DNA of 64,000 nt, taken from positions 256,001 through 320,000 of the forward strand of contig CAVZZO010000003.1 of NCBI GenBank assembly GCA_963779755.1, read 5' to 3'. The stretch's first letter is position 1; each line of letters begins with the position of its first letter. Below the pieces are notes generated by a model. That model saw only the letters and a program-made list of their open reading frames with translations, was not told the origin of the DNA and did not search any database. The translations under genes were made by a program, and so were the position numbers. This document shows positions 1 to 64,000 of the stretch, in pieces. Source of the stretch: an uncultured Gemmatimonadales bacterium. GTDB lineage: Bacteria > Gemmatimonadota > Gemmatimonadetes > Gemmatimonadales > GWC2-71-9.

Positions 1-813
1 CATCTGCTGGTAGGCGTGCACCGTGCCGGCCGTGTCGTTCTCCTGCCGGTACCGCTCGGCCAGCATGGTCCAGGCCCGCAGACTCTGCGGGTCGCTCTCG
101 GTGGCGTGCTTGAGCAGCGCGATCAGGCTGTCGTCGCTGACCTTCTGGCTCGCCGCCCCGCTGTCGCGCCGGGCGATATCCACCAGGCAGATCCAGGCCA
201 GCCCGCTCTGCGGATTGTCTCGAATCGCCTTCCGGGCGGACTCCTCCGCCTTCTTGGGATCCTGCCGCATGGTGTTGATGCAGTCGTGGGCATCGTCGGC
301 CGACTTGACGGCCGGCTTGAGCTCGTCCGCCACCCTCTTGCCCAGATCCTCGAGATTCTGCCCCTGCTGCTGGGCCACGTTCACCACGGTCCCCGCATCG
401 TCGCTGATACCTACCAGCCGCGCGGTCACCGTGTGCAGCCCGTCGTTGCGGGCCAGTGTGCTGGTCACCAGCATGCGGGCGGTCAGCTCGATAGCGAACC
501 GGCGCTGCACCAGCGGCTGCAGAATGGCATCGTCGGGATAGCCGTACTTCTCCAGCGCTTCGTTCATGGTCTTGCGGCTCAGCACCTGGAACTCGTTCCG
601 CGCCACATTGTCCATCCGGTCGCGCACGGCCGACCCGATCTGCACCGCGGCCGCCGAGTCGGTGGACGCGAATGCGTAGGGATTGGCCACCATGAGCCGG
701 GGCAGCGTCCGCGACCCACCCCCGATATGGGCGCCGGTAGGTATCTGCCCAGACACCGGCGCCGCGACCACGGCCGCAAACACGCCAAGGGTGACCACAC
801 GAGACATGCGCAT
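1..813 (-). CDS. Secreted TPR-like helical protein (partial, runs off left edge)
   Basis: Not in the ORF track; translated by hand from ATG 813: MRMSRVVTLGVFAAVVAAPVSGQ (signal peptide), open to position 1, with TPR-like segments (AEESARKAIRDNPQSGLAWICL; DPQSLRAWTMLAERY). Confidence 0.8.
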   Translation of the reverse strand, partial: MRMSRVVTLGVFAAVVAAPVSGQIPTGAHIGGGSRTLPRLMVANPYAFASTDSAAAVQIGSAVRDRMDNVARNEFQVLSRKTMNEALEKYGYPDDAILQPLVQRRFAIELTARMLVTSTLARNDGLHTVTARLVGISDDAGTVVNVAQQQGQNLEDLGKRVADELKPAVKSADDAHDCINTMRQDPKKAEESARKAIRDNPQSGLAWICLVDIARRDSGAASQKVSDDSLIALLKHATESDPQSLRAWTMLAERYRQENDTAGTVHAYQQM

Positions 814-881
814 TCCAGTTGACCTCCGATTCCTGTTCCGTGACGAGGCCGGCCCTGAGACCAGTCCCCGAGGCCCTGCGA

Positions 882-956
882 TGGGCGAAGAGGGATTCGA
901 ACCCCCGACTTCCTGCGTGTAAGGCAGGCGCTCTGAACCGGCTGAGCTATTCGCCC
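882..956 (-). tRNA. tRNA-Val (anticodon TAC)
   Basis: Reverse complement GGGCGAATAGCTCAGCCGGTTCAGAGCGCCTGCCTTACACGCAGGAAGTCGGGGGTTCGAATCCCTCTTCGCCCA: 7-bp acceptor stem, D arm, CCTGC/GCAGG anticodon stem with CT-TAC-AC loop, GTTCGAATC T-loop. CCA is not encoded. Confidence 0.97.
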
Positions 957-982
957 GGGTCACCAGCCCGACTGGCCCTGCG

Positions 983-1174
983 CTACAGCGCAAGCCCGAG
1001 CGGGATCAGGACACAATAGCCCACCACCAGGAGCGCTGCCGCAACCGTCGTGCCGCCTGCCTTGAGCAGGAGAAACCCGGCAATGACAACGAGCAAACCC
1101 AGCCCGAGCACGAGAAGATTCTTGCGGCCGAGCAGGGCGCTGGGTCGGGATGGGGGGGCAGAAGGTGCTGGCAT
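983..1174 (-). CDS. Small two-TM membrane protein, DUF3098-like
   Basis: 63 aa; GRKNLLVLGLGLLVVIAGFLLL...ALLVVGYCVLIP pattern; promoter-like sequence just upstream. Confidence 0.7.
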   Translation of the reverse strand: MPAPSAPPSRPSALLGRKNLLVLGLGLLVVIAGFLLLKAGGTTVAAALLVVGYCVLIPLGLAL

Positions 1175-1185
1175 ATAGACTTACA

Positions 1186-1215
1186 ACCTTAACCGCCTGT
1201 CCGCTGCCCGGTCAA
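1186..1215 (-). promoter_or_regulatory. Putative sigma70 promoter for the small membrane gene and tRNA-Val
   Basis: Minus strand TTGACC-N18-TAAGGT, 11 nt before ATG 1174. Confidence 0.55.
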
Positions 1216-1293
1216 GCGCGATTGTCGTACGGGACAGGAGTTGTCCTCTTTCTACGGCACCCAACCGGCCTCATAGCGGCCCCGACCTCCCGT

Positions 1294-2256
1294 TCAACAT
1301 CGGGAAGCGCAGACGGGCGAGCGGTGCGCATGGTCACACCTGCTCCGGTGGGGGGGATCTTCGGGCGGCAGCACCCAGCCTTCGTTGAGCGCCAGGCGCC
1401 GGGGCCGGTCGGTCCAGCGTCGATACCACCAGAGGGCCACCACCAGCAGCGCCATGACGGTCCAGAACCCGCCCGCTGCCAGCCAGATCAGCAGGTTGTA
1501 GCGGTGCTTCAGGGTCTGGAGCCACTCCTCCTGGTATTGCCCCAGGGTACGCCCGGTGGCCGCGCGCACTGCGGCGGAAAAGTCCTCCCCCTGCTCCAGC
1601 CTCCGCATGAGCGGCGCGAGATCGTCGCCCGGAATGCGCCGGGCCAGTTCCATCACGGCCGACATGGCCAGCGCATACGCGCCGTCGGCCATCGAAGCCG
1701 TGCCCCGGAGCGCGGCGTTCAGACGATCGAAATCGGGAATGCTGCGCCGCAGCACCATCAGGCTCAGCCGCAGGGCGTCAAGCCGGTCCCACTCGCCGGC
1801 GGCCATGGCGGCGTAGCCTTCATCGAACCAGAGCGGGACGCGGGTCTGCACCGCGTGGTGCAGAGCGAGATGCGCCAGCTCGTGCCGCAGGGTGCGCCCC
1901 AGATCCGCCTGATCCGACCGGAGGACAATCGTTCGGCTGCCGGGAAAGGCGAGACCGGCACCCCAGGACGGGGCCCGGCCCCGCCCCACCTGCTCGAAGG
2001 TGGCGGCATCGGGGACCAGCACCAGCCGCAGCGGCGGTGGCCGGCGCGTGCCGAGGCCGGGCCAGCGGGCCGGCTGGCCGGCCCGTTCGGCCAGCGCCAG
2101 GGCGAGCGAGAGCTGGGCCGGCCGGGCGACGACCGTCACCGGGCCGACCTGGACGATCCTGGGTTCGTCTCCGGCAGGACGCTGCGCCGGCGCGCCCGGC
2201 GTCAGCCGTGCGGGCGCGGCCAGCGCAAGCAGAATCAGGCAGGCACGGACGGTCGT
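1294..2256 (-). CDS. Peptidase MA-like zinc metalloprotease with signal peptide and C-terminal TM helix
   Basis: TLRHELAH (HExxH) and PLWFDEGYA motifs. The frame stays open upstream of the track start (2139) through a signal-like segment beginning at ACG 2256. Confidence 0.8.
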   Translation of the reverse strand, partial: TTVRACLILLALAAPARLTPGAPAQRPAGDEPRIVQVGPVTVVARPAQLSLALALAERAGQPARWPGLGTRRPPPLRLVLVPDAATFEQVGRGRAPSWGAGLAFPGSRTIVLRSDQADLGRTLRHELAHLALHHAVQTRVPLWFDEGYAAMAAGEWDRLDALRLSLMVLRRSIPDFDRLNAALRGTASMADGAYALAMSAVMELARRIPGDDLAPLMRRLEQGEDFSAAVRAATGRTLGQYQEEWLQTLKHRYNLLIWLAAGGFWTVMALLVVALWWYRRWTDRPRRLALNEGWVLPPEDPPHRSRCDHAHRSPVCASRC

Positions 2257-3110
2257 GGCGGTGCTCCTCCGGTCGCCACCAGGTCCAGCAGTTCCTTGCA
2301 GCGTTTGCCCCAGGGGTTGAAACGGTTCGCCTTGGCGCCGTCGGTCCAGGCCGCGGTGGCCTGGTCCCGTTCACCGGCAAACCAGAGCGCGCGACCCAGT
2401 TCGTACCAGGCCTCGGTGAGATTGGGGCCCAGTTCAAGCGTCTTGCGGAAGAAGACCTGGGCGTCTTCGAACATCTCGCGCTCCAGGTAGACCAGCCCGA
2501 GGTAGAAATGGGCGTAGAGCGTGGCCTTGCGGTCGTTATCCAGCCGGATGGCCTTGGAGAGATGCTCGATCGCTTCGCCGAAGATGCGCTTCTTGAGGCA
2601 GATATAGCCCACATTGATCCGGGCCAGCGAATTGGCCGGCTCGCGCATCAATACCTTGCTGAAGGTCGCGAGCGCGTCGTCGTAATCCTCGTGGAGCATC
2701 TGGGCCCAGCCCAGCAGCGACTGCGCCTGGATATCGCCGGGCGCCAGCGTGAGTGCCCGGGTGAGGGCCTGGATGGCGCCGTCATAGTCGCCCAGCGAAA
2801 TGAGGCTCCAGCCCTTCTCGATGAAGGTCGAGGCACCCAGATGGTCGGCGTGCATCATGGGCCGTGCGCCGGTGAACTTCGGCGCCTGGGCGTTTTCGGC
2901 TTCCCCCGCGGCCTGCTTGTACCGTTCCACCAGGGTGCGAATATCCTCCTTGAGGCGCGTCAGTTCGCCCAGCGTACCGTCAACTTCCTTGAACAACCCG
3001 ATGATATCGCGTTTGATCCCTTCCCGGCTCGCCTGGCTGGAGACCTGCTCCAGGGCCGACGCGATCGCGTCGTACCGCCGGCGGAGCGCGGACGCGTAGC
3101 TGTCGTTCAC
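2235..3110 (-). CDS. N-terminal coiled-coil plus TPR protein
   Basis: Helical N-terminus followed by about 5 TPR repeats (e.g. AHFYLGLVYLEREMFEDAQVFFRKTLELGP); 4-nt overlap with upstream cheW. Confidence 0.85.
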   Translation of the reverse strand: MNDSYASALRRRYDAIASALEQVSSQASREGIKRDIIGLFKEVDGTLGELTRLKEDIRTLVERYKQAAGEAENAQAPKFTGARPMMHADHLGASTFIEKGWSLISLGDYDGAIQALTRALTLAPGDIQAQSLLGWAQMLHEDYDDALATFSKVLMREPANSLARINVGYICLKKRIFGEAIEHLSKAIRLDNDRKATLYAHFYLGLVYLEREMFEDAQVFFRKTLELGPNLTEAWYELGRALWFAGERDQATAAWTDGAKANRFNPWGKRCKELLDLVATGGAPPRPSVPA

Positions 3111-3604
3111 TGGCCGGCCTCCCCGGGCGCGGCCCCCGCCACCGGCTCCAGGCCGTCGGCCAGCGCGAGGCGCTCCTCCGAGTTCAGCAGCCGGTTGGCA
3201 TGCAGCAACAACACGGTGCGCTTCCCCCGCGGCAGGATCCCCGCGATGTATTCGGCCGCGAGCCCGCGCACCATGGGCGGCGGCGCGCTGATGGCCGTGC
3301 TGTCCACCCGGGCGACTTCGACCACCCGGTCCACCGTCACCGCCACCCGATGGTCGTCCAGCTGGAGCACTACCAGCCGGGTCTCGTCGGTGTGGGGGGC
3401 CGGCATCTCCAGCCGCCGCCGGAGGTCCACCAGCGGCACCACACCCTCACCATAAGGAATGACCCCCTCGAGGAAGGCGGGAGCCCGGGGCAGCCGGGTC
3501 GGCTCCTGCCAGCGGAGGATCCGCTCCACCTGAAAGATGTCGACCCCGAACTCCTGCGGCCCTACCTCGAAGATCACGATCTGCACCTGGTCATCGGTCA
3601 GCAT
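3107..3604 (-). CDS. cheW: Chemotaxis coupling protein CheW
   Basis: QIVIFEVGPQEFGVDIFQVERI, PRAPAFLEGVI, VPLVDLRRRL, VTVDRVVEV. Confidence 0.92.
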   Translation of the reverse strand: MLTDDQVQIVIFEVGPQEFGVDIFQVERILRWQEPTRLPRAPAFLEGVIPYGEGVVPLVDLRRRLEMPAPHTDETRLVVLQLDDHRVAVTVDRVVEVARVDSTAISAPPPMVRGLAAEYIAGILPRGKRTVLLLHANRLLNSEERLALADGLEPVAGAAPGEAGQ

Positions 3605-4031
3605 GCGGGACCTCCATTGCTGTCAGGCGCGTTGCCAGCGCCGCGATATCCAGAATCGGGATCCAGGCGTCGTCCCGGCGGGTCACCGCCACCGCCCAGG
3701 GCAGCGTTTCGCCGGCCGGGACGGGCAGCAGCTCACCCTGCACCACCGCCTCGGCCTCATCGACATCCAGCAGCAGCAGGGCACTGCCCAGCCGCAGCAG
3801 GATGCCCATCGTGTCCGCCCGGGCCGGCGGCTCCGGATCCTGCAGCAGCTGCCGCAGGTCGACGACCGGCACCAGGTGACCGCGCACCGGCGCCAGGCCG
3901 CGGCATGCCGCCGCCGCGGCCGGCACGGGGTGAATGCCGGCAATGTCCTCTACGGCCACCACATGCTCCAGCGGCAGCCCCACCCGGCGCCTCCCCAGAC
4001 GCACCAGCAGGAATTCCAGCGCTCCGGTCAT
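3591..4031 (-). CDS. cheW: CheW-like protein (divergent)
   Basis: [40 protein letters not shown]. Confidence 0.85.
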
Positions 4032-5098
4032 GAATGATCCAGACGCTCGAGCAACTGCATGACCCGGGCCGCGATCTCGCCCAGCGGGAGAACCTGGTCG
4101 GCGCCTCCGGCCTGCCGCGCTGCGTTGGGCATGCCGTAGACCGTAGCCGTGGATCGGTCCTGCGCGATCCCGAAGCCGCCTGCGTTATGGATGGCCCGCA
4201 GGCCGGCCGCGCCGTCCCGGCCCAGGCCGGTCAGCACCACCCCGACCGCGCGCCGTCCAAACTGCTCTGCCACCGATTGGAACAGCGGGTCGGCGGCGGG
4301 CCGCACGCCCCAGATCGACGGGCCCTGCTCCAGCCGCAGCACGGGGCCATCCGGCCCGGCCGCAACCCGCAGGTGGTAGTCGCCCGGAGCCACGAAGGCG
4401 CTGTCGGCCAGGAGCGGCATACCGTCCTCCGCCTCGACCACCCGCAGGGCGCTCTGCCCCGCCAGGCGCTCGGCCAGGCCGCGGGTGAACGCGGCCGGCA
4501 TATGCTGCACGATAACCACGGCCGCTCCCCGGCCCAGGCTCAGGCAGGGCACCACCTCCGCCAGCGCGCGAGGGCCGCCGGTGGAGGCGGCGATCGCGAC
4601 ACAGGCGCTGGCCAGATCGTGACCGGCGCTCTTCCGGGGCGGTGCCTTGCGGGGCCGGGCCAGCACCGGCAGGCGCCCGATGTCCGCCACCAGGGCCGCA
4701 TCCAGCGCCGCCACCAGGGCCGGCCCCAGGCGCTCCAGTCCATCCCGGCCGGCGCGGGGGTTCTTGTCCACGATTTCCACCGCGCCGAGTTCCAGCGCAC
4801 GGATGGCCGCCTCGCTGCCGGTGCCGGCGTGGGCGCTGAAGACCACGATCGGGCGCGGGACCTCGGACATGATGTAGCCGATCGCCTCCAGGCCGTCGAC
4901 CTGGGGCATTTCCAGGTCCATGACCACGATGTCGGGCTGGTACTGGTGCACCTTGCGCAGTCCGTCGAGGCCGTTGCGGGCCGTGGCCACCACCCGAAAC
5001 CTGCCGGTACGGGCGAGCAGCTCGGTCAGGACCTGGCGCACCAGGGCGCTGTCGTCCACGACCAGCACCGAGGTGTGCTCAGAGGATTTGTTCACCAC
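4028..5098 (-). CDS. cheB: Chemotaxis response regulator / methylesterase CheB
   Basis: Receiver domain (VVDDS, MDLEMP) plus methylesterase motifs [20 protein letters not shown]. Confidence 0.96.
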
Positions 5099-5567
5099 GC
5101 GCCGCCGTCCGCACGACCACCTGTCCGTTGGCCACCCGGAACCAGACGGAGCGGCCGCAGTCGCCGCCGACCAGCTCCCGGATGAGCGGGATGCCGTGCC
5201 GGTGCAGTACCTCGCGGGCCGCCACCAGGTTGCGTTCGCCCATCTGGATGGTGCCGGGGGTGGAGAGATTGGTGAACAGCGACGCCCCGCCCACCAGCCG
5301 GGCGGTCACCCGGCGCGGGTTGGCGCCCGCGGCACCCATGGCCTCGAGCAGCGCCGGAACGGCGGTGTGGGGCACCCGTCCCGGGCGATCCGACCGGCGG
5401 TTGAGCGACAGACTCGGCAACATGACGTGCGCCAGCCCGCCCACCCGGGTGGCCGGATCGTGCAGGAGGATGGCGACACAGGAGCCCAGCCCCAGGGTCA
5501 CCAGCACCGTCCCCTCGGAGCCGACGGCCAGCTCGGCCACCCCGACGATCGTTTCGCAGTCGCTCAC
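5079..5567 (-). CDS. cheD: Chemoreceptor glutamine deamidase CheD
   Basis: [37 protein letters not shown] start overlaps the cheR stop (GTGA). Confidence 0.95.
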
Positions 5568-6388
5568 CGGAGCCGCCGGTAAATGCGTTCCCGGGTGTCC
5601 ACCAGCTCCAGGTGCTCCCTCACCTCTCCCAGCACCGTCTCCACCTTGCCCAGCACCAGATATCCTCCCGGCTGCAACGACCGGAGGAACAGACCGAAGA
5701 GACGGTCCTGCATCGGCCGGTCGAAATAGATCAGAACATTGCGGCAGATGATCATGGCATAGTCGTGGTGCGGCGGCTCCTCCCGGGTGAGATCCAGCCG
5801 CCGGATGCTCACCCGGCGCCGCAGGGCCGGCAACACTTCCCGCCCCCTGTCGCGTTCGCCGGTGAAGGCCGCCAGGAGCTCCGGCGGCGTCTCGCTGAAG
5901 GCATCCTCGGGATACCAGCCGCTCCGGGCGCGATCGAGCGAGACCCGGTCGATGTCGGTGGCATCGATGGCCAGCCGGTCCAGCCACTCGGGATGCCCCG
6001 CCTCCCGGGCGGTCCGCTCCGCCAGCATGGTAAGCGAATAGGGTTCTTCTCCCGAGGCGCACCCGGCGCTCCAGATCCGCAGCGGTGTCCAGGGCCGCTG
6101 CCACAGTGCCGGCAACACTTCGGCCTCCAGCCGCTGCCACAGCTCCGGATTGCGGAAGAAGCGCGTCACGTTGATGGTCAGGGCGTCGGCCAGGCGCTGG
6201 TACTCCCCCGGCTCCGCTTCGAGGATGCGCAGGTATTCCTCGTACGAGGCGGCGTTGGTCGCCCGCATGCGCACCGCAATGCGCCGCCTCAGGCAGCGCG
6301 GCTTGTAGGCATCGGCCGCCAGGCCCGCGCCCTCGGAGATCTTCCGCGCCAGCCGCAGGAACTCCTCCTCCTCGCCTGTCGCGCTCAC
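5564..6388 (-). CDS. cheR: Chemotaxis methyltransferase CheR
   Basis: LTINVTRFFRN, RIWSAGCASGEEPYS, ATDID, ICRNVLIYFD; GTG start at 6388 overlaps the upstream stop. Confidence 0.96.
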   Translation of the reverse strand: MSATGEEEEFLRLARKISEGAGLAADAYKPRCLRRRIAVRMRATNAASYEEYLRILEAEPGEYQRLADALTINVTRFFRNPELWQRLEAEVLPALWQRPWTPLRIWSAGCASGEEPYSLTMLAERTAREAGHPEWLDRLAIDATDIDRVSLDRARSGWYPEDAFSETPPELLAAFTGERDRGREVLPALRRRVSIRRLDLTREEPPHHDYAMIICRNVLIYFDRPMQDRLFGLFLRSLQPGGYLVLGKVETVLGEVREHLELVDTRERIYRRLR

Positions 6389-8001
6389 GCCCCAACCTTG
6401 AGCGTCTCGAGATTGCTGCGAGCCAGTTGGTGCGCCGGGTTGAGTGCCGTGGCGCGGCGCCAGCACTCCCGCGCGCGATCCTGGTCGCGCCGCCGGTAGG
6501 CGATATTGCCCAGCTTGAAATAGAGATCGTCGCCCAGTTCCGGATCGAGCTTGGCGGCGCGCTCGTACGACTCCAGCGCTTCGTCGTAGCGTCCCGCACG
6601 GTAGAGCAGATCGCCCATGTTCTTGGAGGCCTGGGGCAGCGTCGGCTCTTCCTCGAAGGCGGCCCGCGCCATGACCTCGGCCGCCGCCGTATCGCCGGTG
6701 AACTCGAGCAGGGCCGCAAGATTGTTCCGCAACACTGCATTGGCGGGCCACGCGTCGACGCCCGCCTGCGCGTGCTCCACCGCCGCCTGCAGCTCGCCCG
6801 CGCCGGCCGCCGCCAGGCCCGCCGCCCAGAACCAGAGCGGCGGCGGCGGCCGCTCGCCCAGCAGCTCGCGGGCGCGCGCCAGCCGGCCGGTCGCCACCTC
6901 ATGCTCCTCCCGTTTCAGCGCGGCAATGGCCCAACTCAGCATGTAGCGCGCGTCGTCCCGGGCACGAGTCACCGCCTCGGCGTAGGCGGCCTCGGCCTCT
7001 TCGATCCGTCCCAGCTGTTCCAGCGCCACCCCCAGGTTATGCAGCGTAGGCGCGCTGGCGCCGCCCGCCTCGGAGGCCTGGCGAAACAGCTGCAGCCCTT
7101 CCTCCCAGCGCGCCTGCCGCAGCGCGATGAGCCCCAGATGGAACACGGCGCCGGGCTTGCCCGGCCGCAACTCGTGCACCCGGCGAAACTCGCGCTCGGC
7201 TTCGTCCAGCATGCCGGTCTTGTAGAAGGCGATCCCCAGGTTCTGGTGCTCCTCCACCCGGCCCTCCGCCGCGCGCGGCGGCGCGGCGACGCTGGTGCCG
7301 ACGCGGTGCACGAACCCCGCCGTGATCAGCCCGTACAGCGCCTTCCCCGCTTCGAACTCCACCAGTCCGGAATCGTCCATCAGTTGCTGCACGTCGCGAC
7401 TGCCGTCCAGCAGCGGGAGCAGCCGTTCCTGTTCCGGCGAGAGCGCCACGGAGGCGCCGTCCAGGTGTTCCTGATCGGCCGCGAAGATCATATCGAAGCT
7501 GGGGATCTTCTTCTCGATGAGGCTCCATTCATCCACCCGCCGGGCCCCTTCCAGCAGCAGCGACTCGGGGTTGATCTGAACCAGGAACTCCTCCGTCTCC
7601 GGCCGAACCCCCGCCTCGAAGTTGAAGGTGCCCGACGACCAGGTGAAGAGATAGTAGACGGCCTCTTCGATCTGGGTCCGGATATGCCGGCGCAGCTCAT
7701 CCTGATTCAGGGCTCCCATGTCGACCAGAATCCGGCCCAGCCGGCGGTGCCGGTCGGCGTGCTGCTCCTCGATGGCACGCTCCAGCTGCTCGGCCGAGAT
7801 CCGGCCCGCCTTCACCAGCATGTCGCCCAGACGGTCGCGCCGGTTGACGATCGACGCGTAGCAGATCCGCCCCTGGTCGAAGTAGATGTACCCGAAGTTG
7901 TGGCGGTCGGCCACGGCCAGGCACCCGGTCTTGCGGCCCAGCGACAGCAGTTGCAGCACGTCCGGCAGACTGGCTTCGCGGAGACTTCCCTTGATCGCCA
8001 T
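6385..8001 (-). CDS. DUF4388 / MshEN-like / TPR protein
   Basis: Starts [28 protein letters not shown] (DUF4388-type); tandem RLGxxLVxxG motifs; LLEGARRVDEW; C-terminal TPRs. TGATG overlap with the upstream gene. Confidence 0.88.
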   Translation of the reverse strand: MAIKGSLREASLPDVLQLLSLGRKTGCLAVADRHNFGYIYFDQGRICYASIVNRRDRLGDMLVKAGRISAEQLERAIEEQHADRHRRLGRILVDMGALNQDELRRHIRTQIEEAVYYLFTWSSGTFNFEAGVRPETEEFLVQINPESLLLEGARRVDEWSLIEKKIPSFDMIFAADQEHLDGASVALSPEQERLLPLLDGSRDVQQLMDDSGLVEFEAGKALYGLITAGFVHRVGTSVAAPPRAAEGRVEEHQNLGIAFYKTGMLDEAEREFRRVHELRPGKPGAVFHLGLIALRQARWEEGLQLFRQASEAGGASAPTLHNLGVALEQLGRIEEAEAAYAEAVTRARDDARYMLSWAIAALKREEHEVATGRLARARELLGERPPPPLWFWAAGLAAAGAGELQAAVEHAQAGVDAWPANAVLRNNLAALLEFTGDTAAAEVMARAAFEEEPTLPQASKNMGDLLYRAGRYDEALESYERAAKLDPELGDDLYFKLGNIAYRRRDQDRARECWRRATALNPAHQLARSNLETLKVGA

Positions 8002-9953
8002 CAGCGGGCCTCCTCGATCAGGCGGTCCGCCGGCTCGGGCCAGTCCCAGACCAGCTTCTCCCGGCTGCGCAGGCCGCTCGCGACCGACACCACCACCCCG
8101 CTGAACCGCGGTCCGCTGCGCCGCGGGGTCCGTCCGGGAGCGCCCTCGAGGACCTCGCGCGCCAGCGCCGCTGTCGGCGCCTCCTGCCGCGCTTCCGCCG
8201 CCTGGAGCACCCGCTGCACCACGCCCTGGAGCGTTCGCACCGAATCCACCGTGCGGCCTGCCAGGTACTCGGCCAACCCCGCATCGCAGCTGCCCAGGTG
8301 GTCGCGCAGCAGCCGTTCCAGCACGGCCTGGCGCACCTCCCGCTCGGGCGGCGGCAGATGCACCACCAGCCCGCCCTCCAGCCGGCTCACCAGACGCGGC
8401 TCCAGGCCGTCGACCTCGGTGAGCGGCGAGACGGAGGTGAAGACCATCTGCCGGCCCGCCTCGGCGAGCTCGTTGAAGAGCCAGAACAGCTCTTCCTGGG
8501 TGCGATCCTTGCCTGCCAGCAGGTGGATGTCGTCCAGCAGCAGCGCGGTGATGCGGCGGTAGCGGGTGCGCCACCAGCCGATCCGGTCCCGGTCGATGGC
8601 GCCGATCAGCTCATCCACGAACTCGGCGGCGGTGAGACACGCCACCACCGTGTTCTCCCCGGCGCCGAGCGCGTTGCCGATGCCGTGCAGCAGATGGGAC
8701 TTGCCGGTGCCGCTGGGCCCCACGATGACCAGCGGGTTGTAGCGGCTTCCCGGCTGCTCCGCCACGGCCTGGGCGGCCCGGGCGGCGATCCGGTTGCCCG
8801 GCCCCTCGGCAAAATCCGCCAGTTGCCAGTGCGGCGACGGCCGCGGCGGGGGCGCCACGCCCTCCCGCGCGCTGGCCACCAGCGCCTCCGCTTCCTCCAG
8901 GCGATCGGGATCGCGGAAGACGGCATGGCCGCCCAGCGCCGTGTCAAGGTCGGTGGCTTCCGCCTCCAGGACACGCAGTCGCTCGACATCGTCGGCGTAG
9001 CGGGCCAGCAGCCCGTCCGGGTCGGGCGGCATGTCCTCTTCCAGCAGTGCGTCCAGCCGCGCCGTGCGGTAGCCTTCGCCCTCCCAGCGGAGCACCGCCT
9101 CGGCCACCCGTCCGCGCCACGCCTCCACCTGCTGAGCCACGGTGCTGGTGATTTCCGACAGGAAACTGGAGAATTCGTCGCTCCGCTCCGCCGGCGCGTC
9201 CTCGTCCTCGGGGGCAGCCGGGGGCGCCACCGCCGTCGGCCGGCCCAGCACGCCGGGCACTTCCTCCGACCGTAGGGGCTCGGTGCGGACGGCCTGGTAG
9301 GCGATCAGCCGGTTCAGCGCGCCGATCAACTCGCGCACGTTGGTGTACTGCGGAGCCGCCACCGCTTCCAGCACGCCGGCCGCGAAGGTCACGTTGCGCT
9401 CCTCCGCGTGGCGGCGGACGATGGCAACGCGCGTTTCGTAGTCGGGCGCGGTGATGTCGATGACCAGCCCGCCGGCGAAGCGCTGAACCAGCCGTTCGTC
9501 CAGTGCCTCGATGTCCTCCGGACCGCGATCGCTGGTGAGAACGATCTGATGCCCGGCGGTCTGCATGATGTTCACCAGCCGGAGCAGCTCGGCCTGCATC
9601 TCCCGCCGCCGGGCCAGAAACTGGACGTCGTCCAGCAGCAGCAACCCGACCTCGCCGTACCGGCGCCGGTAGGCTTCACCCTGCCCCGCCGCCAGCGCGG
9701 CGTGATAGGCCTCCACCAAGTCGTCCAGCGTCTGGTATTCGCAACTGAGCCCCGGATTGATCGCCTGTGCCGCCTGGGCGATGGCCATCAGCAGGTGGGT
9801 CTTGCCCAGGCCCGGGCCGCTGTAGAGGAACAGCGGGTTGTAGACGTTCCCCGGCGACTCGGCCACTGCCTTGGCCGCGGTGACCGCCAGCCGGTTGGCG
9901 GCGCCCACCACGAACGTCTCGAAGCGCAGCCGCGCGTTGATGCCGCCGGTCAT
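8001..9953 (-). CDS. Protein with two tandem DnaA-type AAA+ ATPase domains and no DNA-binding domain IV
   Basis: Copy 1: [48 protein letters not shown]. Copy 2: [55 protein letters not shown]. Confidence 0.9.
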
Positions 9954-10552
9954 GCCAGCGCCTCCCGCGAAGCCAGCCGGCGCAGGACCACCTCGGAAAT
10001 GCCCTTGAGGGTCTCGAACACCCCGCCCCCGTGCAGGGCGTCGGCTCCAAAGCTCGGCACCCCGCGGAAATTCAGGACGTCGTCGAGGTCGGGAGGGGTG
10101 AGGATCAGGTCCCGGGGAAGATCCTGTTTGTTGTACTGGATCACCATGGGGAACTGGCGTACGTCCATCCCCTGCCGCAGCAGGTTGGCCTGGAGGTTCT
10201 GCAGGCTTTCCAGGTTCTCCTCCAGCCGCCGGCCCTGGCTGTCGGCCACGAAGACCACGCCGTCGGCGCCCTGCAGCACCAGCTGCCGGGTAGAGTTGTA
10301 GTACACCTGCCCCGGGACGGTGTAGAGCTGGAAGCGGGTAGTGAAGCCGGAGATGACCCCCAGGTCCAGCGGCAGGAAATCGAAGAACAGGGTCCGGTCG
10401 GTATGGGTGGCCAGCGAGACCATCCGCCCGCGGCGGCCCTCCGGCACCCGGCCGAAGACGTACTGCAGGTTGGTCGTCTTGCCGGACCGTCCGGGCCCGT
10501 AGTAGACGATCTTGCAGGTAATCTCGCGGGTCGTGAAGTTGACGAGCGACAT
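9950..10552 (-). CDS. mglA: MglA-family small GTPase
   Basis: [56 protein letters not shown]. Confidence 0.96.
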
Positions 10553-11017
10553 CTAGCGTCCGAAGAGCGTGCGAAGGCTCGTGTTGAGGTCGCGTTCGAA
10601 ATCGGCTGGCAGCACTTCGCTGGGCCGGGATTCCGGCGGCGGCGCTGCCCGGGCCAGCTGTGCCACCAAACGGTTGAAGAACAGTTGCACGATGCCCAGG
10701 GAAGTCTCCGGACCGAAGACTACGAAGCCGATCCAGCTCCCGCGCGGGGTGTCGAACTGGGCCAGAAAATGTCCCTGCCGGGTCCCCTGGTGCGCCATCG
10801 CGCTGAAGGGCGGCCAGGCCAGCATCCGTGCCAGTTCCTGGGCGCTGGCCACGATGCCGGCGCCCAGTGCCGCCGCCGACATGACGTCCAGCGCGCGGGT
10901 GAACCCGTGCTGCGCAATCACCTGGCCCGACCCGGTCATGATCAGGGTCAGCCGGGCCGAGGATTCGGCCAGGAAATCGTTCAACGGTTCCACCACCCAG
11001 GATTCTACCGCCCGCAT
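10553..11017 (-). CDS. mglB: Roadblock/LC7 protein, MglB-like
   Basis: LIMTGSGQVIAQHG, AAALGAGIVASAQELARML, VVFGPETSLGIVQL, C-terminal FERDLNTSLRTLF helix; directly upstream of mglA. Start is 11017 (TGATG overlap) or 11029. Confidence 0.85.
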   Translation of the reverse strand: MRAVESWVVEPLNDFLAESSARLTLIMTGSGQVIAQHGFTRALDVMSAAALGAGIVASAQELARMLAWPPFSAMAHQGTRQGHFLAQFDTPRGSWIGFVVFGPETSLGIVQLFFNRLVAQLARAAPPPESRPSEVLPADFERDLNTSLRTLFGR

Positions 11018-11367
11018 CAACTCACCCATTCAGCCAGGCGGCCGAGATCCAGCCGCGCCCGTCCGACGTTGACTCCACGATCGGCAATAAGCACCGTAAC
11101 CAGTTCCGTCCCGGCCGGCGCCACCAGCAAGAGTCCGCCGCTCGCCTGCACCAGCACGAACTGGGGCGCCCCCGCCCCGGCCCCTTCCGCCGCGGCGTCC
11201 AGCCGGCGCACCAGGCTGCTCGCCAGGGCCGCCAGGGCGGCGCCATCGACGCCTTCCATCAGCGATTCCGCGACCACCAGGCCGTCGGCCCGCGACGCCA
11301 GCAACGCCCCGCGCGCCCCGCGGATCCGGATCAGCGGCTCGAGCGCGGCCTGGTAGTCCGGCGTCAT
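11017..11367 (-). CDS. Roadblock/LC7 domain protein
   Basis: IRGARGALLASRADGLVVAE, AALAALASSL, VNVGRARLDL; ATGA overlap with the upstream gene. Confidence 0.88.
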   Translation of the reverse strand: MTPDYQAALEPLIRIRGARGALLASRADGLVVAESLMEGVDGAALAALASSLVRRLDAAAEGAGAGAPQFVLVQASGGLLLVAPAGTELVTVLIADRGVNVGRARLDLGRLAEWVS

Positions 11368-12203
11368 GCACTCCCCTCCAGCCAGCGCCGCGCCGCTTCG
11401 GCCGCCCGGGTGGCCAGCAGCGCCAGCCGCCCCATCGGCATTCCGGCCTCGCGACGCACCAGCAGGAGCGTCTCGCCGGTGGGCGGCGCCAGAAAGAGAT
11501 TCGCCTCCGGCGCCTCGACGGCGATGCCCTGCCATTCGCCCAGGCCGAGCAGGCGCACGGTCCGCTCCACCTCGCGGGAGACGCCCGCCAGTTCCGCCGC
11601 GACCTGATCGTCGCGCTCCGCGATGCCGTCGCCCAGTGTCCCCTCCAGCCGCAGGCCACCGCTGTCCAGCAGGAGGAAGCCGGGGCCGCCCAGATCGAGC
11701 GGGACGGCCGCGATGCCAGGCACCGCGGATGCCGGCGGCGCTTCAGGCGCCGGCTGGTCCGGCGCCCGCAGCGGCGCGGCCTCTCCCTCGCTCAACCCGG
11801 CAGCCAGCTGTTCCCGTACCCGGCTCAGCGCGGTCTGCAGCGCCTCGTCCGCCGGCAGGCTGCGCGCGGCCACTTCGAGGTGGTGTTGCGCGCTGGGGAG
11901 ATCCCCGGCCATAAAATAGAGGTAGCCCACGCCTTTGTGCGCCCCGGGATGCACCGGGTCGAGCCGCAGGGTCATATCCCATTCGTCGAAGGCGCTCTCC
12001 AGCTCGTGCTGATCCACCAGGATCCGGGCGTAGAGATCGTGCGCATCGGGAAGATTGGGATAGCGGGTGAGGCCCTGCCGGGCCACCTTGGCGGCGGCGT
12101 CCAGGCGGCGCGCCCGGCGCAGCGCCTCTCCCAGTTCCAGAAAAATCAGGCTCGACGGGTCGGCGGCCAGCTGCGCGGTGAGCCCGCGGATGTCGTCACT
12201 CAC
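11364..12203 (-). CDS. TPR plus C-terminal Roadblock/LC7 fusion protein
   Basis: DPSSLIFLELGEALRR TPR region, Pro/Ala linker, then LLLDSGGLRLEG...VAAELAGVSREVERTVRLLGLGEW...MPMGRLALL. Confidence 0.82.
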   Translation of the reverse strand: MSDDIRGLTAQLAADPSSLIFLELGEALRRARRLDAAAKVARQGLTRYPNLPDAHDLYARILVDQHELESAFDEWDMTLRLDPVHPGAHKGVGYLYFMAGDLPSAQHHLEVAARSLPADEALQTALSRVREQLAAGLSEGEAAPLRAPDQPAPEAPPASAVPGIAAVPLDLGGPGFLLLDSGGLRLEGTLGDGIAERDDQVAAELAGVSREVERTVRLLGLGEWQGIAVEAPEANLFLAPPTGETLLLVRREAGMPMGRLALLATRAAEAARRWLEGSA

Positions 12204-13338
12204 GGCCGCCTCGCAGGGCTCGCTCCAGGGTGTAGGCTGCTTCGCGGGCGGAACGGACCTCGAGCGAGTGCGCCGCTTCCTCCGGCGACAGATCGGGCAT
12301 TGCGCTCCAGCGGTCCCAGCTCTCGACCGCCTCCAGAAAAAGGCCGCGGGCGACCAGGCTATAGCCCAGCAGCCGCAGCGCCGGAACGCACTGGAGATCG
12401 AGCTGCAGCGCCCGCTGCAACGCCGCCGTGGCCTCCTGGTGATGTCCCTCGGCCAGGTGGGCGCGGCCCACCGCGGCATGCGCCAGCGGCTCGTCCGGAT
12501 GCCGCGCCACGGCCTCTTCCGCCAGGCGGCGCGCCGTCTCGGGCTGCCCCCGCAGCAGTTCGTCCTCCGCCCGGGCGATCAGCATGGCCAGTTCCCGGCC
12601 GCCCGGCGGCTCGGCCGGCCGGGACACCGGATCCTCCAGCATGAGGATCCCGGTGCTGGCGAGCCCGAAGAGCGTCTTGGCCACCTCGAACTCGGAACGG
12701 CGTAGATGCTGGGAGAGATCCCGCACGTCCTGGCGGCCGTCCACCATGGCCAGCACTTCCCACTCGAACGGAATGAGGTCGAGACGGGAGTCGTTCCCCT
12801 GCGCCAGCCGGGGAATGATGCCGAGGTGGGGAATACGCGTCTCGATGCGGGACCATTCGTCGATCCGCCGGGCCGCTTCCATCAGCAGCGCCTCGGTGGG
12901 GATTCGGATGTCCGCTTCCGTCGGCAGCTCGCCGGGATCGCCCTCCTCGAAGGAGAAGTACCCCTCCGACCAGCTGAGCAGCTCGAAGACGACCTCCTCC
13001 ACCTGGCCCCGCACCCGGCGCTCCAGCTGCCGCCGGGAGATCGCCCCGATGGAGACCAGGATTTCGCCCAGCTTGCGGCCGTCGCCGTTTTCCTGCATGG
13101 CACGGGCGCGAGTCAGGTCTTCTTCCGAGAGCTTGCCGGCCCGGAGCAGCAGCCCGCCCAGCGGGTGCGGGTTGCTGCGGATCTCCGCGCCCACCACACC
13201 TCCCCGCTCGAAGTACACCGTGCCCGCGTTGAGCCGGATCTCCGAGCGCACCTTGAGCGCTCCCGTCTTCCGGCTCAGGTCCAGCAGCTGGAAGACGTCG
13301 TGGATGCTGAGCTCGCGCAGCGGGCCTTCGATCGCCAT
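12196..13338 (-). CDS. DUF4388 / degenerate MshEN-like / TPR protein
   Basis: MAIEGPLRELSIHDVFQLLDLSRKTG, LLMEAARRIDEW, C-terminal TPRs; paralogue of 6385-8001. Confidence 0.88.
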   Translation of the reverse strand: MAIEGPLRELSIHDVFQLLDLSRKTGALKVRSEIRLNAGTVYFERGGVVGAEIRSNPHPLGGLLLRAGKLSEEDLTRARAMQENGDGRKLGEILVSIGAISRRQLERRVRGQVEEVVFELLSWSEGYFSFEEGDPGELPTEADIRIPTEALLMEAARRIDEWSRIETRIPHLGIIPRLAQGNDSRLDLIPFEWEVLAMVDGRQDVRDLSQHLRRSEFEVAKTLFGLASTGILMLEDPVSRPAEPPGGRELAMLIARAEDELLRGQPETARRLAEEAVARHPDEPLAHAAVGRAHLAEGHHQEATAALQRALQLDLQCVPALRLLGYSLVARGLFLEAVESWDRWSAMPDLSPEEAAHSLEVRSAREAAYTLERALRGGRE

Positions 13339-16013
13339 CAGGCCCTCCGCCGGGAGAAGATATGCTGCAGCTCGCGCGCGGAGCGTGTCTCGTTGCGGGC
13401 CAGCTGCGCGAAGGACGAGGCCGGCGCCTGCTGAACCACCCGTTCCCAGAGCTGAACCGCCTCCTGGAAGCGGCGCAGCCGCGCCAGCGTCATGCCGACG
13501 AAATAGAGGGCGCCGGGATTGTCGGGATCGAACCGCAGCACCCGGCGGAACGCCTCCAGCGCCTCGACCACGCGCTGGTCGTCCATCAGGGCGCGGCCCA
13601 GAAGCGTCAGCGCGTCAAGGTCGAGCGGTTCGGTGGTGAGCAGCGCCACCAGCACCTCCACCGCCGCCGCCGGCGACTCGGTGCGGCGCAACAGATCGGC
13701 CAGCCCGAGCACCGCCTCCACGTAGCTCGGCAAGAGGTCCACTGCGTGCTCGTAGCACTGCCGGGCCGCGCTCCAGCGCTCCCGCCGTTCCTCCAACTGG
13801 GCCAGCTCGAACCAGACCTGCGCCAGGGTTCCGTCGAGTTGCAGGGCGCCGTGGTACGCTTCGGCGGCCTCCTCCAGCTGGCCCAGCCGCTCGTTGACGC
13901 GGGCCTGCAGCTGCAGCAGGTCGGGACGGCCGGGTGCGCGCGCCTGCGCCTCCTTCACCAGATCCAGGGCACCGACCGGATTCCCCCCGTGCAGCCGGGT
14001 CTGGGCCGCGGCCACCAGCACGTCGACGTCCTCCGGGCGCCGCTCCACCAGCTCCTCCGCCAGGGTCCCCGCTTCTCCCGCCCGGTCCAGCGCGAGCAGG
14101 CTGCGGACCTCCCCCAGCAGGGCTTCTTCATCGCCCTGCAGCATGGCGCCGGCCTGGCGGTACCGCTCCAGGGCTTCGCCGTGCAGGCCGCGCCGGGCGT
14201 AGATATGGCCCTGCAGCACCAGCGCCCGCCCCTCCTGGGCGCCGCGGCCCCGGGCCCGGTCCAGTTCGCCCACCGCCCGCTCCAGCAGCCCCTTCTGGAT
14301 GTACTCCCGGGCCAGCGCCAGCGGATCCTCGACCCCGGCCGGCTCGGGAGCGGGCGCAGCGCTCAACTCCTTGAAGAACTGGTCCAGCAGCCGCTGGTCG
14401 AAGACGAAGTCCTCGCCCATCTGCTCGGTGCGGACATCGGCGGAGATCTCCGGCACCACGGCGATGGTGGGGTCTTCGTACTGCAGGTCGATGGCCAGGG
14501 AAAACTTCTGCGGGACATAGTAGGGCTCCAGCTCCAGGGCCTGCTTGGTCTCCCGCAGCGCTCCGTCGTAGTCTCCCAGCTGGCTCAGGGTGAAGCTCAG
14601 GTTGTAGTGGGCCGAGGCATTGCGCGGATCGGCCTCCACCGCGCGCACGAAGGCGTTTCGCGCATCGCTGAAGCGTTTGATCTCGGTCAGTACCAGCCCC
14701 ACGCCGTTCCAGGCGACGGCATTGCGCGGGGCCTCGGCCAGCACCTGGCGGTAGGCCTCCAGCGCCAGCTGAAAGCGACGGCGCTGGAACAGGAGCAGGC
14801 CCAGGTTGAGCCGGCCGGCGGTCAGGTCGCGGCGGCAGCGGAGCGCCTGGTGGAAGGATTCCACCGCGTCCTCGTTCTCCAGGCCGTGGCGGCTCTGCAG
14901 CACGCCCAGATTGTTCCAGGCCAGGGCATAGTTGCGGTCCAGCCGGATTGCCTGCCGGTAAGCTGCCTCGGCCTCTTCCCGCCGTCCGGCCTGGTGCAGG
15001 CAGACGCCCAGCTCGTTCTGCAGCTTGGGCGAATCGTCGTATTCCTGGACCAGCTCCTGGTAGAGATCGAGGGCGCCGCCCAGGTCGCGCCGCAGCAGGT
15101 GCACCTCCGCCATGGCCTGCAGGGTGAGCCGGCGATCCTCGCCCTGTTCCAGCGCCATACGGTACTCCCGCAGGGCCTCGAGGTAGTAGCCCTTCTGCCG
15201 GAAGGCGAGCCCGAGGTTGAAATGCGCCAGCGTGGCGCCCTCGGTGACGCTGGGCCGGGCCGGGGCCTCGGGGGCGGCGCCGTTTCCCGTGATCTGCTGC
15301 AGCGACAGGTTGGTATGCGCACGGGCGAGCGTGGGGTTCAGCGTGATGGCGCGCTTGGTGGCGGCCCGCGCCGCCTCGTGATAACCCAGGTCGCCGTAGA
15401 GGAACGCCAGCAGGTAGTGCGCATCGGCGTTGTCCGGGTTGAGCGCGACCGCTTCCTGCAGCACCGCGCGCGCCTGGTCCGGCAGGCCGCGGTTGTACAG
15501 CGCCTCGCCGTAGTAGAAGAGCGCGACGCTGCTCTCCGGATCGAGTTCGCTGGCGCGGCGGAAGTGGTCGCAGGCCTCCTCGGGGCGGTTGGAAGCCTTC
15601 TCGGCCAGGCCCAGCTGAATCAGGGCCGGCACGTCCTTCGGATACTGCTCGACCAGCGTGTGGAACTCCGCGATGGCCTCATCGCCCTGCCCCATGGAGG
15701 CGTAGGTGCGGGCCAGCTCCCAGCGCGCGTCCCGTTGAGAGGGCTGGCGCCGCAGCACCTCCCGCAGTTCCGAGACCCGGCGGTCGTAGTATCCGGAGCT
15801 GCGATAGGCGATCTCCAGGTTGGCCTGTGCCACCTGCATCCGCGAGTCGAGCTCGAGCGCGCGCCCGAACTCGGCGATGGCTTCCGCGATCAGCCCTTTC
15901 TGGTAGTAGAGGACGCCGAGATTGTTATGGGCCCCGGCGTCGGAAGGATCGATCCGCCGCGCGAACGTCCGCAGGACTCCGAGGTCACGCTCCGAGAGCA
16001 CGGGCGCGGGCAT
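13338..16013 (-). CDS. Large cytoplasmic TPR protein (891 aa)
   Basis: Many canonical TPRs (AHNNLGVLYYQKG, AHFNLGLAFRQKG, AWNNLGVL, AHYNLSFTL); no signal peptide. Confidence 0.92.
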   Translation of the reverse strand: MPAPVLSERDLGVLRTFARRIDPSDAGAHNNLGVLYYQKGLIAEAIAEFGRALELDSRMQVAQANLEIAYRSSGYYDRRVSELREVLRRQPSQRDARWELARTYASMGQGDEAIAEFHTLVEQYPKDVPALIQLGLAEKASNRPEEACDHFRRASELDPESSVALFYYGEALYNRGLPDQARAVLQEAVALNPDNADAHYLLAFLYGDLGYHEAARAATKRAITLNPTLARAHTNLSLQQITGNGAAPEAPARPSVTEGATLAHFNLGLAFRQKGYYLEALREYRMALEQGEDRRLTLQAMAEVHLLRRDLGGALDLYQELVQEYDDSPKLQNELGVCLHQAGRREEAEAAYRQAIRLDRNYALAWNNLGVLQSRHGLENEDAVESFHQALRCRRDLTAGRLNLGLLLFQRRRFQLALEAYRQVLAEAPRNAVAWNGVGLVLTEIKRFSDARNAFVRAVEADPRNASAHYNLSFTLSQLGDYDGALRETKQALELEPYYVPQKFSLAIDLQYEDPTIAVVPEISADVRTEQMGEDFVFDQRLLDQFFKELSAAPAPEPAGVEDPLALAREYIQKGLLERAVGELDRARGRGAQEGRALVLQGHIYARRGLHGEALERYRQAGAMLQGDEEALLGEVRSLLALDRAGEAGTLAEELVERRPEDVDVLVAAAQTRLHGGNPVGALDLVKEAQARAPGRPDLLQLQARVNERLGQLEEAAEAYHGALQLDGTLAQVWFELAQLEERRERWSAARQCYEHAVDLLPSYVEAVLGLADLLRRTESPAAAVEVLVALLTTEPLDLDALTLLGRALMDDQRVVEALEAFRRVLRFDPDNPGALYFVGMTLARLRRFQEAVQLWERVVQQAPASSFAQLARNETRSARELQHIFSRRRA

Positions 16014-16018
16014 GATCC

Positions 16019-16639
16019 CTACGAGAGGCGAATGGCGTCGAAGACGGCCCGGAGGGAGGCGAGGTCAGGCATGAGCAGGAAATGGCCCCGGAGCCCGCGG
16101 TTTTCTTCGGAGAAGACGAACTCGGTCTCCAGACAGAAGACGAAATCCCGTTCGTACCCGAAGTTCAGATAGGTGCTGGTGAGCACGGCGCCGGCCAGGT
16201 CCACCACCAGCCCCGGAACCGAGGGAAGCAGCATCATCCCCATGAAGTCGCTCAGGGCGTTGAGATAGGCGCTGCTCAGGATGTTCCCCGCTTCCTTGAG
16301 CCCCGACTGTTCCATCTCGCCGAATTCGGTGGTGGTGCCCATCTCGCGGCGCAGCAGGATGTCGCACAGCTCTTCGGCGGAATCGCGGGGAAAGACGATC
16401 ATGGTCCGGCCCGTCAGGTCGCCCATCATGTGCATCAGCACCGCGGCGACGATGTCGTCGGGACTGCCCAGCAGCCGGCAGACCTCCTCCAGCCGGGTGA
16501 TGTTCACCTCGGGCACCGAGATCATGATCTTGCGGCCGGTCATCTGGGACAGGGCGGTGGCGGCGTGCCCTGCCCCGATGTTGGCGACCTCGCGCAAGGC
16601 ATCGAGTTGCAGCTCCTGCAGGTTCCGGATGTCGTCCAC
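16019..16639 (-). CDS. cheC: Chemotaxis phosphatase CheC
   Basis: Two DxxxExxN-type motifs: DALREVANIGAGHAATALS and SGLKEAGNILSSAYLNALS. Confidence 0.95.
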   Translation of the reverse strand: MDDIRNLQELQLDALREVANIGAGHAATALSQMTGRKIMISVPEVNITRLEEVCRLLGSPDDIVAAVLMHMMGDLTGRTMIVFPRDSAEELCDILLRREMGTTTEFGEMEQSGLKEAGNILSSAYLNALSDFMGMMLLPSVPGLVVDLAGAVLTSTYLNFGYERDFVFCLETEFVFSEENRGLRGHFLLMPDLASLRAVFDAIRLS

Positions 16640-16647
16640 AGGGCCTC

Positions 16648-18525
16648 CTAGACCAGCGCAGCCGCATCGAGAATGAGCGCGGGCTCGCCATCCGCCAGGA
16701 TGGTCGCCCCGCTGAAGACCGGCAGCATGCCGCGCGGCGGATCGAACGGTTCCACGACGATCTCCTGCTGCCCCAGCAGCGCATCGACCACCACCGCCGC
16801 GCGCTGGCCCGCCGACTCCAGGATGATGGTCGGCCGCCGGGGCGGCAGCTCGCCACCGGCCACCCGCAGGAGGTCGCGGATGTGGCGGGTAGGAATCACC
16901 GACTGGCGCAGCACCAGCGCCTCCCGGCCACCCATGGTGGTGAGCCGGCCGCCATCGTATTCCACCGTTTCCGCCACGTGGGCCAGCGGCACCGCGTAGC
17001 GCTCCGCGCCCACCCGGGCCAACAGCACCCGCACCACCGCCAGGGTCACCGGCAGGTACAGGGTGAACGTGGTGCCCCGGCCCATTTCGGTCGCGATGGC
17101 CACCGAGCCGCCCAGGGCCCGCACCTGCGCCACGACCGCATCGATCCCCACGCCGCGGCCGGAGACGTCGGTCACCCGGGCGGCGGTGCTGAACCCGGGC
17201 CGCGCGATGAGCCGCAACAGGCCTTCGTCGCTCAGCGATCCGGCTTCGGCCTCCAGCACGCCGTCCTGCACCGCCCGCTGCACGATGCGCGCGCGATCCA
17301 GCCCGCGTCCGTCGTCCGCCACCCGCACCGCCACCCCGCGCTGGTCCCGGGTGGCGCTCAGGATGATGCGGCCGACTTCCGGCTTGCCCTTCCGGCGGCG
17401 CTCGGCCGGGCTCTCGAGGCCATGATCGAGCGCGTTGCGCAACAGGTGAAGCAGCGGGTCGCCCAGTTCATCCAGGATGGCGCGGTCCAGCTCGATATCG
17501 CCGCCCTCGAGCAGCAGCTCGACCCGCTTGCCCAGCTGGCGCCCGAGATCGCGCACCACGCGGGGAAAGCGGTCGAACACCTGCCATACCGGCGTCAGCC
17601 GGACCTGGATAACGTCGGCCTGCAGCTCCGACACCAGCCGGTGCATGCGGGCGGAGACGGCTTCCAGCTCGGGCTGGGAGCGGGGCGCCACCAGCTCCTG
17701 CAGCCGCTGTTCCGCCACCACCAGTTCGCCCATGTTGTTCAGCAGCGAATCCAGCCGGCGCAGGTCGACCCGGATGGAGCGGACCTCGTCTACCGTCTCT
17801 TCCACCGGGGCGTGCACCGGCATCTCGCCGATGGTCACCGCGTCGACATCGCCCGCCGCCCGGATGGCCGCCTGTACCGCCTGGTCGCTCAGGTCGGTAT
17901 CCAGCCGGAACGAGAACTGCCCGTCGAATTCCGCCTGCTCGAACGCCGCCACCGCGGGCCGGATGCCGCTCACCGACCCCAGGGCCTCCGCCCGCTTCAG
18001 TGCCAGCGCCGCGCGCGCCCCCCGCATGACCGCGTCGGGCCGGATGGCCACCCGCACCAGGCGGCCGGTGGGGCCGCGTGGCGCCGGCGCCTCGTGCAGA
18101 TCGTGCACCTCGCGCACCGCGCGCATCTCGCCGGTGTGCGACCGGGTCGCCTGGGCCGCCTGGCTCAGCGCGGTGATCAGCGCGGTGAAGTCGAGCTGAT
18201 CGTCACGACCCGCCACCGCCTCGTCCAGCGAGCCTTCCAGCGCGTCTACCGCGCGGAACAGCAGGTCGATCTGGTCCGGGTCGACCGCGGCCACCCGCTC
18301 GCGCAGCAAGGCGAGCAGGTCTTCGGTCTGGTGGGCCAGCTCCGCCACGCGGCCGTAGCCCATGGTGGCCGCCATGCCCTTGAGCGTGTGCATGGCCCGG
18401 AAGATCCCCGCGATGGGCGCCGGCTCCATCGGCACCCGCTCCAGCTCCAGCAACAGGCGGTTGCAGTCCTGCAGGTGCTCGCGGCCCTCGGTCAGGAAGA
18501 GCGCGGCGTAGCGGGAGACGTCCAT
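16648..18525 (-). CDS. cheA: Chemotaxis histidine kinase CheA
   Basis: HPt FRAMHTLKGMA, P2-like domain, HLLRNALDHGLE, DDGRG, PGFSTA, DVSGRGVG, C-terminal CheW-like domain. Confidence 0.97.
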   Translation of the reverse strand: MDVSRYAALFLTEGREHLQDCNRLLLELERVPMEPAPIAGIFRAMHTLKGMAATMGYGRVAELAHQTEDLLALLRERVAAVDPDQIDLLFRAVDALEGSLDEAVAGRDDQLDFTALITALSQAAQATRSHTGEMRAVREVHDLHEAPAPRGPTGRLVRVAIRPDAVMRGARAALALKRAEALGSVSGIRPAVAAFEQAEFDGQFSFRLDTDLSDQAVQAAIRAAGDVDAVTIGEMPVHAPVEETVDEVRSIRVDLRRLDSLLNNMGELVVAEQRLQELVAPRSQPELEAVSARMHRLVSELQADVIQVRLTPVWQVFDRFPRVVRDLGRQLGKRVELLLEGGDIELDRAILDELGDPLLHLLRNALDHGLESPAERRRKGKPEVGRIILSATRDQRGVAVRVADDGRGLDRARIVQRAVQDGVLEAEAGSLSDEGLLRLIARPGFSTAARVTDVSGRGVGIDAVVAQVRALGGSVAIATEMGRGTTFTLYLPVTLAVVRVLLARVGAERYAVPLAHVAETVEYDGGRLTTMGGREALVLRQSVIPTRHIRDLLRVAGGELPPRRPTIILESAGQRAAVVVDALLGQQEIVVEPFDPPRGMLPVFSGATILADGEPALILDAAALV

Positions 18526-18529
18526 CGGC

Positions 18530-18892
18530 TCAGCCGAGCACGCGCTGCACCGCCTCCAGCACCCGGGACGGCTGGAAGGGCTTCACCACGAAGTCCTTCG
18601 CCCCCGCCTGGATGGCTTCCACCACCAGCGCCTGCTGGCCCATGGCGCTGCACATCAGGATCTTGGCGTCCGGATCGTCGCGGCAGATCTCCCGCACCGC
18701 GTCGATGCCCCCCATATCCGGCATGACGATATCCATGGTGACCAGATCGGGCTTGAGCTGGCGGTACTTGTCCACCGCCTGCCGTCCGGTCTCGGCTTCT
18801 CCCACGACTTCGAAGCCCGCCTGCGCGAGAATGTCGCTGATCATCGTGCGCATGAAGATCGCGTCATCGCACACCAGCACCGTGTTGGCCAC
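18530..18892 (-). CDS. cheY: Chemotaxis response regulator CheY (Bacillus/Thermotoga type)
   Basis: VLVCDDAIFMR, PDLVTMDIVMP, CSAMGQQ, GAKDFVVKPFQPSRV. Confidence 0.95.
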   Translation of the reverse strand: MANTVLVCDDAIFMRTMISDILAQAGFEVVGEAETGRQAVDKYRQLKPDLVTMDIVMPDMGGIDAVREICRDDPDAKILMCSAMGQQALVVEAIQAGAKDFVVKPFQPSRVLEAVQRVLG

Positions 18893-18934
18893 GAAAGCCC
18901 TCCCTGCAAGTTGCGCCGTTTGGCCGGATGTCCG

Positions 18935-19372
18935 TCAGGCCGAGTACACCGGCCCCAGGACCGTTTCGGTATCCAGCACCACGAACACGCGATCGTCCCA
19001 CCGCCCCACCGCCTGCACCAGCCGCGGGTCTACACCCGGCAGGGTGTCCCGCTCGTCCAGTGCGGACGCGGGCAGGTGCAGGAGATCGTGCACCAGATCC
19101 ACGATGAGCCCGAGGAGACGTCCCCCCACGGCCAGCAGCAGGATGGACGGCTCCACCGCCGGCGGCCCGTCCCGGCCCAGCATCTGCCGCCCGTCGGCGA
19201 CGGTGATGAGCCGCCCGCGGACGTTCACCAGCCCGAGCACACCGGCCACCGCGCCAGGAATCCTGGCGGGGGGGTGGTAGGGAACGATCTCCTGCACGAT
19301 GCCGGTGGGGGCCGCGCAGAGGAGATCGCCTACCTGGAAGACCAGTAAAGACACCGTCTCGGCGTCAGCCAT
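18935..19372 (-). CDS. cheW: Chemotaxis coupling protein CheW
   Basis: LLVFQVG, PGAVAGVLGLVNVRGRLITVAD, LGLIVD; ATG 19372 overlaps the rluD stop by 8 nt. Confidence 0.9.
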   Translation of the reverse strand: MADAETVSLLVFQVGDLLCAAPTGIVQEIVPYHPPARIPGAVAGVLGLVNVRGRLITVADGRQMLGRDGPPAVEPSILLLAVGGRLLGLIVDLVHDLLHLPASALDERDTLPGVDPRLVQAVGRWDDRVFVVLDTETVLGPVYSA

Positions 19373-20372
19373 GTTCTTTAAAGAAACCAAGATACCGCAG
19401 GTTGGGGGCACCGGCAACCAGACCGGATTGGACTAGTGCAGTTTCCAGCAGACCGCGCAAATCGCCCGGCCATTCCGCGGTGAATTCCAGCGCCTCCCCG
19501 GAGACCGGGTGACGCAATTGCAGCCATGCCGCGTGCAAGGCCTGGCGTGGCGCGAGGCGCTCCAGCCGCTCCGCTGCGATGCGCTGAGTGCCTGACATAC
19601 GCCGACTTCCGCCCCCGGCATAGACCGGATCCCCGATGACGGGATGCCCCACATGATGGAGGTGGACCCGGATCTGGTGCGTTCGCCCGGTGTGCAGCTC
19701 CAATTTGAGCAGGTCACAGAGCGCGAACCGTGCCACCACATGCGCCTCTGTCCGGGCTGGTCGACCGGTGGAGAGCACGGCCATGCGCTTGCGATCGCGC
19801 GGGTTGCGGCCGATGGCCGCATCGATGGTCAGGGGGGAGGCATCCAGGTGGCCCCAGCAGAGCGCGGCGTAGCGCCGGCTGATCCGGCGGGCGGCAAGCG
19901 CCGCGCCCAGGCGCCGGTGGGCCAGGTCGCTCTTGGCTACCAGCATGAGCCCCGAGGTGTCGCGGTCCAGACGGTGAACGATGCCGGGACGTCCTTCACC
20001 GGCCCGGGACAGCGCCGTCCCCCGGGCCGCCAGGGCATTGACCAGGGTATCGTCCCAGTGTCCCGGCGCGGGATGCACCACCAGCCCGGCCGGCTTGTCG
20101 ATGACCAGCAGGTGCTCGTCCTCGAAGACGACGGTCAGGGGAATGTCGGCGGGGCGAAGCTCGCGCGGCGGCGCGGCCTCGGGCAGGGTCACCTCCACCA
20201 CCTCGCCCCGTTCCAGCAGGCGGCTGGCGCGGGCCACCGTGCCATCGACGGTCACCGCCCGGGCGGCTATGAGCCGCGCGGCCTGGGTGCGGGAGAGCTG
20301 CAGCTGATCGGCCAGGAATCGGTCGAGCCGCTCGGTGACGGCGGCCGTCACCGTGAAGCGGTGCTCACTCAT
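19365..20372 (-). CDS. rluD: RluA/RluD family 23S rRNA pseudouridine synthase
   Basis: S4 domain RLDRFLA, DKPAGLVVHP, GIVHRLDRDTSG, TGRTHQIRVH. Confidence 0.95.
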   Translation of the reverse strand: MSEHRFTVTAAVTERLDRFLADQLQLSRTQAARLIAARAVTVDGTVARASRLLERGEVVEVTLPEAAPPRELRPADIPLTVVFEDEHLLVIDKPAGLVVHPAPGHWDDTLVNALAARGTALSRAGEGRPGIVHRLDRDTSGLMLVAKSDLAHRRLGAALAARRISRRYAALCWGHLDASPLTIDAAIGRNPRDRKRMAVLSTGRPARTEAHVVARFALCDLLKLELHTGRTHQIRVHLHHVGHPVIGDPVYAGGGSRRMSGTQRIAAERLERLAPRQALHAAWLQLRHPVSGEALEFTAEWPGDLRGLLETALVQSGLVAGAPNLRYLGFFKEHG

Positions 20373-20402
20373 AACCGGAGGCCGCGGCGCGGCCGCCCGC
20401 GC

Positions 20403-20912
20403 TCAGGAGGCCGGCGCGGATTCCGGCTCGGCGCGCCGGGCATCCTCACGCCACAGAGAGTACGCCAGCGCGACGGCCCCTACGGTCACGGCCATGTCGG
20501 CCACGTTGAAGGTGGGCCAGCGCAGCGCCCCGACGCCCATATCGAGAAAATCCACCACGCCCTGCGCGCTGCGCACCCGGTCCAGCAGGTTGCCGGCAGC
20601 GCCGCCGCAGACCAGGCCCAGCGCGAGCTGGCGGAACCAGTCACCCGGTACGGTGCGCCGGCTCATCCGCGCGAGGATCAGGATGGCCAGAGCGGCGATC
20701 ACCAGAAAGATCCAGCGCGAATACGGCCCCAGGTGCAGGCCGAAGGCCGCGCCCGGGTTGTGTACCAGGCGCAGCTGCAGCCATTCGCCCAGCACGGAGA
20801 TATCCGCGTGGCGCAGGAGAAAGGTCTCGGCCAGCAGCTTGGTGCCGAGGTCCAGCACCATAACCATCGCCGCCACCGACCAGAACAGGCGGCGGTCAGC
20901 GGCGCTTGGCAT
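20403..20912 (-). CDS. lspA: Lipoprotein signal peptidase II
   Basis: NPGAAFG, GGAAGNLLDR, VVDFLD, PTFNVAD. Confidence 0.96.
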   Translation of the reverse strand: MPSAADRRLFWSVAAMVMVLDLGTKLLAETFLLRHADISVLGEWLQLRLVHNPGAAFGLHLGPYSRWIFLVIAALAILILARMSRRTVPGDWFRQLALGLVCGGAAGNLLDRVRSAQGVVDFLDMGVGALRWPTFNVADMAVTVGAVALAYSLWREDARRAEPESAPAS

Positions 20913-21279
20913 CCTCCTCCTGTTCCTTGCACTTGATGCAGAGGCGCGCGTGCGGCAGCGCGTCCAGCCGCTCGAAGTTGATCTCCGCGCCGCACTGCTG
21001 GCACAGACCGAATTTCTCCGGCGTCTGGTAGAGCCGCCGCAGCGCCTCGTTCACATGCCAGAGATAGCGCCCCTCCTGCGAGGCGAAGAGGAACTGCTTC
21101 TCCCGCTCCATGGCATCGGTGCCCTGATCGGCCATATGGAAGGAGTAGGAGGAGAGATCTCCGTCCGAAGACTGCAGGGAGGCATTGAAGGACTCGTCGT
21201 AATGGCCGAGCTCCTTCATGACCCGGGCCCGCTCTTCCAGCAGGCGCTTCCCCAGATGGGCGAGATTCTTCTTGTTCAT
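20896..21279 (-). CDS. TraR/DksA family C4 zinc-finger protein
   Basis: HMADQGTDAMERE coiled-coil tip; CQQCG...RLDALPHARLCIKC. Confidence 0.92.
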   Translation of the reverse strand: MNKKNLAHLGKRLLEERARVMKELGHYDESFNASLQSSDGDLSSYSFHMADQGTDAMEREKQFLFASQEGRYLWHVNEALRRLYQTPEKFGLCQQCGAEINFERLDALPHARLCIKCKEQEEDAKRR

Positions 21280-21309
21280 GCGGTTTCCAGTGCTCAGGGG
21301 ACGCAACAG

Positions 21310-24300
21310 TTAAGGACGGCTTGCGTCGTATCGCCGGACAGCCACGGTGAGACGCTCACCGTCGATGTCGAGGTCCTGCTCCAGATCCGGAACGGCCAGA
21401 CGTTCGCCCAGCACCAGCTCCCGGGCGAGCGTCTCCGTCTTGATGAAATCGGCATGGGCCGAGACCGCCTGCAGCAGTCCCGGCGTGCCGGCGAGGCCCA
21501 GTGAAATGCGGGTTGTATAATCGTAGCCCGCCTCCTTCCGCAAGCGTTGCACCCGGTTGACTGCTTCCCGCGCCAGGCCTTCCGCGCGCAACGCGTCGTC
21601 CAGCCGGGGATCGATGGCCGCCACGAAGGGCCCGTCGCTCTCGACCACCCAGTCGCTGGCGACCTCGCGCTCCACCGTGACATCCTCCGGCAGCCAGGTG
21701 ACCGTCTCGCCGTTCAGGCTGGCCTCCACCGGGCTGCCCTGCTCCAGCGCCCGGAGCTGGTCGGCCGTTAGCCCGGCCGCGGCCGCGGCCACGGCCGGCG
21801 TCTGCCTGCCGAACCGCTTGCCGAGGGAGCGGAAGTTCGGCCGGCCCCGCAACCGCACCAGGTCGGTGTCGCTGGCCACGATCTCCACCGTCTTGACGTT
21901 CACCTCCGAGCGGAGGAGCGGGAGCAGCTCCTCCAGCAGGGGCCCGCGCACCGCCGACGGCACCGCGACCTGCAGTCGCGGCAGCGGCTGGCGCACCTTG
22001 AGGCCGGCGCGCTCGCGCGCGGCCCGTGCGAGGGAGGCCAGGCGGCGCACGGCATCCATCGCGGTTTCCAGCGCGGGGTCTTCGGCGCCGGGCCGGGGGA
22101 AACCCGCCAGGTGGACGGTCGAGCCGGCCAGCCCGCGGTGCAGCCAGTCGGCCATGAACGGCGCTGCCGGGGCCAGCAGCCGGGCCGTGGTCACCAGCGC
22201 CTGGTGCAGGGTCGCCGAGGCGGCCGGGTCGGCCTCGGCATCGGGCGCCCAGAAGCGCCCGCGGTTGAGCCGCACGTACCAGTTGGACAGATCGTCCACT
22301 ACAAAGTCCATCAGCGCCCTCGTCCCGGCGGTGACGTCATAGCCGTCCCAGGCCTCCCGCACCAGGCGGACGGTGCGCGCCAGCCGGCTCCGCAGCCAGC
22401 GATCGGCGGTGAGCTCGGCGCCGGGCACCCCCCCCGGCGTCCAGTCGCCGGCGTAGCTGGCGAAGAAGTGGTAGGTGTTCCGCAGCGTGTTGAGGAAACC
22501 GCCCACCACTTCGGGCACCGCCCGGGGGTCGAAGCGCTTGGGCAGCCAGACCTGGCTCGAGCTCAGCAGGTAGAGCCGGACGGCGTCGGCGCCGAACTCG
22601 GCGATGACCTGCCAGGGCTCCACCACGTTGCCCCGGCTCTTGGACATCTTCTGCCCCTCGGCATCCAGCACCAGCTCATTCACGATCACGTGCCGGTAGG
22701 CCGGCTGGTCGAACGCCGCCGTGGCGATGGCCAGCAGCGAGTAGAACCAGCCCCGGGTCTGGTCCACCCCTTCGCAGATGAAGTCGGCCGGGAAATGGGC
22801 CTGGAACTCCGCCTCGCCCTCGAAGGGATAGTGCCACTGGGCATAGGGCATCGATCCGGAATCGAACCAGGTGTCGATCACTTCCGGCGCCCGGCGCATG
22901 GTGCCGCCGCACGCGCAGGCCCAGGTGTACCCGTCGATGAACGGCTTGTGCGGATCGAACTCCGCCGGCAACGGCTGTCCCCAGCGTTCCGCCAGGCGGG
23001 CGTAGCTGCCGACGACCTCCACATGGCGGTCGTCACGGTCGCAGGTCCAGACCGGCAGGGGCGTGCCCCAGTACCGGTCGCGCGAGAGAGCCCAGTCTAC
23101 GTTGTTGGCCAGCCACTCGCCGAAACGGCCGGCGCCGACCTCCGGCGGATGCCAGTCCACCTGCGCAGTGATTGCCAGCATGCGGTCGCGCACCGCGGTG
23201 GTGCGGACGAACCAGGAGTCGCGGGCATAGTAGATGAGCGGACTCTGGCAACGCCAGCAGTGGGGATAGGTGTGCCGGTGTTCCTGCGCCAGATGATAGC
23301 GCCCTTCGTCGCGCAGCCGCTGGACGATGAGCCGGTTGGTCTCGCGATCGGTGACCAGGCGCCCCTCCAGCGCGGGCCAGCGGGTGCCCTCGAACGTGCC
23401 GTCGGCCGCCACCGGCCGCGCCAGCTCCAGCCCCTCGCGCCGGCCCACGGCGAAATCGTCGGCGCCGAAGGCGGGCGCAATGTGCACCAGGCCGGTACCG
23501 TCCTCGGCCGTCACGAAATCGCCAGCGACCACCACCCGGCTCTGCCCCTCGCCGGGCAGGTCCACCAGCTCGAGCGGCCGGCGGTAGCGTAGCCCCAGCA
23601 GCTCGCGGCCGGGGAACCGGCGGCGCGCGCCCACGTCCCCGAAGGACGGTGCCCCCTTCCGGGCACTTACCGGCAGCGCATCGCGCCCCGTCGCGAGGAT
23701 GTACGTCCGCCCGTCCACCTCATATTCGCCATATTCCAGTTCGGGGTGCACCGCGACCCCCACGTTGGACAGCAGGGTCCAGGGCGTGGTGGTCCAGACC
23801 AGCAGCTCGCGGCCGCTGCCGTCCTCCAAGGGAAAGGTGACGTACACCGACTGGGTCTGCACCTCCTGATAGCCGAGCGCCAGCTCGTGGCTGGACAGCA
23901 CGGTGCCGCAGCGGGGGCAGTATGGCAGCACCCGGTGGCCCCGGTACAGCAGTTCCCGCTCCCACAGCCGGTGCAGCAGCCACCAGACCGTTTCGATGTA
24001 GTGGTTGCTGCAGGTGATATAGGGGTGCTCGTAGTCCAGCCAGTACCCGATGCGGTCGGAGAGCGACCGCCATTCGGCTTCGTAGCGGAACACGCTTTCG
24101 CGGCAGAGCGCGTTGAACTTCTCCACCCCGAAGCGCTCGATATCCTTCTTGCCCGACAGCTGGAGCTGCTTCTCCACTTCGATCTCGACCGGGAGCCCGT
24201 GGGTGTCCCACCCGGCGATGCGGGTGACCGATTCCCCCTGCATCGTGTGATAGCGGCAGATCAGGTCCTTGATGGTCCGGGAGAAGACGTGATGGATCCC

Positions 24301-24462
24301 GGGACGCCCGTTCGCCGTAGGCGGGCCCTCGAAGAAAACGAAGGGCGGCCCGCCGGCCGTCTGTTCCAGCGTGCGCTGAAAGAGCCGGTCTTCAGTCCAG
24401 CGCTCCAGCAGCGCACGCTCGAGCTCGTCCGCCGTCCCGGCGGGCCACTGCGGCCAGGTCAT
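21310..24462 (-). CDS. ileS: Isoleucyl-tRNA synthetase, type 2
   Basis: [51 protein letters not shown]; type-2 C-terminus ([16 protein letters not shown]). Confidence 0.97.
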
Positions 24463-25298
24463 CCGTCCATCCGCCCCACCACATGCCGCACCAGCCGGGT
24501 GAGTCCCGGCTCGGCCGCTTCAGCGGTGGCGATGATCCGGCTGATCTCCGCCGGCTCCAGCGCGTCGGGCAGGCACTGGTCCGTGATGATCGACAGGCCC
24601 AGCACCCGCATGCCGGCGTGCCGAGCGACGATGACCTCCGGAACGGTGGACATGCCCACGACGTCGGCACCCAGGGCGCGGAGCATGCGGTACTCGGCGC
24701 GGGTTTCGAGGTTGGGACCGGCCACGGCGACGTAGACGCCCTCGCGCAGCGTGACGCCCAGCTCGAGCGCCGCCGCGCGCGCCAGCGCGCGCAGGCCGGG
24801 GTCGTACGGCGAGGACATGTCGGGGAATCGCGGGCCCAGACGCTCGTCGTTCGGCCCCACCAGCGGGTTGTCGCCCAGCAGGTTGATATGATCGGCGAGC
24901 AGCACGAGATCGCCCGGCTGCCAGAGCGGATGCATGCCTCCGCAGGCGTTGCTCACGATCAGGGTGCCGGCGCCCAGCGCGTGCAGCACCCGCACCGGGA
25001 AGGTGACCTGCCCCAGGTCGTAGCCCTCATAGCGATGAAACCGGCCCTGCATGGCCACCACCGGTGCGCCCGCCAGCGTGCCCAGCAGGAGGCGCCCCTG
25101 GTGGCTCTCGACCGTCGAGAGCGGAAAGCCGGGCAGCTCGCCGTAGGGGATGCTCGCCGCCACGTCCATCTCCCGGGCAAGGCCGCCCAGACCGGTCCCC
25201 AGAATGAGACCGGCCCGGGGGTGGAGTTCCGAGCGCGTCCGCACCGCGGCCGCCGCGGCGGCGACGGCGTCGTAGAGTGACTGGGCCGCAACCGGCAT
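24459..25298 (-). CDS. punA: Purine-nucleoside phosphorylase (trimeric PNP-I family)
   Basis: [42 protein letters not shown]. Confidence 0.93.
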
Positions 25299-25813
25299 CA
25301 GCTCTCCCGTTTGAGCAGCAGCTCGGTCTGGGTGCGGGCCGCGGCGGTCTCGTGGGCCTGCAGCCCGTCCAGTTCCGCCAGCTGCCGTTCGAGCAACGCG
25401 CGGAAGTTGGCAAGGTACGAGGTGTACTGCCGTGCCGCCTGCTCCGTCCGCTCGCGGAAGCCGGCCTCCTCCTGCTGCGCCTGCGCCAGGATGCGCATCG
25501 CCTCCGACCGGGCTTCGCGGATGATGGCCTCGGCCTCGCGATCGGCCTGCTGGCGGCTGTCGGCCCGGAGCTGCTGCGCCGCGATCAGCGCCTCGTTCAT
25601 GGCCCGCTCCCGCTCGCGGAACGCCCGCAGCTGCTCCTGCATGTTCCGCAGCCGCTCCTCCCACTGCATGCGCTCCCGCAGCAGCCGCTCGACCTCCTCG
25701 GACACCCGGAGCTTGAAATCGTCCACCTGCGCCCGGTCGTAGCCGCGGAGCGCGCCCTGGAACTCCTGGGCCCGGATGTCGTGCGGCGTGAGGTGAAAGA
25801 GATCGTCAGCCAT
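25298..25813 (-). CDS. divIVA: DivIVA domain protein
   Basis: [26 protein letters not shown] followed by a long coiled coil. Confidence 0.93.
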
Positions 25814-26498
25814 GCGTACGCTCCCCGAAAAGCACGGTCCCCAACCGGACCATGGTGGCCCCCTCCTCGACCGCGACTCCGTAGTCGCCGGACATGCCCA
25901 TCGATAATTCCGGCAGGCGGTGACCCCGGGCCCCGGCGTCGTCGCGCAGGAGGCGCAGGCGGCGGAAGGCGCTCCGCTGCCGGGACGGATCGTCGGTCAG
26001 CTCGGCCATCGTCATGAGGCCCCGCAATTCCAACCCGGCCAGGCCCGCGATCCGATCGAGCAGGGCCGGCAGCTCCTCCGGCGCCGCCCCGCCCTTCTGC
26101 GCCTCACCGGAACAGTTCACCTGCACCAGCACCGCCTGGCGCGTGCCCGGTGGCTGCCGCCGGTCCAGTTCCACCGCCAGCTCCTCGCGATCCACCGAAT
26201 GGATCAGCGCGAAACGGCCGGTGATCTGCCGGACCTTGTTGCGCTGGAGGGTACCGATCAGGTGCCAGTCGAGATCAATGGGACCGACGGCGTCCTGCTT
26301 GGCCAGGGCCTCCTGCACCCGGTTCTCCCCCACGGCATCCAGGCCCGCCGCCGCCGCGGCCCGCACCGCGTCTGGGCCATGGGTCTTGGTGACGGCGATG
26401 ATTCGCACCGGGTGGGTCCATCCCGCCCGCTGCTGATGCCCGGCAATCGCCTCCCGGACCTGCTGCAGCCGGGCCGATAGGCCGGACAAATATTCCAT
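25806..26498 (-). CDS. yggS: YggS/PLPBP pyridoxal phosphate homeostasis protein
   Basis: IAVTKT, GENRVQE, WHLIGTLQRNK, LSMGMSGD, TMVRLGTVLFG. Confidence 0.96.
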   Translation of the reverse strand: MEYLSGLSARLQQVREAIAGHQQRAGWTHPVRIIAVTKTHGPDAVRAAAAAGLDAVGENRVQEALAKQDAVGPIDLDWHLIGTLQRNKVRQITGRFALIHSVDREELAVELDRRQPPGTRQAVLVQVNCSGEAQKGGAAPEELPALLDRIAGLAGLELRGLMTMAELTDDPSRQRSAFRRLRLLRDDAGARGHRLPELSMGMSGDYGVAVEEGATMVRLGTVLFGERTHG

Positions 26499-26527
26499 AG
26501 CCCTATAATTTACTTGCGGTTAGCGTG

Positions 26528-26580
26528 GGAATGAAGGGGACCAGGGATCAGGGACTCGCGACTAATGACTAACGACTGAC
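26528..26580. repeat. Degenerate heptamer tandem repeat
   Basis: GGAATGAAG followed by GGGACCA GGGATCA GGGACTC GCGACTA ATGACTA ACGACTG (7-nt period). Confidence 0.6.
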
Positions 26581-28983
26581 CCCCAGCGACTCCCTGAGCC
26601 GGGCCAGTTCCTGCAGCACCGCCGGATCGATCTCCAGTTGCTCGGCCCGGTCCGCGTTCGCCAGCGCCCGGTCGCGCTCGCCCAGGCGCGCGTACGCGAA
26701 GGCCAGCTCGGTAAAGGGAATGCCGAGATTCCTGGCCATGCCCTGTGCAGTGGGGTCCAGATCGCGGAGGTCGGCGCCCAGCAGACCGGCGTAGCGATAG
26801 GTATCCCACATGAGTCTGGTGGTGGTGGGGATATCGAGCAGAGCCCCATAGAGGCGCCGGGAATCGACGCTCGGCGCCGTGGTGTCGACCGGCGCCTCCT
26901 GCAGGGTGTAGACGAGGCCCTGCTGCAGGATGGCATTCCCGACCCCATGCATGTCCCGGCCGGTCGTCATGCTCCAGCTCAGCGGCCGCCGGCCGAAATT
27001 CTCCTGGACGATTCGGGCGGCGGCGATATCGCTGGGCGGCAGATACCGGCCGCCAGGTATGATGTAGCCCAACGAGCCCAGGCGCAGGGTGAGCGGCTGG
27101 TCCAGCCGCACCGGAACGGGGCCGGTAAGGCGCGCGATGGCCGAATCGCTCAGCGTGAACAGCGGCGCCTCTGGCGCAGCCGGATGCCGCCCCTGCCAGA
27201 TGGCGGGCGCCCGGCCCTCATCGAAGGGCCGGGTCCGCCGCCGGCGCAGCTCGCGCAGATACCAGCCGGTGTTTGCCAGCGCCAGACAGACGACGTCGAC
27301 ATCGCGTCGGATGCCCGCCACCTCCTGGGCCCACCAGAGCGGGAAGGTGTCGTTGTCGCCGAAAGTGAACAGGATACCGTAGGGCGGAACAGAATTGAGC
27401 AGATTGTACGCAAAGTCCGCGGCGAGACGCGCGTCGGGGGTTTGCCGCCGCGTGGCCTGGGCGAAATTGCCGGCCACGGGAACCAGCGCCGTCGCCCCGA
27501 GCAGGGCCACTCCCACTGCGGCCGGACGGCCCCGGTAGAGCAGACGGCGCACCAGCACAGCGGCTGCTATCCCCGCCCAGAGGCCCCAGACCACGAAGCT
27601 CACCACGAAGAAATAGTCCCGCTCGCGCACCTCGTGATCCTGTACACTGGGCCAGCGATCCCACGCCAGGCTGTACCCTGGCTTGAAGTTCATGTACAGC
27701 ACGAGGCCCAGGCCGGTCGCCAGGAACAATCCCAGCAACAGCCACCAGCTGGAGCGGTCAAACCGGCGATGCAGCAGCAGCCCCTGAAACCCCAATACCA
27801 GGTAGATCAGCGTCACCAGCAACCGCCATACGGCGCCACGCTCGCCTCCCGGCAGGCTGCGGGCCCATTGCCAGTCGAAGTACTGCACGTAATTCACCAG
27901 CTGCCAGCCCAATACCTCGAGCGACCGTCCCGGGTTGCCGGGACCATGTTGCATGGTGGGATCGTCCAGCGGCGTGCGCGGCGGATACTGGGCCCGCTGA
28001 ATGACGGCCAGCAGTGCGGCCGGCGTTTCCGGCGCCGCTTCATTCAACACCGGATGCTGCCGGGCGCGTACATAGAGAAAGCCGTAGGTGGAGACGCCTC
28101 CCAGGGCCAGAGCCGGTACCAGCAGGGCGAAGCCCAGGGTCCGGGCCTGGACTGCCAGGAGGATCGCGCCCAGCAGCAGCACACCAGCCGAGATCATGAG
28201 CATCGGATTCCCCAGCCCCACACCCACCAGCAGCATCCACGCGGTTGCAACGACCCCCAGCTGCGCCCATTCCCGGCGCCGGTCCCCCGGGGTAGCGGCA
28301 GGATGCAGGCGGAGCTCGCTCCCGAGAAAGAGCACCACCGCGGGGCCGGCCAGGAGCGTGAGCAGGTGAGTGCCCACCGAGAGTCCGGCCAGGTACATGA
28401 CGAGGAGCAGCGTCCGGGGAGCGCGCCCGCTGCCGCGCCGGCGGCGCCACAGCAGCGCCAGCCAGGAGATGGCCGCGATGAGAAACGTCGCGACCGCGTA
28501 GACTTCCGTCTCGTTGGAGTTCTGCCAGTTGGTGAAGGTGAAGGCGCCGGTCAGGGCGGCGGCCGCCGCGCCGCCGATCCGCACCATCCGGTTACGGAGC
28601 TCCGGCCCGGGCGCCAGGCGCGCCAGCGCCTCGTGCACTACCAGAAAGAAGCAGCCGGCACCCAGCGCGCTGAGCAGGGCGCTCAGAAAATTCAGCCGGA
28701 CGGCGTACTGTCCCAGGGGAACCAGCGCGCCCCAGACGTGCGCCAGCAGCACGAACACCGGCGTTCCGGGAGGGTGAGGAATCCCCAGCACCTTCGCGGC
28801 CGCAATGAACTCGCCTGCATCCCAGAAGGTGACCGTCGGGGCCAGGGTGATGGTGTAGAGGACCAGCACGGCGGCCGACACTCCGCCGGCCAGGCCGTAG
28901 GGCGCCGCACCCGGCGTCCCGTGGGCCAATTCCGCGATGGCAGGCGTGGCTGCCCGTTGCTTGGCTCTGCGTGCTTTCGACAT
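26569..28983 (-). CDS. DUF2723 / TMEM260-like multi-TM glycosyltransferase
   Basis: LAPTVTFWDAGEFIAAAKVLGIPHPPGTP, EVRERDYFF, LFTFGDNDTFPLW; many TM helices. Confidence 0.88.
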   Translation of the reverse strand: MSKARRAKQRAATPAIAELAHGTPGAAPYGLAGGVSAAVLVLYTITLAPTVTFWDAGEFIAAAKVLGIPHPPGTPVFVLLAHVWGALVPLGQYAVRLNFLSALLSALGAGCFFLVVHEALARLAPGPELRNRMVRIGGAAAAALTGAFTFTNWQNSNETEVYAVATFLIAAISWLALLWRRRRGSGRAPRTLLLVMYLAGLSVGTHLLTLLAGPAVVLFLGSELRLHPAATPGDRRREWAQLGVVATAWMLLVGVGLGNPMLMISAGVLLLGAILLAVQARTLGFALLVPALALGGVSTYGFLYVRARQHPVLNEAAPETPAALLAVIQRAQYPPRTPLDDPTMQHGPGNPGRSLEVLGWQLVNYVQYFDWQWARSLPGGERGAVWRLLVTLIYLVLGFQGLLLHRRFDRSSWWLLLGLFLATGLGLVLYMNFKPGYSLAWDRWPSVQDHEVRERDYFFVVSFVVWGLWAGIAAAVLVRRLLYRGRPAAVGVALLGATALVPVAGNFAQATRRQTPDARLAADFAYNLLNSVPPYGILFTFGDNDTFPLWWAQEVAGIRRDVDVVCLALANTGWYLRELRRRRTRPFDEGRAPAIWQGRHPAAPEAPLFTLSDSAIARLTGPVPVRLDQPLTLRLGSLGYIIPGGRYLPPSDIAAARIVQENFGRRPLSWSMTTGRDMHGVGNAILQQGLVYTLQEAPVDTTAPSVDSRRLYGALLDIPTTTRLMWDTYRYAGLLGADLRDLDPTAQGMARNLGIPFTELAFAYARLGERDRALANADRAEQLEIDPAVLQELARLRESLGVSR

Positions 28984-29002
28984 GCTCCCCGCCCCCAAAG
29001 GC

Positions 29003-30183
29003 TCAGCCTGCCCCGGCGTCTCCCCGCTCCATCGCCTGGGCCAGGTCCAGCGCTTCCCGGCTCAGGGCGACATCGTGCACCCGGAAGAGACGGACGCCTT
29101 CACGGTAAGCCATGGCACAGGCCACGGCCGTGGCGCGATCGCGATCCCCCACCGCCCGTCCGGTGGCGGCGCCCAGAAAGCGCTTGCGGGACGGGCCGAC
29201 CAGTAGCGGCCGCCCCAGGGCGCGAAACGCCGCCAGCTGATCGAGCACCAGGAGGTTCTGCGCCGCGGTCTTGCCGAATCCGAGGCCGGGGTCCAGCACG
29301 ATACGATCGGCCTCCACCCCGGCGCCCACCGCCGCCTCCAGACGCTCGCGCATCTCGCGCAGGATGGTCCCCAGCGGATCGGTCCCGTAGTCGGCGTGCT
29401 CCAGCGACGCCATATCGGCGACACCGCCGCGCGAGTGCATCAGGATCACCCCGGCACCGCCCTCGGCTGCCAGGGCGGCCATGCCCGCGTCCAGCCGGAA
29501 CGCGGACGGGTCGTTGATGATCGCGGCTCCCGCGTCGAGGGCCGCGGCGGCCACATCGCGCTTCACGGTGTCCACCGACACCGGCACCGCGGGGTGGCGC
29601 CGCGCCAGCTCGCGAATCACCGGAATTACGCGCCGCCGCTCCTCCTCCGCCCCGACCGGGGACGATCCGGGGCGGGTGGATTCACCCCCCACGTCGATCA
29701 GCGCGGCGCCGTCCGCCACCAGGCGGTCGGCGTGCCGGAGTGCGGCATCGAGTGTGGTGTGGAGACCGCCATCGCTGAAGCTGTCGGGCGTCACGTTGAG
29801 CACGCCTGCGATCCGGTACCCCTCCAGCCCGATGGGACCGGCGGCGGTCAGCCATACGGGAGACGGGTCGGCCGGAAGGGCCGCCCCGATCGCGATGGCC
29901 GCCTGGCTCAGTTCAGGGGGAAGCGACCAGGGCCGGGCCAGGCCGGCCAGCCGGGACCGGCTGCCCGCCAGCAGGGCCCAGCCGTCGCCGCTCAGCAGGT
30001 CGAAACCGAGCCGGCCGGCGTGGAGCGCCAGCGCATCGCGGGTCGCGTCGTCGAGCGCGGTGAGATAGAGGAGGACCGGGGTGATCGCACCGCCGGCGGT
30101 GGCGGCGCGATCGGGATCCCATCCGTGGGCGATCAGCAGATCGCGCACCACCCGCGGCGAGTCCGCCGCGAGAGGCGTGACGA

Positions 30184-30187
<4 letters not shown>
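29003..30187 (-). CDS. folP: Dihydropteroate synthase with N-terminal extension
   Basis: GVLNVTPDSFSDGG, IDVGGESTRPG, SVDT, LDPGLGFGK, SRKRF, RVHDV; GTG start overlaps the ftsH stop. Confidence 0.95.
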
Positions 30188-32169
<1,982 letters not shown>

Positions 32170-32730
32170 CTATTCCAAATCCGCGATAAACGGGAGATGC
32201 CGGTAATTCTCCGCGTGGTCCAGTCCGTAGCCCACCAGAAAGGCCGGCGGAGCCTTGAAGCCGACAAACCGGATTTCCTCCGGCGGGTCGACGGCGATCT
32301 GCTTGTCCAGCAGGGCGCAGATCGCCAGGCTCCTGGGCTTACGGGCCCGCAGAACCTGCACGAGCCTGCGTAACGTCTGTCCTGAATCAATAATATCCTC
32401 AACCAGCAGGATATGTTGGCCTTCCAACCGGGTTTCGGGGTCGTAGACCAGGTGTACATCGCCGCTGCTGACCTTCCGCGCGCCATAGCTCGAGGCGACC
32501 AGAAAGTCGACCTGCAGCGGGCGCTCGATCTGGCGGACCAGGTCGCCCAGAAAAATGAAGCTCCCCTTGAGCAGCCCCAGCACCAGCAGCGGCCCATCGG
32601 GATAGGCCTCGGTAATCTCCTGGCCCAGCTCGCGGACCCGGCCCGCCACCGTCTCCTCGTCGAACACGATGGACTTGATCGGTTGGCCGCCGGTCCGGCG
32701 GAGAACCTCAGCCGAGTGTGACGTCAACAC
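32170..32730 (-). CDS. hpt: Hypoxanthine phosphoribosyltransferase
   Basis: GLLKGSFIFLGDL, LLVEDIIDSGQTL, FLVGYGLD, YRHLP. Start is GTG 32730 or TTG 32727. Confidence 0.95.
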   Translation of the reverse strand: MLTSHSAEVLRRTGGQPIKSIVFDEETVAGRVRELGQEITEAYPDGPLLVLGLLKGSFIFLGDLVRQIERPLQVDFLVASSYGARKVSSGDVHLVYDPETRLEGQHILLVEDIIDSGQTLRRLVQVLRARKPRSLAICALLDKQIAVDPPEEIRFVGFKAPPAFLVGYGLDHAENYRHLPFIADLE

Positions 32731-34030
32731 GCAGAGCCTCCGCTCCCGCCCGGGGTAGACGATGATCCGACCGGCACACGCCGGGGACCCACACCACGCC
32801 ATCTGCCGCCACCAGCACCGGCCAGCGCTCCCGCCGGTGCCGCGGCACGCGCGCGTCCTGGAAGCAGCGGACCACGAGCCGGTTTCCGATGCCCCCGACC
32901 GGCCGCAGCCGATCGCCGGGCCGCCAGGGCCGGACGGCGAGCTCGCCGGGACTGAACCAGGCCCGCAGTGCCATCCGTTCCTGTCGTGCCGGAGCGATTT
33001 CGCCGCTCCAGCGGAAGCGCCACCGGCCCCATTCCTGCGCGCCAGCCTCGCCGTCCAGGGGCCACTGCTCCCCGGGCGATGGAGACGGCGGCTCCACGAA
33101 ATGCGCCCGGCCGAACGCGAGCGCCAGGGCCCATCCACTCCCCAGTTCCACCCGCGCGCCACTGGCGCCGCGACGGAGAAACCGGACCACCCGCTCCGCC
33201 CGCCGCGGGCCCAACCGGCACCCGGCGCGCCGCGCAGCCGCCATCAGCAGGGCGGTCAGCAGCGGCGAATCATACCCGGCGGTTCCGGCCACAGCAACCG
33301 AAGCGCCGTCGACCTCCTGCCGCCAGTCAATGCCCGGGAGGCGCTCGAGCGCCTGGTCCCACGCGGCCCGATCCAGTGCCGCCTGGGCCGCGGTGCCGGT
33401 GAGCCTCGCGTGGAGATCGGGCACGCGAGCCTCGATGCCGGGCAGCACCCGCTGCCTGAGCCAGCTCCGCAGGTGGCGCGGATCGTGGTTGGCCGGATCG
33501 TCCCACACGTCCAGTCCACGTTCGAGCACATACCGCGCCAGTTCCTCGCGCCTGAATGGCAGGAGCGGGCGAACCAGCGATCCCGCCACCGCGGCCATTC
33601 CCGCCAACCCGGCGGGTCCGGAGCCATGCAACAGCCGCAGTACCACTGTTTCTACCTGATCATCCGCCTGATGCGCGGTGATAAGATACCCGGCGCCGGC
33701 TGATTGTCTGACCCGCTCCAGCCAGCGGTAACGGCGCTCGCGGGCGACGGTCTCCCCCGCCATCGGGCCCAGGTTCAGCTCGACGCTATAAAAAGGAAGG
33801 GAGACGTCGGCGGCACGGCGCCGCACCAGATCGGCCACCCCGGCACTCCCGGGGTGGATGCCGTGGTCGGCGTGCGCCACCAGCAATTCGAGGCCATGGG
33901 CCGCTCGGCTGGCCAGCAGGAGATCGAGCAGCGCGGCGGAATCGGCGCCGCCCGAGACGGCCACCAGGGCGCGGCCGGGAGCCAGGCCCAACGTGGCCAG
34001 ATGCCGGGTAAAGCGCTCCAGCAGATCCAT
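32708..34030 (-). CDS. tilS: tRNA(Ile)-lysidine synthetase
   Basis: VAVSGGADS PP-loop, ARERRY, AHQADDQVET, VRPLL; tilS-hpt-ftsH synteny. Confidence 0.95.
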   Translation of the reverse strand: MDLLERFTRHLATLGLAPGRALVAVSGGADSAALLDLLLASRAAHGLELLVAHADHGIHPGSAGVADLVRRRAADVSLPFYSVELNLGPMAGETVARERRYRWLERVRQSAGAGYLITAHQADDQVETVVLRLLHGSGPAGLAGMAAVAGSLVRPLLPFRREELARYVLERGLDVWDDPANHDPRHLRSWLRQRVLPGIEARVPDLHARLTGTAAQAALDRAAWDQALERLPGIDWRQEVDGASVAVAGTAGYDSPLLTALLMAAARRAGCRLGPRRAERVVRFLRRGASGARVELGSGWALALAFGRAHFVEPPSPSPGEQWPLDGEAGAQEWGRWRFRWSGEIAPARQERMALRAWFSPGELAVRPWRPGDRLRPVGGIGNRLVVRCFQDARVPRHRRERWPVLVAADGVVWVPGVCRSDHRLPRAGAEALRVDVTLG

Positions 34031-34115
34031 ACCGAAAGATAACCGTAGGCACCGGGATTCGGGGCGTCAGCACCCCCTTCGCCTCCGAAGAACCGGTGGC
34101 GCCGCCCCTTGGCGG

Positions 34116-34790
34116 CTACCCCCCGGCCTCCCTCGTCCGGCTGGCCCCAGGGCCGGACCGGCGACGCCGGATTTCCAGCGCCACCCGGGCCTCGATCATC
34201 TCCACGCCGATCCGGTTCTGCCCGCCCTCCGGCAGGATGATGTCGGCGTAACGTTTCTGCGGCTCGACAAACTCGAGGTGCATGGGCCGCACGGTGGAGA
34301 GGTACTGGTCGATGATCGAATCGAGCGAGCGGCCGCGCTCGGTCAGGTCCCGCTGGAGGCGCCGGATGAACCGGACGTCGTCGGCCACGTCGACGAAAAT
34401 GCGAATATCGAACAACGCACGCAGCGCCGGATCGGTGAAGAGCAGAATGCCCTCCACCAGAATCACGTCGCGCGGCTCGACCCGCACGGTGCCGGAGGCG
34501 CGGGTATGCGCGACGAAATCGTAGGTGGGCTTCTCCACCGGCTGCCATGCCGTCAGGGCCTGGAGATGCCGCACCAGGAGCGGCATGTCGAGAGCGTCGG
34601 GATGGTCGAAATTGACCCTGCGTCGCTCCTCCAGCGGAAGCGCGCCGAGATCGCGATAGTACGCGTCCTGGTCGAGCAGCAGCGCGTCCAGGCCCAGCGA
34701 CTGGTGGATGGCGCGGGCCACCGTGGTCTTGCCCGAACCCGTTCCACCCGCCACGCCGATCAGCAGCGGGCGCGGTATGAGAGCGTTCAT
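34116..34790 (-). CDS. udk: Uridine kinase
   Basis: IGVAGGTGSGKTT, QDAYY, NFDHPDA, VEGIL, RFIRRLQRD, VRPMHLEFVEP. Confidence 0.95.
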   Translation of the reverse strand: MNALIPRPLLIGVAGGTGSGKTTVARAIHQSLGLDALLLDQDAYYRDLGALPLEERRRVNFDHPDALDMPLLVRHLQALTAWQPVEKPTYDFVAHTRASGTVRVEPRDVILVEGILLFTDPALRALFDIRIFVDVADDVRFIRRLQRDLTERGRSLDSIIDQYLSTVRPMHLEFVEPQKRYADIILPEGGQNRIGVEMIEARVALEIRRRRSGPGASRTREAGG

Positions 34791-35686
34791 GCGGCGCTCC
34801 GCCGGCGGCGGATCAGCTCCGCCGCGGTGATGCAGGCAACCAGCCACACCGTCCCCGCACCATAGCCGGCAACCACATCGCTGAAGTAGTGCACCCCCAG
34901 GTACACCCGGCTGAAGCCGATGAAGAGCACCAGCAGCGCCAGCGCCGGCACCACCCAGCGCGCCACCTGGCGGGAGAAGGCGAGGGTGATCAGATAGGCC
35001 AGCAGACCGTAGGTGATCAGGGAAACCATGGCGTGGCCGCTGGGAAAGCTCCAGGAGCGATAGGTAGCCGCAAACTCGGGACGGGCCCGCTGGAAGATCC
35101 ACTTCAACAGCTGGTTCAGCAGTCCGCCGCCGGCCAGTCCGGCGACCCAGACGGCCAGAAGATAATTCTGCCGTTCGAAGAGCAGCAGAAGCCCGGTGGC
35201 AATCCCGACCACGGTCACCGTGAAGCTCGACCCCAGGAGCGTAATCCGGAGCAACCAGCGAGTAAGCCCGGCGGTTCCATGCTGGTGCAATGCCAGCGTG
35301 AGCGCCAGGTCGAACCGGGTCAGCCCGGTCTGGCCCACAATGCGCTGGGCCAGGACTACGAAGAGAATGATCCCCGCGCTGGCGAAGAACCCCGCCGCCA
35401 GGTGAAAGCCCAGATATTCGCCGGGGGTAAGCCGACGGCGCAGAAACGCGAAGAGACGCGGATACCTGTGACGCAGGACCGCCACCGGCGGCTGGCGACG
35501 CAACCAGGCCCAGCCCTTCCCGGCAACGCGCCAGACCAGCCCGCGATGCCCCACCAGCCAGGGCCCGAGCACCGAAGCGGCAAGGTAGACAATGGCCGCC
35601 AGGACGAAGACGCCGAACACGGCCGCCAACGCATGGCGGCTGATCAGCTCGACCAGGAAGCGACCGGGGTAGCCCGCGCTTGGCAC
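34787..35686 (-). CDS. PAP2-family membrane phosphatase
   Basis: KWIFQRARP, SFPSGHA, SRVYLGVHYFSDV. Start position uncertain. Confidence 0.92.
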   Translation of the reverse strand: MPSAGYPGRFLVELISRHALAAVFGVFVLAAIVYLAASVLGPWLVGHRGLVWRVAGKGWAWLRRQPPVAVLRHRYPRLFAFLRRRLTPGEYLGFHLAAGFFASAGIILFVVLAQRIVGQTGLTRFDLALTLALHQHGTAGLTRWLLRITLLGSSFTVTVVGIATGLLLLFERQNYLLAVWVAGLAGGGLLNQLLKWIFQRARPEFAATYRSWSFPSGHAMVSLITYGLLAYLITLAFSRQVARWVVPALALLVLFIGFSRVYLGVHYFSDVVAGYGAGTVWLVACITAAELIRRRRSAA

Positions 35687-35693
35687 GGGCAGG

Positions 35694-36131
35694 TCAGGGC
35701 CGCAGCCGCCGTTCCAGGCGGGACACCAGCCGGAGGATCAGCAGCACCAGCAGGGTGGCGCCACCCGCGATGACATAGTATCGAAGTCCGGACGCCATTC
35801 CCACCGCCGCAGCCACCCAGATTCCGGCGGCTGTGGTCAGGCCGTGCACCTCGCCCTGCTTCCGCTGGACGAAGATGGTCCCGGCGCCGAGAAAGCCGAC
35901 ACCGGTGGCGATCGCCTGCACCAGGCGGATGGGATCATAGCTCATCCCCACGGGGCCCTGCTCCCGGATCAGCAGCTCCCCCACGACACAGAACAGCGCC
36001 GATCCGACGCCTACCATCATGTAGGTGCGCAGCCCGGCGGACTTGCCCGCGCTCTCACGCTCCCAGCCGAGGAGGCCGGTCAGCACTCCCGCCACCAGCA
36101 GACGCAGCAGAAGATCGAAACGAGGGTCCAC
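35694..36131 (-). CDS. MgtC/SapB family membrane protein
   Basis: GWERE, AGLRT, GVGFLGAGTI, GLTTAAGIW. Confidence 0.93.
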   Translation of the reverse strand: MDPRFDLLLRLLVAGVLTGLLGWERESAGKSAGLRTYMMVGVGSALFCVVGELLIREQGPVGMSYDPIRLVQAIATGVGFLGAGTIFVQRKQGEVHGLTTAAGIWVAAAVGMASGLRYYVIAGGATLLVLLILRLVSRLERRLRP

Positions 36132-36168
36132 CGGGCCTCCTCGATTGGGAGTGGGGCCTGCCGGCGGC

Positions 36169-36570
36169 CTACTCCAGCGAGCGCGCGGCGCGCTCCAGCT
36201 TGATGCGGGCTTCGCTGGCCAGCTCTCGCAGGTGCGGGTCCTGCTCCAGGTCTCCCACCCCCATGAGCACGTCGGGATTGCCGATCCGCACCAGACTCCC
36301 GTCGCCTGCCGCCTCGACCGTCACATTGCAGGGCAGCAGCAGACCGGCCTCGGCCTTCCGTTGCAGCGCCCGATGGGCCAGGGATGGATTACAGGCGCCG
36401 AGAATGACGTAGGGGCGGAAATCGGCGTTGATTTTCTCGCGCAGGACCTGCTGGACGTCAATCCGGGTGAGCACCCCGAAGCCCTCGGCTTTGAGAGCTT
36501 CCGTCACCCGCTCGATGGCCTGGTCGAGCGGCAGCTGCAGCCGGACCTCGAACCCGAGACCACTCGGCAT
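36169..36570 (-). CDS. DUF302 family protein
   Basis: EGFGVLTRID, YVILGACNP, GLLLPCNV. Confidence 0.92.
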   Translation of the reverse strand: MPSGLGFEVRLQLPLDQAIERVTEALKAEGFGVLTRIDVQQVLREKINADFRPYVILGACNPSLAHRALQRKAEAGLLLPCNVTVEAAGDGSLVRIGNPDVLMGVGDLEQDPHLRELASEARIKLERAARSLE

Positions 36571-36582
36571 AAGGACCTCCCC

Positions 36583-37347
36583 TCAGTGTTCCTTCGGGCT
36601 GAAGCGCTCCAGACACTCGCGTTCGCCCGCCGTCAGACTGGCCAACCCGCTCCGGCTGATCTTGTCCAGAATGCGGTCGACCTCTTCCCGGTTTACCTCG
36701 TGCAGCCGCTCGCGCGGGATCCGGGCCCAGCGCTGCAGCGCGCCCAGGTCGGCGTTCGTCCTCTGAACTGAAGGTGCGGCCGCCTGCTTGCGGAACTTGT
36801 GGGCGGGCGAGCGGTACTCCCAGATGCGGAGAAAAAGAAACGCACCCGCGAAGCCGCCCAGGTGGGCATAATGGGCGATGCCCTGGCCGCCGAAGCCGAA
36901 GAGCGACATTACGGTCATCAGGACGATCAGCAGCCACGCCTCGATGGGCAGGACACCCCAGATATACAGCCGCTCGCGGGGCCAGTAGCGGGCGAATGCC
37001 AGAAACACCCCGAACACGCCGGCCGACGCACCGATAATGGCCGCGCCCGGGGTGATGAGCAGCGACAGCAACGCACCGGAAATGCCGCTCACAAAGTACA
37101 GGCCCAGAAAGGCCGGGCCGCCCAGGCGCATCTCCACCCGGGGGCCCAGAAAGTACAGCCCCAGCATATTGAAAAGGATGTGCCACAGGCCGCCATGAAC
37201 GAACATGTAGGTCACGATCGTCCAGGGGTGAGTGGCCAGCAGCGGAGGGTAGAAGGCCAGCGCATCGGTCAGGCCAGGCCCCAGCGTCTGCTGCAGGAAG
37301 AACACCATGGCATTCGCGACCATCAGTCGCAGCACCCAGCGGCTCAT
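36583..37347 (-). CDS. Rhomboid intramembrane serine protease
   Basis: TYMFVHGGLWHILFNM, GASAGVFG, AHYAHLGG; C-terminal EVDRILDKISRSG domain. Start uncertain. Confidence 0.92.
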   Translation of the reverse strand: MSRWVLRLMVANAMVFFLQQTLGPGLTDALAFYPPLLATHPWTIVTYMFVHGGLWHILFNMLGLYFLGPRVEMRLGGPAFLGLYFVSGISGALLSLLITPGAAIIGASAGVFGVFLAFARYWPRERLYIWGVLPIEAWLLIVLMTVMSLFGFGGQGIAHYAHLGGFAGAFLFLRIWEYRSPAHKFRKQAAAPSVQRTNADLGALQRWARIPRERLHEVNREEVDRILDKISRSGLASLTAGERECLERFSPKEH

Positions 37348-37388
37348 GCTGCGAAGGCTAAAGCCATTCCGGGCCAGCGGGTAGGGGC

Positions 37389-37703
37389 CTAGTCGGTGTC
37401 CTCTTCGGCCGCCTCGCCGTGCTTCACGATATCGCCCGGCTGGAAGAGGATATCCTGCAGGGTCCGGCGCCACGCCGGACGGCGGCGCAACAGGAACTCG
37501 AGATCCATGCCGAAATGCTTGAATTCCTCCTGCTGCGCGTTGCGCATGATAGCCCGGGCCTCGCGGTCGGTTTCCACCGCCATACGCTGCTCGTACCAGC
37601 CGATGGCTTCGGCCTCCTCGATCAGCGACACCATCATCCGGGCGAAGGTGCGCGTCTCGGCCGGCAGTTCTCCGGGCGGTTCATGGTACTGGTCGAATCC
37701 CAT
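37389..37703 (-). CDS. Encapsulated-ferritin (EncFtn)-like protein
   Basis: YHEP, SLIEEAEAIGWYEQR, EEFKHFGMDLEFL, ILFQPGDI match the EncFtn half-ferritin pattern. Confidence 0.85.
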   Translation of the reverse strand: MGFDQYHEPPGELPAETRTFARMMVSLIEEAEAIGWYEQRMAVETDREARAIMRNAQQEEFKHFGMDLEFLLRRRPAWRRTLQDILFQPGDIVKHGEAAEEDTD

Positions 37704-37732
37704 GGTTCTCGGTTCTCGCTGGAAGGTGAAGG

Positions 37733-38134
37733 TCAGGCGCCGGTGCCGCCGTGCCCCAGCCGGAGCGCGGCGGAGTTGAGGCAGTAGCGCAGCCCGGTAG
37801 GCGCGGGCCCGTCGCCGAACACGTGTCCCAGATGCGCCCCGCAGCCGGCGCAGCTGATTTCCCTGCGGCGCATCCCATGACTCGGGTCGGTGGTCATCGA
37901 GACATTGGCCGCGGTATGGGGAGCGTAGAAGCTCGGCCAGCCCGTGCCTGAATCGAACTTGTGCTCCGAGGAGAAGAGGGGAAGCCCACAGCAGACGCAG
38001 CGATAGACTCCCGCCTCTTTGCAGTCCCAGTACTCCCCGGTGAACGGCAGTTCCGTCCCGTGCTCCTGGGTGACGCGGTATTGTTCCGGCGTCAGCTGGG
38101 TCCGCATGGCTTCATCCCGCCCTTTGGGACTCAT
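37733..38134 (-). CDS. msrB: Peptide-methionine (R)-S-oxide reductase
   Basis: [35 protein letters not shown]. Confidence 0.96.
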
Positions 38135-38206
38135 GATTCCCCCTCTCGAAATGCCTGCCGTATGCTGCGGCGCCGTGCGGCGCGACGCTACGCGCCAGAT
38201 CACACC

Positions 38207-38677
38207 TCAGGCGAGCCGCCCCCGCCGCACCGCATGGATGAAATCCGTGTAGGCCGGTTCCCCTCCGGACTCGCGAACCCGGACGGCGATCTGGCCCCGG
38301 TGGTAGGATCCATGAAGCACGACGTGGAGGACGATGTCATCGACGCGGTTGCGCCATGCCTCGCCCTTGGAGTTGGTGTACGCCACGTCGCGGCCCGATG
38401 TGCCCGGAGTTTCCAGCGATGCCAGCACCGAATCCCAGCGCGACGGCAGCGCTGCGAGGCGAGTTGCACACTCCTCCAGCGTCCAGCGAGGCCAGACCGG
38501 CAGGGTGGGCGCGCTCGGCGCGATCCTCCCCAGCCACAGGTGCTCCGCCGCCACGATATGCGCCAGCAGCCGCGCCGGCTCGGACAGGTCGCCGGGCTCC
38601 TGCTTCAACCCTTCCAGCACTTCACGGTTGGCCCAATGATTGTGCCGCAACATGCGCCTGGCGTGCGTAAGGTCCAT
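38207..38677 (-). CDS. DinB family protein
   Basis: HNHWANR, LAHIVAAEHLWL, HVVLHGSYHRGQI. Confidence 0.9.
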   Translation of the reverse strand: MDLTHARRMLRHNHWANREVLEGLKQEPGDLSEPARLLAHIVAAEHLWLGRIAPSAPTLPVWPRWTLEECATRLAALPSRWDSVLASLETPGTSGRDVAYTNSKGEAWRNRVDDIVLHVVLHGSYHRGQIAVRVRESGGEPAYTDFIHAVRRGRLA

Positions 38678-38877
38678 CACTTCCTCCAGGTGACCGATTC
38701 CCGGCCTGTCTCGCCCGTGGCACACCCCTGTCCTCCTCCGGTATTCTCCCGCAGGCCGGGCAGGAAACCCAGGAGGGGTGTCGGGGCGACACCGGGCAGT
38801 GAACCCCCCGGAGGTGACCCCCTAGCTACTTGTCACAGAACGACTTGGAGCAACAGTGACAGTTGGCACACCCATTG

Positions 38878-38893
38878 GGGTACGGCGATTGCT
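38878..38893 (+). promoter_or_regulatory. Possible sigma54 (-24/-12) promoter
   Basis: GG-TACGGCGATT-GCT (GG-N10-GC with TTGCT), 37 nt upstream of ATG 38931. Confidence 0.4.
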
Positions 38894-38930
38894 ACCTTTC
38901 AGCCGCCATGCACCTTCCTGTGAGGGCGCT

Positions 38931-39371
38931 ATGAAGAGGATAGCGACAGTGCAGCATCTCAAAGTACCGGGGCTTCTGTGGATGGTCGTGCTCGCGCTGG
39001 CATATGCCACGCCGGCGGCGGCGCAGCAGCCGTCGGTGCGTACGGTCATGAAGAAGCTGGGCGTTCCTGCCGAGGCCCTGAGCCAGGTGCAGGTCACGTC
39101 CATTCAGATCGATTGCCGCCCGGCCGCATCGGGCACGCAATGCGACGCGATCTATCCTACCAGTTCGGCGGAGGTTTGCCGGGCGGTCGCGGTGCAGGAA
39201 GGCATGACGCGGCGGAACCGGCAGATGGACGCCGGCGAATCGCCGATCATCCGCTTGACCGTTCAGTGCGCCGACGGGATGTCGGTGCTGTTCCAGGCGG
39301 ACGGGCGCACGGCCATCATGGGCTATCGCGACGGCCACGGTAACAGCGGACAGCATCAGATCCCGCTCTGA
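38931..39371 (+). CDS. Secreted hypothetical protein with four Cys
   Basis: GAGGG RBS before ATG; signal peptide ending TPAAA-QQ; fills the gap between minus-strand genes. Confidence 0.65.
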   Translation: MKRIATVQHLKVPGLLWMVVLALAYATPAAAQQPSVRTVMKKLGVPAEALSQVQVTSIQIDCRPAASGTQCDAIYPTSSAEVCRAVAVQEGMTRRNRQMDAGESPIIRLTVQCADGMSVLFQADGRTAIMGYRDGHGNSGQHQIPL

Positions 39372-39375
39372 TTTC

Positions 39376-39930
39376 TCAGGACGCTGGAGCAGCAGGCGCG
39401 GGGCCGGCATCACCGGATGCCGGCCCCGCGCGCATCGGAACATGGCGGATCTGCAATGAGACGGTCTTGCTACCGCCATCGGTGTCCTGTCGGCCCACCT
39501 CGCGAAACCCCTGGGCCGCGTGAAACGCCAGCGACCCCGGATTGGGCGGCCGCAGGTTTACCTCGCAGGTGAGCAGTTCGACCGTTGAACCGGCGCGCGA
39601 CAGCAGTTCGCGATAGAGCGCGGCGCCGACTCCGCGGCCCCGCATATCCCGCCGCACCACGATCCGATCGATATAGAGAAAGCCGGCGTACCGGCTGCGA
39701 AACCAGAGAAAGTTCGGACTGTCGTACGCGGCCTCCGGCGGCAAGACCAGGAGGAATCCCACCAGCCGGCCGCCGGAGTCCGCTACCAGAAATTCGCGCG
39801 CCGCGCCGGCCAGCCAGCGGAGCCGGTCCGCGGAGATGGCGTTGACCGCCGGCGGCGCCGTATTGTTGAGCGCGAGCACGCCAGGAAGATCGGCCGCCGT
39901 CGCGCTGCGCACCCGCACCGGCTCGCCCAT
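39376..39930 (-). CDS. GNAT family N-acetyltransferase
   Basis: YDSPNFLWF, YIDRIVV, MRGRGVGAALY, CEVNLRPPNPGSLAFH. Confidence 0.9.
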   Translation of the reverse strand: MGEPVRVRSATAADLPGVLALNNTAPPAVNAISADRLRWLAGAAREFLVADSGGRLVGFLLVLPPEAAYDSPNFLWFRSRYAGFLYIDRIVVRRDMRGRGVGAALYRELLSRAGSTVELLTCEVNLRPPNPGSLAFHAAQGFREVGRQDTDGGSKTVSLQIRHVPMRAGPASGDAGPAPAAPAS

Positions 39931-39935
39931 CCTCG

Positions 39936-40394
39936 TCAGCGCTCCGCGAAGGCCACGTAGCGGCCGCTGAAACGGGCCAGCACGTCCGCTCCGCCCCGCA
40001 CCTCGACCTCAAGGGCAATCCGCCCGCGCCCGTGTCGCCGCAGGGCGCTCAGTAACCGTTCCAGACCGACCGCCGGAATGGTGCAGCCGGCGTGGAAGTC
40101 CTCCAGGATCGGCCGCTGATATGCCATCCGGCTGTCCTGGATCACCACATGTGCGGCGAGCCTGGCGCGTCGCAGCGAGAGCCAGACCGCCGACCATCCC
40201 GCCAGGGTGGCCAGCGCGTGTACGCTGCCGGCGAAGGCGGTGCCCTCGTGGTTCACGTTCACCGCCAGCGGCGCCGCGAGCACCAGACGATTCCCGTCCC
40301 AGGCCACCGGGTGAATACCCAGATGGTGAGAAACAGGGATCTCGCCGCGCAGCTTGGCGGCCAGCGCAACCAGTTCCTGTTCCGGCTCAGGCAT
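39936..40394 (-). CDS. YiiD C-terminal-like hotdog-fold thioesterase
   Basis: EIPVSHHLGI, APLAVNVNHEGTAFAGS, FSGRYVA. Confidence 0.88.
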   Translation of the reverse strand: MPEPEQELVALAAKLRGEIPVSHHLGIHPVAWDGNRLVLAAPLAVNVNHEGTAFAGSVHALATLAGWSAVWLSLRRARLAAHVVIQDSRMAYQRPILEDFHAGCTIPAVGLERLLSALRRHGRGRIALEVEVRGGADVLARFSGRYVAFAER

Positions 40395-40764
40395 TGCCAC
40401 TACCGGCAGGCGCGGCGGGGCGCCGAGACCTTGGCTTCCAGCCATAGCGGTCGAGATCGATGCGGCCACGACCGTCAAACCGGACGCCCTCGCGTTCCAG
40501 CAGCAGTCGCTGCGACAGGCCGCCCCCGGGAGGCAGACTGATCCGGCCGGCGGCATTCACTACCCGATGCCAGGGAACGGCCCGGGCGGGGGTAAGGGCA
40601 TGCAGGGCGTAGCCCACCTGGCGCGCGCCCCGCGGAATGCCTCCCGCGAGCCCAGCCACTTGGCCGTAGGTCGCCACCCGCCCCCGGGGAATCCGGCGTA
40701 CCACGGCGTAGATGCGGGAATAGGTGTCCGATGTGGCCCCCGCGGCGGCGCGGCCCCCCCTCAC
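40387..40764 (-). CDS. Alkyltransferase-like (ATL, MGMT-family) DNA-binding protein
   Basis: IPRGRVATYGQVA, ARQVGYAL, PWHRVVNA (Trp in place of the catalytic Cys). Confidence 0.9.
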   Translation of the reverse strand: MRGGRAAAGATSDTYSRIYAVVRRIPRGRVATYGQVAGLAGGIPRGARQVGYALHALTPARAVPWHRVVNAAGRISLPPGGGLSQRLLLEREGVRFDGRGRIDLDRYGWKPRSRRPAAPAGSGNA

Positions 40765-41048
40765 GGTGCGGTCCGGTTACGGTCGCCGTGCTGGTAGAAC
40801 CTGCCCCGCTTCACCACCAGGAGGACGGTCCGGGTGTTCCGGATGTCCTGCAGTGGATCGGCTTCCAGGACGAGCAGGTCGGCAATCCTGCCGGGCTGGA
40901 TGCTGCCCAGGGAGTCCTGCTGTCCATCCAGCACCACGCCGCCGGTAAGGGCTACGGGTGCGTCGTCCGGCGGCCAAGCCTGCGTGCGGGATACCGTGGG
41001 AAAAAGCAGGGCGGCGGCAATGCCGACTAACCTGAGTTTCCACATCAT
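40761..41048 (-). pseudogene. Amidohydrolase remnant with in-frame loss of the TIM barrel
   Basis: Signal peptide plus VALTGGVVLDG joined directly to the C-terminal LGSIQPGRIADLLVLEADPLQDIRNTR...VKRGR; only 95 aa. Confidence 0.72.
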
Positions 41049-41138
41049 GTCACACGATTTAACTGACTATAGAGAAAGATGTTGCGTCGGCCGATGTTAA
41101 TTAACATGACCAGTGGCTGGCTGCCACGTCAGGTCCCG

Positions 41139-41474
41139 TCAGGACCGGTTGGAGTGTTCGTTTTCCAACCGCTGGATGGCCGAGCGCAGATCGGCCCATT
41201 CCCGGTGATCCAACTGGATGCTTCCGGCAACGGCGTCATCTGCCAGGCCGGCAATGATGTCCACGGCCCGGCGGATCCGGAACCGTTCCAGGGGAGCCGA
41301 GTCGTCGGTGCTCGCGGAGGCCATGATGCTCCAGACCCGGAGGCGGACGTCGTCCACCGCACGTTTGAAATCCTCCAGAGCCGGCCGGGGGATGCGCCCC
41401 TTGTCGAGCTGGGCCTCGATAGCCTGCAGAGTCGCCCGGATCGCGCCTACCTGGGTGGTCAGCGAGTGTGCCAT
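41139..41474 (-). CDS. Hypothetical helical protein
   Basis: GAGGAG RBS, ATG start, protein-like amphipathic composition. Confidence 0.7.
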   Translation of the reverse strand: MAHSLTTQVGAIRATLQAIEAQLDKGRIPRPALEDFKRAVDDVRLRVWSIMASASTDDSAPLERFRIRRAVDIIAGLADDAVAGSIQLDHREWADLRSAIQRLENEHSNRS

Positions 41475-41582
41475 TGTACGATGCTCCTCGGGTCGATTAT
41501 TCCGTCCGCCTCTCCACCGCCGCCCTTGCCCGCGCGGGTATACCGTGACAGGAGCGGGGTGTTCGAGCGCGCATCCCGCGGC

Positions 41583-41867
41583 TCAGGGCTGCCCGCTCCC
41601 GGGAGGCTCTCCGCGTTCACCCCGGGTGAGCAGGCGCTCGGCGAAGTCCATCCGCTCGCTTACCTCCACCAATTCCTGCCGGAGTTCCTGAACCTCCTGC
41701 GCCAGCGCATCGAGCTCCGCGGCGGTTTCGGCGTTGAGCCCCGCGCGGGCCTTCGCCTCTTCCACCCGCAGCCGCATGTTCTTGTTGATCCCGCTGAAGA
41801 TCACGGCGGCCACGGGAATGGCCAGGGCCAGGATGGGAATGAAGAGCGCCAGGGTCTGCCGGTCCAT
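41583..41867 (-). CDS. Single-TM coiled-coil hypothetical protein
   Basis: N-terminal TM helix, heptad region, ERMDFAERLL tail. Confidence 0.75.
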   Translation of the reverse strand: MDRQTLALFIPILALAIPVAAVIFSGINKNMRLRVEEAKARAGLNAETAAELDALAQEVQELRQELVEVSERMDFAERLLTRGERGEPPGSGQP

Positions 41868-41877
41868 GATTGGGCTC

Positions 41878-42096
41878 TCAGTGACGAGAGGAAGCCTCGT
41901 TGCCCGGATTCTCCAGCTCGGAGCGGCTCCGCCGCCGCATGGCTGTGCTCAGGAGAAGAAACGCCAGGGCGATATAGAGGAATGTGCGGTTGAAGCCCAG
42001 GCCGGTGAACTTGGGCGCTACCGCAATCGCCAGGAACACGATTCCCAGAATAAGAGAGACCCGGTGGCCCGTGCGGGCAGCGTTGGCCGTCGACAT
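41878..42096 (-). CDS. Small two-TM hypothetical protein
   Basis: GGAGG RBS, two hydrophobic segments, basic tail. Confidence 0.6.
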   Translation of the reverse strand: MSTANAARTGHRVSLILGIVFLAIAVAPKFTGLGFNRTFLYIALAFLLLSTAMRRRSRSELENPGNEASSRH

Positions 42097-42175
42097 GAGG
42101 CCTCCCGACGAGGAAGATACGGCAGGGGATTCATTTCAAAATACTCGGCGGCAGGCGGATGGCGAGAGCCGCCGG

Positions 42176-42532
42176 TCAGCGCCGCACCGTCCCTCGTACC
42201 CGGCCGCTGTTACACTCGACCCGGACCAGCTGATCGGGAGCGAGGCCGTAGCTGCCAGGGGGCGCTTCGTAGTCGCCATCTCCGCCGTAGGAGCGGATCA
42301 TCCGCAGGCGAATGGCGCGCGACGGATCGGCCATGGGGCTGCGGCATCCGCTGCCGGCGATGGTATCCGCCGGCAGGATCCGGAGGCCTCCTGGCACCGG
42401 CTCGAGGCGCAGCGGCAGCGCGGGAACGGGACGGATAGTCTCATTGCCCGGCCAGGAAGAAGGACCGCCGGCGCAGGCGGCAAGAAGGCAGAGGGCGGCT
42501 GCCGGGAGCAGCCGCCCGGGAGAAGTCGGCAC
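42176..42532 (-). CDS. Putative lipoprotein
   Basis: Lipobox LAAC; GCRSPMADP...GDYE...YGL...VEC core. Confidence 0.65.
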   Translation of the reverse strand: MPTSPGRLLPAAALCLLAACAGGPSSWPGNETIRPVPALPLRLEPVPGGLRILPADTIAGSGCRSPMADPSRAIRLRMIRSYGGDGDYEAPPGSYGLAPDQLVRVECNSGRVRGTVRR

Positions 42533-42576
42533 CGCTCAAAGCTAACAGCCGGCCGCCTCCGGTGGCAGCCGCCTGA

Positions 42577-43035
42577 TCAGGGCGCCTTGACCAGCACGCC
42601 CACCGCGCTGGCGCTGGAGTCGGCGTGGGTCGAGTCGATAATGGGCCAATCCCATCGAATATCCCCGCTGTTGATCGCCATCGTCGTGGCGCTGGTCAGG
42701 TTGTAGGAGAAGTGCGCGGTGGTCGCGTTCACGTTGAACAACGGCAGCGTGATGGTCCGACCGACGGTATCAACCGTACCCGAGAGATTCGCGGTATCAC
42801 TACCCAAGATCCGCTGCGCCGATACCGATGTGTTGGCAATGGTGAGGGTGAGGTCGGGGTGTGCCTTGAGGGTGGTGTCGTTCACGTTGTAGATGGTGAA
42901 CGTCGAGGCGACCCAGGTGCCCGAGACATCCCCCCCGGTAGGGTTCGGTTTGGTCGAGGACGAGCCGCCGCAGGCACCCAGCGCCGCCGCGGCGGCCAGC
43001 AGGAAAAACCGTGAGCAACGCAGAGATGGTATCAT
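42577..43035 (-). CDS. Putative lipoprotein, beta-rich (lipocalin-like)
   Basis: Lipobox LGAC after ATG 43035; DVSGTW motif; Thr/Ser-rich beta strands. Confidence 0.7.
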   Translation of the reverse strand: MIPSLRCSRFFLLAAAAALGACGGSSSTKPNPTGGDVSGTWVASTFTIYNVNDTTLKAHPDLTLTIANTSVSAQRILGSDTANLSGTVDTVGRTITLPLFNVNATTAHFSYNLTSATTMAINSGDIRWDWPIIDSTHADSSASAVGVLVKAP

Positions 43036-43404
43036 GGCCCCGCTCGGTGAGGTAGGAATGCCGGCACGCCGGCGCGCAGCCGCGGATGAGCCCCAGAGGG
43101 AGACGACCAAACCGGCTTCCCTGACACGCCCCCCCGGAGGGCCTGCCCCGAAGTATGAAACCGCATAGCCGACTGGCGCAATCGCCGATGGGGCCGCCCG
43201 CCGGGGGCGGGAGGGGCTCCCTCCCGGTTTGAAAGAAGTCTTCACCCTTTCTTTCGCCGTCATTCACCCCCCCTTCATTACGATGTGCATGCCGGTCAGG
43301 CGAGTAGCCCGGCCGGCTTCGTCCGTGACCGCGGCCGCATCCCCCACGGTGGCCCGGTGGCAGTCCACGGACGGTCCTGGCCCCCGGACCCTCGGAGTCT
43401 GGTC

Positions 43405-45336
43405 ATGCCTACGTCTGTCGCAGGTTCTTCGTCCGCGCCCGCGATCGCGGCCACCCCCGCCACCACGCGCCGGCTTTCTGAGCATACCGTCGAGATCGTC
43501 TCCGATTCCGGCGAAGGCGCCCAGAAATGCGGCCAGATCTTCGGCGCTGTTTCGGCCAAGATGGGCAACGGGGTCTGGACGGTCGAGATCATCCCGGCGG
43601 AGATCCAGCCGCCGCCCCGGGTCCCGGAAGGGGCCAGCGGTATCCGGATCCGGTTCGGCACCGAGCCGGTGACCAACTGGGGCGACAATACCCGCCTGGT
43701 GGTGGCCTTCAACGAACAGGTACTCCTGGCCCGACACCGCCTGGGCGCGCTCGCGCCCGACGCCACCGTCCTGCTGGAGAACAAGTGGGCCAATCATCCG
43801 GATGACGATGTCCGCCGTGCCTGGGAATCGGCACTGCAGGAGCTGGCGGCGCATTCCTATCGCATCGTTCCCGTGCCCATGGACGAGCAGTGTCTGACCA
43901 TCGTGGATAATCCGCGCAAGGGCAAGAACATGTTTGCCCTGGGGATGCTGGCCTGGATCTACCAGCGCGACCTCGACCGGATCCGCGACCAGATCGCCTA
44001 CGCCTTCCGCAAGAAGTCCGAGGCGGTCTACACCCAGAACGTCGCCCTGCTGGAGCTGGGGTACGCCTGGGCGGGCGAGCATCTGGATTTCCGCTATGAG
44101 GTCCCGGCCGCGCCGGCGACGGAACCGATGGTAGTGATGAACGGCAACGAGGCGGCCGGCATGGGCGCCATCGCGGCGGGGTTCGAACTGTGCGCCATGT
44201 ACCCCATTACCCCGGCCACCTCCGCCTCGCATTACCTGGGCGAAGTCTTCCATCGTTTCGGCGGGGTGCTGCATCAGGCGGAGGACGAGATCGCCGCGGT
44301 GGGCGTGGCCATCGGCGCCTCCTATGCGGGCAAAGTCGCCCTCACCATCACCAGCGGACCGGGGCTGGCGCTCAAGACCGAGTTCCTGGGCCTCGCGGTC
44401 ATGGCGGAAATCCCGCTGGTGGTGCTGGACGTCCAGCGGGGCGGCCCCAGCACGGGGCTCCCCACCAAGGTGGAGCAGTCGGATCTGCTGGCGGTGCTGT
44501 TCGGCCAGCCGGGCGATGCGCCCAAGGTGGTGCTGGCTCCGGCCACCATCGAAGAGTGCTTCCACGTGATGCTCACCGCCCGCCGGCTGGCCGAGGCGTT
44601 CCGCTGTGTCGTAGTGGTGCTGTCGGATGCCAATCTCGCCACCGGCGTCCAGCCCTTCCCCCGGCCAGTCCCGGAGGAACGCTGGCTGCGTACGTCGCTG
44701 GACCTGGGGCCGGTGCCGGAGGGGCAGAAGGCCTACGACTGGAATCCCGAGACGGGCCTCTCGCGCCGGGTCATCCCGGGCCAGGCCAACGGGATGTACA
44801 CCCTGACGGGCCTGGCGCACGACAGCCGCAGCAAGGTGGCCTACAGCAGCGGCATTCACCAGCACAGCTCCGCCATGCGCAGCCGGAAACTGGCCACCCT
44901 GCAGCAGACCCTGCTGCCCCCGGCGGTCAATGGCGACGACTCGGGCGATCTCCTGCTGGTGGGCTGGGGAAGCACCAAGGGAGCCATCGAGGAAGCCGTG
45001 GCCCGGGCGCGTGCCGGCGGGCTCCGCGTGAGCTCGGTGCACCTCACCTTCCTCTCGCCGCTGCAGCCCGGACTGCGCGAGATCTTCGCCCGTTTCGGCC
45101 GGGTCTGCACCGTGGAGCTCAACTACAGCGACGACCCGTCGGCGCCCGGCATTACGCCGGAGAACCGCCGCATGGGCCAGCTCGCCTGGCTGCTGCGCGC
45201 CGCCACACTGGTGGACGTGGACTGCTGGACCCGTGTGCCAGGCGAGCCGCTGCGGCCGCAGGCCATTCTGGAAGCCATTCAGGCCCGGCTCGATGGAGCC
45301 GGGGCCGCCTCTCCGATGACGCGAGGTGCCAAGTGA
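43405..45336 (+). CDS. korA: 2-oxoacid:ferredoxin oxidoreductase subunit alpha (gamma-alpha fusion)
   Basis: SDSGEG, MNGNEA, YPITPA, QAEDEIAA, TSGPGLALK, DVQRGGPSTGLPTKVEQSD. Confidence 0.93.
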   Translation: MPTSVAGSSSAPAIAATPATTRRLSEHTVEIVSDSGEGAQKCGQIFGAVSAKMGNGVWTVEIIPAEIQPPPRVPEGASGIRIRFGTEPVTNWGDNTRLVVAFNEQVLLARHRLGALAPDATVLLENKWANHPDDDVRRAWESALQELAAHSYRIVPVPMDEQCLTIVDNPRKGKNMFALGMLAWIYQRDLDRIRDQIAYAFRKKSEAVYTQNVALLELGYAWAGEHLDFRYEVPAAPATEPMVVMNGNEAAGMGAIAAGFELCAMYPITPATSASHYLGEVFHRFGGVLHQAEDEIAAVGVAIGASYAGKVALTITSGPGLALKTEFLGLAVMAEIPLVVLDVQRGGPSTGLPTKVEQSDLLAVLFGQPGDAPKVVLAPATIEECFHVMLTARRLAEAFRCVVVVLSDANLATGVQPFPRPVPEERWLRTSLDLGPVPEGQKAYDWNPETGLSRRVIPGQANGMYTLTGLAHDSRSKVAYSSGIHQHSSAMRSRKLATLQQTLLPPAVNGDDSGDLLLVGWGSTKGAIEEAVARARAGGLRVSSVHLTFLSPLQPGLREIFARFGRVCTVELNYSDDPSAPGITPENRRMGQLAWLLRAATLVDVDCWTRVPGEPLRPQAILEAIQARLDGAGAASPMTRGAK

Positions 45337-46295
45337 ACGCCGGCGAGATGCTCTGCCCGCTGCTCCATGCCGTTGCCGAGCCGGGCGATCTCTCCTTCGA
45401 GATGTCGGATTACGAGGGCGCGCAGGCGCGCTGGTGCCCGGGCTGCGGCGATCATTCGGTCCTCACCGCGGTCGAGAAGCTGCTGGTGAGCGAACAGCTC
45501 CGCCCGGAACAGACGGTGTTCGTCTCCGGGATCGGCTGCTCCAGCCGCTTTCCCCACTACCTCAAGACCTACGGTTTCCACGGCATTCACGGCCGCGCGC
45601 TGCCGGTGGCAACCGGCATCAAGCTGCACCGGCCCGACCTCACCGTCTTCGTGGTGATGGGCGACGGCGATTGCACCTCGATCGGCGCGGGGCACTGGCT
45701 GCATGCGCTGCGCTATAACGTGCGCATGGTCGCCATGGTGCTCGACAACGCCATCTACGGCCTGACCAAGAACCAGACCTCGCCCACGACGCCGCAGGGG
45801 CATCCCAGCAACACGCAGCCCGGGGGCAGCTATCTCCCTGCCCTGAACCCCATCTCCATGGCGCTGGGGGTAAGCAACGCATCCTTCGTGGCCCAGACGG
45901 CGGAGTGGGTGCCGGCGCACCTGCTGGCCACGCTGCGCGCGGCCTATCACCATGAGGGGCTTGCCTTCGTGCGGATACTGCAGCGCTGCCCGGTGTTCAC
46001 TCCGGGCATCTTCCAGCAGGCGGTCCAGAAGCCCGACCTGATCGAGCTTCTGGTGCACGACGACGGTGTCGCCGCCCCGGAGCTGGAGAAGACCTACAAG
46101 AACCGCATCACACATGACCCGCACGACCTGGATCAGGCCCGCCGGCTGGCCGAGATGTCGGACCGGGTACGGCTCGGCGTGTTCTACCGGGACGAGTCGC
46201 GTGCCCGGTACGACCTCATCCGGCAGGTGCCGGCCCGCACGGCGGCCGACCGGATCTCCCTGCTCAACGCGGAGCTCGACAAGTATGCCGTCTGA
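45333..46295 (+). CDS. korB: 2-oxoacid:ferredoxin oxidoreductase subunit beta
   Basis: WCPGCGD, SGIGCSSR, HGRALP, GDGD TPP motif, NAIYGLTKNQTSPT. Confidence 0.94.
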   Translation: MNAGEMLCPLLHAVAEPGDLSFEMSDYEGAQARWCPGCGDHSVLTAVEKLLVSEQLRPEQTVFVSGIGCSSRFPHYLKTYGFHGIHGRALPVATGIKLHRPDLTVFVVMGDGDCTSIGAGHWLHALRYNVRMVAMVLDNAIYGLTKNQTSPTTPQGHPSNTQPGGSYLPALNPISMALGVSNASFVAQTAEWVPAHLLATLRAAYHHEGLAFVRILQRCPVFTPGIFQQAVQKPDLIELLVHDDGVAAPELEKTYKNRITHDPHDLDQARRLAEMSDRVRLGVFYRDESRARYDLIRQVPARTAADRISLLNAELDKYAV

Positions 46296-47295
46296 TCCTC
46301 GACTGGAGCAGGTCCAGGCCCTGGTGGCCGATGCCCAGGTGCGCTGCCGGGCGGCCATTGCCGCCGCGGCCGACCAGGTGGGCGACTATCTCGACAGCCA
46401 TCGGCAGCCGGCCGCGGGCGGCGGCGAGCCGCCGACGCGGCTGGGCCGGTTCGCGGCGGGGCGGATCAGCGAAAGCCGGTTCGCCTCGCTTTTCGAGCCC
46501 GACACGGTAGCCCCCGGGAGGCTGGAGCCCATGGAACGCGCCGCGGCGGTGCTGGCCGACGTCCTGGCGCAGGACGGCACCGCCGCGCAGATCCTGCCCC
46601 GGGGCGGCGATCTGGCGCGCCTGGTGGAAGACCAGCTGGCACGAACGGGCCGCGCCTTCGGCGCCGCGCTGCTGTTCCAGGCCGCCCGGGCCGGGGCATA
46701 CCGCCCCGATGAGCACGACCGGCTCCTGGAGGGGCTGCCCTTCAGACGCTGGAACCGGAGCGAGCGGCAGCTGGCACCGCCGATGGTCGTCCTGCTGGAC
46801 GGCGCCGATGCCCGGGCCGAAGGCCTGGCGCCGTTCCTCGACGGCGGCATCAAGATCGTCCTCGTCCTGGAGCCGCCCGTCTCACCGGCGCCGCTGGTCC
46901 GGCTGATCACTCCCGGCGTGTTCGTCATGCAGACGTCCAATCCAGCCGACCTCTCCCGGCTGATGAGCTTCGGCGGCCCCGGGATCGCGGCCCTGGTGCC
47001 CGAGGGCGCCGCCCGGTTCGTACACGATCCGGCCGCTGGCGGCGCTCTGGGTCAGCGGCTCGAGATTCAGCAGTTGCCGCCGGAGCCGCCCCGGGCACCG
47101 CTGGGAGGGCGCAGCGCCTGGCAGCAGCGGGAGGAGTTGACCCAGCTGGCGCTGCTGGCCGATCTCGCAGCGGCCCCGCCTGCCCTGGCACCCACCGGCG
47201 CACCGGCGGGCGGCGCGCAGTCGGTCGATGCCCTGGCGTCCTGGCTGCTGGCACAGGCCGGGCTGTCCCCCGCTCCGGGAGCACCGGCGACATGA
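46285..47295 (+). CDS. Hypothetical soluble protein in the oxidoreductase/Rnf operon
   Basis: Overlaps the korB stop and the rnfB start; coding-like GC3 pattern; no recognised motif. Confidence 0.8.
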   Translation: MPSDPRLEQVQALVADAQVRCRAAIAAAADQVGDYLDSHRQPAAGGGEPPTRLGRFAAGRISESRFASLFEPDTVAPGRLEPMERAAAVLADVLAQDGTAAQILPRGGDLARLVEDQLARTGRAFGAALLFQAARAGAYRPDEHDRLLEGLPFRRWNRSERQLAPPMVVLLDGADARAEGLAPFLDGGIKIVLVLEPPVSPAPLVRLITPGVFVMQTSNPADLSRLMSFGGPGIAALVPEGAARFVHDPAAGGALGQRLEIQQLPPEPPRAPLGGRSAWQQREELTQLALLADLAAAPPALAPTGAPAGGAQSVDALASWLLAQAGLSPAPGAPAT

Positions 47296-48122
47296 TCTTC
47301 GCCGCCGTCGCCATCCTGGGCAGCGTCGGTCTCGTCTTCGGGACCCTCATCGCCCTCGCCAACCGGAAGCTCAAGGTCTGGGAAGACCCGCGTATCGACG
47401 TGGTGAACGGCCTGCTGCCCAACGCCAACTGCGGCGCCTGCGGCGAGCCGGGCTGCCGCGCCTTTGCCGAAAAGCTGGTGGCGGGTGCGGTAAAGCCGGC
47501 GGACTGCAATGTGGCCACCGATGAGGCGCGGGCGCAGATCGCGAGCTACCTGGGGGTGGATGCGGGCCAGGCGGTGCGCATCGGCGCGCGTCTGCTCTGC
47601 GCCGGCGGTGCCGCGGTGGCCCGCCAGCAGGCGGAGTACCGCGGGCTGCCCACCTGTGCCGCCGCGGCGGCCGTGGGCGGCGGCGGCAAGGGCTGCACCT
47701 GGGGCTGCCTGGGGCTGGCCGACTGCGTCCGTGCGTGCACCTTCGACGCCATGCGCATGAGCGGCGACGGCCTCCCGCTCATCGACCTGGAGAAGTGCAC
47801 CGCCTGCGGCGACTGCGTCACCGCCTGCCCCAAGGACCTGCTCGCCATCATGCCGCTGGATCAGCACCTGCTGGTGCGGTGCCGCAATCTCATGGCCGGC
47901 GACGACATTCTGGAAGACTGCAAGGTGGCCTGTACCACGTGCGGCAAGTGCGTGGCCGACGCGGCGGCGGGACTCATCAGCATCAGCAGCGGCGTCGCGG
48001 TGGTGGACTACCGGCTCAACGCCATGGCCGACGCGGCGGCAATCGCGCGCTGTCCGACCGGGGCTATCGTCTGGCTGGAGACGGGCTCCACCGCCTCCCT
48101 ACTCGTCGGGAGCACAACGTGA
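47292..48122 (+). CDS. rnfB: Rnf electron transport complex subunit B
   Basis: N-terminal TM helix, LPNANCGACGEPGC, CLGLADCVRAC, CTACGDCVTACP, CTTCGKC. Confidence 0.93.
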   Translation: MIFAAVAILGSVGLVFGTLIALANRKLKVWEDPRIDVVNGLLPNANCGACGEPGCRAFAEKLVAGAVKPADCNVATDEARAQIASYLGVDAGQAVRIGARLLCAGGAAVARQQAEYRGLPTCAAAAAVGGGGKGCTWGCLGLADCVRACTFDAMRMSGDGLPLIDLEKCTACGDCVTACPKDLLAIMPLDQHLLVRCRNLMAGDDILEDCKVACTTCGKCVADAAAGLISISSGVAVVDYRLNAMADAAAIARCPTGAIVWLETGSTASLLVGSTT

Positions 48123-48127
48123 AACTC

Positions 48128-51100
48128 ATGAGCACGTCGGCCAAGCCGGCGCCCAGGACCGAGCCCGCTGCCCCCCCGTTTCCCGGGACGCTCGAGGCGA
48201 TGGATGGCAGCGCCGCGGTGGTCGCCATGGAAACCCGCGCCAGCGAAGCGGCCGGCGCCTATCCCATCACCCCCTCCACCCAGATGGGCGAGGGGTGGGC
48301 CGCCGCGGTGGCCGACGGCACCCGGAACGTGAACGGCCGCCGGCTGATCTTCTTCGAGCCGGAAGGTGAGCATGCCGCCGCCGCGGTCACCGCGGGGCTC
48401 AGCATGACCGGGCTGCGGGCCGCCAACTTCTCCAGCGGCCAGGGCGTAGTGTACATGCACGAGTCGCTCTACCCCGCCGTGGGCAAGCGGCTCACCTATG
48501 TGCTCAACGTTGCCGCCCGGGCGCTCACCAAGCAGGCGCTCAACGTGCATGCCGGGCACGACGATTACCACGCGGTGGACGACACCGGCTTCTTTCAGCT
48601 CTTCGCCAAGGATGTCCAGGAGGTCGCCGACCTCAACCTGATTGCGCACCGCATCGCCGAGTTGTCGCTCAACCCCGGCATCCTGGCGCAGGACGGCTTC
48701 CTCACCAGCCACGTGCTGGAATCGCTGCGGGTGCCGGAGCCGGAGCTGATCCGCCGCTACCTGGGCGACCCCTCCGATCGCATTCCCTCGCCCACCCCGG
48801 CCCAACGGATGGTGTTCGGCGACGAGCGGCGGCGGATTCCCGAGCTGTTCGACGTGGACTACCCCGCCATGCTGGGCGTGGTCCAGAACCAGGACAGCTA
48901 CGCCCAGGGGGTGGCGGCGCAGCGGCCGTTCTACTTCGACCATGTAGCCGAGCTGTCCGACCGGGCGTTTGCCGAATTCGCGGCGCTCACCGGGCGCGCC
49001 TACGCGCGTTGCGGGGCCTACCGGCTGGAAGACGCGCAGTTCGTCATCGCCGGCCAGGGCAGCGTCATCCCCAACGCCGAGGCGATAGCCGACTGGTTGC
49101 GGGACACGCGGGGCCTGAAGGTAGGGGTGCTGAACCTCACCATGTTCCGTCCCTTCCCGGCCGACCTGGTGACCCGGCTGCTGGCGGGCAAGCGGGGTGT
49201 CGTGGTGCTGGAGCGCACCGACCAGCCCCTGGCGATCGACCCGCCGCTCCTGCGCGAGATCCGCGCGGCCATGAGCCAGGCGCTGGAGAACGGGCGCGAG
49301 GCGCAGTCGGCGCCGGTCCCCTACCCCGGGCTGGCCGGGCTGCAGCCGCACCAGGTACCCACCTTCTACAGTGGGTGTTTCGGGCTGGGCAGCAGGGATC
49401 TGCAGCCGGGCGACCTGGTGGCGGCAATAGAGAACATGCTGCCCGGGGGCCGCGGGCGGCGGCAGTTCTACCTCGGCATCGACTTCATCCGGACCGGCAC
49501 CCGTCTCCCCAAGCTGCAGATCTGGCAGGAACAGCTGCTGGAGCACTATCCCCAGCTGAAGGATCTGGCCTTGCCGTCCGCGGGCGACATCAACCTCATG
49601 TCGCCCAGTTCGGTCTCGCTGCGGATCCACTCGGTGGGCGGCTGGGGCGCGATCACCACGGGCAAGAACCTTTCGCTCACCGTGTTCGAGCTGCTCGGGA
49701 TGCACATCAAGGCCAACCCGAAATACGGCTCGGAAAAGAAGGGCCAGCCCACCACCTTCTACGCCACCTTCTCGCATGATCCGATCCGGCCCAACTGCGA
49801 ACTACGGCATGTGGACGTGGTGCTCTCGCCCGATCCCAACGTGTTCCGCCACTCCAATCCGCTGGCGGGCCTCTGCGATGGCGGTGTCTTCGTCATCCAG
49901 AGCGATCAGGCACCCGAGGATTTCTGGCGCGGCCTGCCGGCCTTTGCCCGGCACGACATCATGGAGCGGAAGATCCGGGTCTATACGCTGGACGCGTTTG
50001 CCATCGCGGCCAGCGAGGCCTCGGACGCCGAGCTGCGCTACCGGATGCAGGGCATCGCCTTCATGGGTGCCTTCTTCGCCGCCTCGCCGCTGCGGGAGCG
50101 GGAGGGCCTGAGCGAAGACGCGCTCTACGAGGGCATCCGCTCGCAGCTCACCCGGAAGTTTGGCTCCAAGGGCCAGCGGGTGGTGGAGGACAACCTGCGG
50201 GTGATCCGCCGCGGCGCGGCCGAGCTGCACGCCGTCACGGCGGCGGAGATTGCCGACGAGGCGGCGCCCGGCAGCGTTCCCGTCATGCCCGAGCTACTCC
50301 GCGCCGACAGCGCGGAACCGGGCATCGGCAATCAGGGCCGCTTCTGGGAGCAGGTGTGCTCGCTCTGGAAACTGGGGCAGGACGGGATCGCCGATCCCTT
50401 CGCGGCGATCAGCGCCATTCCGGCCGCGACCAGCGCGGTGCGGGACATGACCGACGTGCGCATGGAGGTGCCCCGGTTCATCGCCGAGAACTGCACCGGC
50501 TGCGCCCAGTGCTGGACCCAGTGCCCCGATGCCGCGATCCCCGGGCTGGTGACCGACCCCGAGGAGCTGCTGGCCGCCGCGGTGGCCCAGGCGGGCAGCC
50601 AGACCCCCATGGAGCGGCTGAAGCCCATCCTCAAGCCCCTGGGCCGCGAGGTGCGCCGGCTGCTGGGCGCCGGCCCCTTCACCTCCTTCGCCGATACGGT
50701 GGATCAGGCGGTGCAGGCGTTGAGCCCCAAGCTGGGGCTGGACCAGGCCAAACAGCAGGCGCTCGCCGCCGAAGTCGCGGCGGTCCGGACGGTGGTGGAA
50801 CGCTTCCCGCTGGCCCGGACGGCGGCCTTCTGGGACAACGCCGAGCGCAAGCAGAAGGGGTCGGGCGGGCTGCTGTCCATTACCATCAATCCGGAAGCCT
50901 GCAAAGGCTGCAACATCTGCGTGGATGTGTGCCCCGATGACGCCCTGGTCGCGGTGCGGCAGGACGAGGCGATGGTCTCCGAGCTGCGGACCAACTGGGC
51001 CTTCTGGCAGCGCCTGCCCGATACCCCCGACCGGTTCATCAACGTGCCGGATCTGGAACAGGGCATCGGGGTTCTCCCCACCCTGCTGCTGAAGAAAGGG

Positions 51101-53182
51101 AACTACCGCTCGATGGCGGGCGGCGACGGCGCCTGCATGGGGTGCGGCGAGAAGACCGCGGTGCACCTGGTGGTTTCGACCATCGAAGCGCTCATGCGGC
51201 CGCGGGTCGAGAAGCGGGTGCGCTACCTGGACGAACTGATCGCCGGCCTGGGCACGAAGGTGCGGGCGCTCCTTACGGCGGACGCCGACCTGGACGCGCT
51301 GGCCCGGGGCGCCGCCGATCATGTGACGCTGGCGCTGGATCCCGAGCGGCGCGCCGAGGTCGAGCGCCTCGCCCGCAGTGCGCGCGAGCTGAAGGACCTG
51401 CGCTGGCGCTATACCGAAGGCCCCAGCGGGCGCGGCCGGGCGCACCTGGCCATGGCCAACAGCACCGGGTGCAGCTCGGTATGGGCCAGCACCTACCCCT
51501 ACAACCCCTATCCCTTCCCCTGGGTGAATCACCTCTTCCAGGATAGCCCGTCGATCGCCATCGGCGTCTTCGAAGGCCACATGCGAAAGATGGCGGACGG
51601 ATTCGCCGCGGTGCGCCGGGCGGAGGGGCTGCTCGACGGCAGCTACGACGCGCAGGAGACCGAACGCGAGCTGTCGGGGCTGGAATGGAAGGACTTTACC
51701 GATGAGGAGTTTGCCCTCTGCCCGCCGGTGCTGGCGCTGGGAGGCGATGGGGCCATGCTGGATATCGGCTTCCAGAACCTCTCCCGGCTCATGGCCTCGG
51801 GCAAGCCGGTCCGGGTCATCGTGCTCGACACCCAGGTGTACTCCAACACCGGCGGCCAGGCCTGCACCAGCGGCTATACCGGCCAGGTCTCGGACATGGC
51901 CTGGTACGGCAAGGCCTCGCACGGGAAGACCGAGGTCCGCAAGGAGCTGGCGCTGATCGCCATGGCACACCGCGGGGTCTTCGTCCACCAGTCGTCGCAG
52001 GCGTCCGCCTCGCACCTGATGGGCGGGGTACTGCGGGCGTTGCAGGTCAGGCGGCCGGTGCTGATCAACCTGTACACGCCGTGTCCGGTGGAGCACGGGC
52101 TGGCGGATGACTGGGCCCAGCATGCCGCCCGGCTGGCGCTGGAGAGCCGCGCGTTCCCCTTCCTGACCTACGACCCCGATGCGGGCGACTCGTGGGCGTC
52201 CTGCCTCAGCCTGGACGGGAATCCATCGGTGGAGGACGCCTGGCCGACCTATACCCTGGACTACCAGGACGAGCACGGTGCCTCCCAGTCGATGGAGCTG
52301 CCGCTCACCACGGCCGACTGGGCCGCCACCGAAGGCCGCTTCCGCAAGCACTTCAAGAAGCTGGCGGCCGACGCCGACGGCGACCTGCTCCCGTTCCACG
52401 AGGTGGTGGCATTGCCGCCGGCGGAACGCGAGGGCAAGCAACCGTTCATCTACATGATGGGAAAGGACAAGCGGCTGGAGCGCTGGTCGGTCTCCGAGGA
52501 GATGGTTCACCTGGCGCAGGAGCGCCAGCTCTTCTGGGCCCAGTTGCGCGAACTGGCCGGGGTCCGGGTGAGCGACGCGGTGCGCCAGCAGGTGGCGGAC
52601 ACGCTCGAGAGCGAGCTGGAGGAGAAGTTGAACGCCGCCCGGCGGGAGTATGAGACGAAGATCGCCGAACTGCAGTCGAGCTACCCGGTGGCGATCGCCC
52701 GCCGGCTGGCGCAGGGGCTGCTGCAGGCGACCAGCCAGGGACAGACGCTGGACCAGTTGCTGGCGTCACTGCCGGCTGCGGCTCCCCTCCCGGCCAACGG
52801 AACCGCTGCGCCGATGCCGGCGCCCGCGGCTCCGGGATCGAACGGCCAGGCCGCGGCCGCACCCTCGACCACCTCGACCGCCTCGACCGTCTCAGCCGCT
52901 GCGACCGAGTCGGCGGAAGACGACGGCGGTACCCTCGTCATCGAGCCCTACATCGAGAGTGAGCGCTGCACCACCTGTAACGAGTGCACCAATCTCAACA
53001 AGAAGATGTTCGCCTATAACGCGGACAAACAGGCCTATATCAAAGACCCGAAGGCCGGCACCTTTGCCCAGCTGGTCCAGGCGGCGGAGAAGTGCCCGGT
53101 GGGCGCCATCCATCCGGGCACGCCGCTCAATCCGAAGGAGAAGGATCTCGACAAATGGCTGAAGCGGGCGCAGGCCTTCTGA
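48128..53182 (+). CDS. Large single-chain pyruvate:ferredoxin/flavodoxin oxidoreductase (NifJ/PFOR-like) with an extra C-terminal ferredoxin domain
   Basis: AYPITPSTQMGE, GSEKKGQPT, CTGCAQCWTQCP, CKGCNICVDVCP, ACMGCGEK, GGDGAMLDIG, C-terminal CTTCNEC...CPVGAI. Alternative GTG start at 48119. Confidence 0.92.
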   Translation: MSTSAKPAPRTEPAAPPFPGTLEAMDGSAAVVAMETRASEAAGAYPITPSTQMGEGWAAAVADGTRNVNGRRLIFFEPEGEHAAAAVTAGLSMTGLRAANFSSGQGVVYMHESLYPAVGKRLTYVLNVAARALTKQALNVHAGHDDYHAVDDTGFFQLFAKDVQEVADLNLIAHRIAELSLNPGILAQDGFLTSHVLESLRVPEPELIRRYLGDPSDRIPSPTPAQRMVFGDERRRIPELFDVDYPAMLGVVQNQDSYAQGVAAQRPFYFDHVAELSDRAFAEFAALTGRAYARCGAYRLEDAQFVIAGQGSVIPNAEAIADWLRDTRGLKVGVLNLTMFRPFPADLVTRLLAGKRGVVVLERTDQPLAIDPPLLREIRAAMSQALENGREAQSAPVPYPGLAGLQPHQVPTFYSGCFGLGSRDLQPGDLVAAIENMLPGGRGRRQFYLGIDFIRTGTRLPKLQIWQEQLLEHYPQLKDLALPSAGDINLMSPSSVSLRIHSVGGWGAITTGKNLSLTVFELLGMHIKANPKYGSEKKGQPTTFYATFSHDPIRPNCELRHVDVVLSPDPNVFRHSNPLAGLCDGGVFVIQSDQAPEDFWRGLPAFARHDIMERKIRVYTLDAFAIAASEASDAELRYRMQGIAFMGAFFAASPLREREGLSEDALYEGIRSQLTRKFGSKGQRVVEDNLRVIRRGAAELHAVTAAEIADEAAPGSVPVMPELLRADSAEPGIGNQGRFWEQVCSLWKLGQDGIADPFAAISAIPAATSAVRDMTDVRMEVPRFIAENCTGCAQCWTQCPDAAIPGLVTDPEELLAAAVAQAGSQTPMERLKPILKPLGREVRRLLGAGPFTSFADTVDQAVQALSPKLGLDQAKQQALAAEVAAVRTVVERFPLARTAAFWDNAERKQKGSGGLLSITINPEACKGCNICVDVCPDDALVAVRQDEAMVSELRTNWAFWQRLPDTPDRFINVPDLEQGIGVLPTLLLKKGNYRSMAGGDGACMGCGEKTAVHLVVSTIEALMRPRVEKRVRYLDELIAGLGTKVRALLTADADLDALARGAADHVTLALDPERRAEVERLARSARELKDLRWRYTEGPSGRGRAHLAMANSTGCSSVWASTYPYNPYPFPWVNHLFQDSPSIAIGVFEGHMRKMADGFAAVRRAEGLLDGSYDAQETERELSGLEWKDFTDEEFALCPPVLALGGDGAMLDIGFQNLSRLMASGKPVRVIVLDTQVYSNTGGQACTSGYTGQVSDMAWYGKASHGKTEVRKELALIAMAHRGVFVHQSSQASASHLMGGVLRALQVRRPVLINLYTPCPVEHGLADDWAQHAARLALESRAFPFLTYDPDAGDSWASCLSLDGNPSVEDAWPTYTLDYQDEHGASQSMELPLTTADWAATEGRFRKHFKKLAADADGDLLPFHEVVALPPAEREGKQPFIYMMGKDKRLERWSVSEEMVHLAQERQLFWAQLRELAGVRVSDAVRQQVADTLESELEEKLNAARREYETKIAELQSSYPVAIARRLAQGLLQATSQGQTLDQLLASLPAAAPLPANGTAAPMPAPAAPGSNGQAAAAPSTTSTASTVSAAATESAEDDGGTLVIEPYIESERCTTCNECTNLNKKMFAYNADKQAYIKDPKAGTFAQLVQAAEKCPVGAIHPGTPLNPKEKDLDKWLKRAQAF

Positions 53183-54525
53183 GCCGCCTCTGGCGCGGCG
53201 CCGGCGCCTTCGGGTTCCAGCACGGGGTCCATCCCCCGGAATCCAAGGAGCTGACGGCCCACCTGCCTATCCGGCGCATGCCGTTCCCGGACGAGGTCGT
53301 GTTGCCGCTGCGGCAGCACGCGGGCAAGCCGGCGCGCCCGGTGGTGCAGAAGGGCGACCGGGTGGAACGGGGCGACACGCTGGCGCTGGCCGACGGGTAC
53401 ATCTCCTCGCCGGTCCACGCCTCGGCCTCCGGCACGGTGGCGGCCGTGGACTGGTGGCCGCACCCCGACGGATCGATGGCGCCGGCGGTTCGTATCGCGG
53501 TGGAGCGCTGGAGCAGCCAGCTGGCACGGCCCCGGCTGGTTCCGGACTGGCACGGGCTGACCCACGAGCAGGTGATCAAGGCGGTCCAGGATGCCGGCGT
53601 GGTGGGCCTGGGCGGTGCCGCCTTCCCCACTCACGTCAAGCTGGCACCGCCCAAGGACGCGGTGATCGATACGATCATCGTGAACGGCGCGGAATGCGAG
53701 CCCTATCTCACGACCGACCACCGGATCATGGTGGAGTACCCCGACCGGGTGCACTTCGGCGTGCGGATCATGCTCCACGCCCTGGGCGTGAAGCGGGCGA
53801 TCATCGGAGTGGAACGCAACAAACCCGATGCCATCGAGGCCCTGGAGCGCACCCGGCCGCAGGATCTCGACATCACCATCCTGCCGCTCACGGTGAAATA
53901 CCCGCAGGGCGCGGAGAAGATGCTGATCAAGTCGGTGCTCGACCGGGAAGTGCCCTCGGGCAAGCTGCCGGCCAGCGCGGGCGTCATCGTGCAGAACGTA
54001 GGGTCGGTGGCTACGCTGGCGGAGGTGTTCGAGACCGGCCTGCCGCTGGTCGAGCGGATCGTGACGGTGAGCGGGCACGGGGTGCGGCGGCCGTCCAATC
54101 TGATCGTCCCGGTGGGGACCAAGGTCTCCGACCTGCTGGCGTTCTGCGGTGGGCTCACCGACGATGCAGCCGAGGTGCTCTTCGGCGGCCCCATGATGGG
54201 CATCTCGCAGCCGCGTCTGGAGGCGCCGGTTCTGAAGGGCACCACCGGGGTGGTGGTCCTGAGCGAGGCGGAGGTCCGGAGCCGCCGCAGCTATCCCTGC
54301 ATCCACTGCGGACGCTGCCTCGACGCCTGCCCCATGTTTCTCAATCCCTCGCTGCTGGGCGACCTGGCCCGGACCGCCAACTACGAGGAAATGGCCGAGC
54401 TGCACCTGTCCGACTGCATGCTGTGCGGATCGTGCAGCTACGTCTGCCCATCCAACATCCCGCTGGCTCAGCTGTTCCAGTCGAGCAAGGTGGCGCTGCG
54501 GCGCCTCCAGGCGGCTGCCCCGTGA
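53155..54525 (+). CDS. rnfC: Rnf complex subunit C
   Basis: HGVHPP, QHAGKPA, PVHASASG, GLGGAAFPTHVK, NGAECEPYLTTD, YPQGAEK, two CxxCxxCxxxCP motifs. Confidence 0.96.
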   Translation: MAEAGAGLLSRLWRGAGAFGFQHGVHPPESKELTAHLPIRRMPFPDEVVLPLRQHAGKPARPVVQKGDRVERGDTLALADGYISSPVHASASGTVAAVDWWPHPDGSMAPAVRIAVERWSSQLARPRLVPDWHGLTHEQVIKAVQDAGVVGLGGAAFPTHVKLAPPKDAVIDTIIVNGAECEPYLTTDHRIMVEYPDRVHFGVRIMLHALGVKRAIIGVERNKPDAIEALERTRPQDLDITILPLTVKYPQGAEKMLIKSVLDREVPSGKLPASAGVIVQNVGSVATLAEVFETGLPLVERIVTVSGHGVRRPSNLIVPVGTKVSDLLAFCGGLTDDAAEVLFGGPMMGISQPRLEAPVLKGTTGVVVLSEAEVRSRRSYPCIHCGRCLDACPMFLNPSLLGDLARTANYEEMAELHLSDCMLCGSCSYVCPSNIPLAQLFQSSKVALRRLQAAAP

Positions 54526-55532
54526 GCGCCGACGTCCGGTCCCTGCTGCTGCAGGCCTCGCCCCATCTCAAGGGACGGGACAGCACGCCCCGCATCATGT
54601 GGAACGTGGTGGGGAGTCTGCTCCCGATCGTGGCCGCCTCGGCGTACTTCTTCGGCCCCAGCGCGCTGCTGGTGCTGGCCGCGTCGGTGCTGGGCGCGCT
54701 GGCCACCGAGCGGCTCTTCGGCCGGGGCGGCACTCTGGCCGACGGCTCCGCCATGATCACCGGGCTGTTGCTGGGCCTCACCCTGCCGGCCGGCATGCCG
54801 CTCTGGATGGTGGTGCTGGGCGCCGCGTTCGCCATCGGGTTCGGCAAGCTGCTCTTCGGCGGCCTGGGCTACAACGTCTTCAATCCGGCACTGCTGGGCC
54901 GCGCTTTTCTCCAGGCCGCCTTCCCCGTGGCCATCACCACCTGGCCGGCGGCGGGCGGCTCCTGGTGGGCGCTCCGGGGCGACAACTTCGCGCTCCCGCT
55001 CATGAGCCCCAGGCTCACCGATGCCGTAACCTCCGCGACGCCGCTCGGCGCCATGAAGTTCGAGCACCACGGCACGGCGCTCTCCCACCTGCTGCTGGGG
55101 ACCACGGGCGGCTCGCTGGGCGAGACGGCGGGCCTGCTGATCCTGCTCTGCGGCGCCTGGCTGGCCTGGCAGGGCTATCTCAACTGGCGGATTCCGGCAG
55201 GGATCCTGGCCACGGTCGCGGCGGCAAGCGGCCTCCTGCACACGCTGGCACCGGCGAAGTACCCGACGCCGCTCTTCATGCTCTTCTCCGGCGGCCTCAT
55301 TCTGGGCACGGTCTTCATGGCCACCGACATGGTCACCGCGCCGGTGACCAACGCGGGGCGCTGGATCTTCGCCGCGGGCATCGGTGCCCTGGTGGTGATC
55401 ATCCGTATCTGGGGCGGACTGCCGGAAGGGGTCATGTACGCGATTCTGCTGATGAACGCCTTTGTGCCGTTCATCAACCGGGCGACACAGCCGCGGGTCT
55501 TCGGAACCGGGCGGGTCAAGGTGGCCGCATGA
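54522..55532 (+). CDS. rnfD: Rnf complex subunit D
   Basis: SPHL, FGGLGYNVFNPA, TSATPL FMN site, GSLGET, FMATDMVT. Confidence 0.96.
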   Translation: MSADVRSLLLQASPHLKGRDSTPRIMWNVVGSLLPIVAASAYFFGPSALLVLAASVLGALATERLFGRGGTLADGSAMITGLLLGLTLPAGMPLWMVVLGAAFAIGFGKLLFGGLGYNVFNPALLGRAFLQAAFPVAITTWPAAGGSWWALRGDNFALPLMSPRLTDAVTSATPLGAMKFEHHGTALSHLLLGTTGGSLGETAGLLILLCGAWLAWQGYLNWRIPAGILATVAAASGLLHTLAPAKYPTPLFMLFSGGLILGTVFMATDMVTAPVTNAGRWIFAAGIGALVVIIRIWGGLPEGVMYAILLMNAFVPFINRATQPRVFGTGRVKVAA

Positions 55533-56182
55533 GCGCCGGATCCCTTCCCGTGGTGGACACCCCGCAGGTCCCCAGTTGGCGGCTGCTGGCGACGCTGGGC
55601 GGCGCGGGCGCGCTGGCCGGGCTACTCATCGTGCTGGTGTACGGCTGGACCCGGCCGCGGATCGAGGCACACCGCGCGGCAGTGCTGCGCGACGCCATCG
55701 AGGAGGTGCTGCACGCGCCGGCCCGGGCCGACACGCTCTTTGTGCTGAACGGCGCCCTGGTGGCCGACCCGGGCAACGCCGCCCGGGAAAAGCTGGACCG
55801 GGTCTACCGGGGGTACGACGACGCGGGCCGCCCCACGGGGTATGCCATCGTGGCCTCGGAACCGGGCTTCCAGGACCAGGTGGAGCTGATCTTCGGCTAC
55901 AACCCGGCCACCCACGAAATCCTCGGCATGAAAATCCTCGAAAGCAAGGAAACACCGGGGCTGGGCGACCGGATCGAACGGCCGGCGTTCGGAGCGCAGT
56001 TCGCGGGCCGCACCGCACCGGTCACCGGGGTGAAGGGCTCCGCCCCGCCGGACGACCGGAGCGCGGTCGTGATGATCACCGGGGCCACCATCTCCTCGCG
56101 CACGGTGATCCGTGAAATCAATAACGCGGTGGCGCACTGGCAGCCGCTGATCGAGGCCTATCAGGCCGGGGCACAGCCATGA
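55529..56182 (+). CDS. rnfG: Rnf complex subunit G
   Basis: N-terminal TM helix, ETPGLG, ITGATISS flavinylation motif. Confidence 0.94.
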   Translation: MSAGSLPVVDTPQVPSWRLLATLGGAGALAGLLIVLVYGWTRPRIEAHRAAVLRDAIEEVLHAPARADTLFVLNGALVADPGNAAREKLDRVYRGYDDAGRPTGYAIVASEPGFQDQVELIFGYNPATHEILGMKILESKETPGLGDRIERPAFGAQFAGRTAPVTGVKGSAPPDDRSAVVMITGATISSRTVIREINNAVAHWQPLIEAYQAGAQP

Positions 56183-56931
56183 CCGATTCGTCCCCTCAGC
56201 CGCTCTCCTGCCACACGGTCCCGGCGCCCGGCGCCACGACGTCGGTGAGCGCGCGGGAAGACCTGCTCAAGGGCATCTGGCGGGACAACCCGGTACTGGT
56301 CCAGGTGCTGGGGCTCTGCCCCACCCTCGCGGTGACCAACAGCGTGGCCAACGCGCTGGCCATGGGCATCGCGACGCTCTTCGTGCTGGTGGGCTCGAGC
56401 TTCCTGGTATCGAGCCTGCGCAAGCTGATCCCCAACGAGGTCCGTATCACCAGCTACGTCCTGATCATCGCGACCTTCGTGACGGTGGCGGACATGGGAC
56501 TGCAGGCGGCCGTGCCCGACATCCACAAGGCGCTGGGGGCCTTCATCGCCCTCATCGTGGTCAACTGCATCATCCTGGGGCGCCAGGAAGCGTTCTCGTC
56601 GCGGAATACCATCGGGCGCTCGGTGCTCGACGCGCTGGGCATGGGCGCCGGATTCATGCTGACGCTGCTGCTCATGGGCGGCATCCGTGAGGTGATCGGA
56701 AACGGCACCTTCCTGGGCCATCCGCTGTTCGGCCCCCACTACGAGCCCTGGGTGGTGATGATCCTGCCGCCGGGCGGGTTCCTGACCCTGGGCGTGATTC
56801 TGCTGGGGATCGCCTGGGTCCATGAGCGGCGCAACCGTCGCGCGGCCGCGCGGGCGGTTCTGGCCGAGGCTCTGTCCGCGCCCGGGGCCCCGGGGCCGCA
56901 GCCGGCGCGCGAGCCGGCGGGAGCGATCTGA
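56179..56931 (+). CDS. rnfE: Rnf complex subunit E
   Basis: NPVLVQVLGLCPTLAVT, LIVVNCIILGR, LPPGGF. Confidence 0.95.
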   Translation: MTDSSPQPLSCHTVPAPGATTSVSAREDLLKGIWRDNPVLVQVLGLCPTLAVTNSVANALAMGIATLFVLVGSSFLVSSLRKLIPNEVRITSYVLIIATFVTVADMGLQAAVPDIHKALGAFIALIVVNCIILGRQEAFSSRNTIGRSVLDALGMGAGFMLTLLLMGGIREVIGNGTFLGHPLFGPHYEPWVVMILPPGGFLTLGVILLGIAWVHERRNRRAAARAVLAEALSAPGAPGPQPAREPAGAI

Positions 56932-57509
56932 TGGGCGACCTGCTGTGGATCTTCGTCAGCGCCATGCTGGTGAACAACTTCACCCTGGTGCTGTTCCTGG
57001 GGCTCTGCCCCTTCCTGGGCGTCACCAAGAAGCTGGGGCCGGCCCTGCGGCTGGGCGCGGCGAACCTGTTCGTCCTGCTGCTCACCTCGCTCAGCGTCAC
57101 CTTCCTCAACACCTTCGTGCTGCGCTCGGCGCCCTACCTGCGGCTCATCGCGTTCATCGTGGTGATCGCCTCGCTGGTGCAGATCGTTGAAATGACGGTC
57201 AAGAAGTTCAGCCCCACGCTGTTCCGGGAGCTGGGAATCTATCTGCCGCTCATCACCACCAATTGCGCCATCCTGGCCCTGGCCATCTTCCAGACCAACC
57301 GGGCCTACAGCGTGCTGCAGGGCGTGGCGTTTGCGCTGGGAGCGGGCCTGGGGCTGACGCTCGCCCTGACGCTCATGGCGTCGATCCGCGAACGGCTGGA
57401 CTTCGCCGACGTGCCGGCCATCGCCAAGGGCGTCGGGCTGGTGCTGATCGTAGCGGGCAGCCTCTCGCTCGCCTTCATGGGCTTCGCCGGCCTGGGGAGC
57501 GGATCATGA
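56931..57509 (+). CDS. rnfA: Rnf complex subunit A
   Basis: NNFTLVLFLGLCPFLGV, LGIYLPLITTNCAIL, LAFMGF. Confidence 0.95.
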   Translation: MGDLLWIFVSAMLVNNFTLVLFLGLCPFLGVTKKLGPALRLGAANLFVLLLTSLSVTFLNTFVLRSAPYLRLIAFIVVIASLVQIVEMTVKKFSPTLFRELGIYLPLITTNCAILALAIFQTNRAYSVLQGVAFALGAGLGLTLALTLMASIRERLDFADVPAIAKGVGLVLIVAGSLSLAFMGFAGLGSGS

Positions 57510-57652
57510 GCCTGGCCACCCTGCTGACGGCGGCGCTGGGCGGCGCCGTCTTCTTCGTGCTCTTCGCCCTGCTGCCCCGACGCCGGAAGTGCTCCAGCGA
57601 CTGCGGCAGCTGTACCACGGCCTGCTCCAGCAGGCAAGGACAACCCCGATGA
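57506..57652 (+). CDS. 48-aa TM plus Cys-rich peptide (FeoB-associated Cys-rich-like)
   Basis: MSLATLLTAALGGAVFFVLFALLPRRRKCSSDCGSCTTAC; ATGA overlaps at both ends. Confidence 0.75.
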   Translation: MSLATLLTAALGGAVFFVLFALLPRRRKCSSDCGSCTTACSSRQGQPR

Positions 57653-58653
57653 CTGCCGATTCCCCGCGGCGTTTCGACCGCCGCGAATTCATCGCGCTGG
57701 GCCTCGGCGCCTTTGTGGTCGCCTCGCTGCCGCTGGCGGCGCGGCGCGGCGCCCGGATCCGGCGCCCCGGGCTGGCCCGGCGCACCATCCCCGTCATGGG
57801 AACGATCGCCGAGCTGGCGGTGCTCGACCCCGATCCGCGCGGCGCCCAGGCGGCGCTGGACGCGGCGGTCGCCGAGTTGCGACGGGTCGAGGCCGCCTTC
57901 ACCAGGTTCGACGACCGATCGGACATCGGGCGGGCCAATCTCGGGGCCGCGCGGGAGGCCGTCGCGGTCTCTCCGGCCACCGCGTATGTCGTCGCCGAGG
58001 CGCTGCGCTGGGCGGCGGGAACATCGGGGTCCTACGATCCCGCCATCGGCGGCGCGATCGCGCTGTGGGATGTGACCCACCGGCACGAGCCGCCACCGGA
58101 GCGGCAGGTCTCCCGCTTTGCCGCCCGACGGCTGTACCACACGGTGGAGGTAGGGCGCGGGAAGGGAGGCCCGGTGCTGCGCTACCACGATCCCGACGCC
58201 CGGCTCGATCTGGGCGGCATCGCCAAGGGTTACGGGGTAGACCGGGCGGTGGAGGTATTGCGGCAGCATGGCATCACCCAGGCGCTGGTGGACGTGGGGG
58301 GCGACCTCTACGCACTGGGGACGGCGCCGGGCGGCGATCCCTGGGAAATCGGCATCCGCAATCCCGACGATTCCGAAGGCCTGATCGGCACGCTGAAGGT
58401 CGCCGACGCCGCCGTGGCAACCTCCGGGACCTACCTGCAGTACTTCCGGTATCGCGGCCGGCGCTATCACCACCTGATCGATCCGGTCACGGGATCGCCG
58501 CGCCAGACGCCGGAGGAGAGCCTCACAATCCGAGCCGACCGCTGCATGGAGGCCGATGTGGCCGCCACCGCGTTGTTCGGCCTGTCCCGGCCCGAGGCCG
58601 GCGCCCTGCTGGGCCGCCTGGCACCGGGGGCGGAGGTGGCGCGGATCGCGTGA
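57649..58653 (+). CDS. apbE: FAD:protein FMN transferase ApbE with Tat signal
   Basis: DRREFI twin-arginine motif, VMGT, DLGGIAKGY, GGD, ATSG, HHLIDP, AD. Confidence 0.94.
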   Translation: MTADSPRRFDRREFIALGLGAFVVASLPLAARRGARIRRPGLARRTIPVMGTIAELAVLDPDPRGAQAALDAAVAELRRVEAAFTRFDDRSDIGRANLGAAREAVAVSPATAYVVAEALRWAAGTSGSYDPAIGGAIALWDVTHRHEPPPERQVSRFAARRLYHTVEVGRGKGGPVLRYHDPDARLDLGGIAKGYGVDRAVEVLRQHGITQALVDVGGDLYALGTAPGGDPWEIGIRNPDDSEGLIGTLKVADAAVATSGTYLQYFRYRGRRYHHLIDPVTGSPRQTPEESLTIRADRCMEADVAATALFGLSRPEAGALLGRLAPGAEVARIA

Positions 58654-58701
58654 GGAAGGCTGGAAACCCGCACCATGGTCGTCGCGACCGGGGAGGGAGC
58701 G

Positions 58702-59061
58702 ATGAAAGTTCAGAAGATCTTCTGCTCGGCCTGCGATCGTGAAGTCAGCATCGTGCTGACCGCCGAGCCGATACACGACGGGCAGGCCAATCTGCCGGAC
58801 GCCGATTTTGTCTGCCTGGAGATCGGAGACACCTGCACCGGCTCCCTGTGCCCCCTGTTCGCGCTGCCACCGGAGGCGATGAAGGCGCGCCTGGCCCGGT
58901 CGGGGTTCGATACCGGCGGCCTGCGCCATCTGCGGGCGCACTGCGACGGCTGCGACCGGGAGACGGACATGGTGGTACTGAACCGCGAGTACTGCCACTG
59001 CATGGAATGCCACGCCACCAATCACTGGCGGGTGGCGGACCCCACCACACTCCCCGGCTGA
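58702..59061 (+). CDS. Small Cys-rich putative metal-binding protein
   Basis: GGAGGGAG RBS; CSACDREV, C-x6-C-x4-CP, CDGCDRET, CHCMECH. Confidence 0.75.
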   Translation: MKVQKIFCSACDREVSIVLTAEPIHDGQANLPDADFVCLEIGDTCTGSLCPLFALPPEAMKARLARSGFDTGGLRHLRAHCDGCDRETDMVVLNREYCHCMECHATNHWRVADPTTLPG

Positions 59062-59083
59062 TCCGGGCTACCGCGAGGCGCTG

Positions 59084-60643
59084 ATGTTCCGTTTGGCCGC
59101 CGCCGTGCTTCCTCTGGCCGCCGCCGTCGAGGGCGGGGGCCATGCCATGCAGTCCACCACCGATGCCTTCTCCCAGTCGATCGTGGCCGCCATCATCGTG
59201 GCGGTCTTCGTGTCGCTGGCGCTGGAAAAGGTGCACCGGGTGCTGGTCGTGATCGGGGCGGTTGCCCTCATGTGGGCCATCACCTATCTCACGCCCTTCC
59301 ATCTGATAACGTTCGAAGGGGCGCAGACGGCGCTGGATTTCAACGTCCTCTTCCTGCTGGCGTCCATGATGGCGGTGGTCGGCGTGCTGAAGAGCACCGG
59401 CGTCTTCGAATGGGGTGTGGCCCGCATGCTGAACCGGGCCAACGGCGATCCCTACCTGATCCTGGTGTTGCTGCTCTGGTTCACCGCCATCCTCTCGGCG
59501 CTGTGCGACAACGTGACCACGGTGATCTTCGTGGCGCCCATGGCCCTGCAGATGGCACGCGCGGTCCGGGTGAAACCGGTGGCCTTCCTGCTGCCGGTGG
59601 TCATGGCCTCGAATATCGGCGGCACCGCCACCCTGATCGGCGACCCGCCCAACATCATGATCGGGTCGGGTGCGGGGCTCACGTTCCTTCAGTTCATCCT
59701 GGCCCTGGCGGCGCCGGTCGCCGTCATGATGTTTCTGCTGCCATGGTTTTCCGGGAAGTACTTCCACAAGTCACTGGAAGCCGCCCGGCAGAACGCGGGG
59801 GATACCACCATGGCGGTTCCGGCCATCACCGATCCGCTGCTGCTTCGGTGGTCGCTCTGGATCGGCGGCTTCATCCTGCTCGGCTTCTTTACCCATGGGC
59901 TCACCGGCATGCCCACCTCGGTTCCTGCCACAATCGGCGCCGGGGCATTGCTGGTGGTGCAGGACATACTCTACCTCCGCCGCTGGCAGCCCACGGAAGA
60001 AGAGCGACAGCACGGCCTGCTCCGGATCATCGAGAAAGAGATCGAGTGGCCGACGCTCAGCTTCTTCGGCTTTCTCTTCATCGCGGTAGGCGCGGCGGTG
60101 CAGACCGGCCTCATCGACACGCTGGCCCGTGGCCTGGGCCACGTGATCCTCGCCGGTGGGGGCGGCATGGGGCTGCGCGGCACCGGAATCCTGCTCTTCG
60201 CCGCGCTGCTCATCGTGTGGGTGAGTGGTATCGCCAGCGCCATCGTGGACAACATCCCCTTCGTGGCCGTCATGATTCCCATCATTCACCGGCTGGCGGG
60301 GCAGCTCCCGGGAGAGACCGGCGTGCTCTGGTGGGCGCTGGCGCTGGGCGCCTGTCTGGGCGGGAACGGCACCGCGGTGGGCGCATCGGCCAACGTGACG
60401 GTGATCGGGATGGCGGAACGGATGGGCGTGCACATCAGCTTCCGGGAGTTCACCCGCTTCGGCGCGTCGGTGACGGCGGTGACCCTGACCATTGCTTCCG
60501 TGTTCATCGCTTCCTACATCTATCTCGGCAGCAGGATGGCGATGGTGGCCTGGCTGGGTATCGTCGCGCTGGTCCTGCTGCTGAAGGCGATCTCGCGCAT
60601 GGCCCGGCGGCCCGAGCTGCGCACCGCGCCGGTGGCGCGATAA
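59084..60643 (+). CDS. ArsB/NhaD (IT superfamily) ion transporter
   Basis: SALCDNVTT, SNIGGTATLIGDPPN, SAIVDNIP, LGACLGGNGT; about 12 TM helices. Confidence 0.9.
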   Translation: MFRLAAAVLPLAAAVEGGGHAMQSTTDAFSQSIVAAIIVAVFVSLALEKVHRVLVVIGAVALMWAITYLTPFHLITFEGAQTALDFNVLFLLASMMAVVGVLKSTGVFEWGVARMLNRANGDPYLILVLLLWFTAILSALCDNVTTVIFVAPMALQMARAVRVKPVAFLLPVVMASNIGGTATLIGDPPNIMIGSGAGLTFLQFILALAAPVAVMMFLLPWFSGKYFHKSLEAARQNAGDTTMAVPAITDPLLLRWSLWIGGFILLGFFTHGLTGMPTSVPATIGAGALLVVQDILYLRRWQPTEEERQHGLLRIIEKEIEWPTLSFFGFLFIAVGAAVQTGLIDTLARGLGHVILAGGGGMGLRGTGILLFAALLIVWVSGIASAIVDNIPFVAVMIPIIHRLAGQLPGETGVLWWALALGACLGGNGTAVGASANVTVIGMAERMGVHISFREFTRFGASVTAVTLTIASVFIASYIYLGSRMAMVAWLGIVALVLLLKAISRMARRPELRTAPVAR

Positions 60644-60719
60644 TTCACCGCGAAGGCACGAAGAGCGCCGGGAGCATGCACACCCGCACGCCCCGGCGTT
60701 CTTCGCGTTCCGGTAGGGA

Positions 60720-61061
60720 TCAGGCAGTTCTGGTGGATGACCTGCGGGACCGGGGCGGAGCCGGCGGTTTCCCTGGCGTGGACGCGCCGGGATGGAGAAT
60801 CACCTCGACCTCCTGCCCCACCTCCAGTCCTCCCGCCCTGGCGATCTCCGAGTCGATCAGGAGGAAATAGCCACCGGCGCCCGCGACAATGGCGCTGTCG
60901 AAGGCCGTCCCGTTCAGCCGGCCATGCACCCGGTGGCCATGCCGGCCGGGTTCGAGGCGCAGGCTGGGGGTCGCCCACCGATGCGTGGGATCGAAGGGAA
61001 CCTCCACCGCCAGCCCCGTATGGCCCTCACGGACCACGGCCCTGAAGCGCTCGGTCTTCAT
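60720..61061 (-). CDS. DUF1905-like protein
   Basis: AVEVPFDP, RVHGRLNG, AGGLEVGQEVEV. Confidence 0.75.
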   Translation of the reverse strand: MKTERFRAVVREGHTGLAVEVPFDPTHRWATPSLRLEPGRHGHRVHGRLNGTAFDSAIVAGAGGYFLLIDSEIARAGGLEVGQEVEVILHPGASTPGKPPAPPRSRRSSTRTA

Positions 61062-61112
61062 GGAAGCCCCGGGTGAGAGGGACCCCTAAGATAGCAGAGG
61101 GGAGGCTGGGGA

Positions 61113-61145
61113 AGGAATGAAGGAATCAGGAATCAGGAATCAGGG
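61113..61145. repeat. Heptamer tandem repeat (AGGAATC)3
   Basis: AGGAATGA AGGAATC AGGAATC AGGAATC AGG in the intergenic region. Confidence 0.75.
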
Positions 61146-61198
61146 GACGGGGCCCGGGAGCGGCCGGCCCCTGCCGCTGATTTCCGTTCCTGACGTTC

Positions 61199-62677
61199 TC
61201 AGTCGAGGATAGGCTTCCCGGCCGCGAAATCGTACAGCGTCGCCTTCCGCAGGCGGTAATAGGCCAGCCAGTAGCCGCGCAGCGCCTGCACGAACTGGCT
61301 CAGCGCCGCGTTCTTTTCCGACTGGGCGATATAGAGGTTGTCGATGGTGATCCGGCCGATCACGTAGCGATTGTAGGCGACCTCGAAGCGTTTGTCCGCG
61401 ACCGTATCCGCCTTGGCCAGCAGGGCGAGGTTGCGCTCGGCCTGGCCCAGGTCGAGCGCGGCGAAGTGGGCCTGATGATCGGACTGCTCCAGCGCGGCCT
61501 CGGCCAGGCTGGTCACCTCTTCCCGGTCCAGCTTTGCCGCGGATACTTCCTGTCCATGCGCGCCCCATTGCCAGAGCGGAAACTGCACCGACAGGGAGAA
61601 CTGCTGCGCCTGGAGCAGGTTCTGGTACGCCGAACTGGCCTGGGAGGCTGTGGCATTGAAGCCGAAACTGGCCTGCACCGTCGCGCCGATGCCCTGCCCC
61701 AGCCGGGCTTCGGCGATCCGCCGCTGCGCCTGCACATCCTGCAGCTCCGCCTGGGTCACAATGGCGAGGTTCTGCCGCGCTTCCGCTACCGCCCTGGCGG
61801 TGTCCACTTCCACCGTAGGCAGGGCGGTGGATACGCTGATGGCGATCGGCGTATCCGGCGGCAGGTTGAGGGCCAGCCGGAGCGCCGCGGCGGCCCGATC
61901 GTAGTCCAGTTGCGCCTGCTGGGCCGAGGTGCGGGCCTGCAGCAGCGCCAGCTCACTCTGCAGCAGGTCGTTCTCGCCGATCTTGCCGACTTCATACCGG
62001 CCCTGATTCAGCCGGTAGAGGGTATCGTTCACGGCGGCGTTGCGGGTCGCGTTCTGCAATCCCACCCGGGCGGAGTAGAGGTCGAAAAAGACCTGGGTGG
62101 TCTGGATCGCCACATCCTCCATGGCCTCGCGATACTGGCGCTCCGCCAGCTCTTCCTCGATGCCCGATTCCCGGCGGTCCCACCCCACGGTGTTGGGACG
62201 GAAGATGTCCTGCCGCAGTCCGATCAGCACCGGGGTTGATGACCAGGTCTCCACGGACTGCTGGCCGCTCAAAGCCAGGCGCGAGAGCGACGAGGAAATG
62301 AAGAAGTCGCCCCCGGTGACCGGCAGCTGCTGGGACAGGGTCATCGACAGGGAGGTGCTGGTCTGCTGCTGGGCCCGGAAGAGCGTGCTGCCGTCCGGCT
62401 GGAGCACCGGGATGATGGAGCGATTGTAGGACGGCAGGGTTCCGCTGAGCGAGAGCTGCGGCAGCTGGCGGGCGCTGAAGGCGCTCCGCCGCCGGCGTGC
62501 GGCCCCGCGCGCGGCCCGGGCGGCCCGGGCCTGGAACCCGTCGGCCTGGGCCCGGGTAATTGCGTCCTGCAGGGTGAACGGCTCCGGGTCCTGGGCGGCA
62601 AGCGGGCCGGCGGCGATCGTAGCCAGCAGGGCGCAGGCAGCCAGCAGGGCGCGCGGGCGGAGGGCAGATATGGGCAT
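61199..62677 (-). CDS. TolC family outer-membrane efflux protein
   Basis: Signal peptide, TLQDAI, LPQLSLSG, RYEVGKI / RYVIGRI internal duplication. Confidence 0.9.
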   Translation of the reverse strand: MPISALRPRALLAACALLATIAAGPLAAQDPEPFTLQDAITRAQADGFQARAARAARGAARRRRSAFSARQLPQLSLSGTLPSYNRSIIPVLQPDGSTLFRAQQQTSTSLSMTLSQQLPVTGGDFFISSSLSRLALSGQQSVETWSSTPVLIGLRQDIFRPNTVGWDRRESGIEEELAERQYREAMEDVAIQTTQVFFDLYSARVGLQNATRNAAVNDTLYRLNQGRYEVGKIGENDLLQSELALLQARTSAQQAQLDYDRAAAALRLALNLPPDTPIAISVSTALPTVEVDTARAVAEARQNLAIVTQAELQDVQAQRRIAEARLGQGIGATVQASFGFNATASQASSAYQNLLQAQQFSLSVQFPLWQWGAHGQEVSAAKLDREEVTSLAEAALEQSDHQAHFAALDLGQAERNLALLAKADTVADKRFEVAYNRYVIGRITIDNLYIAQSEKNAALSQFVQALRGYWLAYYRLRKATLYDFAAGKPILD

Positions 62678-62681
62678 GGGC

Positions 62682-64000
62682 TTACTCGTACCGGAGACAG
62701 TCGACCGGATCTTGCCGCGCGGCCCGATAGGCGGGCATGATCCCGAAGGCGATGCCCACCGTGATCGACACCCCGAAGGCCACGATCACGGACAGCATGG
62801 ACACGATGGTGACAATGCCGGCAGCCCGTTGAATGCCGGCACTGAGCGCGGCGCCGACCACGATCCCGGCCAGGCCGCCGGTCACGCTGATGAGCACCGC
62901 TTCGCTCAGGAATTGGAAGAGGATGTCCTTCTGGGTGGCCCCGACCGCGCGCCGGACTCCGATTTCCCGGATCCGCTCCAGCACACTGGCCAGCATGATG
63001 TTCATGATGCCGATGCCGCCGACGACCAGGGAGATGGACGCGATAGCACCGAGCACCACGTTGAAGATGGTCTTGGTGCGGCGCTCCTGCAGCAGCAGCA
63101 GCTCGGGGACGGTGACCTCGAAATCCACTACCGTGTTGTGCCGCCGCTTCAGCATCCGTTGCAGCACGTCCGCCACCGAGGGGACCAGCCGGGAGTCCTT
63201 CACCCGGACGATGATCCGGTCGAGCTGGTTGGGGTTGGTCCGCTCCTGCCGCTGCTGCTCGCTCTCCTGCTGGTCGTCATTGGTGGTCACGGTGACTTCG
63301 CGGGAGGCCTGCTCCACTGCCTGCTGCGTCACCAGCGCACGGTTACGGTAGCGCAGCAGCAGCGTCTGCACCGGGACATAGACGTCCATGTTGGCGTCGC
63401 GAATGCCGAGCCGCTGGACCGTCTCTCCGGTGACGTGCCGGTCCTCCAGTACGCCCACCACGGTGAGCCAGGTATCGCCCACCTTGAGCGGCTTGCCGAC
63501 AGGATCTTCGGTGGTGAAGAAGCGGGTCCGGACGCCCTGCCCGATGATCGCCACCGGCATGCCTTCCTCCACCTCCAGGGGCCGGAACCAGCTTCCGCGA
63601 CGCAGCGAGAGATTGGTCAGGCGGAAGTAGGAGGTGTCCACCCCCACCACCTTCCCGGACCGCCGGTGCCCTTCCCGCGTCAGGCTGGTATTGAGCACCA
63701 CCTCGGCGCTGGCGGCATCCACTCCCGGCAGTACCCGTTCGATGGCGCGAACGTCCTGAACCGTCAGGCCGGGTGAAAAGCGCTTGACCTCCCGGCTGCT
63801 GTTCTGGTCGCCGACTTTCCCTTCCTTCTGTTCCACCAGCGGGGTGATCACGACGTTGTTGGAGCCCAGCAGCTGCATCTGCTGGAGGATCTCCCGCTCC
63901 GCTCCCTTGCCGATGGCCAGCATGGCGATGACGGAGGCCACACCGAAGAGAATGCCGAGCGAAGTGAGGCCGGCCCGCAGCTTGTTGTGCCGCACCGCTT
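62682..64000 (-). CDS. MacB/FtsX-type ABC transporter permease (5' end probably outside the window)
   Basis: NKLRAGLTSLGILFGVASVIAM, VGGIGIMNIMLASVLERIREIGVRRAVGA, PAYRAARQDP. Confidence 0.93.
   Translation of the reverse strand, partial: AVRHNKLRAGLTSLGILFGVASVIAMLAIGKGAEREILQQMQLLGSNNVVITPLVEQKEGKVGDQNSSREVKRFSPGLTVQDVRAIERVLPGVDAASAEVVLNTSLTREGHRRSGKVVGVDTSYFRLTNLSLRRGSWFRPLEVEEGMPVAIIGQGVRTRFFTTEDPVGKPLKVGDTWLTVVGVLEDRHVTGETVQRLGIRDANMDVYVPVQTLLLRYRNRALVTQQAVEQASREVTVTTNDDQQESEQQRQERTNPNQLDRIIVRVKDSRLVPSVADVLQRMLKRRHNTVVDFEVTVPELLLLQERRTKTIFNVVLGAIASISLVVGGIGIMNIMLASVLERIREIGVRRAVGATQKDILFQFLSEAVLISVTGGLAGIVVGAALSAGIQRAAGIVTIVSMLSVIVAFGVSITVGIAFGIMPAYRAARQDPVDCLRYE

Follow-up and report, generated by a model that had tools for sequence, protein, structure and literature searches.

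An operon of 19 genes that, as read from its sequence, couples chemotaxis-type signaling to a Ras-like polarity switch, c-di-GMP-sensor-like scaffolds and a double-DnaA ATPase was identified in the genome of an uncultured Gemmatimonadales bacterium. The genes are all on the minus strand and lie at positions 1294-19372 of the window (the whole 64,000-nt stretch of DNA analyzed), with domains assigned by Pfam. Genome comparison indicates that the operon is lineage-wide in Gemmatimonadota, a little-studied phylum. The Frz-MglA theme is recognizable in its gene content, to which one new component is added: the double-DnaA ATPase, which is undescribed. A full-text literature search found no description of the arrangement, in agreement with the original prediction that no characterized system has this combination. 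We lean toward a reading in which the operon hard-wires a single chemosensory pathway to a cytoplasmic polarity/motility module and, via MglA and PATAN domains, to the type IV pilus. The most likely output is the spatial regulation, on surfaces, of type IV pili or of cell polarity.

The 19 co-oriented genes were found to be tightly packed and to encode the domains originally listed, as judged by Pfam and by junction lengths. Overlaps (12) or gaps of 0 to 8 nt (4) accounted for 16 of the 18 junctions, a count that is partly circular since the start codon chosen was that nearest to the upstream stop. The two wider junctions were of 42 nt (cheW1 to cheY) and 95 nt (TPR291 to peptidase). Terminator-like sites within the cluster numbered 6 compared to 5.3 expected, and a search of the cluster for a promoter-like site found none. 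The stop of rluD and the start of cheW1 share 8 nt; thus, transcription may start further upstream, in the divIVA-ileS-dksA-like-lspA-rluD genes that precede the cluster (divIVA at a distance of 6 kb). Every one of the 39 public loci spanning rluD to TPR291 retained the gene order, with the CheR/CheB module present in 29 of these, and the inner block was syntenic with the che genes, in invariant order, in the 14 of 14 relatives that were compared first. Since order is kept in every spanning locus, the inner block is part of the operon and no mere neighbor, as had been proposed.

The che side comprises CheA, three CheW proteins, CheY and CheC, together with an adaptation set of CheR, CheD and CheB. 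The coupling protein CheW1 (18935-19372, 145 aa; Pfam CheW 2.2e-25) is followed by CheY (18530-18892, 120 aa; Response_reg 3e-31), a single-domain response regulator that was the best conserved protein of the cluster, at 82-93% identity across 14 relatives. CheA (16648-18525, 625 aa) has the layout P1 (Hpt)-P2-P3-P4-P5 (Pfam Hpt, P2, H-kinase_dim, HATPase_c and CheW) and is the only CheA found in the host genome, in which a single H-kinase_dim match was detected. CheC (16019-16639, 206 aa; Pfam CheC 1.2e-22) is of the CheY-P phosphatase type. Beyond the inner block lie the methyltransferase CheR (5564-6388, 274 aa; CheR 3e-46, CheR_N), the deamidase CheD (5079-5567, 162 aa; CheD 1.9e-23), the methylesterase CheB with its receiver domain (4028-5098, 356 aa; CheB_methylest 2.2e-61, Response_reg), CheW2 (3591-4031, 146 aa; CheW 2e-19) and CheW3 (3107-3604, 165 aa; CheW 7.8e-33). 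CheW2 is often missing in relatives and was not detected in several loci. CheC, CheD, CheY and the P2-bearing CheA resemble Bacillus, Thermotoga and archaeal types, consistent with the class first assigned to them, by best NCBIfam matches that were all below curated cut-offs (CheY_Halo for CheY, 127 bits, cut-off 200; CheC_Thtogales for CheC, 1e-50; CheD_Thtga for CheD, 3.5e-40). CheB matched PRK00742 at 339.8, over the cut-off of 293. The operon ends with TPR291 (2235-3110, 291 aa; Pfam TPR), which has 49-76% identity in relatives and, where the che genes are lost (loci L096 and L099), remains with the inner block, and, after the 95-nt gap, with an HExxH-type peptidase (1294-2139, 281 aa; Peptidase_MA_2 3e-12) that has one C-terminal hydrophobic segment (residues 215-233, hydropathy scan) and whose gene is syntenic in most loci.

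The likeness of CheC, CheD, CheY and CheA to their counterparts in Thermotoga, Bacillus and archaeal flagellar systems, the strong conservation of CheY and the presence of flagella in some relatives would all fit a conventional operon for flagellar chemotaxis that has received an unrelated polarity block by insertion, such that the neighborhood has no functional meaning. We find this reading very improbable. The host genome assembly (97% complete, 4 contigs) was scanned for FliG_C and FHIPEP (FlhA) with no match, and was found to encode a pilB (MshEN + T2SSE)-pilT-pilC operon and three MCPs, all outside the che operon, in which no MCP gene was present. Among the 151 genomes sampled from the phylum, the tandem-DnaA gene was present in 70 of the 71 that represent the host's family (f1), compared with 14 of 71 for FliG, and at least 56 had this cluster marker and no FliG. 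Flagellated lineages without the cluster were also detected, namely family f10 (FliG in 13/13 genomes, tandem-DnaA gene in 0/13) and genus g59. Flagellated carriers of the cluster own extra CheAs, one of which is encoded 30-44 kb from fliG, and those of genus g58 have two CheAs beyond that of the cluster. Preservation of the arrangement in 39 of 39 spanning loci, and the occurrence of a related che-TPR-PATAN-ATPase series in a MAG assigned by its label to a different phylum (Candidatus Cloacimonetes), likewise argue against a chance insertion. The output is thus probably not flagellar. PilT was near-universal (148 of 151 sampled genomes), and its presence therefore does not discriminate.

On the output side are the cluster-specific MglA, its presumed GAP of the MglB-like kind and two Roadblock proteins besides, for which three TPR and two PATAN proteins would serve as scaffolds. 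TPR891 (13338-16013, 891 aa) consists of TPR throughout (Pfam TPR families), revealed no signal peptide or TM segment in a simple hydropathy scan, and is present wherever a locus has the inner block. TPR-Roadblock279 (11364-12203, 279 aa), syntenic in relatives, has N-terminal TPR (TPR_2) and a weak C-terminal Roadblock/LC7 domain (Robl_LC7 E 0.0084, below cut-off; E 0.0034 in the host-genome scan), and Roadblock116 (11017-11367, 116 aa) is a stand-alone Roadblock/LC7 protein (Robl_LC7 3.6e-9; 37.9 bits in the genome scan). The adjoining MglB-like Roadblock protein (10553-11029, 158 aa) matched solved M. xanthus MglB (6h5b_B, phmmer E 7.6e-8), Thermus MglB and, below cut-off, NCBIfam MglB (1.4e-9), and is presumed to be the GAP of the cluster MglA. 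The latter (9950-10552, 200 aa) is a Ras-like GTPase of the MglA group-1 type (E 2e-71 to solved M. xanthus MglA) with 71-85% identity in relatives; by alignment to M. xanthus MglA, it retains the catalytic Arg (in the aligned Arg-finger stretch) and the switch II Thr/Gln. A canonical mglB-mglA pair is encoded elsewhere in the host genome and could be the true polarity switch, the cluster MglA being a second, less canonical paralogue.

Two receiver-less PATAN (DUF4388)-TPR proteins are encoded by the inner block. PATAN-TPR380 (12196-13338, 380 aa; DUF4388 6.2e-34 plus TPR) has a degenerate MshEN-like insert (NF053729 at 35.9 bits, short of the 38-bit cut-off). PATAN-TPR538 (6385-8001, 538 aa; DUF4388 2.4e-40 plus TPR), present in every variant of the cluster, scored 57.4 bits with the same model, above cut-off, and is composed of a PATAN domain that has an MshEN-type c-di-GMP-binding insert (residues ~54-113), a winged-helix-like subdomain (~163-240) and a TPR superhelix (~245-538). 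VIA matches of PATAN-TPR538 were to c-di-GMP-bound MshE and PilF (Z 7.2 and 6.5, 40% identity), with 5htl_B aligned at Z 7.2 and an rmsd of 1.4 Å over 58 residues of 40% identity; Foldseek gave an rmsd of 1.2 Å over 56 columns. The residues of the c-di-GMP motif were invariant or nearly so over 79 sequences. These matches give the PATAN proteins the appearance of c-di-GMP receptors.

The tandem ATPase (8001-9953, 650 aa) has two AAA+ modules of the DnaA domain III type (Pfam Bac_DnaA in two stretches; module 1, ~5-228; module 2, ~375-605) separated by a helical linker domain (~259-365), and ends in a disordered tail, the C-terminal motif of which (627-650) is conserved and is retained by nearly all family members, short forms included. 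Walker A/B, the box VII Arg and the sensor-2 Arg were invariant in both modules over 79 sequences, as was the sensor-1 Asp of module 1. An AF2 model (pLDDT 90; disordered at 241-258 and 615-650) matched DnaA domain III by Foldseek (8bv3_A, TM 0.93, rmsd 1.8 Å), and its structure matches include DnaA solved with ssDNA (3r8f). The modules are fused to a receiver domain in one relative, to an MshEN domain in two giant relatives (as DnaA-type modules) and to the DnaA C-terminal HTH in relative P0215.

Since both modules keep every DnaA motif, contact with DnaA or with DNA is possible, and a link to the cell cycle or nucleoid, in which the double-DnaA protein acts on replication or DNA, was considered. 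The protein might serve as a decoy or Hda-like regulator by assembling together with DnaA via AAA+ and arginine-finger contacts, or bind ssDNA or the nucleoid and anchor the signaling complex there; initiation would then be timed by the chemosensory/MglA system, or the chromosome would provide that system with a scaffold. The identity of the modules to domain III of the host's own DnaA (42% and 41%), their invariant motifs, the TM of 0.93, the 3r8f match, the HTH of P0215 and the divIVA gene 6 kb upstream all point in this direction. In Myxococcus, moreover, Frz arrays are bound to the nucleoid. We nevertheless judge this link to be quite improbable. Domain I and the origin-binding domain IV are missing from the ATPase (no Bac_DnaA_C was detected by Pfam) and a complete DnaA is encoded at another site of the genome. 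Across 80 examined loci, the ATPase gene was always between mglA and a PATAN-TPR gene and never near dnaN or the origin. The receiver and MshEN fusion partners are both signaling domains, and one lineage (L104) has lost the ATPase gene only.

The tail is specific to this family, and structure prediction within the block, also brought to bear against a replication role, suggests that it docks on PATAN-TPR538. The predicted complex had an ipSAE, a model confidence rather than a measured affinity, of 0.79 compared to 0.47 for the best of three controls; among solved complexes 116 of 157 reach the ipSAE mark, and among mismatched pairs 2 of 215 do, counts that are approximate here because custom alignments were used. 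Three runs shared at least 57% of contacts (partner pLDDT at least 80), with tail residues 627-650 predicted to sit in the TPR groove against residues 283-493. In two ATPase-less loci, the TPR residues of this interface were not visibly relaxed (9-10 of 17 kept versus a mean of 12.1).

In the favored pathway to the pilus, CheA would be controlled by MCPs encoded elsewhere in the genome, and CheY-P, reset by CheC, would act on the hub of PATAN-TPR538 and ATPase and/or on the MglB/Roadblock proteins, thereby setting the nucleotide state or location of the cluster MglA. The double-DnaA protein, tethered by its C-terminal peptide in the TPR groove, may by analogy to DnaA be an ATP-dependent self-assembling scaffold or timer and no replication initiator. 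PATAN domains would in turn address the pilus motor PilB/PilC, a step modeled on cyanobacterial PATAN domains that address the type IV pilus motor, with c-di-GMP as a second input. A preprint reports binding of the PATAN domain to PilB1 and PilC, with this domain alone enough to reverse phototaxis, and MglA/MglB genes are said there often to neighbor PATAN genes; the part consulted of an MglA survey mentions no more than occasional PATAN neighbors. The interpretation originally proposed (a chemosensory pathway with polarity, pilus or cell-cycle output, acting through a GTPase and an initiator-type ATPase) is supported, since none of the refuting checks proposed with it went against it when run, and the choice among the three outputs is one that we infer.

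The same architecture could instead serve type IX gliding or secretion, export of a polar adhesin or exopolysaccharide, or a c-di-GMP sessile-motile switch, which we consider unlikely but the foremost of the alternatives. Immediately upstream of pilB-pilT-pilC, the host has a gene of the type IX translocon (SprA_N), a lifestyle switch would suit the c-di-GMP-type motif found in both PATAN proteins, the operon closes with a gene for an HExxH peptidase that bears a hydrophobic segment, and PilT, as noted, is uninformative; Myxococcus MglA, according to published abstracts, drives gliding as well. By contrast, PilB and PilC are the only PATAN partners reported experimentally in the source text available, and no gliding-specific gene was found among the cluster genes by Pfam.

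A 45%-GC MAG, that labelled Candidatus Cloacimonetes, has the order CheA-AAA_22-CheW-CheC-TPR-PATAN-tandem-DnaA, and neither an MglA nor a Roadblock gene lies within this string or next to it. Within relatives the modules have been lost separately; thus, parts can work alone, and the data do not fix the order of action. Two relatives retained the inner block and lost all che genes, one lineage retained che and PATAN-TPR538 without MglA or ATPase, L104 kept all but the ATPase, and another lineage has just the ATPase and PATAN-TPR538.

The cluster predicted from the DNA alone, 19 genes on the minus strand of the window at 1294-19372, was recovered in full, and the gene order and domain content originally assigned to it were borne out by Pfam analysis of selected reading frames. 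Frames were chosen by third-position G+C and then checked against Pfam; the raw ORF lists of the window were noisy because of its 70% G+C content. By this approach, the operon was found to run from cheW, cheY, cheA (with Hpt, P2, dimerisation, HATPase and CheW domains) and cheC, through an inner block, to cheR, cheD, cheB, two cheW genes, a gene for a TPR protein of 291 aa (TPR291) and a Peptidase_MA_2 gene. The inner block encodes, in order, a TPR protein of 891 aa (TPR891), a DUF4388 (PATAN) protein of 380 aa that also has TPR repeats (PATAN-TPR380, 12196-13338), a TPR protein of 279 aa with a weak Roadblock match, a Roadblock protein of 116 aa, an MglB-like Roadblock protein of 158 aa, an MglA of 200 aa, a protein of 650 aa that has two Bac_DnaA ATPase domains (the double-DnaA ATPase, 8001-9953) and a DUF4388-TPR protein of 538 aa (PATAN-TPR538, 6385-8001). 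The tight packing first described was also found, with 12 of 18 junctions overlapping, four further ones at 0-8 nt and the remaining two measuring 42 nt and 95 nt, counts that are partly circular since each start was taken as the start codon closest to the preceding stop. Between the MglB-like gene and mglA the gap is 0 nt, the stop of the former being directly followed by the start of the latter.

The first cheW overlaps the rluD stop by 8 nt, and rluD still adjoins the cluster in relatives that have no che gene. Upstream on the same strand (19365-26498) lie YggS-like, divIVA (25298-25813), ileS (21310-24462), dksA-like, lspA and rluD genes, a string reminiscent of the last part of the Bacillus division-cell-wall cluster. 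Thus, the transcription unit may begin further upstream than cheW. A consensus scan of the cluster returned no promoter-like sites, compared to 1.1 expected, and six terminator-like sites, compared to 5.3 expected.

The original prediction held that the inner block is part of the operon rather than a neighbor of it, and comparison of related genomes upheld this claim. All 39 loci that span rluD to TPR291 contain the inner block together with cheY, cheA and cheC; cheR and cheB are present in 29 of them, and the adaptation module is absent from the other 10. In the 14 loci fetched first, which represent three families, the order from rluD to the peptidase gene was unbroken in every case, with identities to the cluster of 82-93% for CheY, 71-85% for MglA, 53-69% for PATAN-TPR538 and 44-62% for the ATPase. 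Gene order was likewise unchanged, as far as each contig extends, in the best 80 loci from a species-level genome collection. Two of these 80 carry off-phylum labels (an Acidimicrobiia and a Myxococcales MAG, 57-58% identical and on short contigs) and were taken as probable binning errors and not as spread beyond the phylum. In four public MAG contigs (L041, L047, L067 and L090), several cluster genes were split into two or three tblastn pieces, which suggests either assembly-error frameshifts or real decay.

The double-DnaA gene was detected in 38 of 40 close relatives (one of the 38 unpublished), and both exceptions belong to one genus. In a phylum sample of 151 genomes, in which presence was set at E <= 1e-60 and the counts take in two unpublished genomes, the ATPase was found in 99. 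By family, these comprised 70/71 genomes of f1, 21/31 of f2, 2/2 of f3, 1/1 of f4, 1/1 of f5, 2/2 of f8 and 1/16 of f7, with none in f6 (0/6), f9 (0/1), f10 (0/13), f11 (0/3) and f12 (0/3). Double-DnaA homologues with a named source were labelled Gemmatimonadota or Gemmatimonadales, and the more distant ones with a named source were labelled Gemmatimonadota.

Natural variants show which parts of the cluster travel together. In two loci (L096 and L099), all che genes are lost and TPR891 through PATAN-TPR538 are kept beside rluD with TPR291 and the peptidase gene; in two others (L097 and L098), the che genes are decaying. Only the ATPase is absent from the locus of one genus (L104), and in one flagellated genus (L106) the stretch from TPR891 to the ATPase is gone, with che, PATAN-TPR538 and TPR291 still in place. 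The locus of a distant genome (L101) comprises no more than rluD, the ATPase, PATAN-TPR538 and the peptidase gene. The cluster blocks are thus functionally linked yet separable. PATAN-TPR538 is the sole inner component found in every variant, where it is paired with che genes, the ATPase or both, and this pattern points to PATAN-TPR538 as the hub of the system.

The genome from which the window derives (4.23 Mb in four contigs, 97% complete) encodes a single CheA, that of the cluster. No MCP gene (MCPsignal domain) was detected by Pfam within the operon; the three MCPs of the genome are all encoded outside the cluster and consist of a protein of 564 aa whose gene neighbors that of a periplasmic binding protein, a GAF-MCP of 691 aa next to an HD_5 protein and a HAMP-MCP of 968 aa. 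The 691-aa GAF-domain MCP (contig C1, 2158506-2161731; locus L191) is encoded directly after the HD_5 (HD-GYP-like) protein, a possible c-di-GMP link on the receptor side. By Pfam, the receivers of the operon are limited to CheY and CheB, and CheA terminates in its CheW domain. The resemblance of the cluster to particular chemosensory classes was read from best NCBIfam matches, all of which fall below cut-off.

Whether the pathway serves flagella or pili was examined by co-occurrence. No match to FliG_C or FHIPEP was found in the 97% complete genome. In the phylum sample, FliG was detected in 42 of 151 genomes (14/71 in f1, 13/31 in f2 and 13/13 in f10). With the ATPase in 70/71 and FliG in 14/71 genomes of f1, the cluster marker is present and FliG absent in at least 56 genomes of this family. 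The reverse, flagella but no cluster, is seen in f10 and genus g59, and flagellated carriers (genus g58) have two further CheAs in addition to the cluster, one of them 30-44 kb from fliG. A flagellar reading of the cluster was rejected on these phyletic grounds, and an ordinary flagellar operon carrying an insertion of no functional meaning, for which the Che proteins themselves and the flagellated carriers could be cited, is accordingly very improbable. PilT, present in 148 of 151 genomes, fits a pilus output but was discarded as a marker, since it is too near universal to discriminate.

Eight matches to T2SSE-family ATPases were above cut-off in the host genome, which has a pilB (MshEN + T2SSE)-pilT-pilC operon directly downstream of an SprA_N gene. 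In this region (contig C1, 1128020-1137756; locus L109), the SprA_N (type IX secretion translocon) gene encodes 1253 aa and is immediately followed by an M28 peptidase gene and pilB-pilT-pilC.

On balance, and with modest confidence, we read the cluster as a chemosensory pathway that has a cytoplasmic polarity/motility module as its output, most likely acting on type IV pili. A different polar output (for example, gliding that depends on the type IX system, secretion, or a change of lifestyle) is compatible with the same MglA and Che proteins and with the near-universal PilT, and is set against the pilus-related features of the PATAN proteins described below; we regard it as unlikely. We infer the mechanistic steps that go beyond co-inheritance and domain content, in which PATAN-TPR538 would be the hub with c-di-GMP as a second input, the paralogous MglA/MglB/Roadblock set would be the switch, and the double-DnaA protein would be an ATP-driven assembling scaffold or timer tethered to PATAN-TPR538 by a contact that is a computational prediction.

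Hallmarks of group-1 MglA proteins are a P-loop, a switch I that supplies an intrinsic arginine finger, and a switch II in which Thr replaces Asp and is accompanied by the catalytic Gln. The cluster MglA is approximately 60% identical to M. xanthus MglA (E 2e-71 to the sequence of the solved structure) and, by residue-by-residue alignment with this protein, retains the P-loop, the switch I stretch with its Arg and the switch II motif Thr..Gln. The MglB-like protein of the cluster matches solved MglB at 7.6e-8. A second MglA of 224 aa, 53% identical to the cluster MglA, is encoded on contig C3 of the same genome (577189-578077; locus L108, 5959-6633 and upstream), with its own Roadblock gene just upstream and with some 30 residues inserted close to the C-terminus. 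This second MglA is nearer to M. xanthus MglA, at 288 bits compared to 243 bits for the cluster copy. It occurs in nearly all sampled Gemmatimonadales genomes, including those that lack the cluster. Most Gemmatimonadales genomes of the 151-genome sample carry both types, and those without the inner block have only the second. Based on its higher score and its own Roadblock gene, the second MglA marks the cluster MglA as a paralogue and not the orthologue of M. xanthus MglA. Group-1 MglA has been placed in Gemmatimonadetes (PMC4316618, in the passages covered).

The Frz/MglA system of Myxococcus xanthus resembles the cluster in the combination of a Che-type pathway with a group-1 MglA, a Roadblock GAP and further Roadblocks, as well as in its TPR effectors (SgmX in Myxococcus). 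Frz is characterized by a CheA-receiver fusion (FrzE), a cytoplasmic MCP encoded in the operon (FrzCD) and a double-receiver protein (FrzZ). By contrast, the cluster CheA has no fused receiver, the operon has no FrzCD-like MCP and no FrzZ-type double receiver, CheC and CheD are included, and the genome has a canonical pair to which the cluster MglA adds a second paralogue. Two PATAN-TPR proteins and the double-DnaA ATPase are without Frz counterpart. Moreover, all cluster parts are in one operon, whereas Myxococcus mglA is apart from its partners (as stated in the portion of PMC4316618 consulted). The actinobacterial conservon (CvnA-D: histidine kinase, Roadblock, a protein whose role is not known, and an MglA-like GTPase) is alike in that its operon joins a sensor kinase to a Roadblock and an MglA-family GTPase, but it has a membrane histidine kinase and a group-2 MglA and is without Che proteins, PATAN, TPR scaffold or AAA+ ATPase (same passages of PMC4316618).

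The most distinctive component is the 650-aa ATPase. Residues 5-228 match domain III of Bacillus subtilis DnaA (E 1.9e-48), with query residue 5 aligned to DnaA residue 111, and identity to the host DnaA is 42% for module 1 and 41% for module 2, with 36% between the two. Across 79 sequences, both modules have unchanged Walker A and B motifs, box VII arginines and sensor-2 arginine; the sensor-1 Asp of module 1 and DnaA is replaced by Val in module 2. The NCBIfam DnaA model TIGR00362 scored above cut-off because the protein has two copies of the domain. An AF2 model (pLDDT 90, pTM 0.55) presents two AAA+ modules, a helical linker domain at about 259-365, and disorder at 241-258 and 615-650. The top Foldseek match was DnaA domain III (8bv3_A, TM 0.93, rmsd 1.8 Å). 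Likeness of the full-length protein to p97/Rix7 was rejected, as the rmsd was above 20 Å and the match reflects merely two AAA+ modules in a row.

In both modules, the domain III fold is that of DnaA/Hda, and every nucleotide and arginine-finger motif of this domain is present. Unlike these proteins, the cluster ATPase has two motors per chain, is devoid of domains I and IV (for Bac_DnaA_C, PF08299, no match was found at E <= 0.01), and has its own helical linker and predicted C-terminal docking motif. Hda consists of one short AAA+ module whose N-terminus carries a clamp-binding motif, and matches of module 2 to Hda models were weak (166 bits to TIGR03420, for which the cut-off is 194.8; 2.1e-8 to 3bos). 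The conserved linker and C-terminal motif are specific to the ATPase family, and the motif is present in nearly all members, short forms included; in 32 of 97 loci the tail departs from the strict form of the motif, and nearly all of these have variant tails, the exceptions (L041, L090 and L065) being broken or partial rows. Among relatives, one ends in a receiver domain and one retains the DnaA HTH. Two very long relatives (P0221 and P0223; 1876 and 1990 aa) have MshEN at the N-terminus and two DnaA-type AAA+ modules, one after MshEN and the other close to the C-terminus.

A role of the double-DnaA ATPase in replication or the nucleoid would agree with its DnaA-type fold and motifs and with the relative that retains the HTH. 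The host has a separate DnaA of 480 aa with Bac_DnaA_C (2.8e-25), and the ATPase gene is set between mglA and a PATAN-TPR gene; we consider a replication or nucleoid role improbable. For the ATPase as part of the signalling pathway, a more specific model is tentative and, in our estimate, doubtful: an initiator-clade AAA+ ATPase may have moved from replication to signalling, such that a two-motor DnaA derivative would assemble in an ATP-dependent manner on a c-di-GMP-sensing PATAN-TPR hub, its C-terminal peptide in the TPR groove, and would integrate CheY phosphorylation, c-di-GMP and the MglA GTPase cycle to set where and when a pilus or other polar machine is active. If true, this would be a polarity oscillator of three nucleotides (ATP, GTP and c-di-GMP) with no described counterpart.

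PATAN domains of the host genome are, by genome scan, confined to the cluster operon. PF14332 was detected in both PATAN proteins (E 6.2e-34 and 2.4e-40), and both run on into TPR repeats, with no Response_reg match by Pfam. In PATAN-TPR538, the PF14332 match is split into two stretches by an insert, modeled as helices at 58-119 within a beta-rich core (confident model of residues 1-240, pLDDT 89, pTM 0.81). This protein scored 57.4 bits to NF053729 (MshE-related c-di-GMP motif, cut-off 38), and PATAN-TPR380 was just below at 35.9 bits. Two tandem motif repeats were located in PATAN-TPR538 at about 57-80 and 87-110, with key positions invariant or nearly so. Residues of about 54-113 superimposed on c-di-GMP-bound MshE (5htl_B) with a VIA Z of 7.2, an rmsd of 1.4 Å and 40% identity, and the insert matched c-di-GMP-bound Thermus PilF (8pdk) at Z 6.5 and likewise 40% identity, with an rmsd of 1.4-1.6 Å over the MshE/PilF pair. 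Based on sequence and model, the insert thus has the features of an MshEN-type c-di-GMP receptor module, and c-di-GMP binding is putative. It differs from MshE/PilF in that the module is an insert in the PATAN domain of a TPR scaffold and not the N-terminus of a secretion ATPase. The beta-rich N-terminal core had no clear structural match by Foldseek or VIA. A Roadblock/longin-like fold for this core was rejected, as the Foldseek GATOR1/SEA rows were weak (E >= 0.04) and fall instead on residues 163-240, which are winged-helix-like (VIA Z 8.8, inside the background range of the tool).

According to a preprint (10.1101/2021.06.11.447907, from the part of the article consulted), the PATAN domain of cyanobacteria interacts with PilB1 and PilC and is enough to reverse phototaxis, its insert is similar to repeats of the PilB N-terminus, and PATAN genes often have mglA/mglB as neighbors. 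The cyanobacterial Tax/Pix systems, with PatA-type response regulators that attach to the pilus motor, are like the cluster in joining a chemosensory pathway to a PATAN domain with a PilB-N-terminus-like insert (same part of that article) and in belonging to a non-flagellated organism with pilB, pilT and pilC. They are unlike it in that the cluster PATAN carries TPR and not a receiver (PatA is PATAN with a C-terminal receiver), and in that the known cyanobacterial systems are without MglA, Roadblock and ATPase parts. One idea is that the separate CheY serves as receiver for the PATAN proteins, as a 'split PatA'.

A structure prediction of the kind proposed at the outset gave a predicted contact within the inner block. 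ATPase residues 229-650 were modeled with full-length PATAN-TPR538, using 79-row alignments for both, and the ATPase tail (627-650) was predicted to lie in the TPR groove of PATAN-TPR538 (283-493). The ipSAE was 0.79, compared to 0.47 for the best of three controls; among solved complexes, 116 of 157 attain this mark, as do 2 of 215 pairs that are mismatched, a calibration that is only rough because our own alignments were used. At least 57% of contacts were in common among three complex runs, and partner pLDDT was at least 80. The modeling supports a predicted binding of the tail to the TPR groove. In two loci without the ATPase, 9-10 of the 17 predicted tail-TPR interface residues are retained, an observation limited to these two loci.

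For distant relatives, P0185 was used as query (33% identical, the most distant tandem relative used), and a search with this single protein returned one true tandem relative and 79 ordinary DnaA loci. The full-length tandem match is in a MAG of 45% G+C labelled Candidatus Cloacimonetes, in the order CheA (with P2)-AAA_22 ATPase-CheW-CheC-TPR (826 aa)-PATAN (241 aa)-tandem DnaA (691 aa). Genes for MglA or Roadblock proteins were found neither within this string nor adjoining it. The link of che, TPR, PATAN and ATPase is thus wider than the link to MglA and, under the doubtful two-motor signalling model above and given the label of another phylum on this MAG, the ATPase machine would predate its MglA part.

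The view that the arrangement was uncharacterized has stood so far: no description was found in the full-text literature, where subscription journals are largely outside coverage, and in the same search no paper joined a DnaA-like protein with MglA. The passages covered of PMC4316618 mention occasional PATAN neighbors of MglA and nothing on che genes or the ATPase. The cluster is real, strongly conserved and undescribed in the literature searched; its known theme is a chemosensory system that steers an MglA polarity switch, and its new element is a two-motor DnaA derivative without described counterpart. No use of this kind for a DnaA motor domain outside replication control is described in the literature searched. 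The wiring from chemosensing to polarity is understood mainly from Myxococcus, where parts are scattered and links were found singly. Here, a candidate pathway from kinase to GTPase to putative pilus-motor adaptor is within one operon, and together with the natural deletion variants this allows the parts to be listed and predictions on partners to be tested. Probably, it is this operon that chiefly controls the behavior of a phylum abundant in soil and water and mostly non-flagellated in the sample. As genomes that resemble cultured genera carry the cluster, genetic tests are feasible.

Two further Roadblock/LC7 matches of equal score, in 149-aa frames, were detected on small contigs of the host genome (C2, 6971-7234, and C4, 28009-28272), such that these two contigs may share a repeat or be duplicates. 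Elsewhere in the window, on the plus strand at 43285-58653, genes were found for pyruvate:ferredoxin-oxidoreductase-like proteins of 683 aa and an unusually long 1815 aa, the latter with a C-terminal ferredoxin domain, followed by genes for an RnfC-like protein, an Rnf-Nqr membrane subunit and ApbE.

Follow-up and report, generated by a model that had tools for sequence, protein, structure and literature searches.

Across the phylum Gemmatimonadota the ATPase module of DnaA, still about 40% identical, is found duplicated, deprived of the domains that bind DNA boxes and partner proteins, and fixed in the operon of a polarity GTPase. This fixed place suggests that the module has been reused for something other than the start of replication. 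The protein (P0001) is encoded in the window, i.e., the whole 64-kb stretch of DNA from an uncultured Gemmatimonadales bacterium that was analysed, and may be a DnaA-derived AAA+ protein that departed from replication initiation and now serves the MglA/MglB/PATAN/TPR polarity module of this phylum as an ATP-gated adaptor, a reading to which we give an even chance. To our knowledge, nearly all instances of the DnaA ATPase module belong to replication, namely DnaA, its inactivator Hda and, more distantly, the helicase loaders. No paper on the family of the tandem protein was found. Coordinates of the genes and of the protein segments are collected in Table 1.

Table 1. Genes of the cluster and segments of the tandem protein, with positions counted from the first letter of the window
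Feature	Position	Strand	Basis or remark
TPR protein	2235-3110	(-)	within 2235..6400
cheW	3107-3604	(-)	within 2235..6400
cheW	3591-4031	(-)	within 2235..6400
cheB	4028-5098	(-)	within 2235..6400
cheD	5079-5600	(-)	within 2235..6400
cheR	~5564-6400	(-)	within 2235..6400
Downstream PATAN (DUF4388)-TPR protein	6385..8001	(-)	DUF4388 E 9e-41
Tandem DnaA-domain-III gene, protein P0001	8001..9953	(-)	650 aa, open ORF; stop codon 8001-8003
Conserved C-terminal peptide, 20 residues, family hallmark	8004..8063	(-)	residue conservation
Disordered tether	8064..8135	(-)	residues 607-630; pLDDT <50 at 612-630
Copy 2, DnaA domain III with lid	8136..8840	(-)	residues 372-606
Family-specific helical domain	8859..9176	(-)	residues 260-365, ~105 aa
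Pro/Ala/acidic disordered linker	9177..9248	(-)	residues 236-259; pLDDT <50 at 239-260
Copy 1, DnaA domain III with lid	9249..9941	(-)	residues 5-235
mglA, Ras-like polarity GTPase	9950..10552	(-)	M. xanthus MglA structures, E 2e-71
mglB, Roadblock/LC7 GAP	10553..11029	(-)	matches solved MglB chains
Second Roadblock/LC7 protein, start codon uncertain	11017..11535	(-)	Robl_LC7 E 3.6e-9; conserved in loci
TPR + Roadblock-like protein, start approximate	11364..12200	(-)	domain search; loci
Upstream PATAN (DUF4388)-TPR protein	12196..13338	(-)	DUF4388 E 6e-34; conserved in loci
891-aa TPR protein	13338..16013	(-)	domain search; loci
cheC	16019-16639	(-)	within 16019..19417
cheA	16648-18525	(-)	within 16019..19417
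cheY-like receiver	18530-18892	(-)	within 16019..19417
cheW	18935-19417	(-)	within 16019..19417

The sequence-only reading of the window had described two copies of DnaA domain III on one chain, and the Pfam search bears this out, with PF00308 (Bac_DnaA) matching P0001 over two stretches (E 4.3e-89), as was expected of an HMM scan. The motifs ascribed to both copies were located, i.e., Walker A (GPGLGKT at residues 46-52, GPSGTGKS at 412-419), the DD of Walker B (108-109 and 474-475), the Arg-finger regions (RLVQRF at 154-159, RLVSRL at 520-525) and the sensor-II Arg (NVREL at 205-209, SVRTL at 571-575), together with the altered sensor I of copy 2 (TSVSP at 506-510 vs. TSDR at 140-143 in copy 1) and the REKLVWDWP tail (631-639). 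A Pro/acidic linker and a helical spacer had also been proposed and both stand, the linker being enriched in Ala, Pro, Glu and Asp, but the spacer measures about 105 aa and not the proposed 120 or so. Neither DnaA_N nor Bac_DnaA_C gave a Pfam match on P0001 at E ≤ 0.01, and the N-terminus extends only 4 residues ahead of domain III. When E. coli DnaA and DnaN were used as tblastn queries against the whole window (E ≤ 0.01), the matches covered DnaA residues 132-345 and 140-363, i.e., the two copies of domain III only, and no domain I, domain IV, DnaN or second dnaA was detected in the 64 kb at this threshold, in agreement with the proposed lack of domains I and IV and of a dnaN context. The dnaA gene of the genome itself is located outside these 64 kb. 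A domain IV, named beforehand as an observation that would speak against the proposal, was found neither by Pfam and tblastn nor by the hhalign comparison of the middle domain and the fold search. The pTM of the full P0001 model is only 0.55, so the model does not predict how the two AAA+ modules are placed relative to each other.

The wider setting of the tandem gene is a cluster of Che, MglB, Roadblock and TPR genes. The stop codon of mglA and the first codon of the tandem gene share letters (ATGA), as do the TGA of the tandem gene and the ATG of the downstream PATAN-TPR gene (TGATG), and, as read from the sequence, the tandem gene is translationally coupled to both neighbors. Synteny was followed in 27 loci, all of them from Gemmatimonadota and mostly from order-level relatives. 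The mglA gene lies directly upstream of the tandem gene in 26 of the 27 (the remaining locus is without upstream flank) and the PATAN-TPR gene directly downstream in 26 of the 27 (the remaining locus ends within the tandem gene), while mglB is present in 26/27. The cheA gene was found in 19 of the 20 loci with enough upstream flank; in one locus, L025, the core module is kept and che genes are absent, which indicates that the core is separable. The cluster always adjoins division genes, with divIVA-ileS-lspA-rluD on one side and mraW-ftsI-murE on the other, and no MCP gene is present among its annotated genes. The MglA partners of Myxococcus and Bdellovibrio include the TPR protein SgmX and the receiver proteins RomR, FrzS, and AglZ. 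Adjacent MglB>MglA>PATAN genes in Chloroflexi and MglA>PATAN genes in Aquificae are listed in the supplement of PMC4316618, which for Gemmatimonas aurantiaca gives the order PATAN>MglA>-PATAN, interrupted by one unnamed gene. The tandem gene is situated within a genuine neighborhood of this MglB-MglA-PATAN triad, with TPR proteins and Che, of the kind described in that paper; among the MglA neighborhoods and partners listed there none is named as a DnaA-type ATPase, and "DnaA" has no occurrence in the main text and the three supplement files searched (PMC4316618).

More than 120 full-length homologues of P0001 are listed at 60–91% identity, and representatives of the family go down to 31% identity. 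A duplication unique to this assembly, which had been named in advance as a finding that would refute the proposal, is excluded by these homologues and by the 27 genome loci. The carriers are named Gemmatimonadota in the sources, except for one MAG labeled Cloacimonetes. The architecture is extended in some relatives, i.e., a receiver domain lies C-terminal of the tandem modules in P0219 and an MshEN domain stands at the start of two giant relatives.

Copy 1 matches domain III of B. subtilis DnaA at E 1.9e-48, and its model aligns with 8bv3_A at a TM of 0.94 and an rmsd of 1.6 Å (Foldseek), while copy 2 shares 38% identity with E. coli DnaA (E 5e-49); both copies are closer to DnaA (38–42% identity with domain III of the E. 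coli protein) than to each other (36%). With the solved DnaA domains III (8BV3/8BTG of B. subtilis; 2HCB/3R8F of A. aeolicus) they share the fold, the ATPase motifs and the two-helix insertion. In the model, copy 1 has these helices at residues 76-88 and 92-100 and copy 2 at 442-454 and 458-466, in each case after strand 2 and ahead of the Walker B strand, and the region aligns to DnaA structures without gaps. Two helices before Walker B are what we take to be the initiator-specific motif of solved DnaA, which defines the initiator clade, and this helical insertion is, as modeled, present in both copies. Unlike DnaA, the tandem protein has two modules per chain, is devoid of domains I, II and IV and of a dnaN or origin context, adds a helical domain without detected relatives and a WxWP tail, and is encoded in the mglA operon.

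Residues were counted in an order-level set (n = 20) and in a wider family (n = 71 for copy 1 and n = 67 for copy 2), and they are discussed here with the roles that V211, R245, R227, K243, L290, and the box VII arginines presumably have in E. coli DnaA. The box VII arginines and the L290 position are conserved in both copies. In the order-level set, K51, D108, D109, D142, R154, R158, and R207 of copy 1 are each present in 20/20, and the positions of V211, R245, and R227 are occupied by H, E and A/T/G, respectively; to judge by these residues, the whole ATP site of copy 1 is intact and the ssDNA-contact residues of DnaA are replaced. In copy 2, K418, D474, D475, R520, R524, and R573 are each found in 20/20 of the same set and none of its members has Asp at the sensor-I position. 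The positions of V211, K243, R245, and R227 are conserved in copy 2, where residue 450 is I in 19/20 and L in 1/20, position 482 is K/R in 19/20, and R484 and R466 are each present in 20/20; in the wider family I450 is kept in 35/67, R484 in 45/67 and R466 in 48/67. The Arg finger, present in 20/20 of each copy at the order level, is retained in 52 of the 71 copies 1 and in 54 of the 67 copies 2. The P-loop K and the sensor II Arg of copy 2 are found in 59/67 and 48/67 of the wider family, so that the ATP site of copy 2 is eroded in some members and ATP control via this copy is not universal. The two copies have, as their residues indicate, divided the labor, copy 1 keeping the complete ATP site and copy 2 the pore residues without the sensor-I Asp. 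The DnaA ssDNA residues that copy 2 retains would be superfluous in an adaptor that deals with proteins only.

The helical domain between the copies is predicted confidently in both structure models and carries the motifs DEFxxFL, WxGEGYRT, and FRDPD, which are conserved across the loci. It has no likeness to any domain of the canonical DnaA profile (hhalign probability 0.09), no match among PDB folds (best E 3.6), no Pfam family above the cut-off and no Atlas match. The C-terminal hallmark peptide, of a presumed docking type, follows the pattern EKxVWxWP...DRLIEE and is carried on the disordered tether. E632, K633, W636, W638, P639, R644, and E647 are each found in 20/20 of the order-level set, and among 67 sequences W638 is kept in 61, E632 and P639 in 55 each and E647 in 53. 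In one relative (P0192), the tail is still C-terminal, preceded by some 300 residues of low-complexity sequence rich in Asp, Glu and Ser. The WxWP-type peptide is the sole instance in the window, and the model docks it on its own protein at low confidence (pLDDT 56-63).

The position of the two copies relative to DnaA and Hda was also considered, as had been proposed for a phylogeny of each copy. In the tree, which included a single Hda sequence, both copies are placed among DnaA and Hda forms a long outgroup branch. The identity of copy 2 is 24% with E. coli Hda, vs. 38% with E. coli DnaA, and its matches to Hda structures (E 1.7e-8) and to TIGR03420 are weak, while copy 1 gave no match to E. 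coli Hda; judged by these identities and by its place in this tree with one Hda sequence, copy 2 is by descent of the DnaA and not of the Hda type. Each copy has a clade of its own (SH-aLRT 94 and 91), and the subclades of the two match, which implies that the duplication is old and that both halves were retained. Hda and HdaA are likewise DnaA-type AAA+ proteins without domains I and IV. The clamp-binding motif of Hda is N-terminal and of the QL[SD]LF type. The only string of P0001 that superficially resembles it is QLADF (377-381), but in the alignment this string falls where domain III begins, and its Gln occurs in only 6/72 family members, so there is no conserved clamp motif, as the sequence-only reading had stated. 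Compared with Hda, the tandem protein is double instead of single, branches with DnaA and lacks this motif.

How might such a protein act as an adaptor of the MglA module? ATP bound at copy 1 would be read by the two retained Arg fingers and would set a head-to-tail contact, either within one chain or between chains as an open DnaA-like oligomer. The state of this contact would govern what is recruited by the middle helical domain and by the WxWP peptide on its tether, with MglA, the PATAN-TPR protein or both as the likely targets. The AAA+ switch and the GTPase switch of MglA would act together, in most genomes under a Che pathway, to determine the place or the timing of a polar complex. The pore surface of copy 2 could have ssDNA or a different extended polymer as its ligand. 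A standalone ATP-switch scaffold had been put forward earlier as an alternative, and it is this alternative, tied to MglA/Che, that is favored by the invariant synteny, the translational coupling and the weakly supportive fold with MglA. In that fold, the tandem protein and MglA chains were modeled with GTP and two ATP, and the score was 0.34 vs. 0.00 for the best of three controls. The runs showed at least 44% contact agreement and a partner pLDDT of at least 77, and no interface was reported. The mark was reached by 116/157 solved complexes and 2/215 mismatched pairs, whereas at scores ≤0.60 the passes comprised 18 of the 157 solved complexes and both mismatches. These counts are rough here, given the small molecules and the alignments made for this analysis, and a pass of this kind is by the calibration of the tool more often wrong than right unless the pairing is already likely. 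The MglA system is thought to run on a GTP switch and a phosphorelay. As a component of the MglA module, the tandem protein would add an ATP switch to this system and would rank among the few initiator-clade AAA+ proteins with a task other than DNA replication.

A rather unlikely alternative is that the protein modulates DnaA filaments, i.e., that the pseudo-dimer enters the ATP-DnaA oligomer, or caps it, at the unwound origin through its Arg fingers and the ssDNA surface of copy 2, thereby coupling initiation to the MglA/Che state. The close identity to DnaA domain III and the grouping with DnaA and not Hda are consistent with this, as are the box VII arginines and L290 position of both copies, the V211, K243, R245, and R227 positions of copy 2, and the location of the cluster beside division genes. 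However, the retained residues are equally explained by self-assembly, the ssDNA-contact positions of copy 1 are lost, and the protein has neither domain I, which serves in recruitment of the helicase and regulators, nor domain IV. No dnaA, dnaN or origin is found nearby, and at every locus codon overlaps tie the gene to mglA and the PATAN gene. The capping role is less likely than that of an MglA-module adaptor. If the tandem protein still talks to DnaA or ssDNA, polarity signaling would be linked with replication. It is, in our view, improbable that a second nucleotide switch, built from the initiator and wired into the MglA module, lets the polarity or chemosensory state act directly on the origin or DnaA via the copy 2 ssDNA surface and the Arg fingers; should it do so, there would be a direct molecular link from polarity and signaling to the start of replication.

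Nucleic acid could also be handled at the cell pole independently of DnaA, with copy 2 binding ssDNA or RNA in an ATP-dependent manner and the MglA module positioning it. The DnaA-type pore residues retained in copy 2 only would fit this proposal, but a handful of conserved residues proves little by itself, a lone module would not be expected to wrap ssDNA as the DnaA filament does, and no nuclease, helicase, recombinase or DNA-uptake gene is present in the cluster, hence we consider it a long shot. Similarly doubtful is that the tandem gene is a conserved neighbor without a direct physical link to MglA, encoding a general AAA+ factor co-transcribed for regulatory convenience. The weak fold support with MglA, for which no interface was reported, is compatible with such a factor. 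That the gene is invariably flanked by mglA and the PATAN-TPR gene, with a codon overlap at either junction, and that it is retained in the locus where the che genes are absent, argues against it, as does the direct adjacency of mglA and the PATAN gene in other phyla, which places the insertion at the core of the module.

Among other AAA+ proteins, the type II tandem proteins (p97/Cdc48, Rix7, and NSF) resemble the tandem protein in having two modules per chain with signs of a division of labor, but the Foldseek match is loose (TM 0.27-0.30, rmsd >20 Å). They are classic-clade proteins that assemble into closed double-ring hexamers, whereas the initiator clade, judged from DnaA, favors open spirals. 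DnaC and IstB, i.e., helicase loaders and transposition helpers, are single-module relatives of the same AAA+ clade. The IstB_IS21 match (E 2.4e-19) is far weaker than that of Bac_DnaA (70 vs. 297 bits), the NCBIfam models of IstB and DnaC score far below their cut-offs on the tandem protein, and there is no transposase or helicase gene nearby.

That the protein is merely a mis-placed replication initiator in the true sense, or a mis-placed inactivator of the Hda type, is scarcely credible, since the TIGR00362 (DnaA equivalog) score of 447.5 bits, above the cut-off of 343.9, and the names of many JGI homologues are offset by the absence of domains I and IV, by TIGR03420 (Hda), which scores 166 and thus below its cut-off of 194.8, by the low identity to E. 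coli Hda and by the rarity of the clamp Gln. For the remaining Hda/HdaA models the scores are 57-64, with cut-offs of 268-300. The part of the TIGR00362 profile that is matched comprises positions 103-331 of 437, and the cut-off is passed because the scores of the two domain III copies sum. Given this pass and the JGI names, automated dnaA counts in Gemmatimonadota may be wrong; many of the homologues are labeled in JGI as chromosomal replication initiator protein.

The tandem gene (8001-9953, minus strand) is a single open frame of 650 codons, and its product was matched twice by the DnaA ATPase domain PF00308 (E 4.3e-89) in Pfam, with neither DnaA_N nor Bac_DnaA_C present at E <= 0.01, which is the outcome of the domain scan that the sequence-only reading had predicted; the motifs quoted in that reading were likewise all found in their places. 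Copy 1, the first of the two DnaA domain III modules, aligns with B. subtilis DnaA domain III (8bv3_A) with TM 0.94 and rmsd of 1.6 A in Foldseek, and the same chain was matched by sequence as well (E 1.9e-48). When all 64 kb were searched by tblastn, the two domain III copies were the sole matches of the E. coli DnaA query and the E. coli DnaN query returned no match, so that the absence of dnaN from the window, noticed earlier, was borne out. The same holds for the missing clamp-binding motif, since the lone lookalike, QLADF at residues 377-381, has its Gln in 6/72 relatives and falls, when aligned, on the first strand region of domain III. Membership of the tandem protein in either DnaA or Hda is excluded by the domain tests. 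The AlphaFold2 model, built on an alignment of 72 family sequences, reached a mean pLDDT of 90.3 with a pTM of only 0.55, hence the folds of the parts are confident and their mutual position is not. The helical spacer, earlier put at roughly 120 aa, comes to about 105 residues in this model.

Layout of the 650-aa tandem protein
Part	Residues	Description	Basis
Copy 1	5-235	DnaA domain III with lid	AlphaFold2 model
Linker	239-260	disordered, Pro/Ala/acidic	AlphaFold2 model
Middle domain	260-365	helical	AlphaFold2 model
Copy 2	372-606	DnaA domain III with lid	AlphaFold2 model
Tether	612-630	disordered	AlphaFold2 model
Tail	631-650		AlphaFold2 model, pLDDT 56-63

Both copies are closer to E. coli DnaA (42% identity, E 2e-54 for copy 1; 38%, E 5e-49 for copy 2) than to each other (36%, E 1e-31). 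A quick maximum-likelihood tree was computed from 61 rows, i.e., 25 copies 1 and 25 copies 2 spanning the family, nine canonical DnaA, E. coli DnaA and, as the outgroup, E. coli Hda. Copies 2 form one group with 24 of the 25 members (SH-aLRT 91), all 25 copies 1 fall into another (SH-aLRT 94) that also holds one long-branch copy 2, and both groups are nested among canonical DnaA. Subclades correspond between the two halves; the separate clades and matching subclades thus point to an old duplication, the halves of which were inherited together. The possibility that copy 2 is an Hda-type module was rejected, as its identity to E. coli Hda is 24% (E 7e-11) versus 38% to DnaA, with which the tree places it; copy 1 gave no match to E. 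coli Hda at 1e-3. As judged from a quick tree with a single Hda, neither copy appears to be Hda-like by descent.

The residues retained by the two copies were compared in an order-level set, composed of the window and 19 intact loci (eight truncated or broken loci were left out), and in a wide alignment to E. coli DnaA of 71 copies 1, 67 copies 2 and 30 canonical DnaA, from which rows under 190 residues were left out. Copy 1 has an intact ATP site: the P-loop Lys, both Walker B Asp, the sensor-I Asp, both box VII Arg and the sensor-II Arg are present in 20/20, and in the wider family (n=71) the Lys is kept in 71, the Walker B Asp in 71 and 69, the sensor-I Asp in 56 and the sensor-II Arg in 66. 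In E. coli DnaA, residues V211, R245 and R227 bind ssDNA or open the origin. At these positions copy 1 carries His/Asn/Gln, Glu (20/20) and Ala/Thr/Gly, respectively. In the residues kept, copy 2 mirrors copy 1. It has Ile at the V211 position in 19/20 and Leu in the remaining one, Lys or Arg at the K243 position in 19/20, and Arg at both the R245 and R227 positions in 20/20; wider in the family, Ile, Arg and Arg occupy the V211, R245 and R227 positions in 35/67, 45/67 and 48/67 copies 2, and canonical DnaA has Ile or Val at the first and R227 in 30/30 each. The sensor-I Asp is found in none of the 20 order-level copies 2 (Ala in 12, Val in 3, Thr in 2, others in the rest), and the ATP site of copy 2 is the more eroded one family-wide, with the Lys in 59/67, the second Walker B Asp in 54/67 and the sensor-II Arg in 48/67.

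The middle domain, which is well conserved and carries the motifs DEFxxFL, WxGEGYRT, FRDPD and a closing PPPxP, was modelled separately with AlphaFold2 as a confident helical bundle (pLDDT 88.2). A degenerate domain IV or I was considered and rejected for it: its hhalign probability against a profile built from 83 canonical DnaA was 0.09, the model matched no fold in the PDB at E <= 0.001 (best E 3.6), Pfam at E <= 10 returned only ABC_tran_CTD (0.04) and TEX33 (0.33), both far below cut-offs, and the Atlas gave no usable match, so that no relative of this domain was detected. Other than the P-loop, the most conserved part of the tandem protein is the tail, EKxVWxWPxxxDRLIEE. E632, K633, W636, W638, P639, R644 and E647 are each invariant (20/20) in the order-level set, and among 67 tail rows, selected out of 151 for a length of 570-740 and one P-loop or more, W638 occurs in 61, E632 and P639 in 55 each and E647 in 53. 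The peptide comes after a disordered stretch, it was docked on its own protein without confidence in the model, and in the relative P0192 a low-complexity, Asp/Glu/Ser-rich stretch of about 300 residues precedes a WxWP tail that is still C-terminal. We read the EKxVWxWP peptide as a putative docking peptide, tethered to the protein, that would bind a partner. In P0212, P0218, P0236 and P0242 further residues follow the WDWP motif, so that a free carboxylate is probably not required and a TPR carboxylate clamp of the EEVD type becomes a less likely mode of binding.

The gene context ties the tandem protein to a module of MglA (Ras-like polarity GTPase), MglB (its Roadblock/LC7 GAP), PATAN (DUF4388) and TPR proteins and not to an origin. 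Scanning one genome collection gave 27 loci (L001-L027), all in Gemmatimonadota MAGs and at 52-73% identity, with which the neighbours in the window were compared by tblastn. The genes run in the order cheW-cheY-cheA-cheC, a TPR gene of 891 aa, PATAN-TPR, TPR-Roadblock, Roadblock, mglB, mglA, the tandem gene, PATAN-TPR, cheR-cheD-cheB-cheW-cheW and TPR. In 26/27 loci mglA lies directly upstream of the tandem gene (L005 begins within the gene), and PATAN-TPR lies directly downstream of it in 26/27 (L023 stops within the gene). Within the window, stop and start codons overlap at both junctions of the tandem gene: ATGA joins the mglA stop to its start, and TGATG joins its stop to the PATAN-TPR start. 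The window mglA is genuine by its match to M. xanthus MglA structures (E 2e-71), and mglB matches solved MglB chains. Predicted promoters and terminators in window 1000-20500 were no more numerous than in shuffles, therefore the operon limits come from gene spacing alone. The longest frames of cheR, 5564-6751 (-), and the TPR-Roadblock gene, 11364-12479 (-), extend hundreds of bases into the preceding genes, and CheR_N starts only at residue 129 of the former; the true starts of both genes probably lie further downstream. In the loci L018-L021, L026 and L027, which stem from long-read MAG assemblies, several cluster genes, including the tandem gene, align in pieces, which looks like frameshift errors and not real gene decay.

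The 17-kb cluster, 2235-19417 (-), holds cheA, cheY, cheC, cheD, cheR, cheB and three cheW. It contains no MCP (chemoreceptor) gene, hence the Che input and the substrate of CheR/CheB/CheD have to be encoded elsewhere, or else be unconventional. Among the loci, cheA was found in 19/20 having enough upstream flank and cheR in 25/26 having downstream flank, the exception for both being the most divergent locus, L025 (52%). There a core of nine genes, bounded by the large TPR gene and the last one (L025:3910-14467), sits at the same chromosomal site with che genes on neither side, which indicates that the Mgl/PATAN/TPR/tandem-ATPase core can be separated from the Che genes.

The cluster as a whole keeps a fixed place in the chromosome, as seen from the flanking regions (window 1-2139 and 19365-25813; loci L001-L027). 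On one side in the window there are divIVA, ileS, a DksA/TraR-type zinc-finger gene, lspA and rluD, and on the other a peptidase-MA gene and a TPR gene that runs off the window start, beyond which the loci have mraW and L025 also ftsI and murE; mraW-ftsI-murE form a division and cell-wall cluster. mraW was found in 19/27 loci and rluD in 18/27, the remainder being out of flank. Gemmatimonas aurantiaca has been described as dividing by budding, and if this holds, the proximity of a polarity module to division genes would deserve particular attention. Farther along the window, genes with no relation to the tandem gene encode a protein of 1815 aa with pyruvate:ferredoxin-oxidoreductase, ferredoxin and TPP domains, 47735-53182 (+), followed by RnfC-like, Rnf/Nqr membrane subunit, ApbE and CitMHS transporter genes, 53092-60643 (+).

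Taken together, the domain tests and the gene context favour the tandem protein as an ATP-gated adaptor of the MglA/MglB/PATAN/TPR module, a reading that we hold to be plausible and evenly poised. Copy 1 would be the nucleotide-sensing site, two Arg fingers would permit head-to-tail pairing within or between chains, assemblies would probably be open and DnaA-like and not closed rings, and recruitment of partners would fall to the middle domain together with the peptide on its tether. A complex of the tandem protein with MglA was predicted with GTP and two ATP included, and the score of 0.34, against 0.00 for the best of three controls, gives weak support, with no interface reported. The runs shared at least 44% of contacts with a partner pLDDT of at least 77. 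In calibration the mark was reached in 116/157 solved complexes and 2/215 mismatched pairs, and only 18 of those 157, plus both mismatches, passed at 0.60 or under, counts that are approximate here because the alignments were custom-made and small molecules were included. If the invariant neighbourhood with its overlapping codons is taken as a prior, this prediction nudges towards a direct contact between the tandem protein and MglA.

The main loose end of the adaptor reading is that copy 2 has retained its pore residues. They keep alive the proposal of the sequence-only reading that a pseudo-dimer caps or modulates DnaA filaments, which is unlikely given the domain tests and a context away from any origin, as well as a DnaA-independent role on nucleic acids, which is slightly less likely still. 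The fixed site beside division genes is compatible with the adaptor and with both of these explanations alike. Type II AAA+ double-ring architecture (Foldseek alignments loose only), an IS21 helper (no transposase nearby, scores far under cut-off) and an anti-phage defence system (generic AAA/TPR matches in PADLOC only, mad8 at 7.5e-9 and no passing stretch) were rejected.

The DnaA module is familiar; its arrangement in the tandem protein, the extra parts and the cellular context are new. No publication was found on tandem DnaA domain III proteins, nor on DnaA-type ATPases associated with MglA, PATAN or Che, in a literature search that covered few subscription journals. PATAN genes were described as sometimes near group 1 and group 5 mglA in a paper on prokaryotic small GTPases (PMC4316618), the supplement file 3 of which lists MglB>MglA>PATAN as adjacent for Chloroflexi and MglA>PATAN for Aquificae. 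The GAU_1409 row, on Gemmatimonas aurantiaca T-27, reads 'PATAN>MglA>-PATAN', where a single unnamed gene separates mglA from the PATAN gene (PMC4316618); this gene is a candidate tandem gene, and the row fits a lineage-specific insertion into an old module. The word 'DnaA' is absent from the main text and three supplement files of that paper.

The duplication is not confined to one assembly: besides the 27 loci, a word-indexed search listed over 120 full-length homologues, 643-694 aa long and 60-91% identical, and an exhaustive HMMER scan of representatives clustered at 50% identity traced full-length tandem members to identities as low as about 31-35%. Homologues, where named, are a 'DnaA/Hda family protein' of Gemmatimonadota or Gemmatimonadales, and the nearest Atlas clusters are also mostly Gemmatimonadota. 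Database names for the family are generic or, wrongly, replication initiator; many homologues among P0003-P0116 bear the JGI label 'chromosomal replication initiator protein DnaA'. The tandem protein even passes TIGR00362, the NCBIfam DnaA equivalog (447.5, cut-off 343.9), because its two domain III copies sum, which makes the family an annotation trap when dnaA genes are counted. The P0185 group, which branches off most distantly, contains one MAG with the label Cloacimonetes and others with the label Gemmatimonadetes. Other architectures are also met: P0219 has tandem DnaA-type modules with a C-terminal receiver domain and without the tail, and the giants P0221 and P0223 (1876 and 1990 aa) begin with an MshEN domain, and some 1400 residues separate their two DnaA modules.
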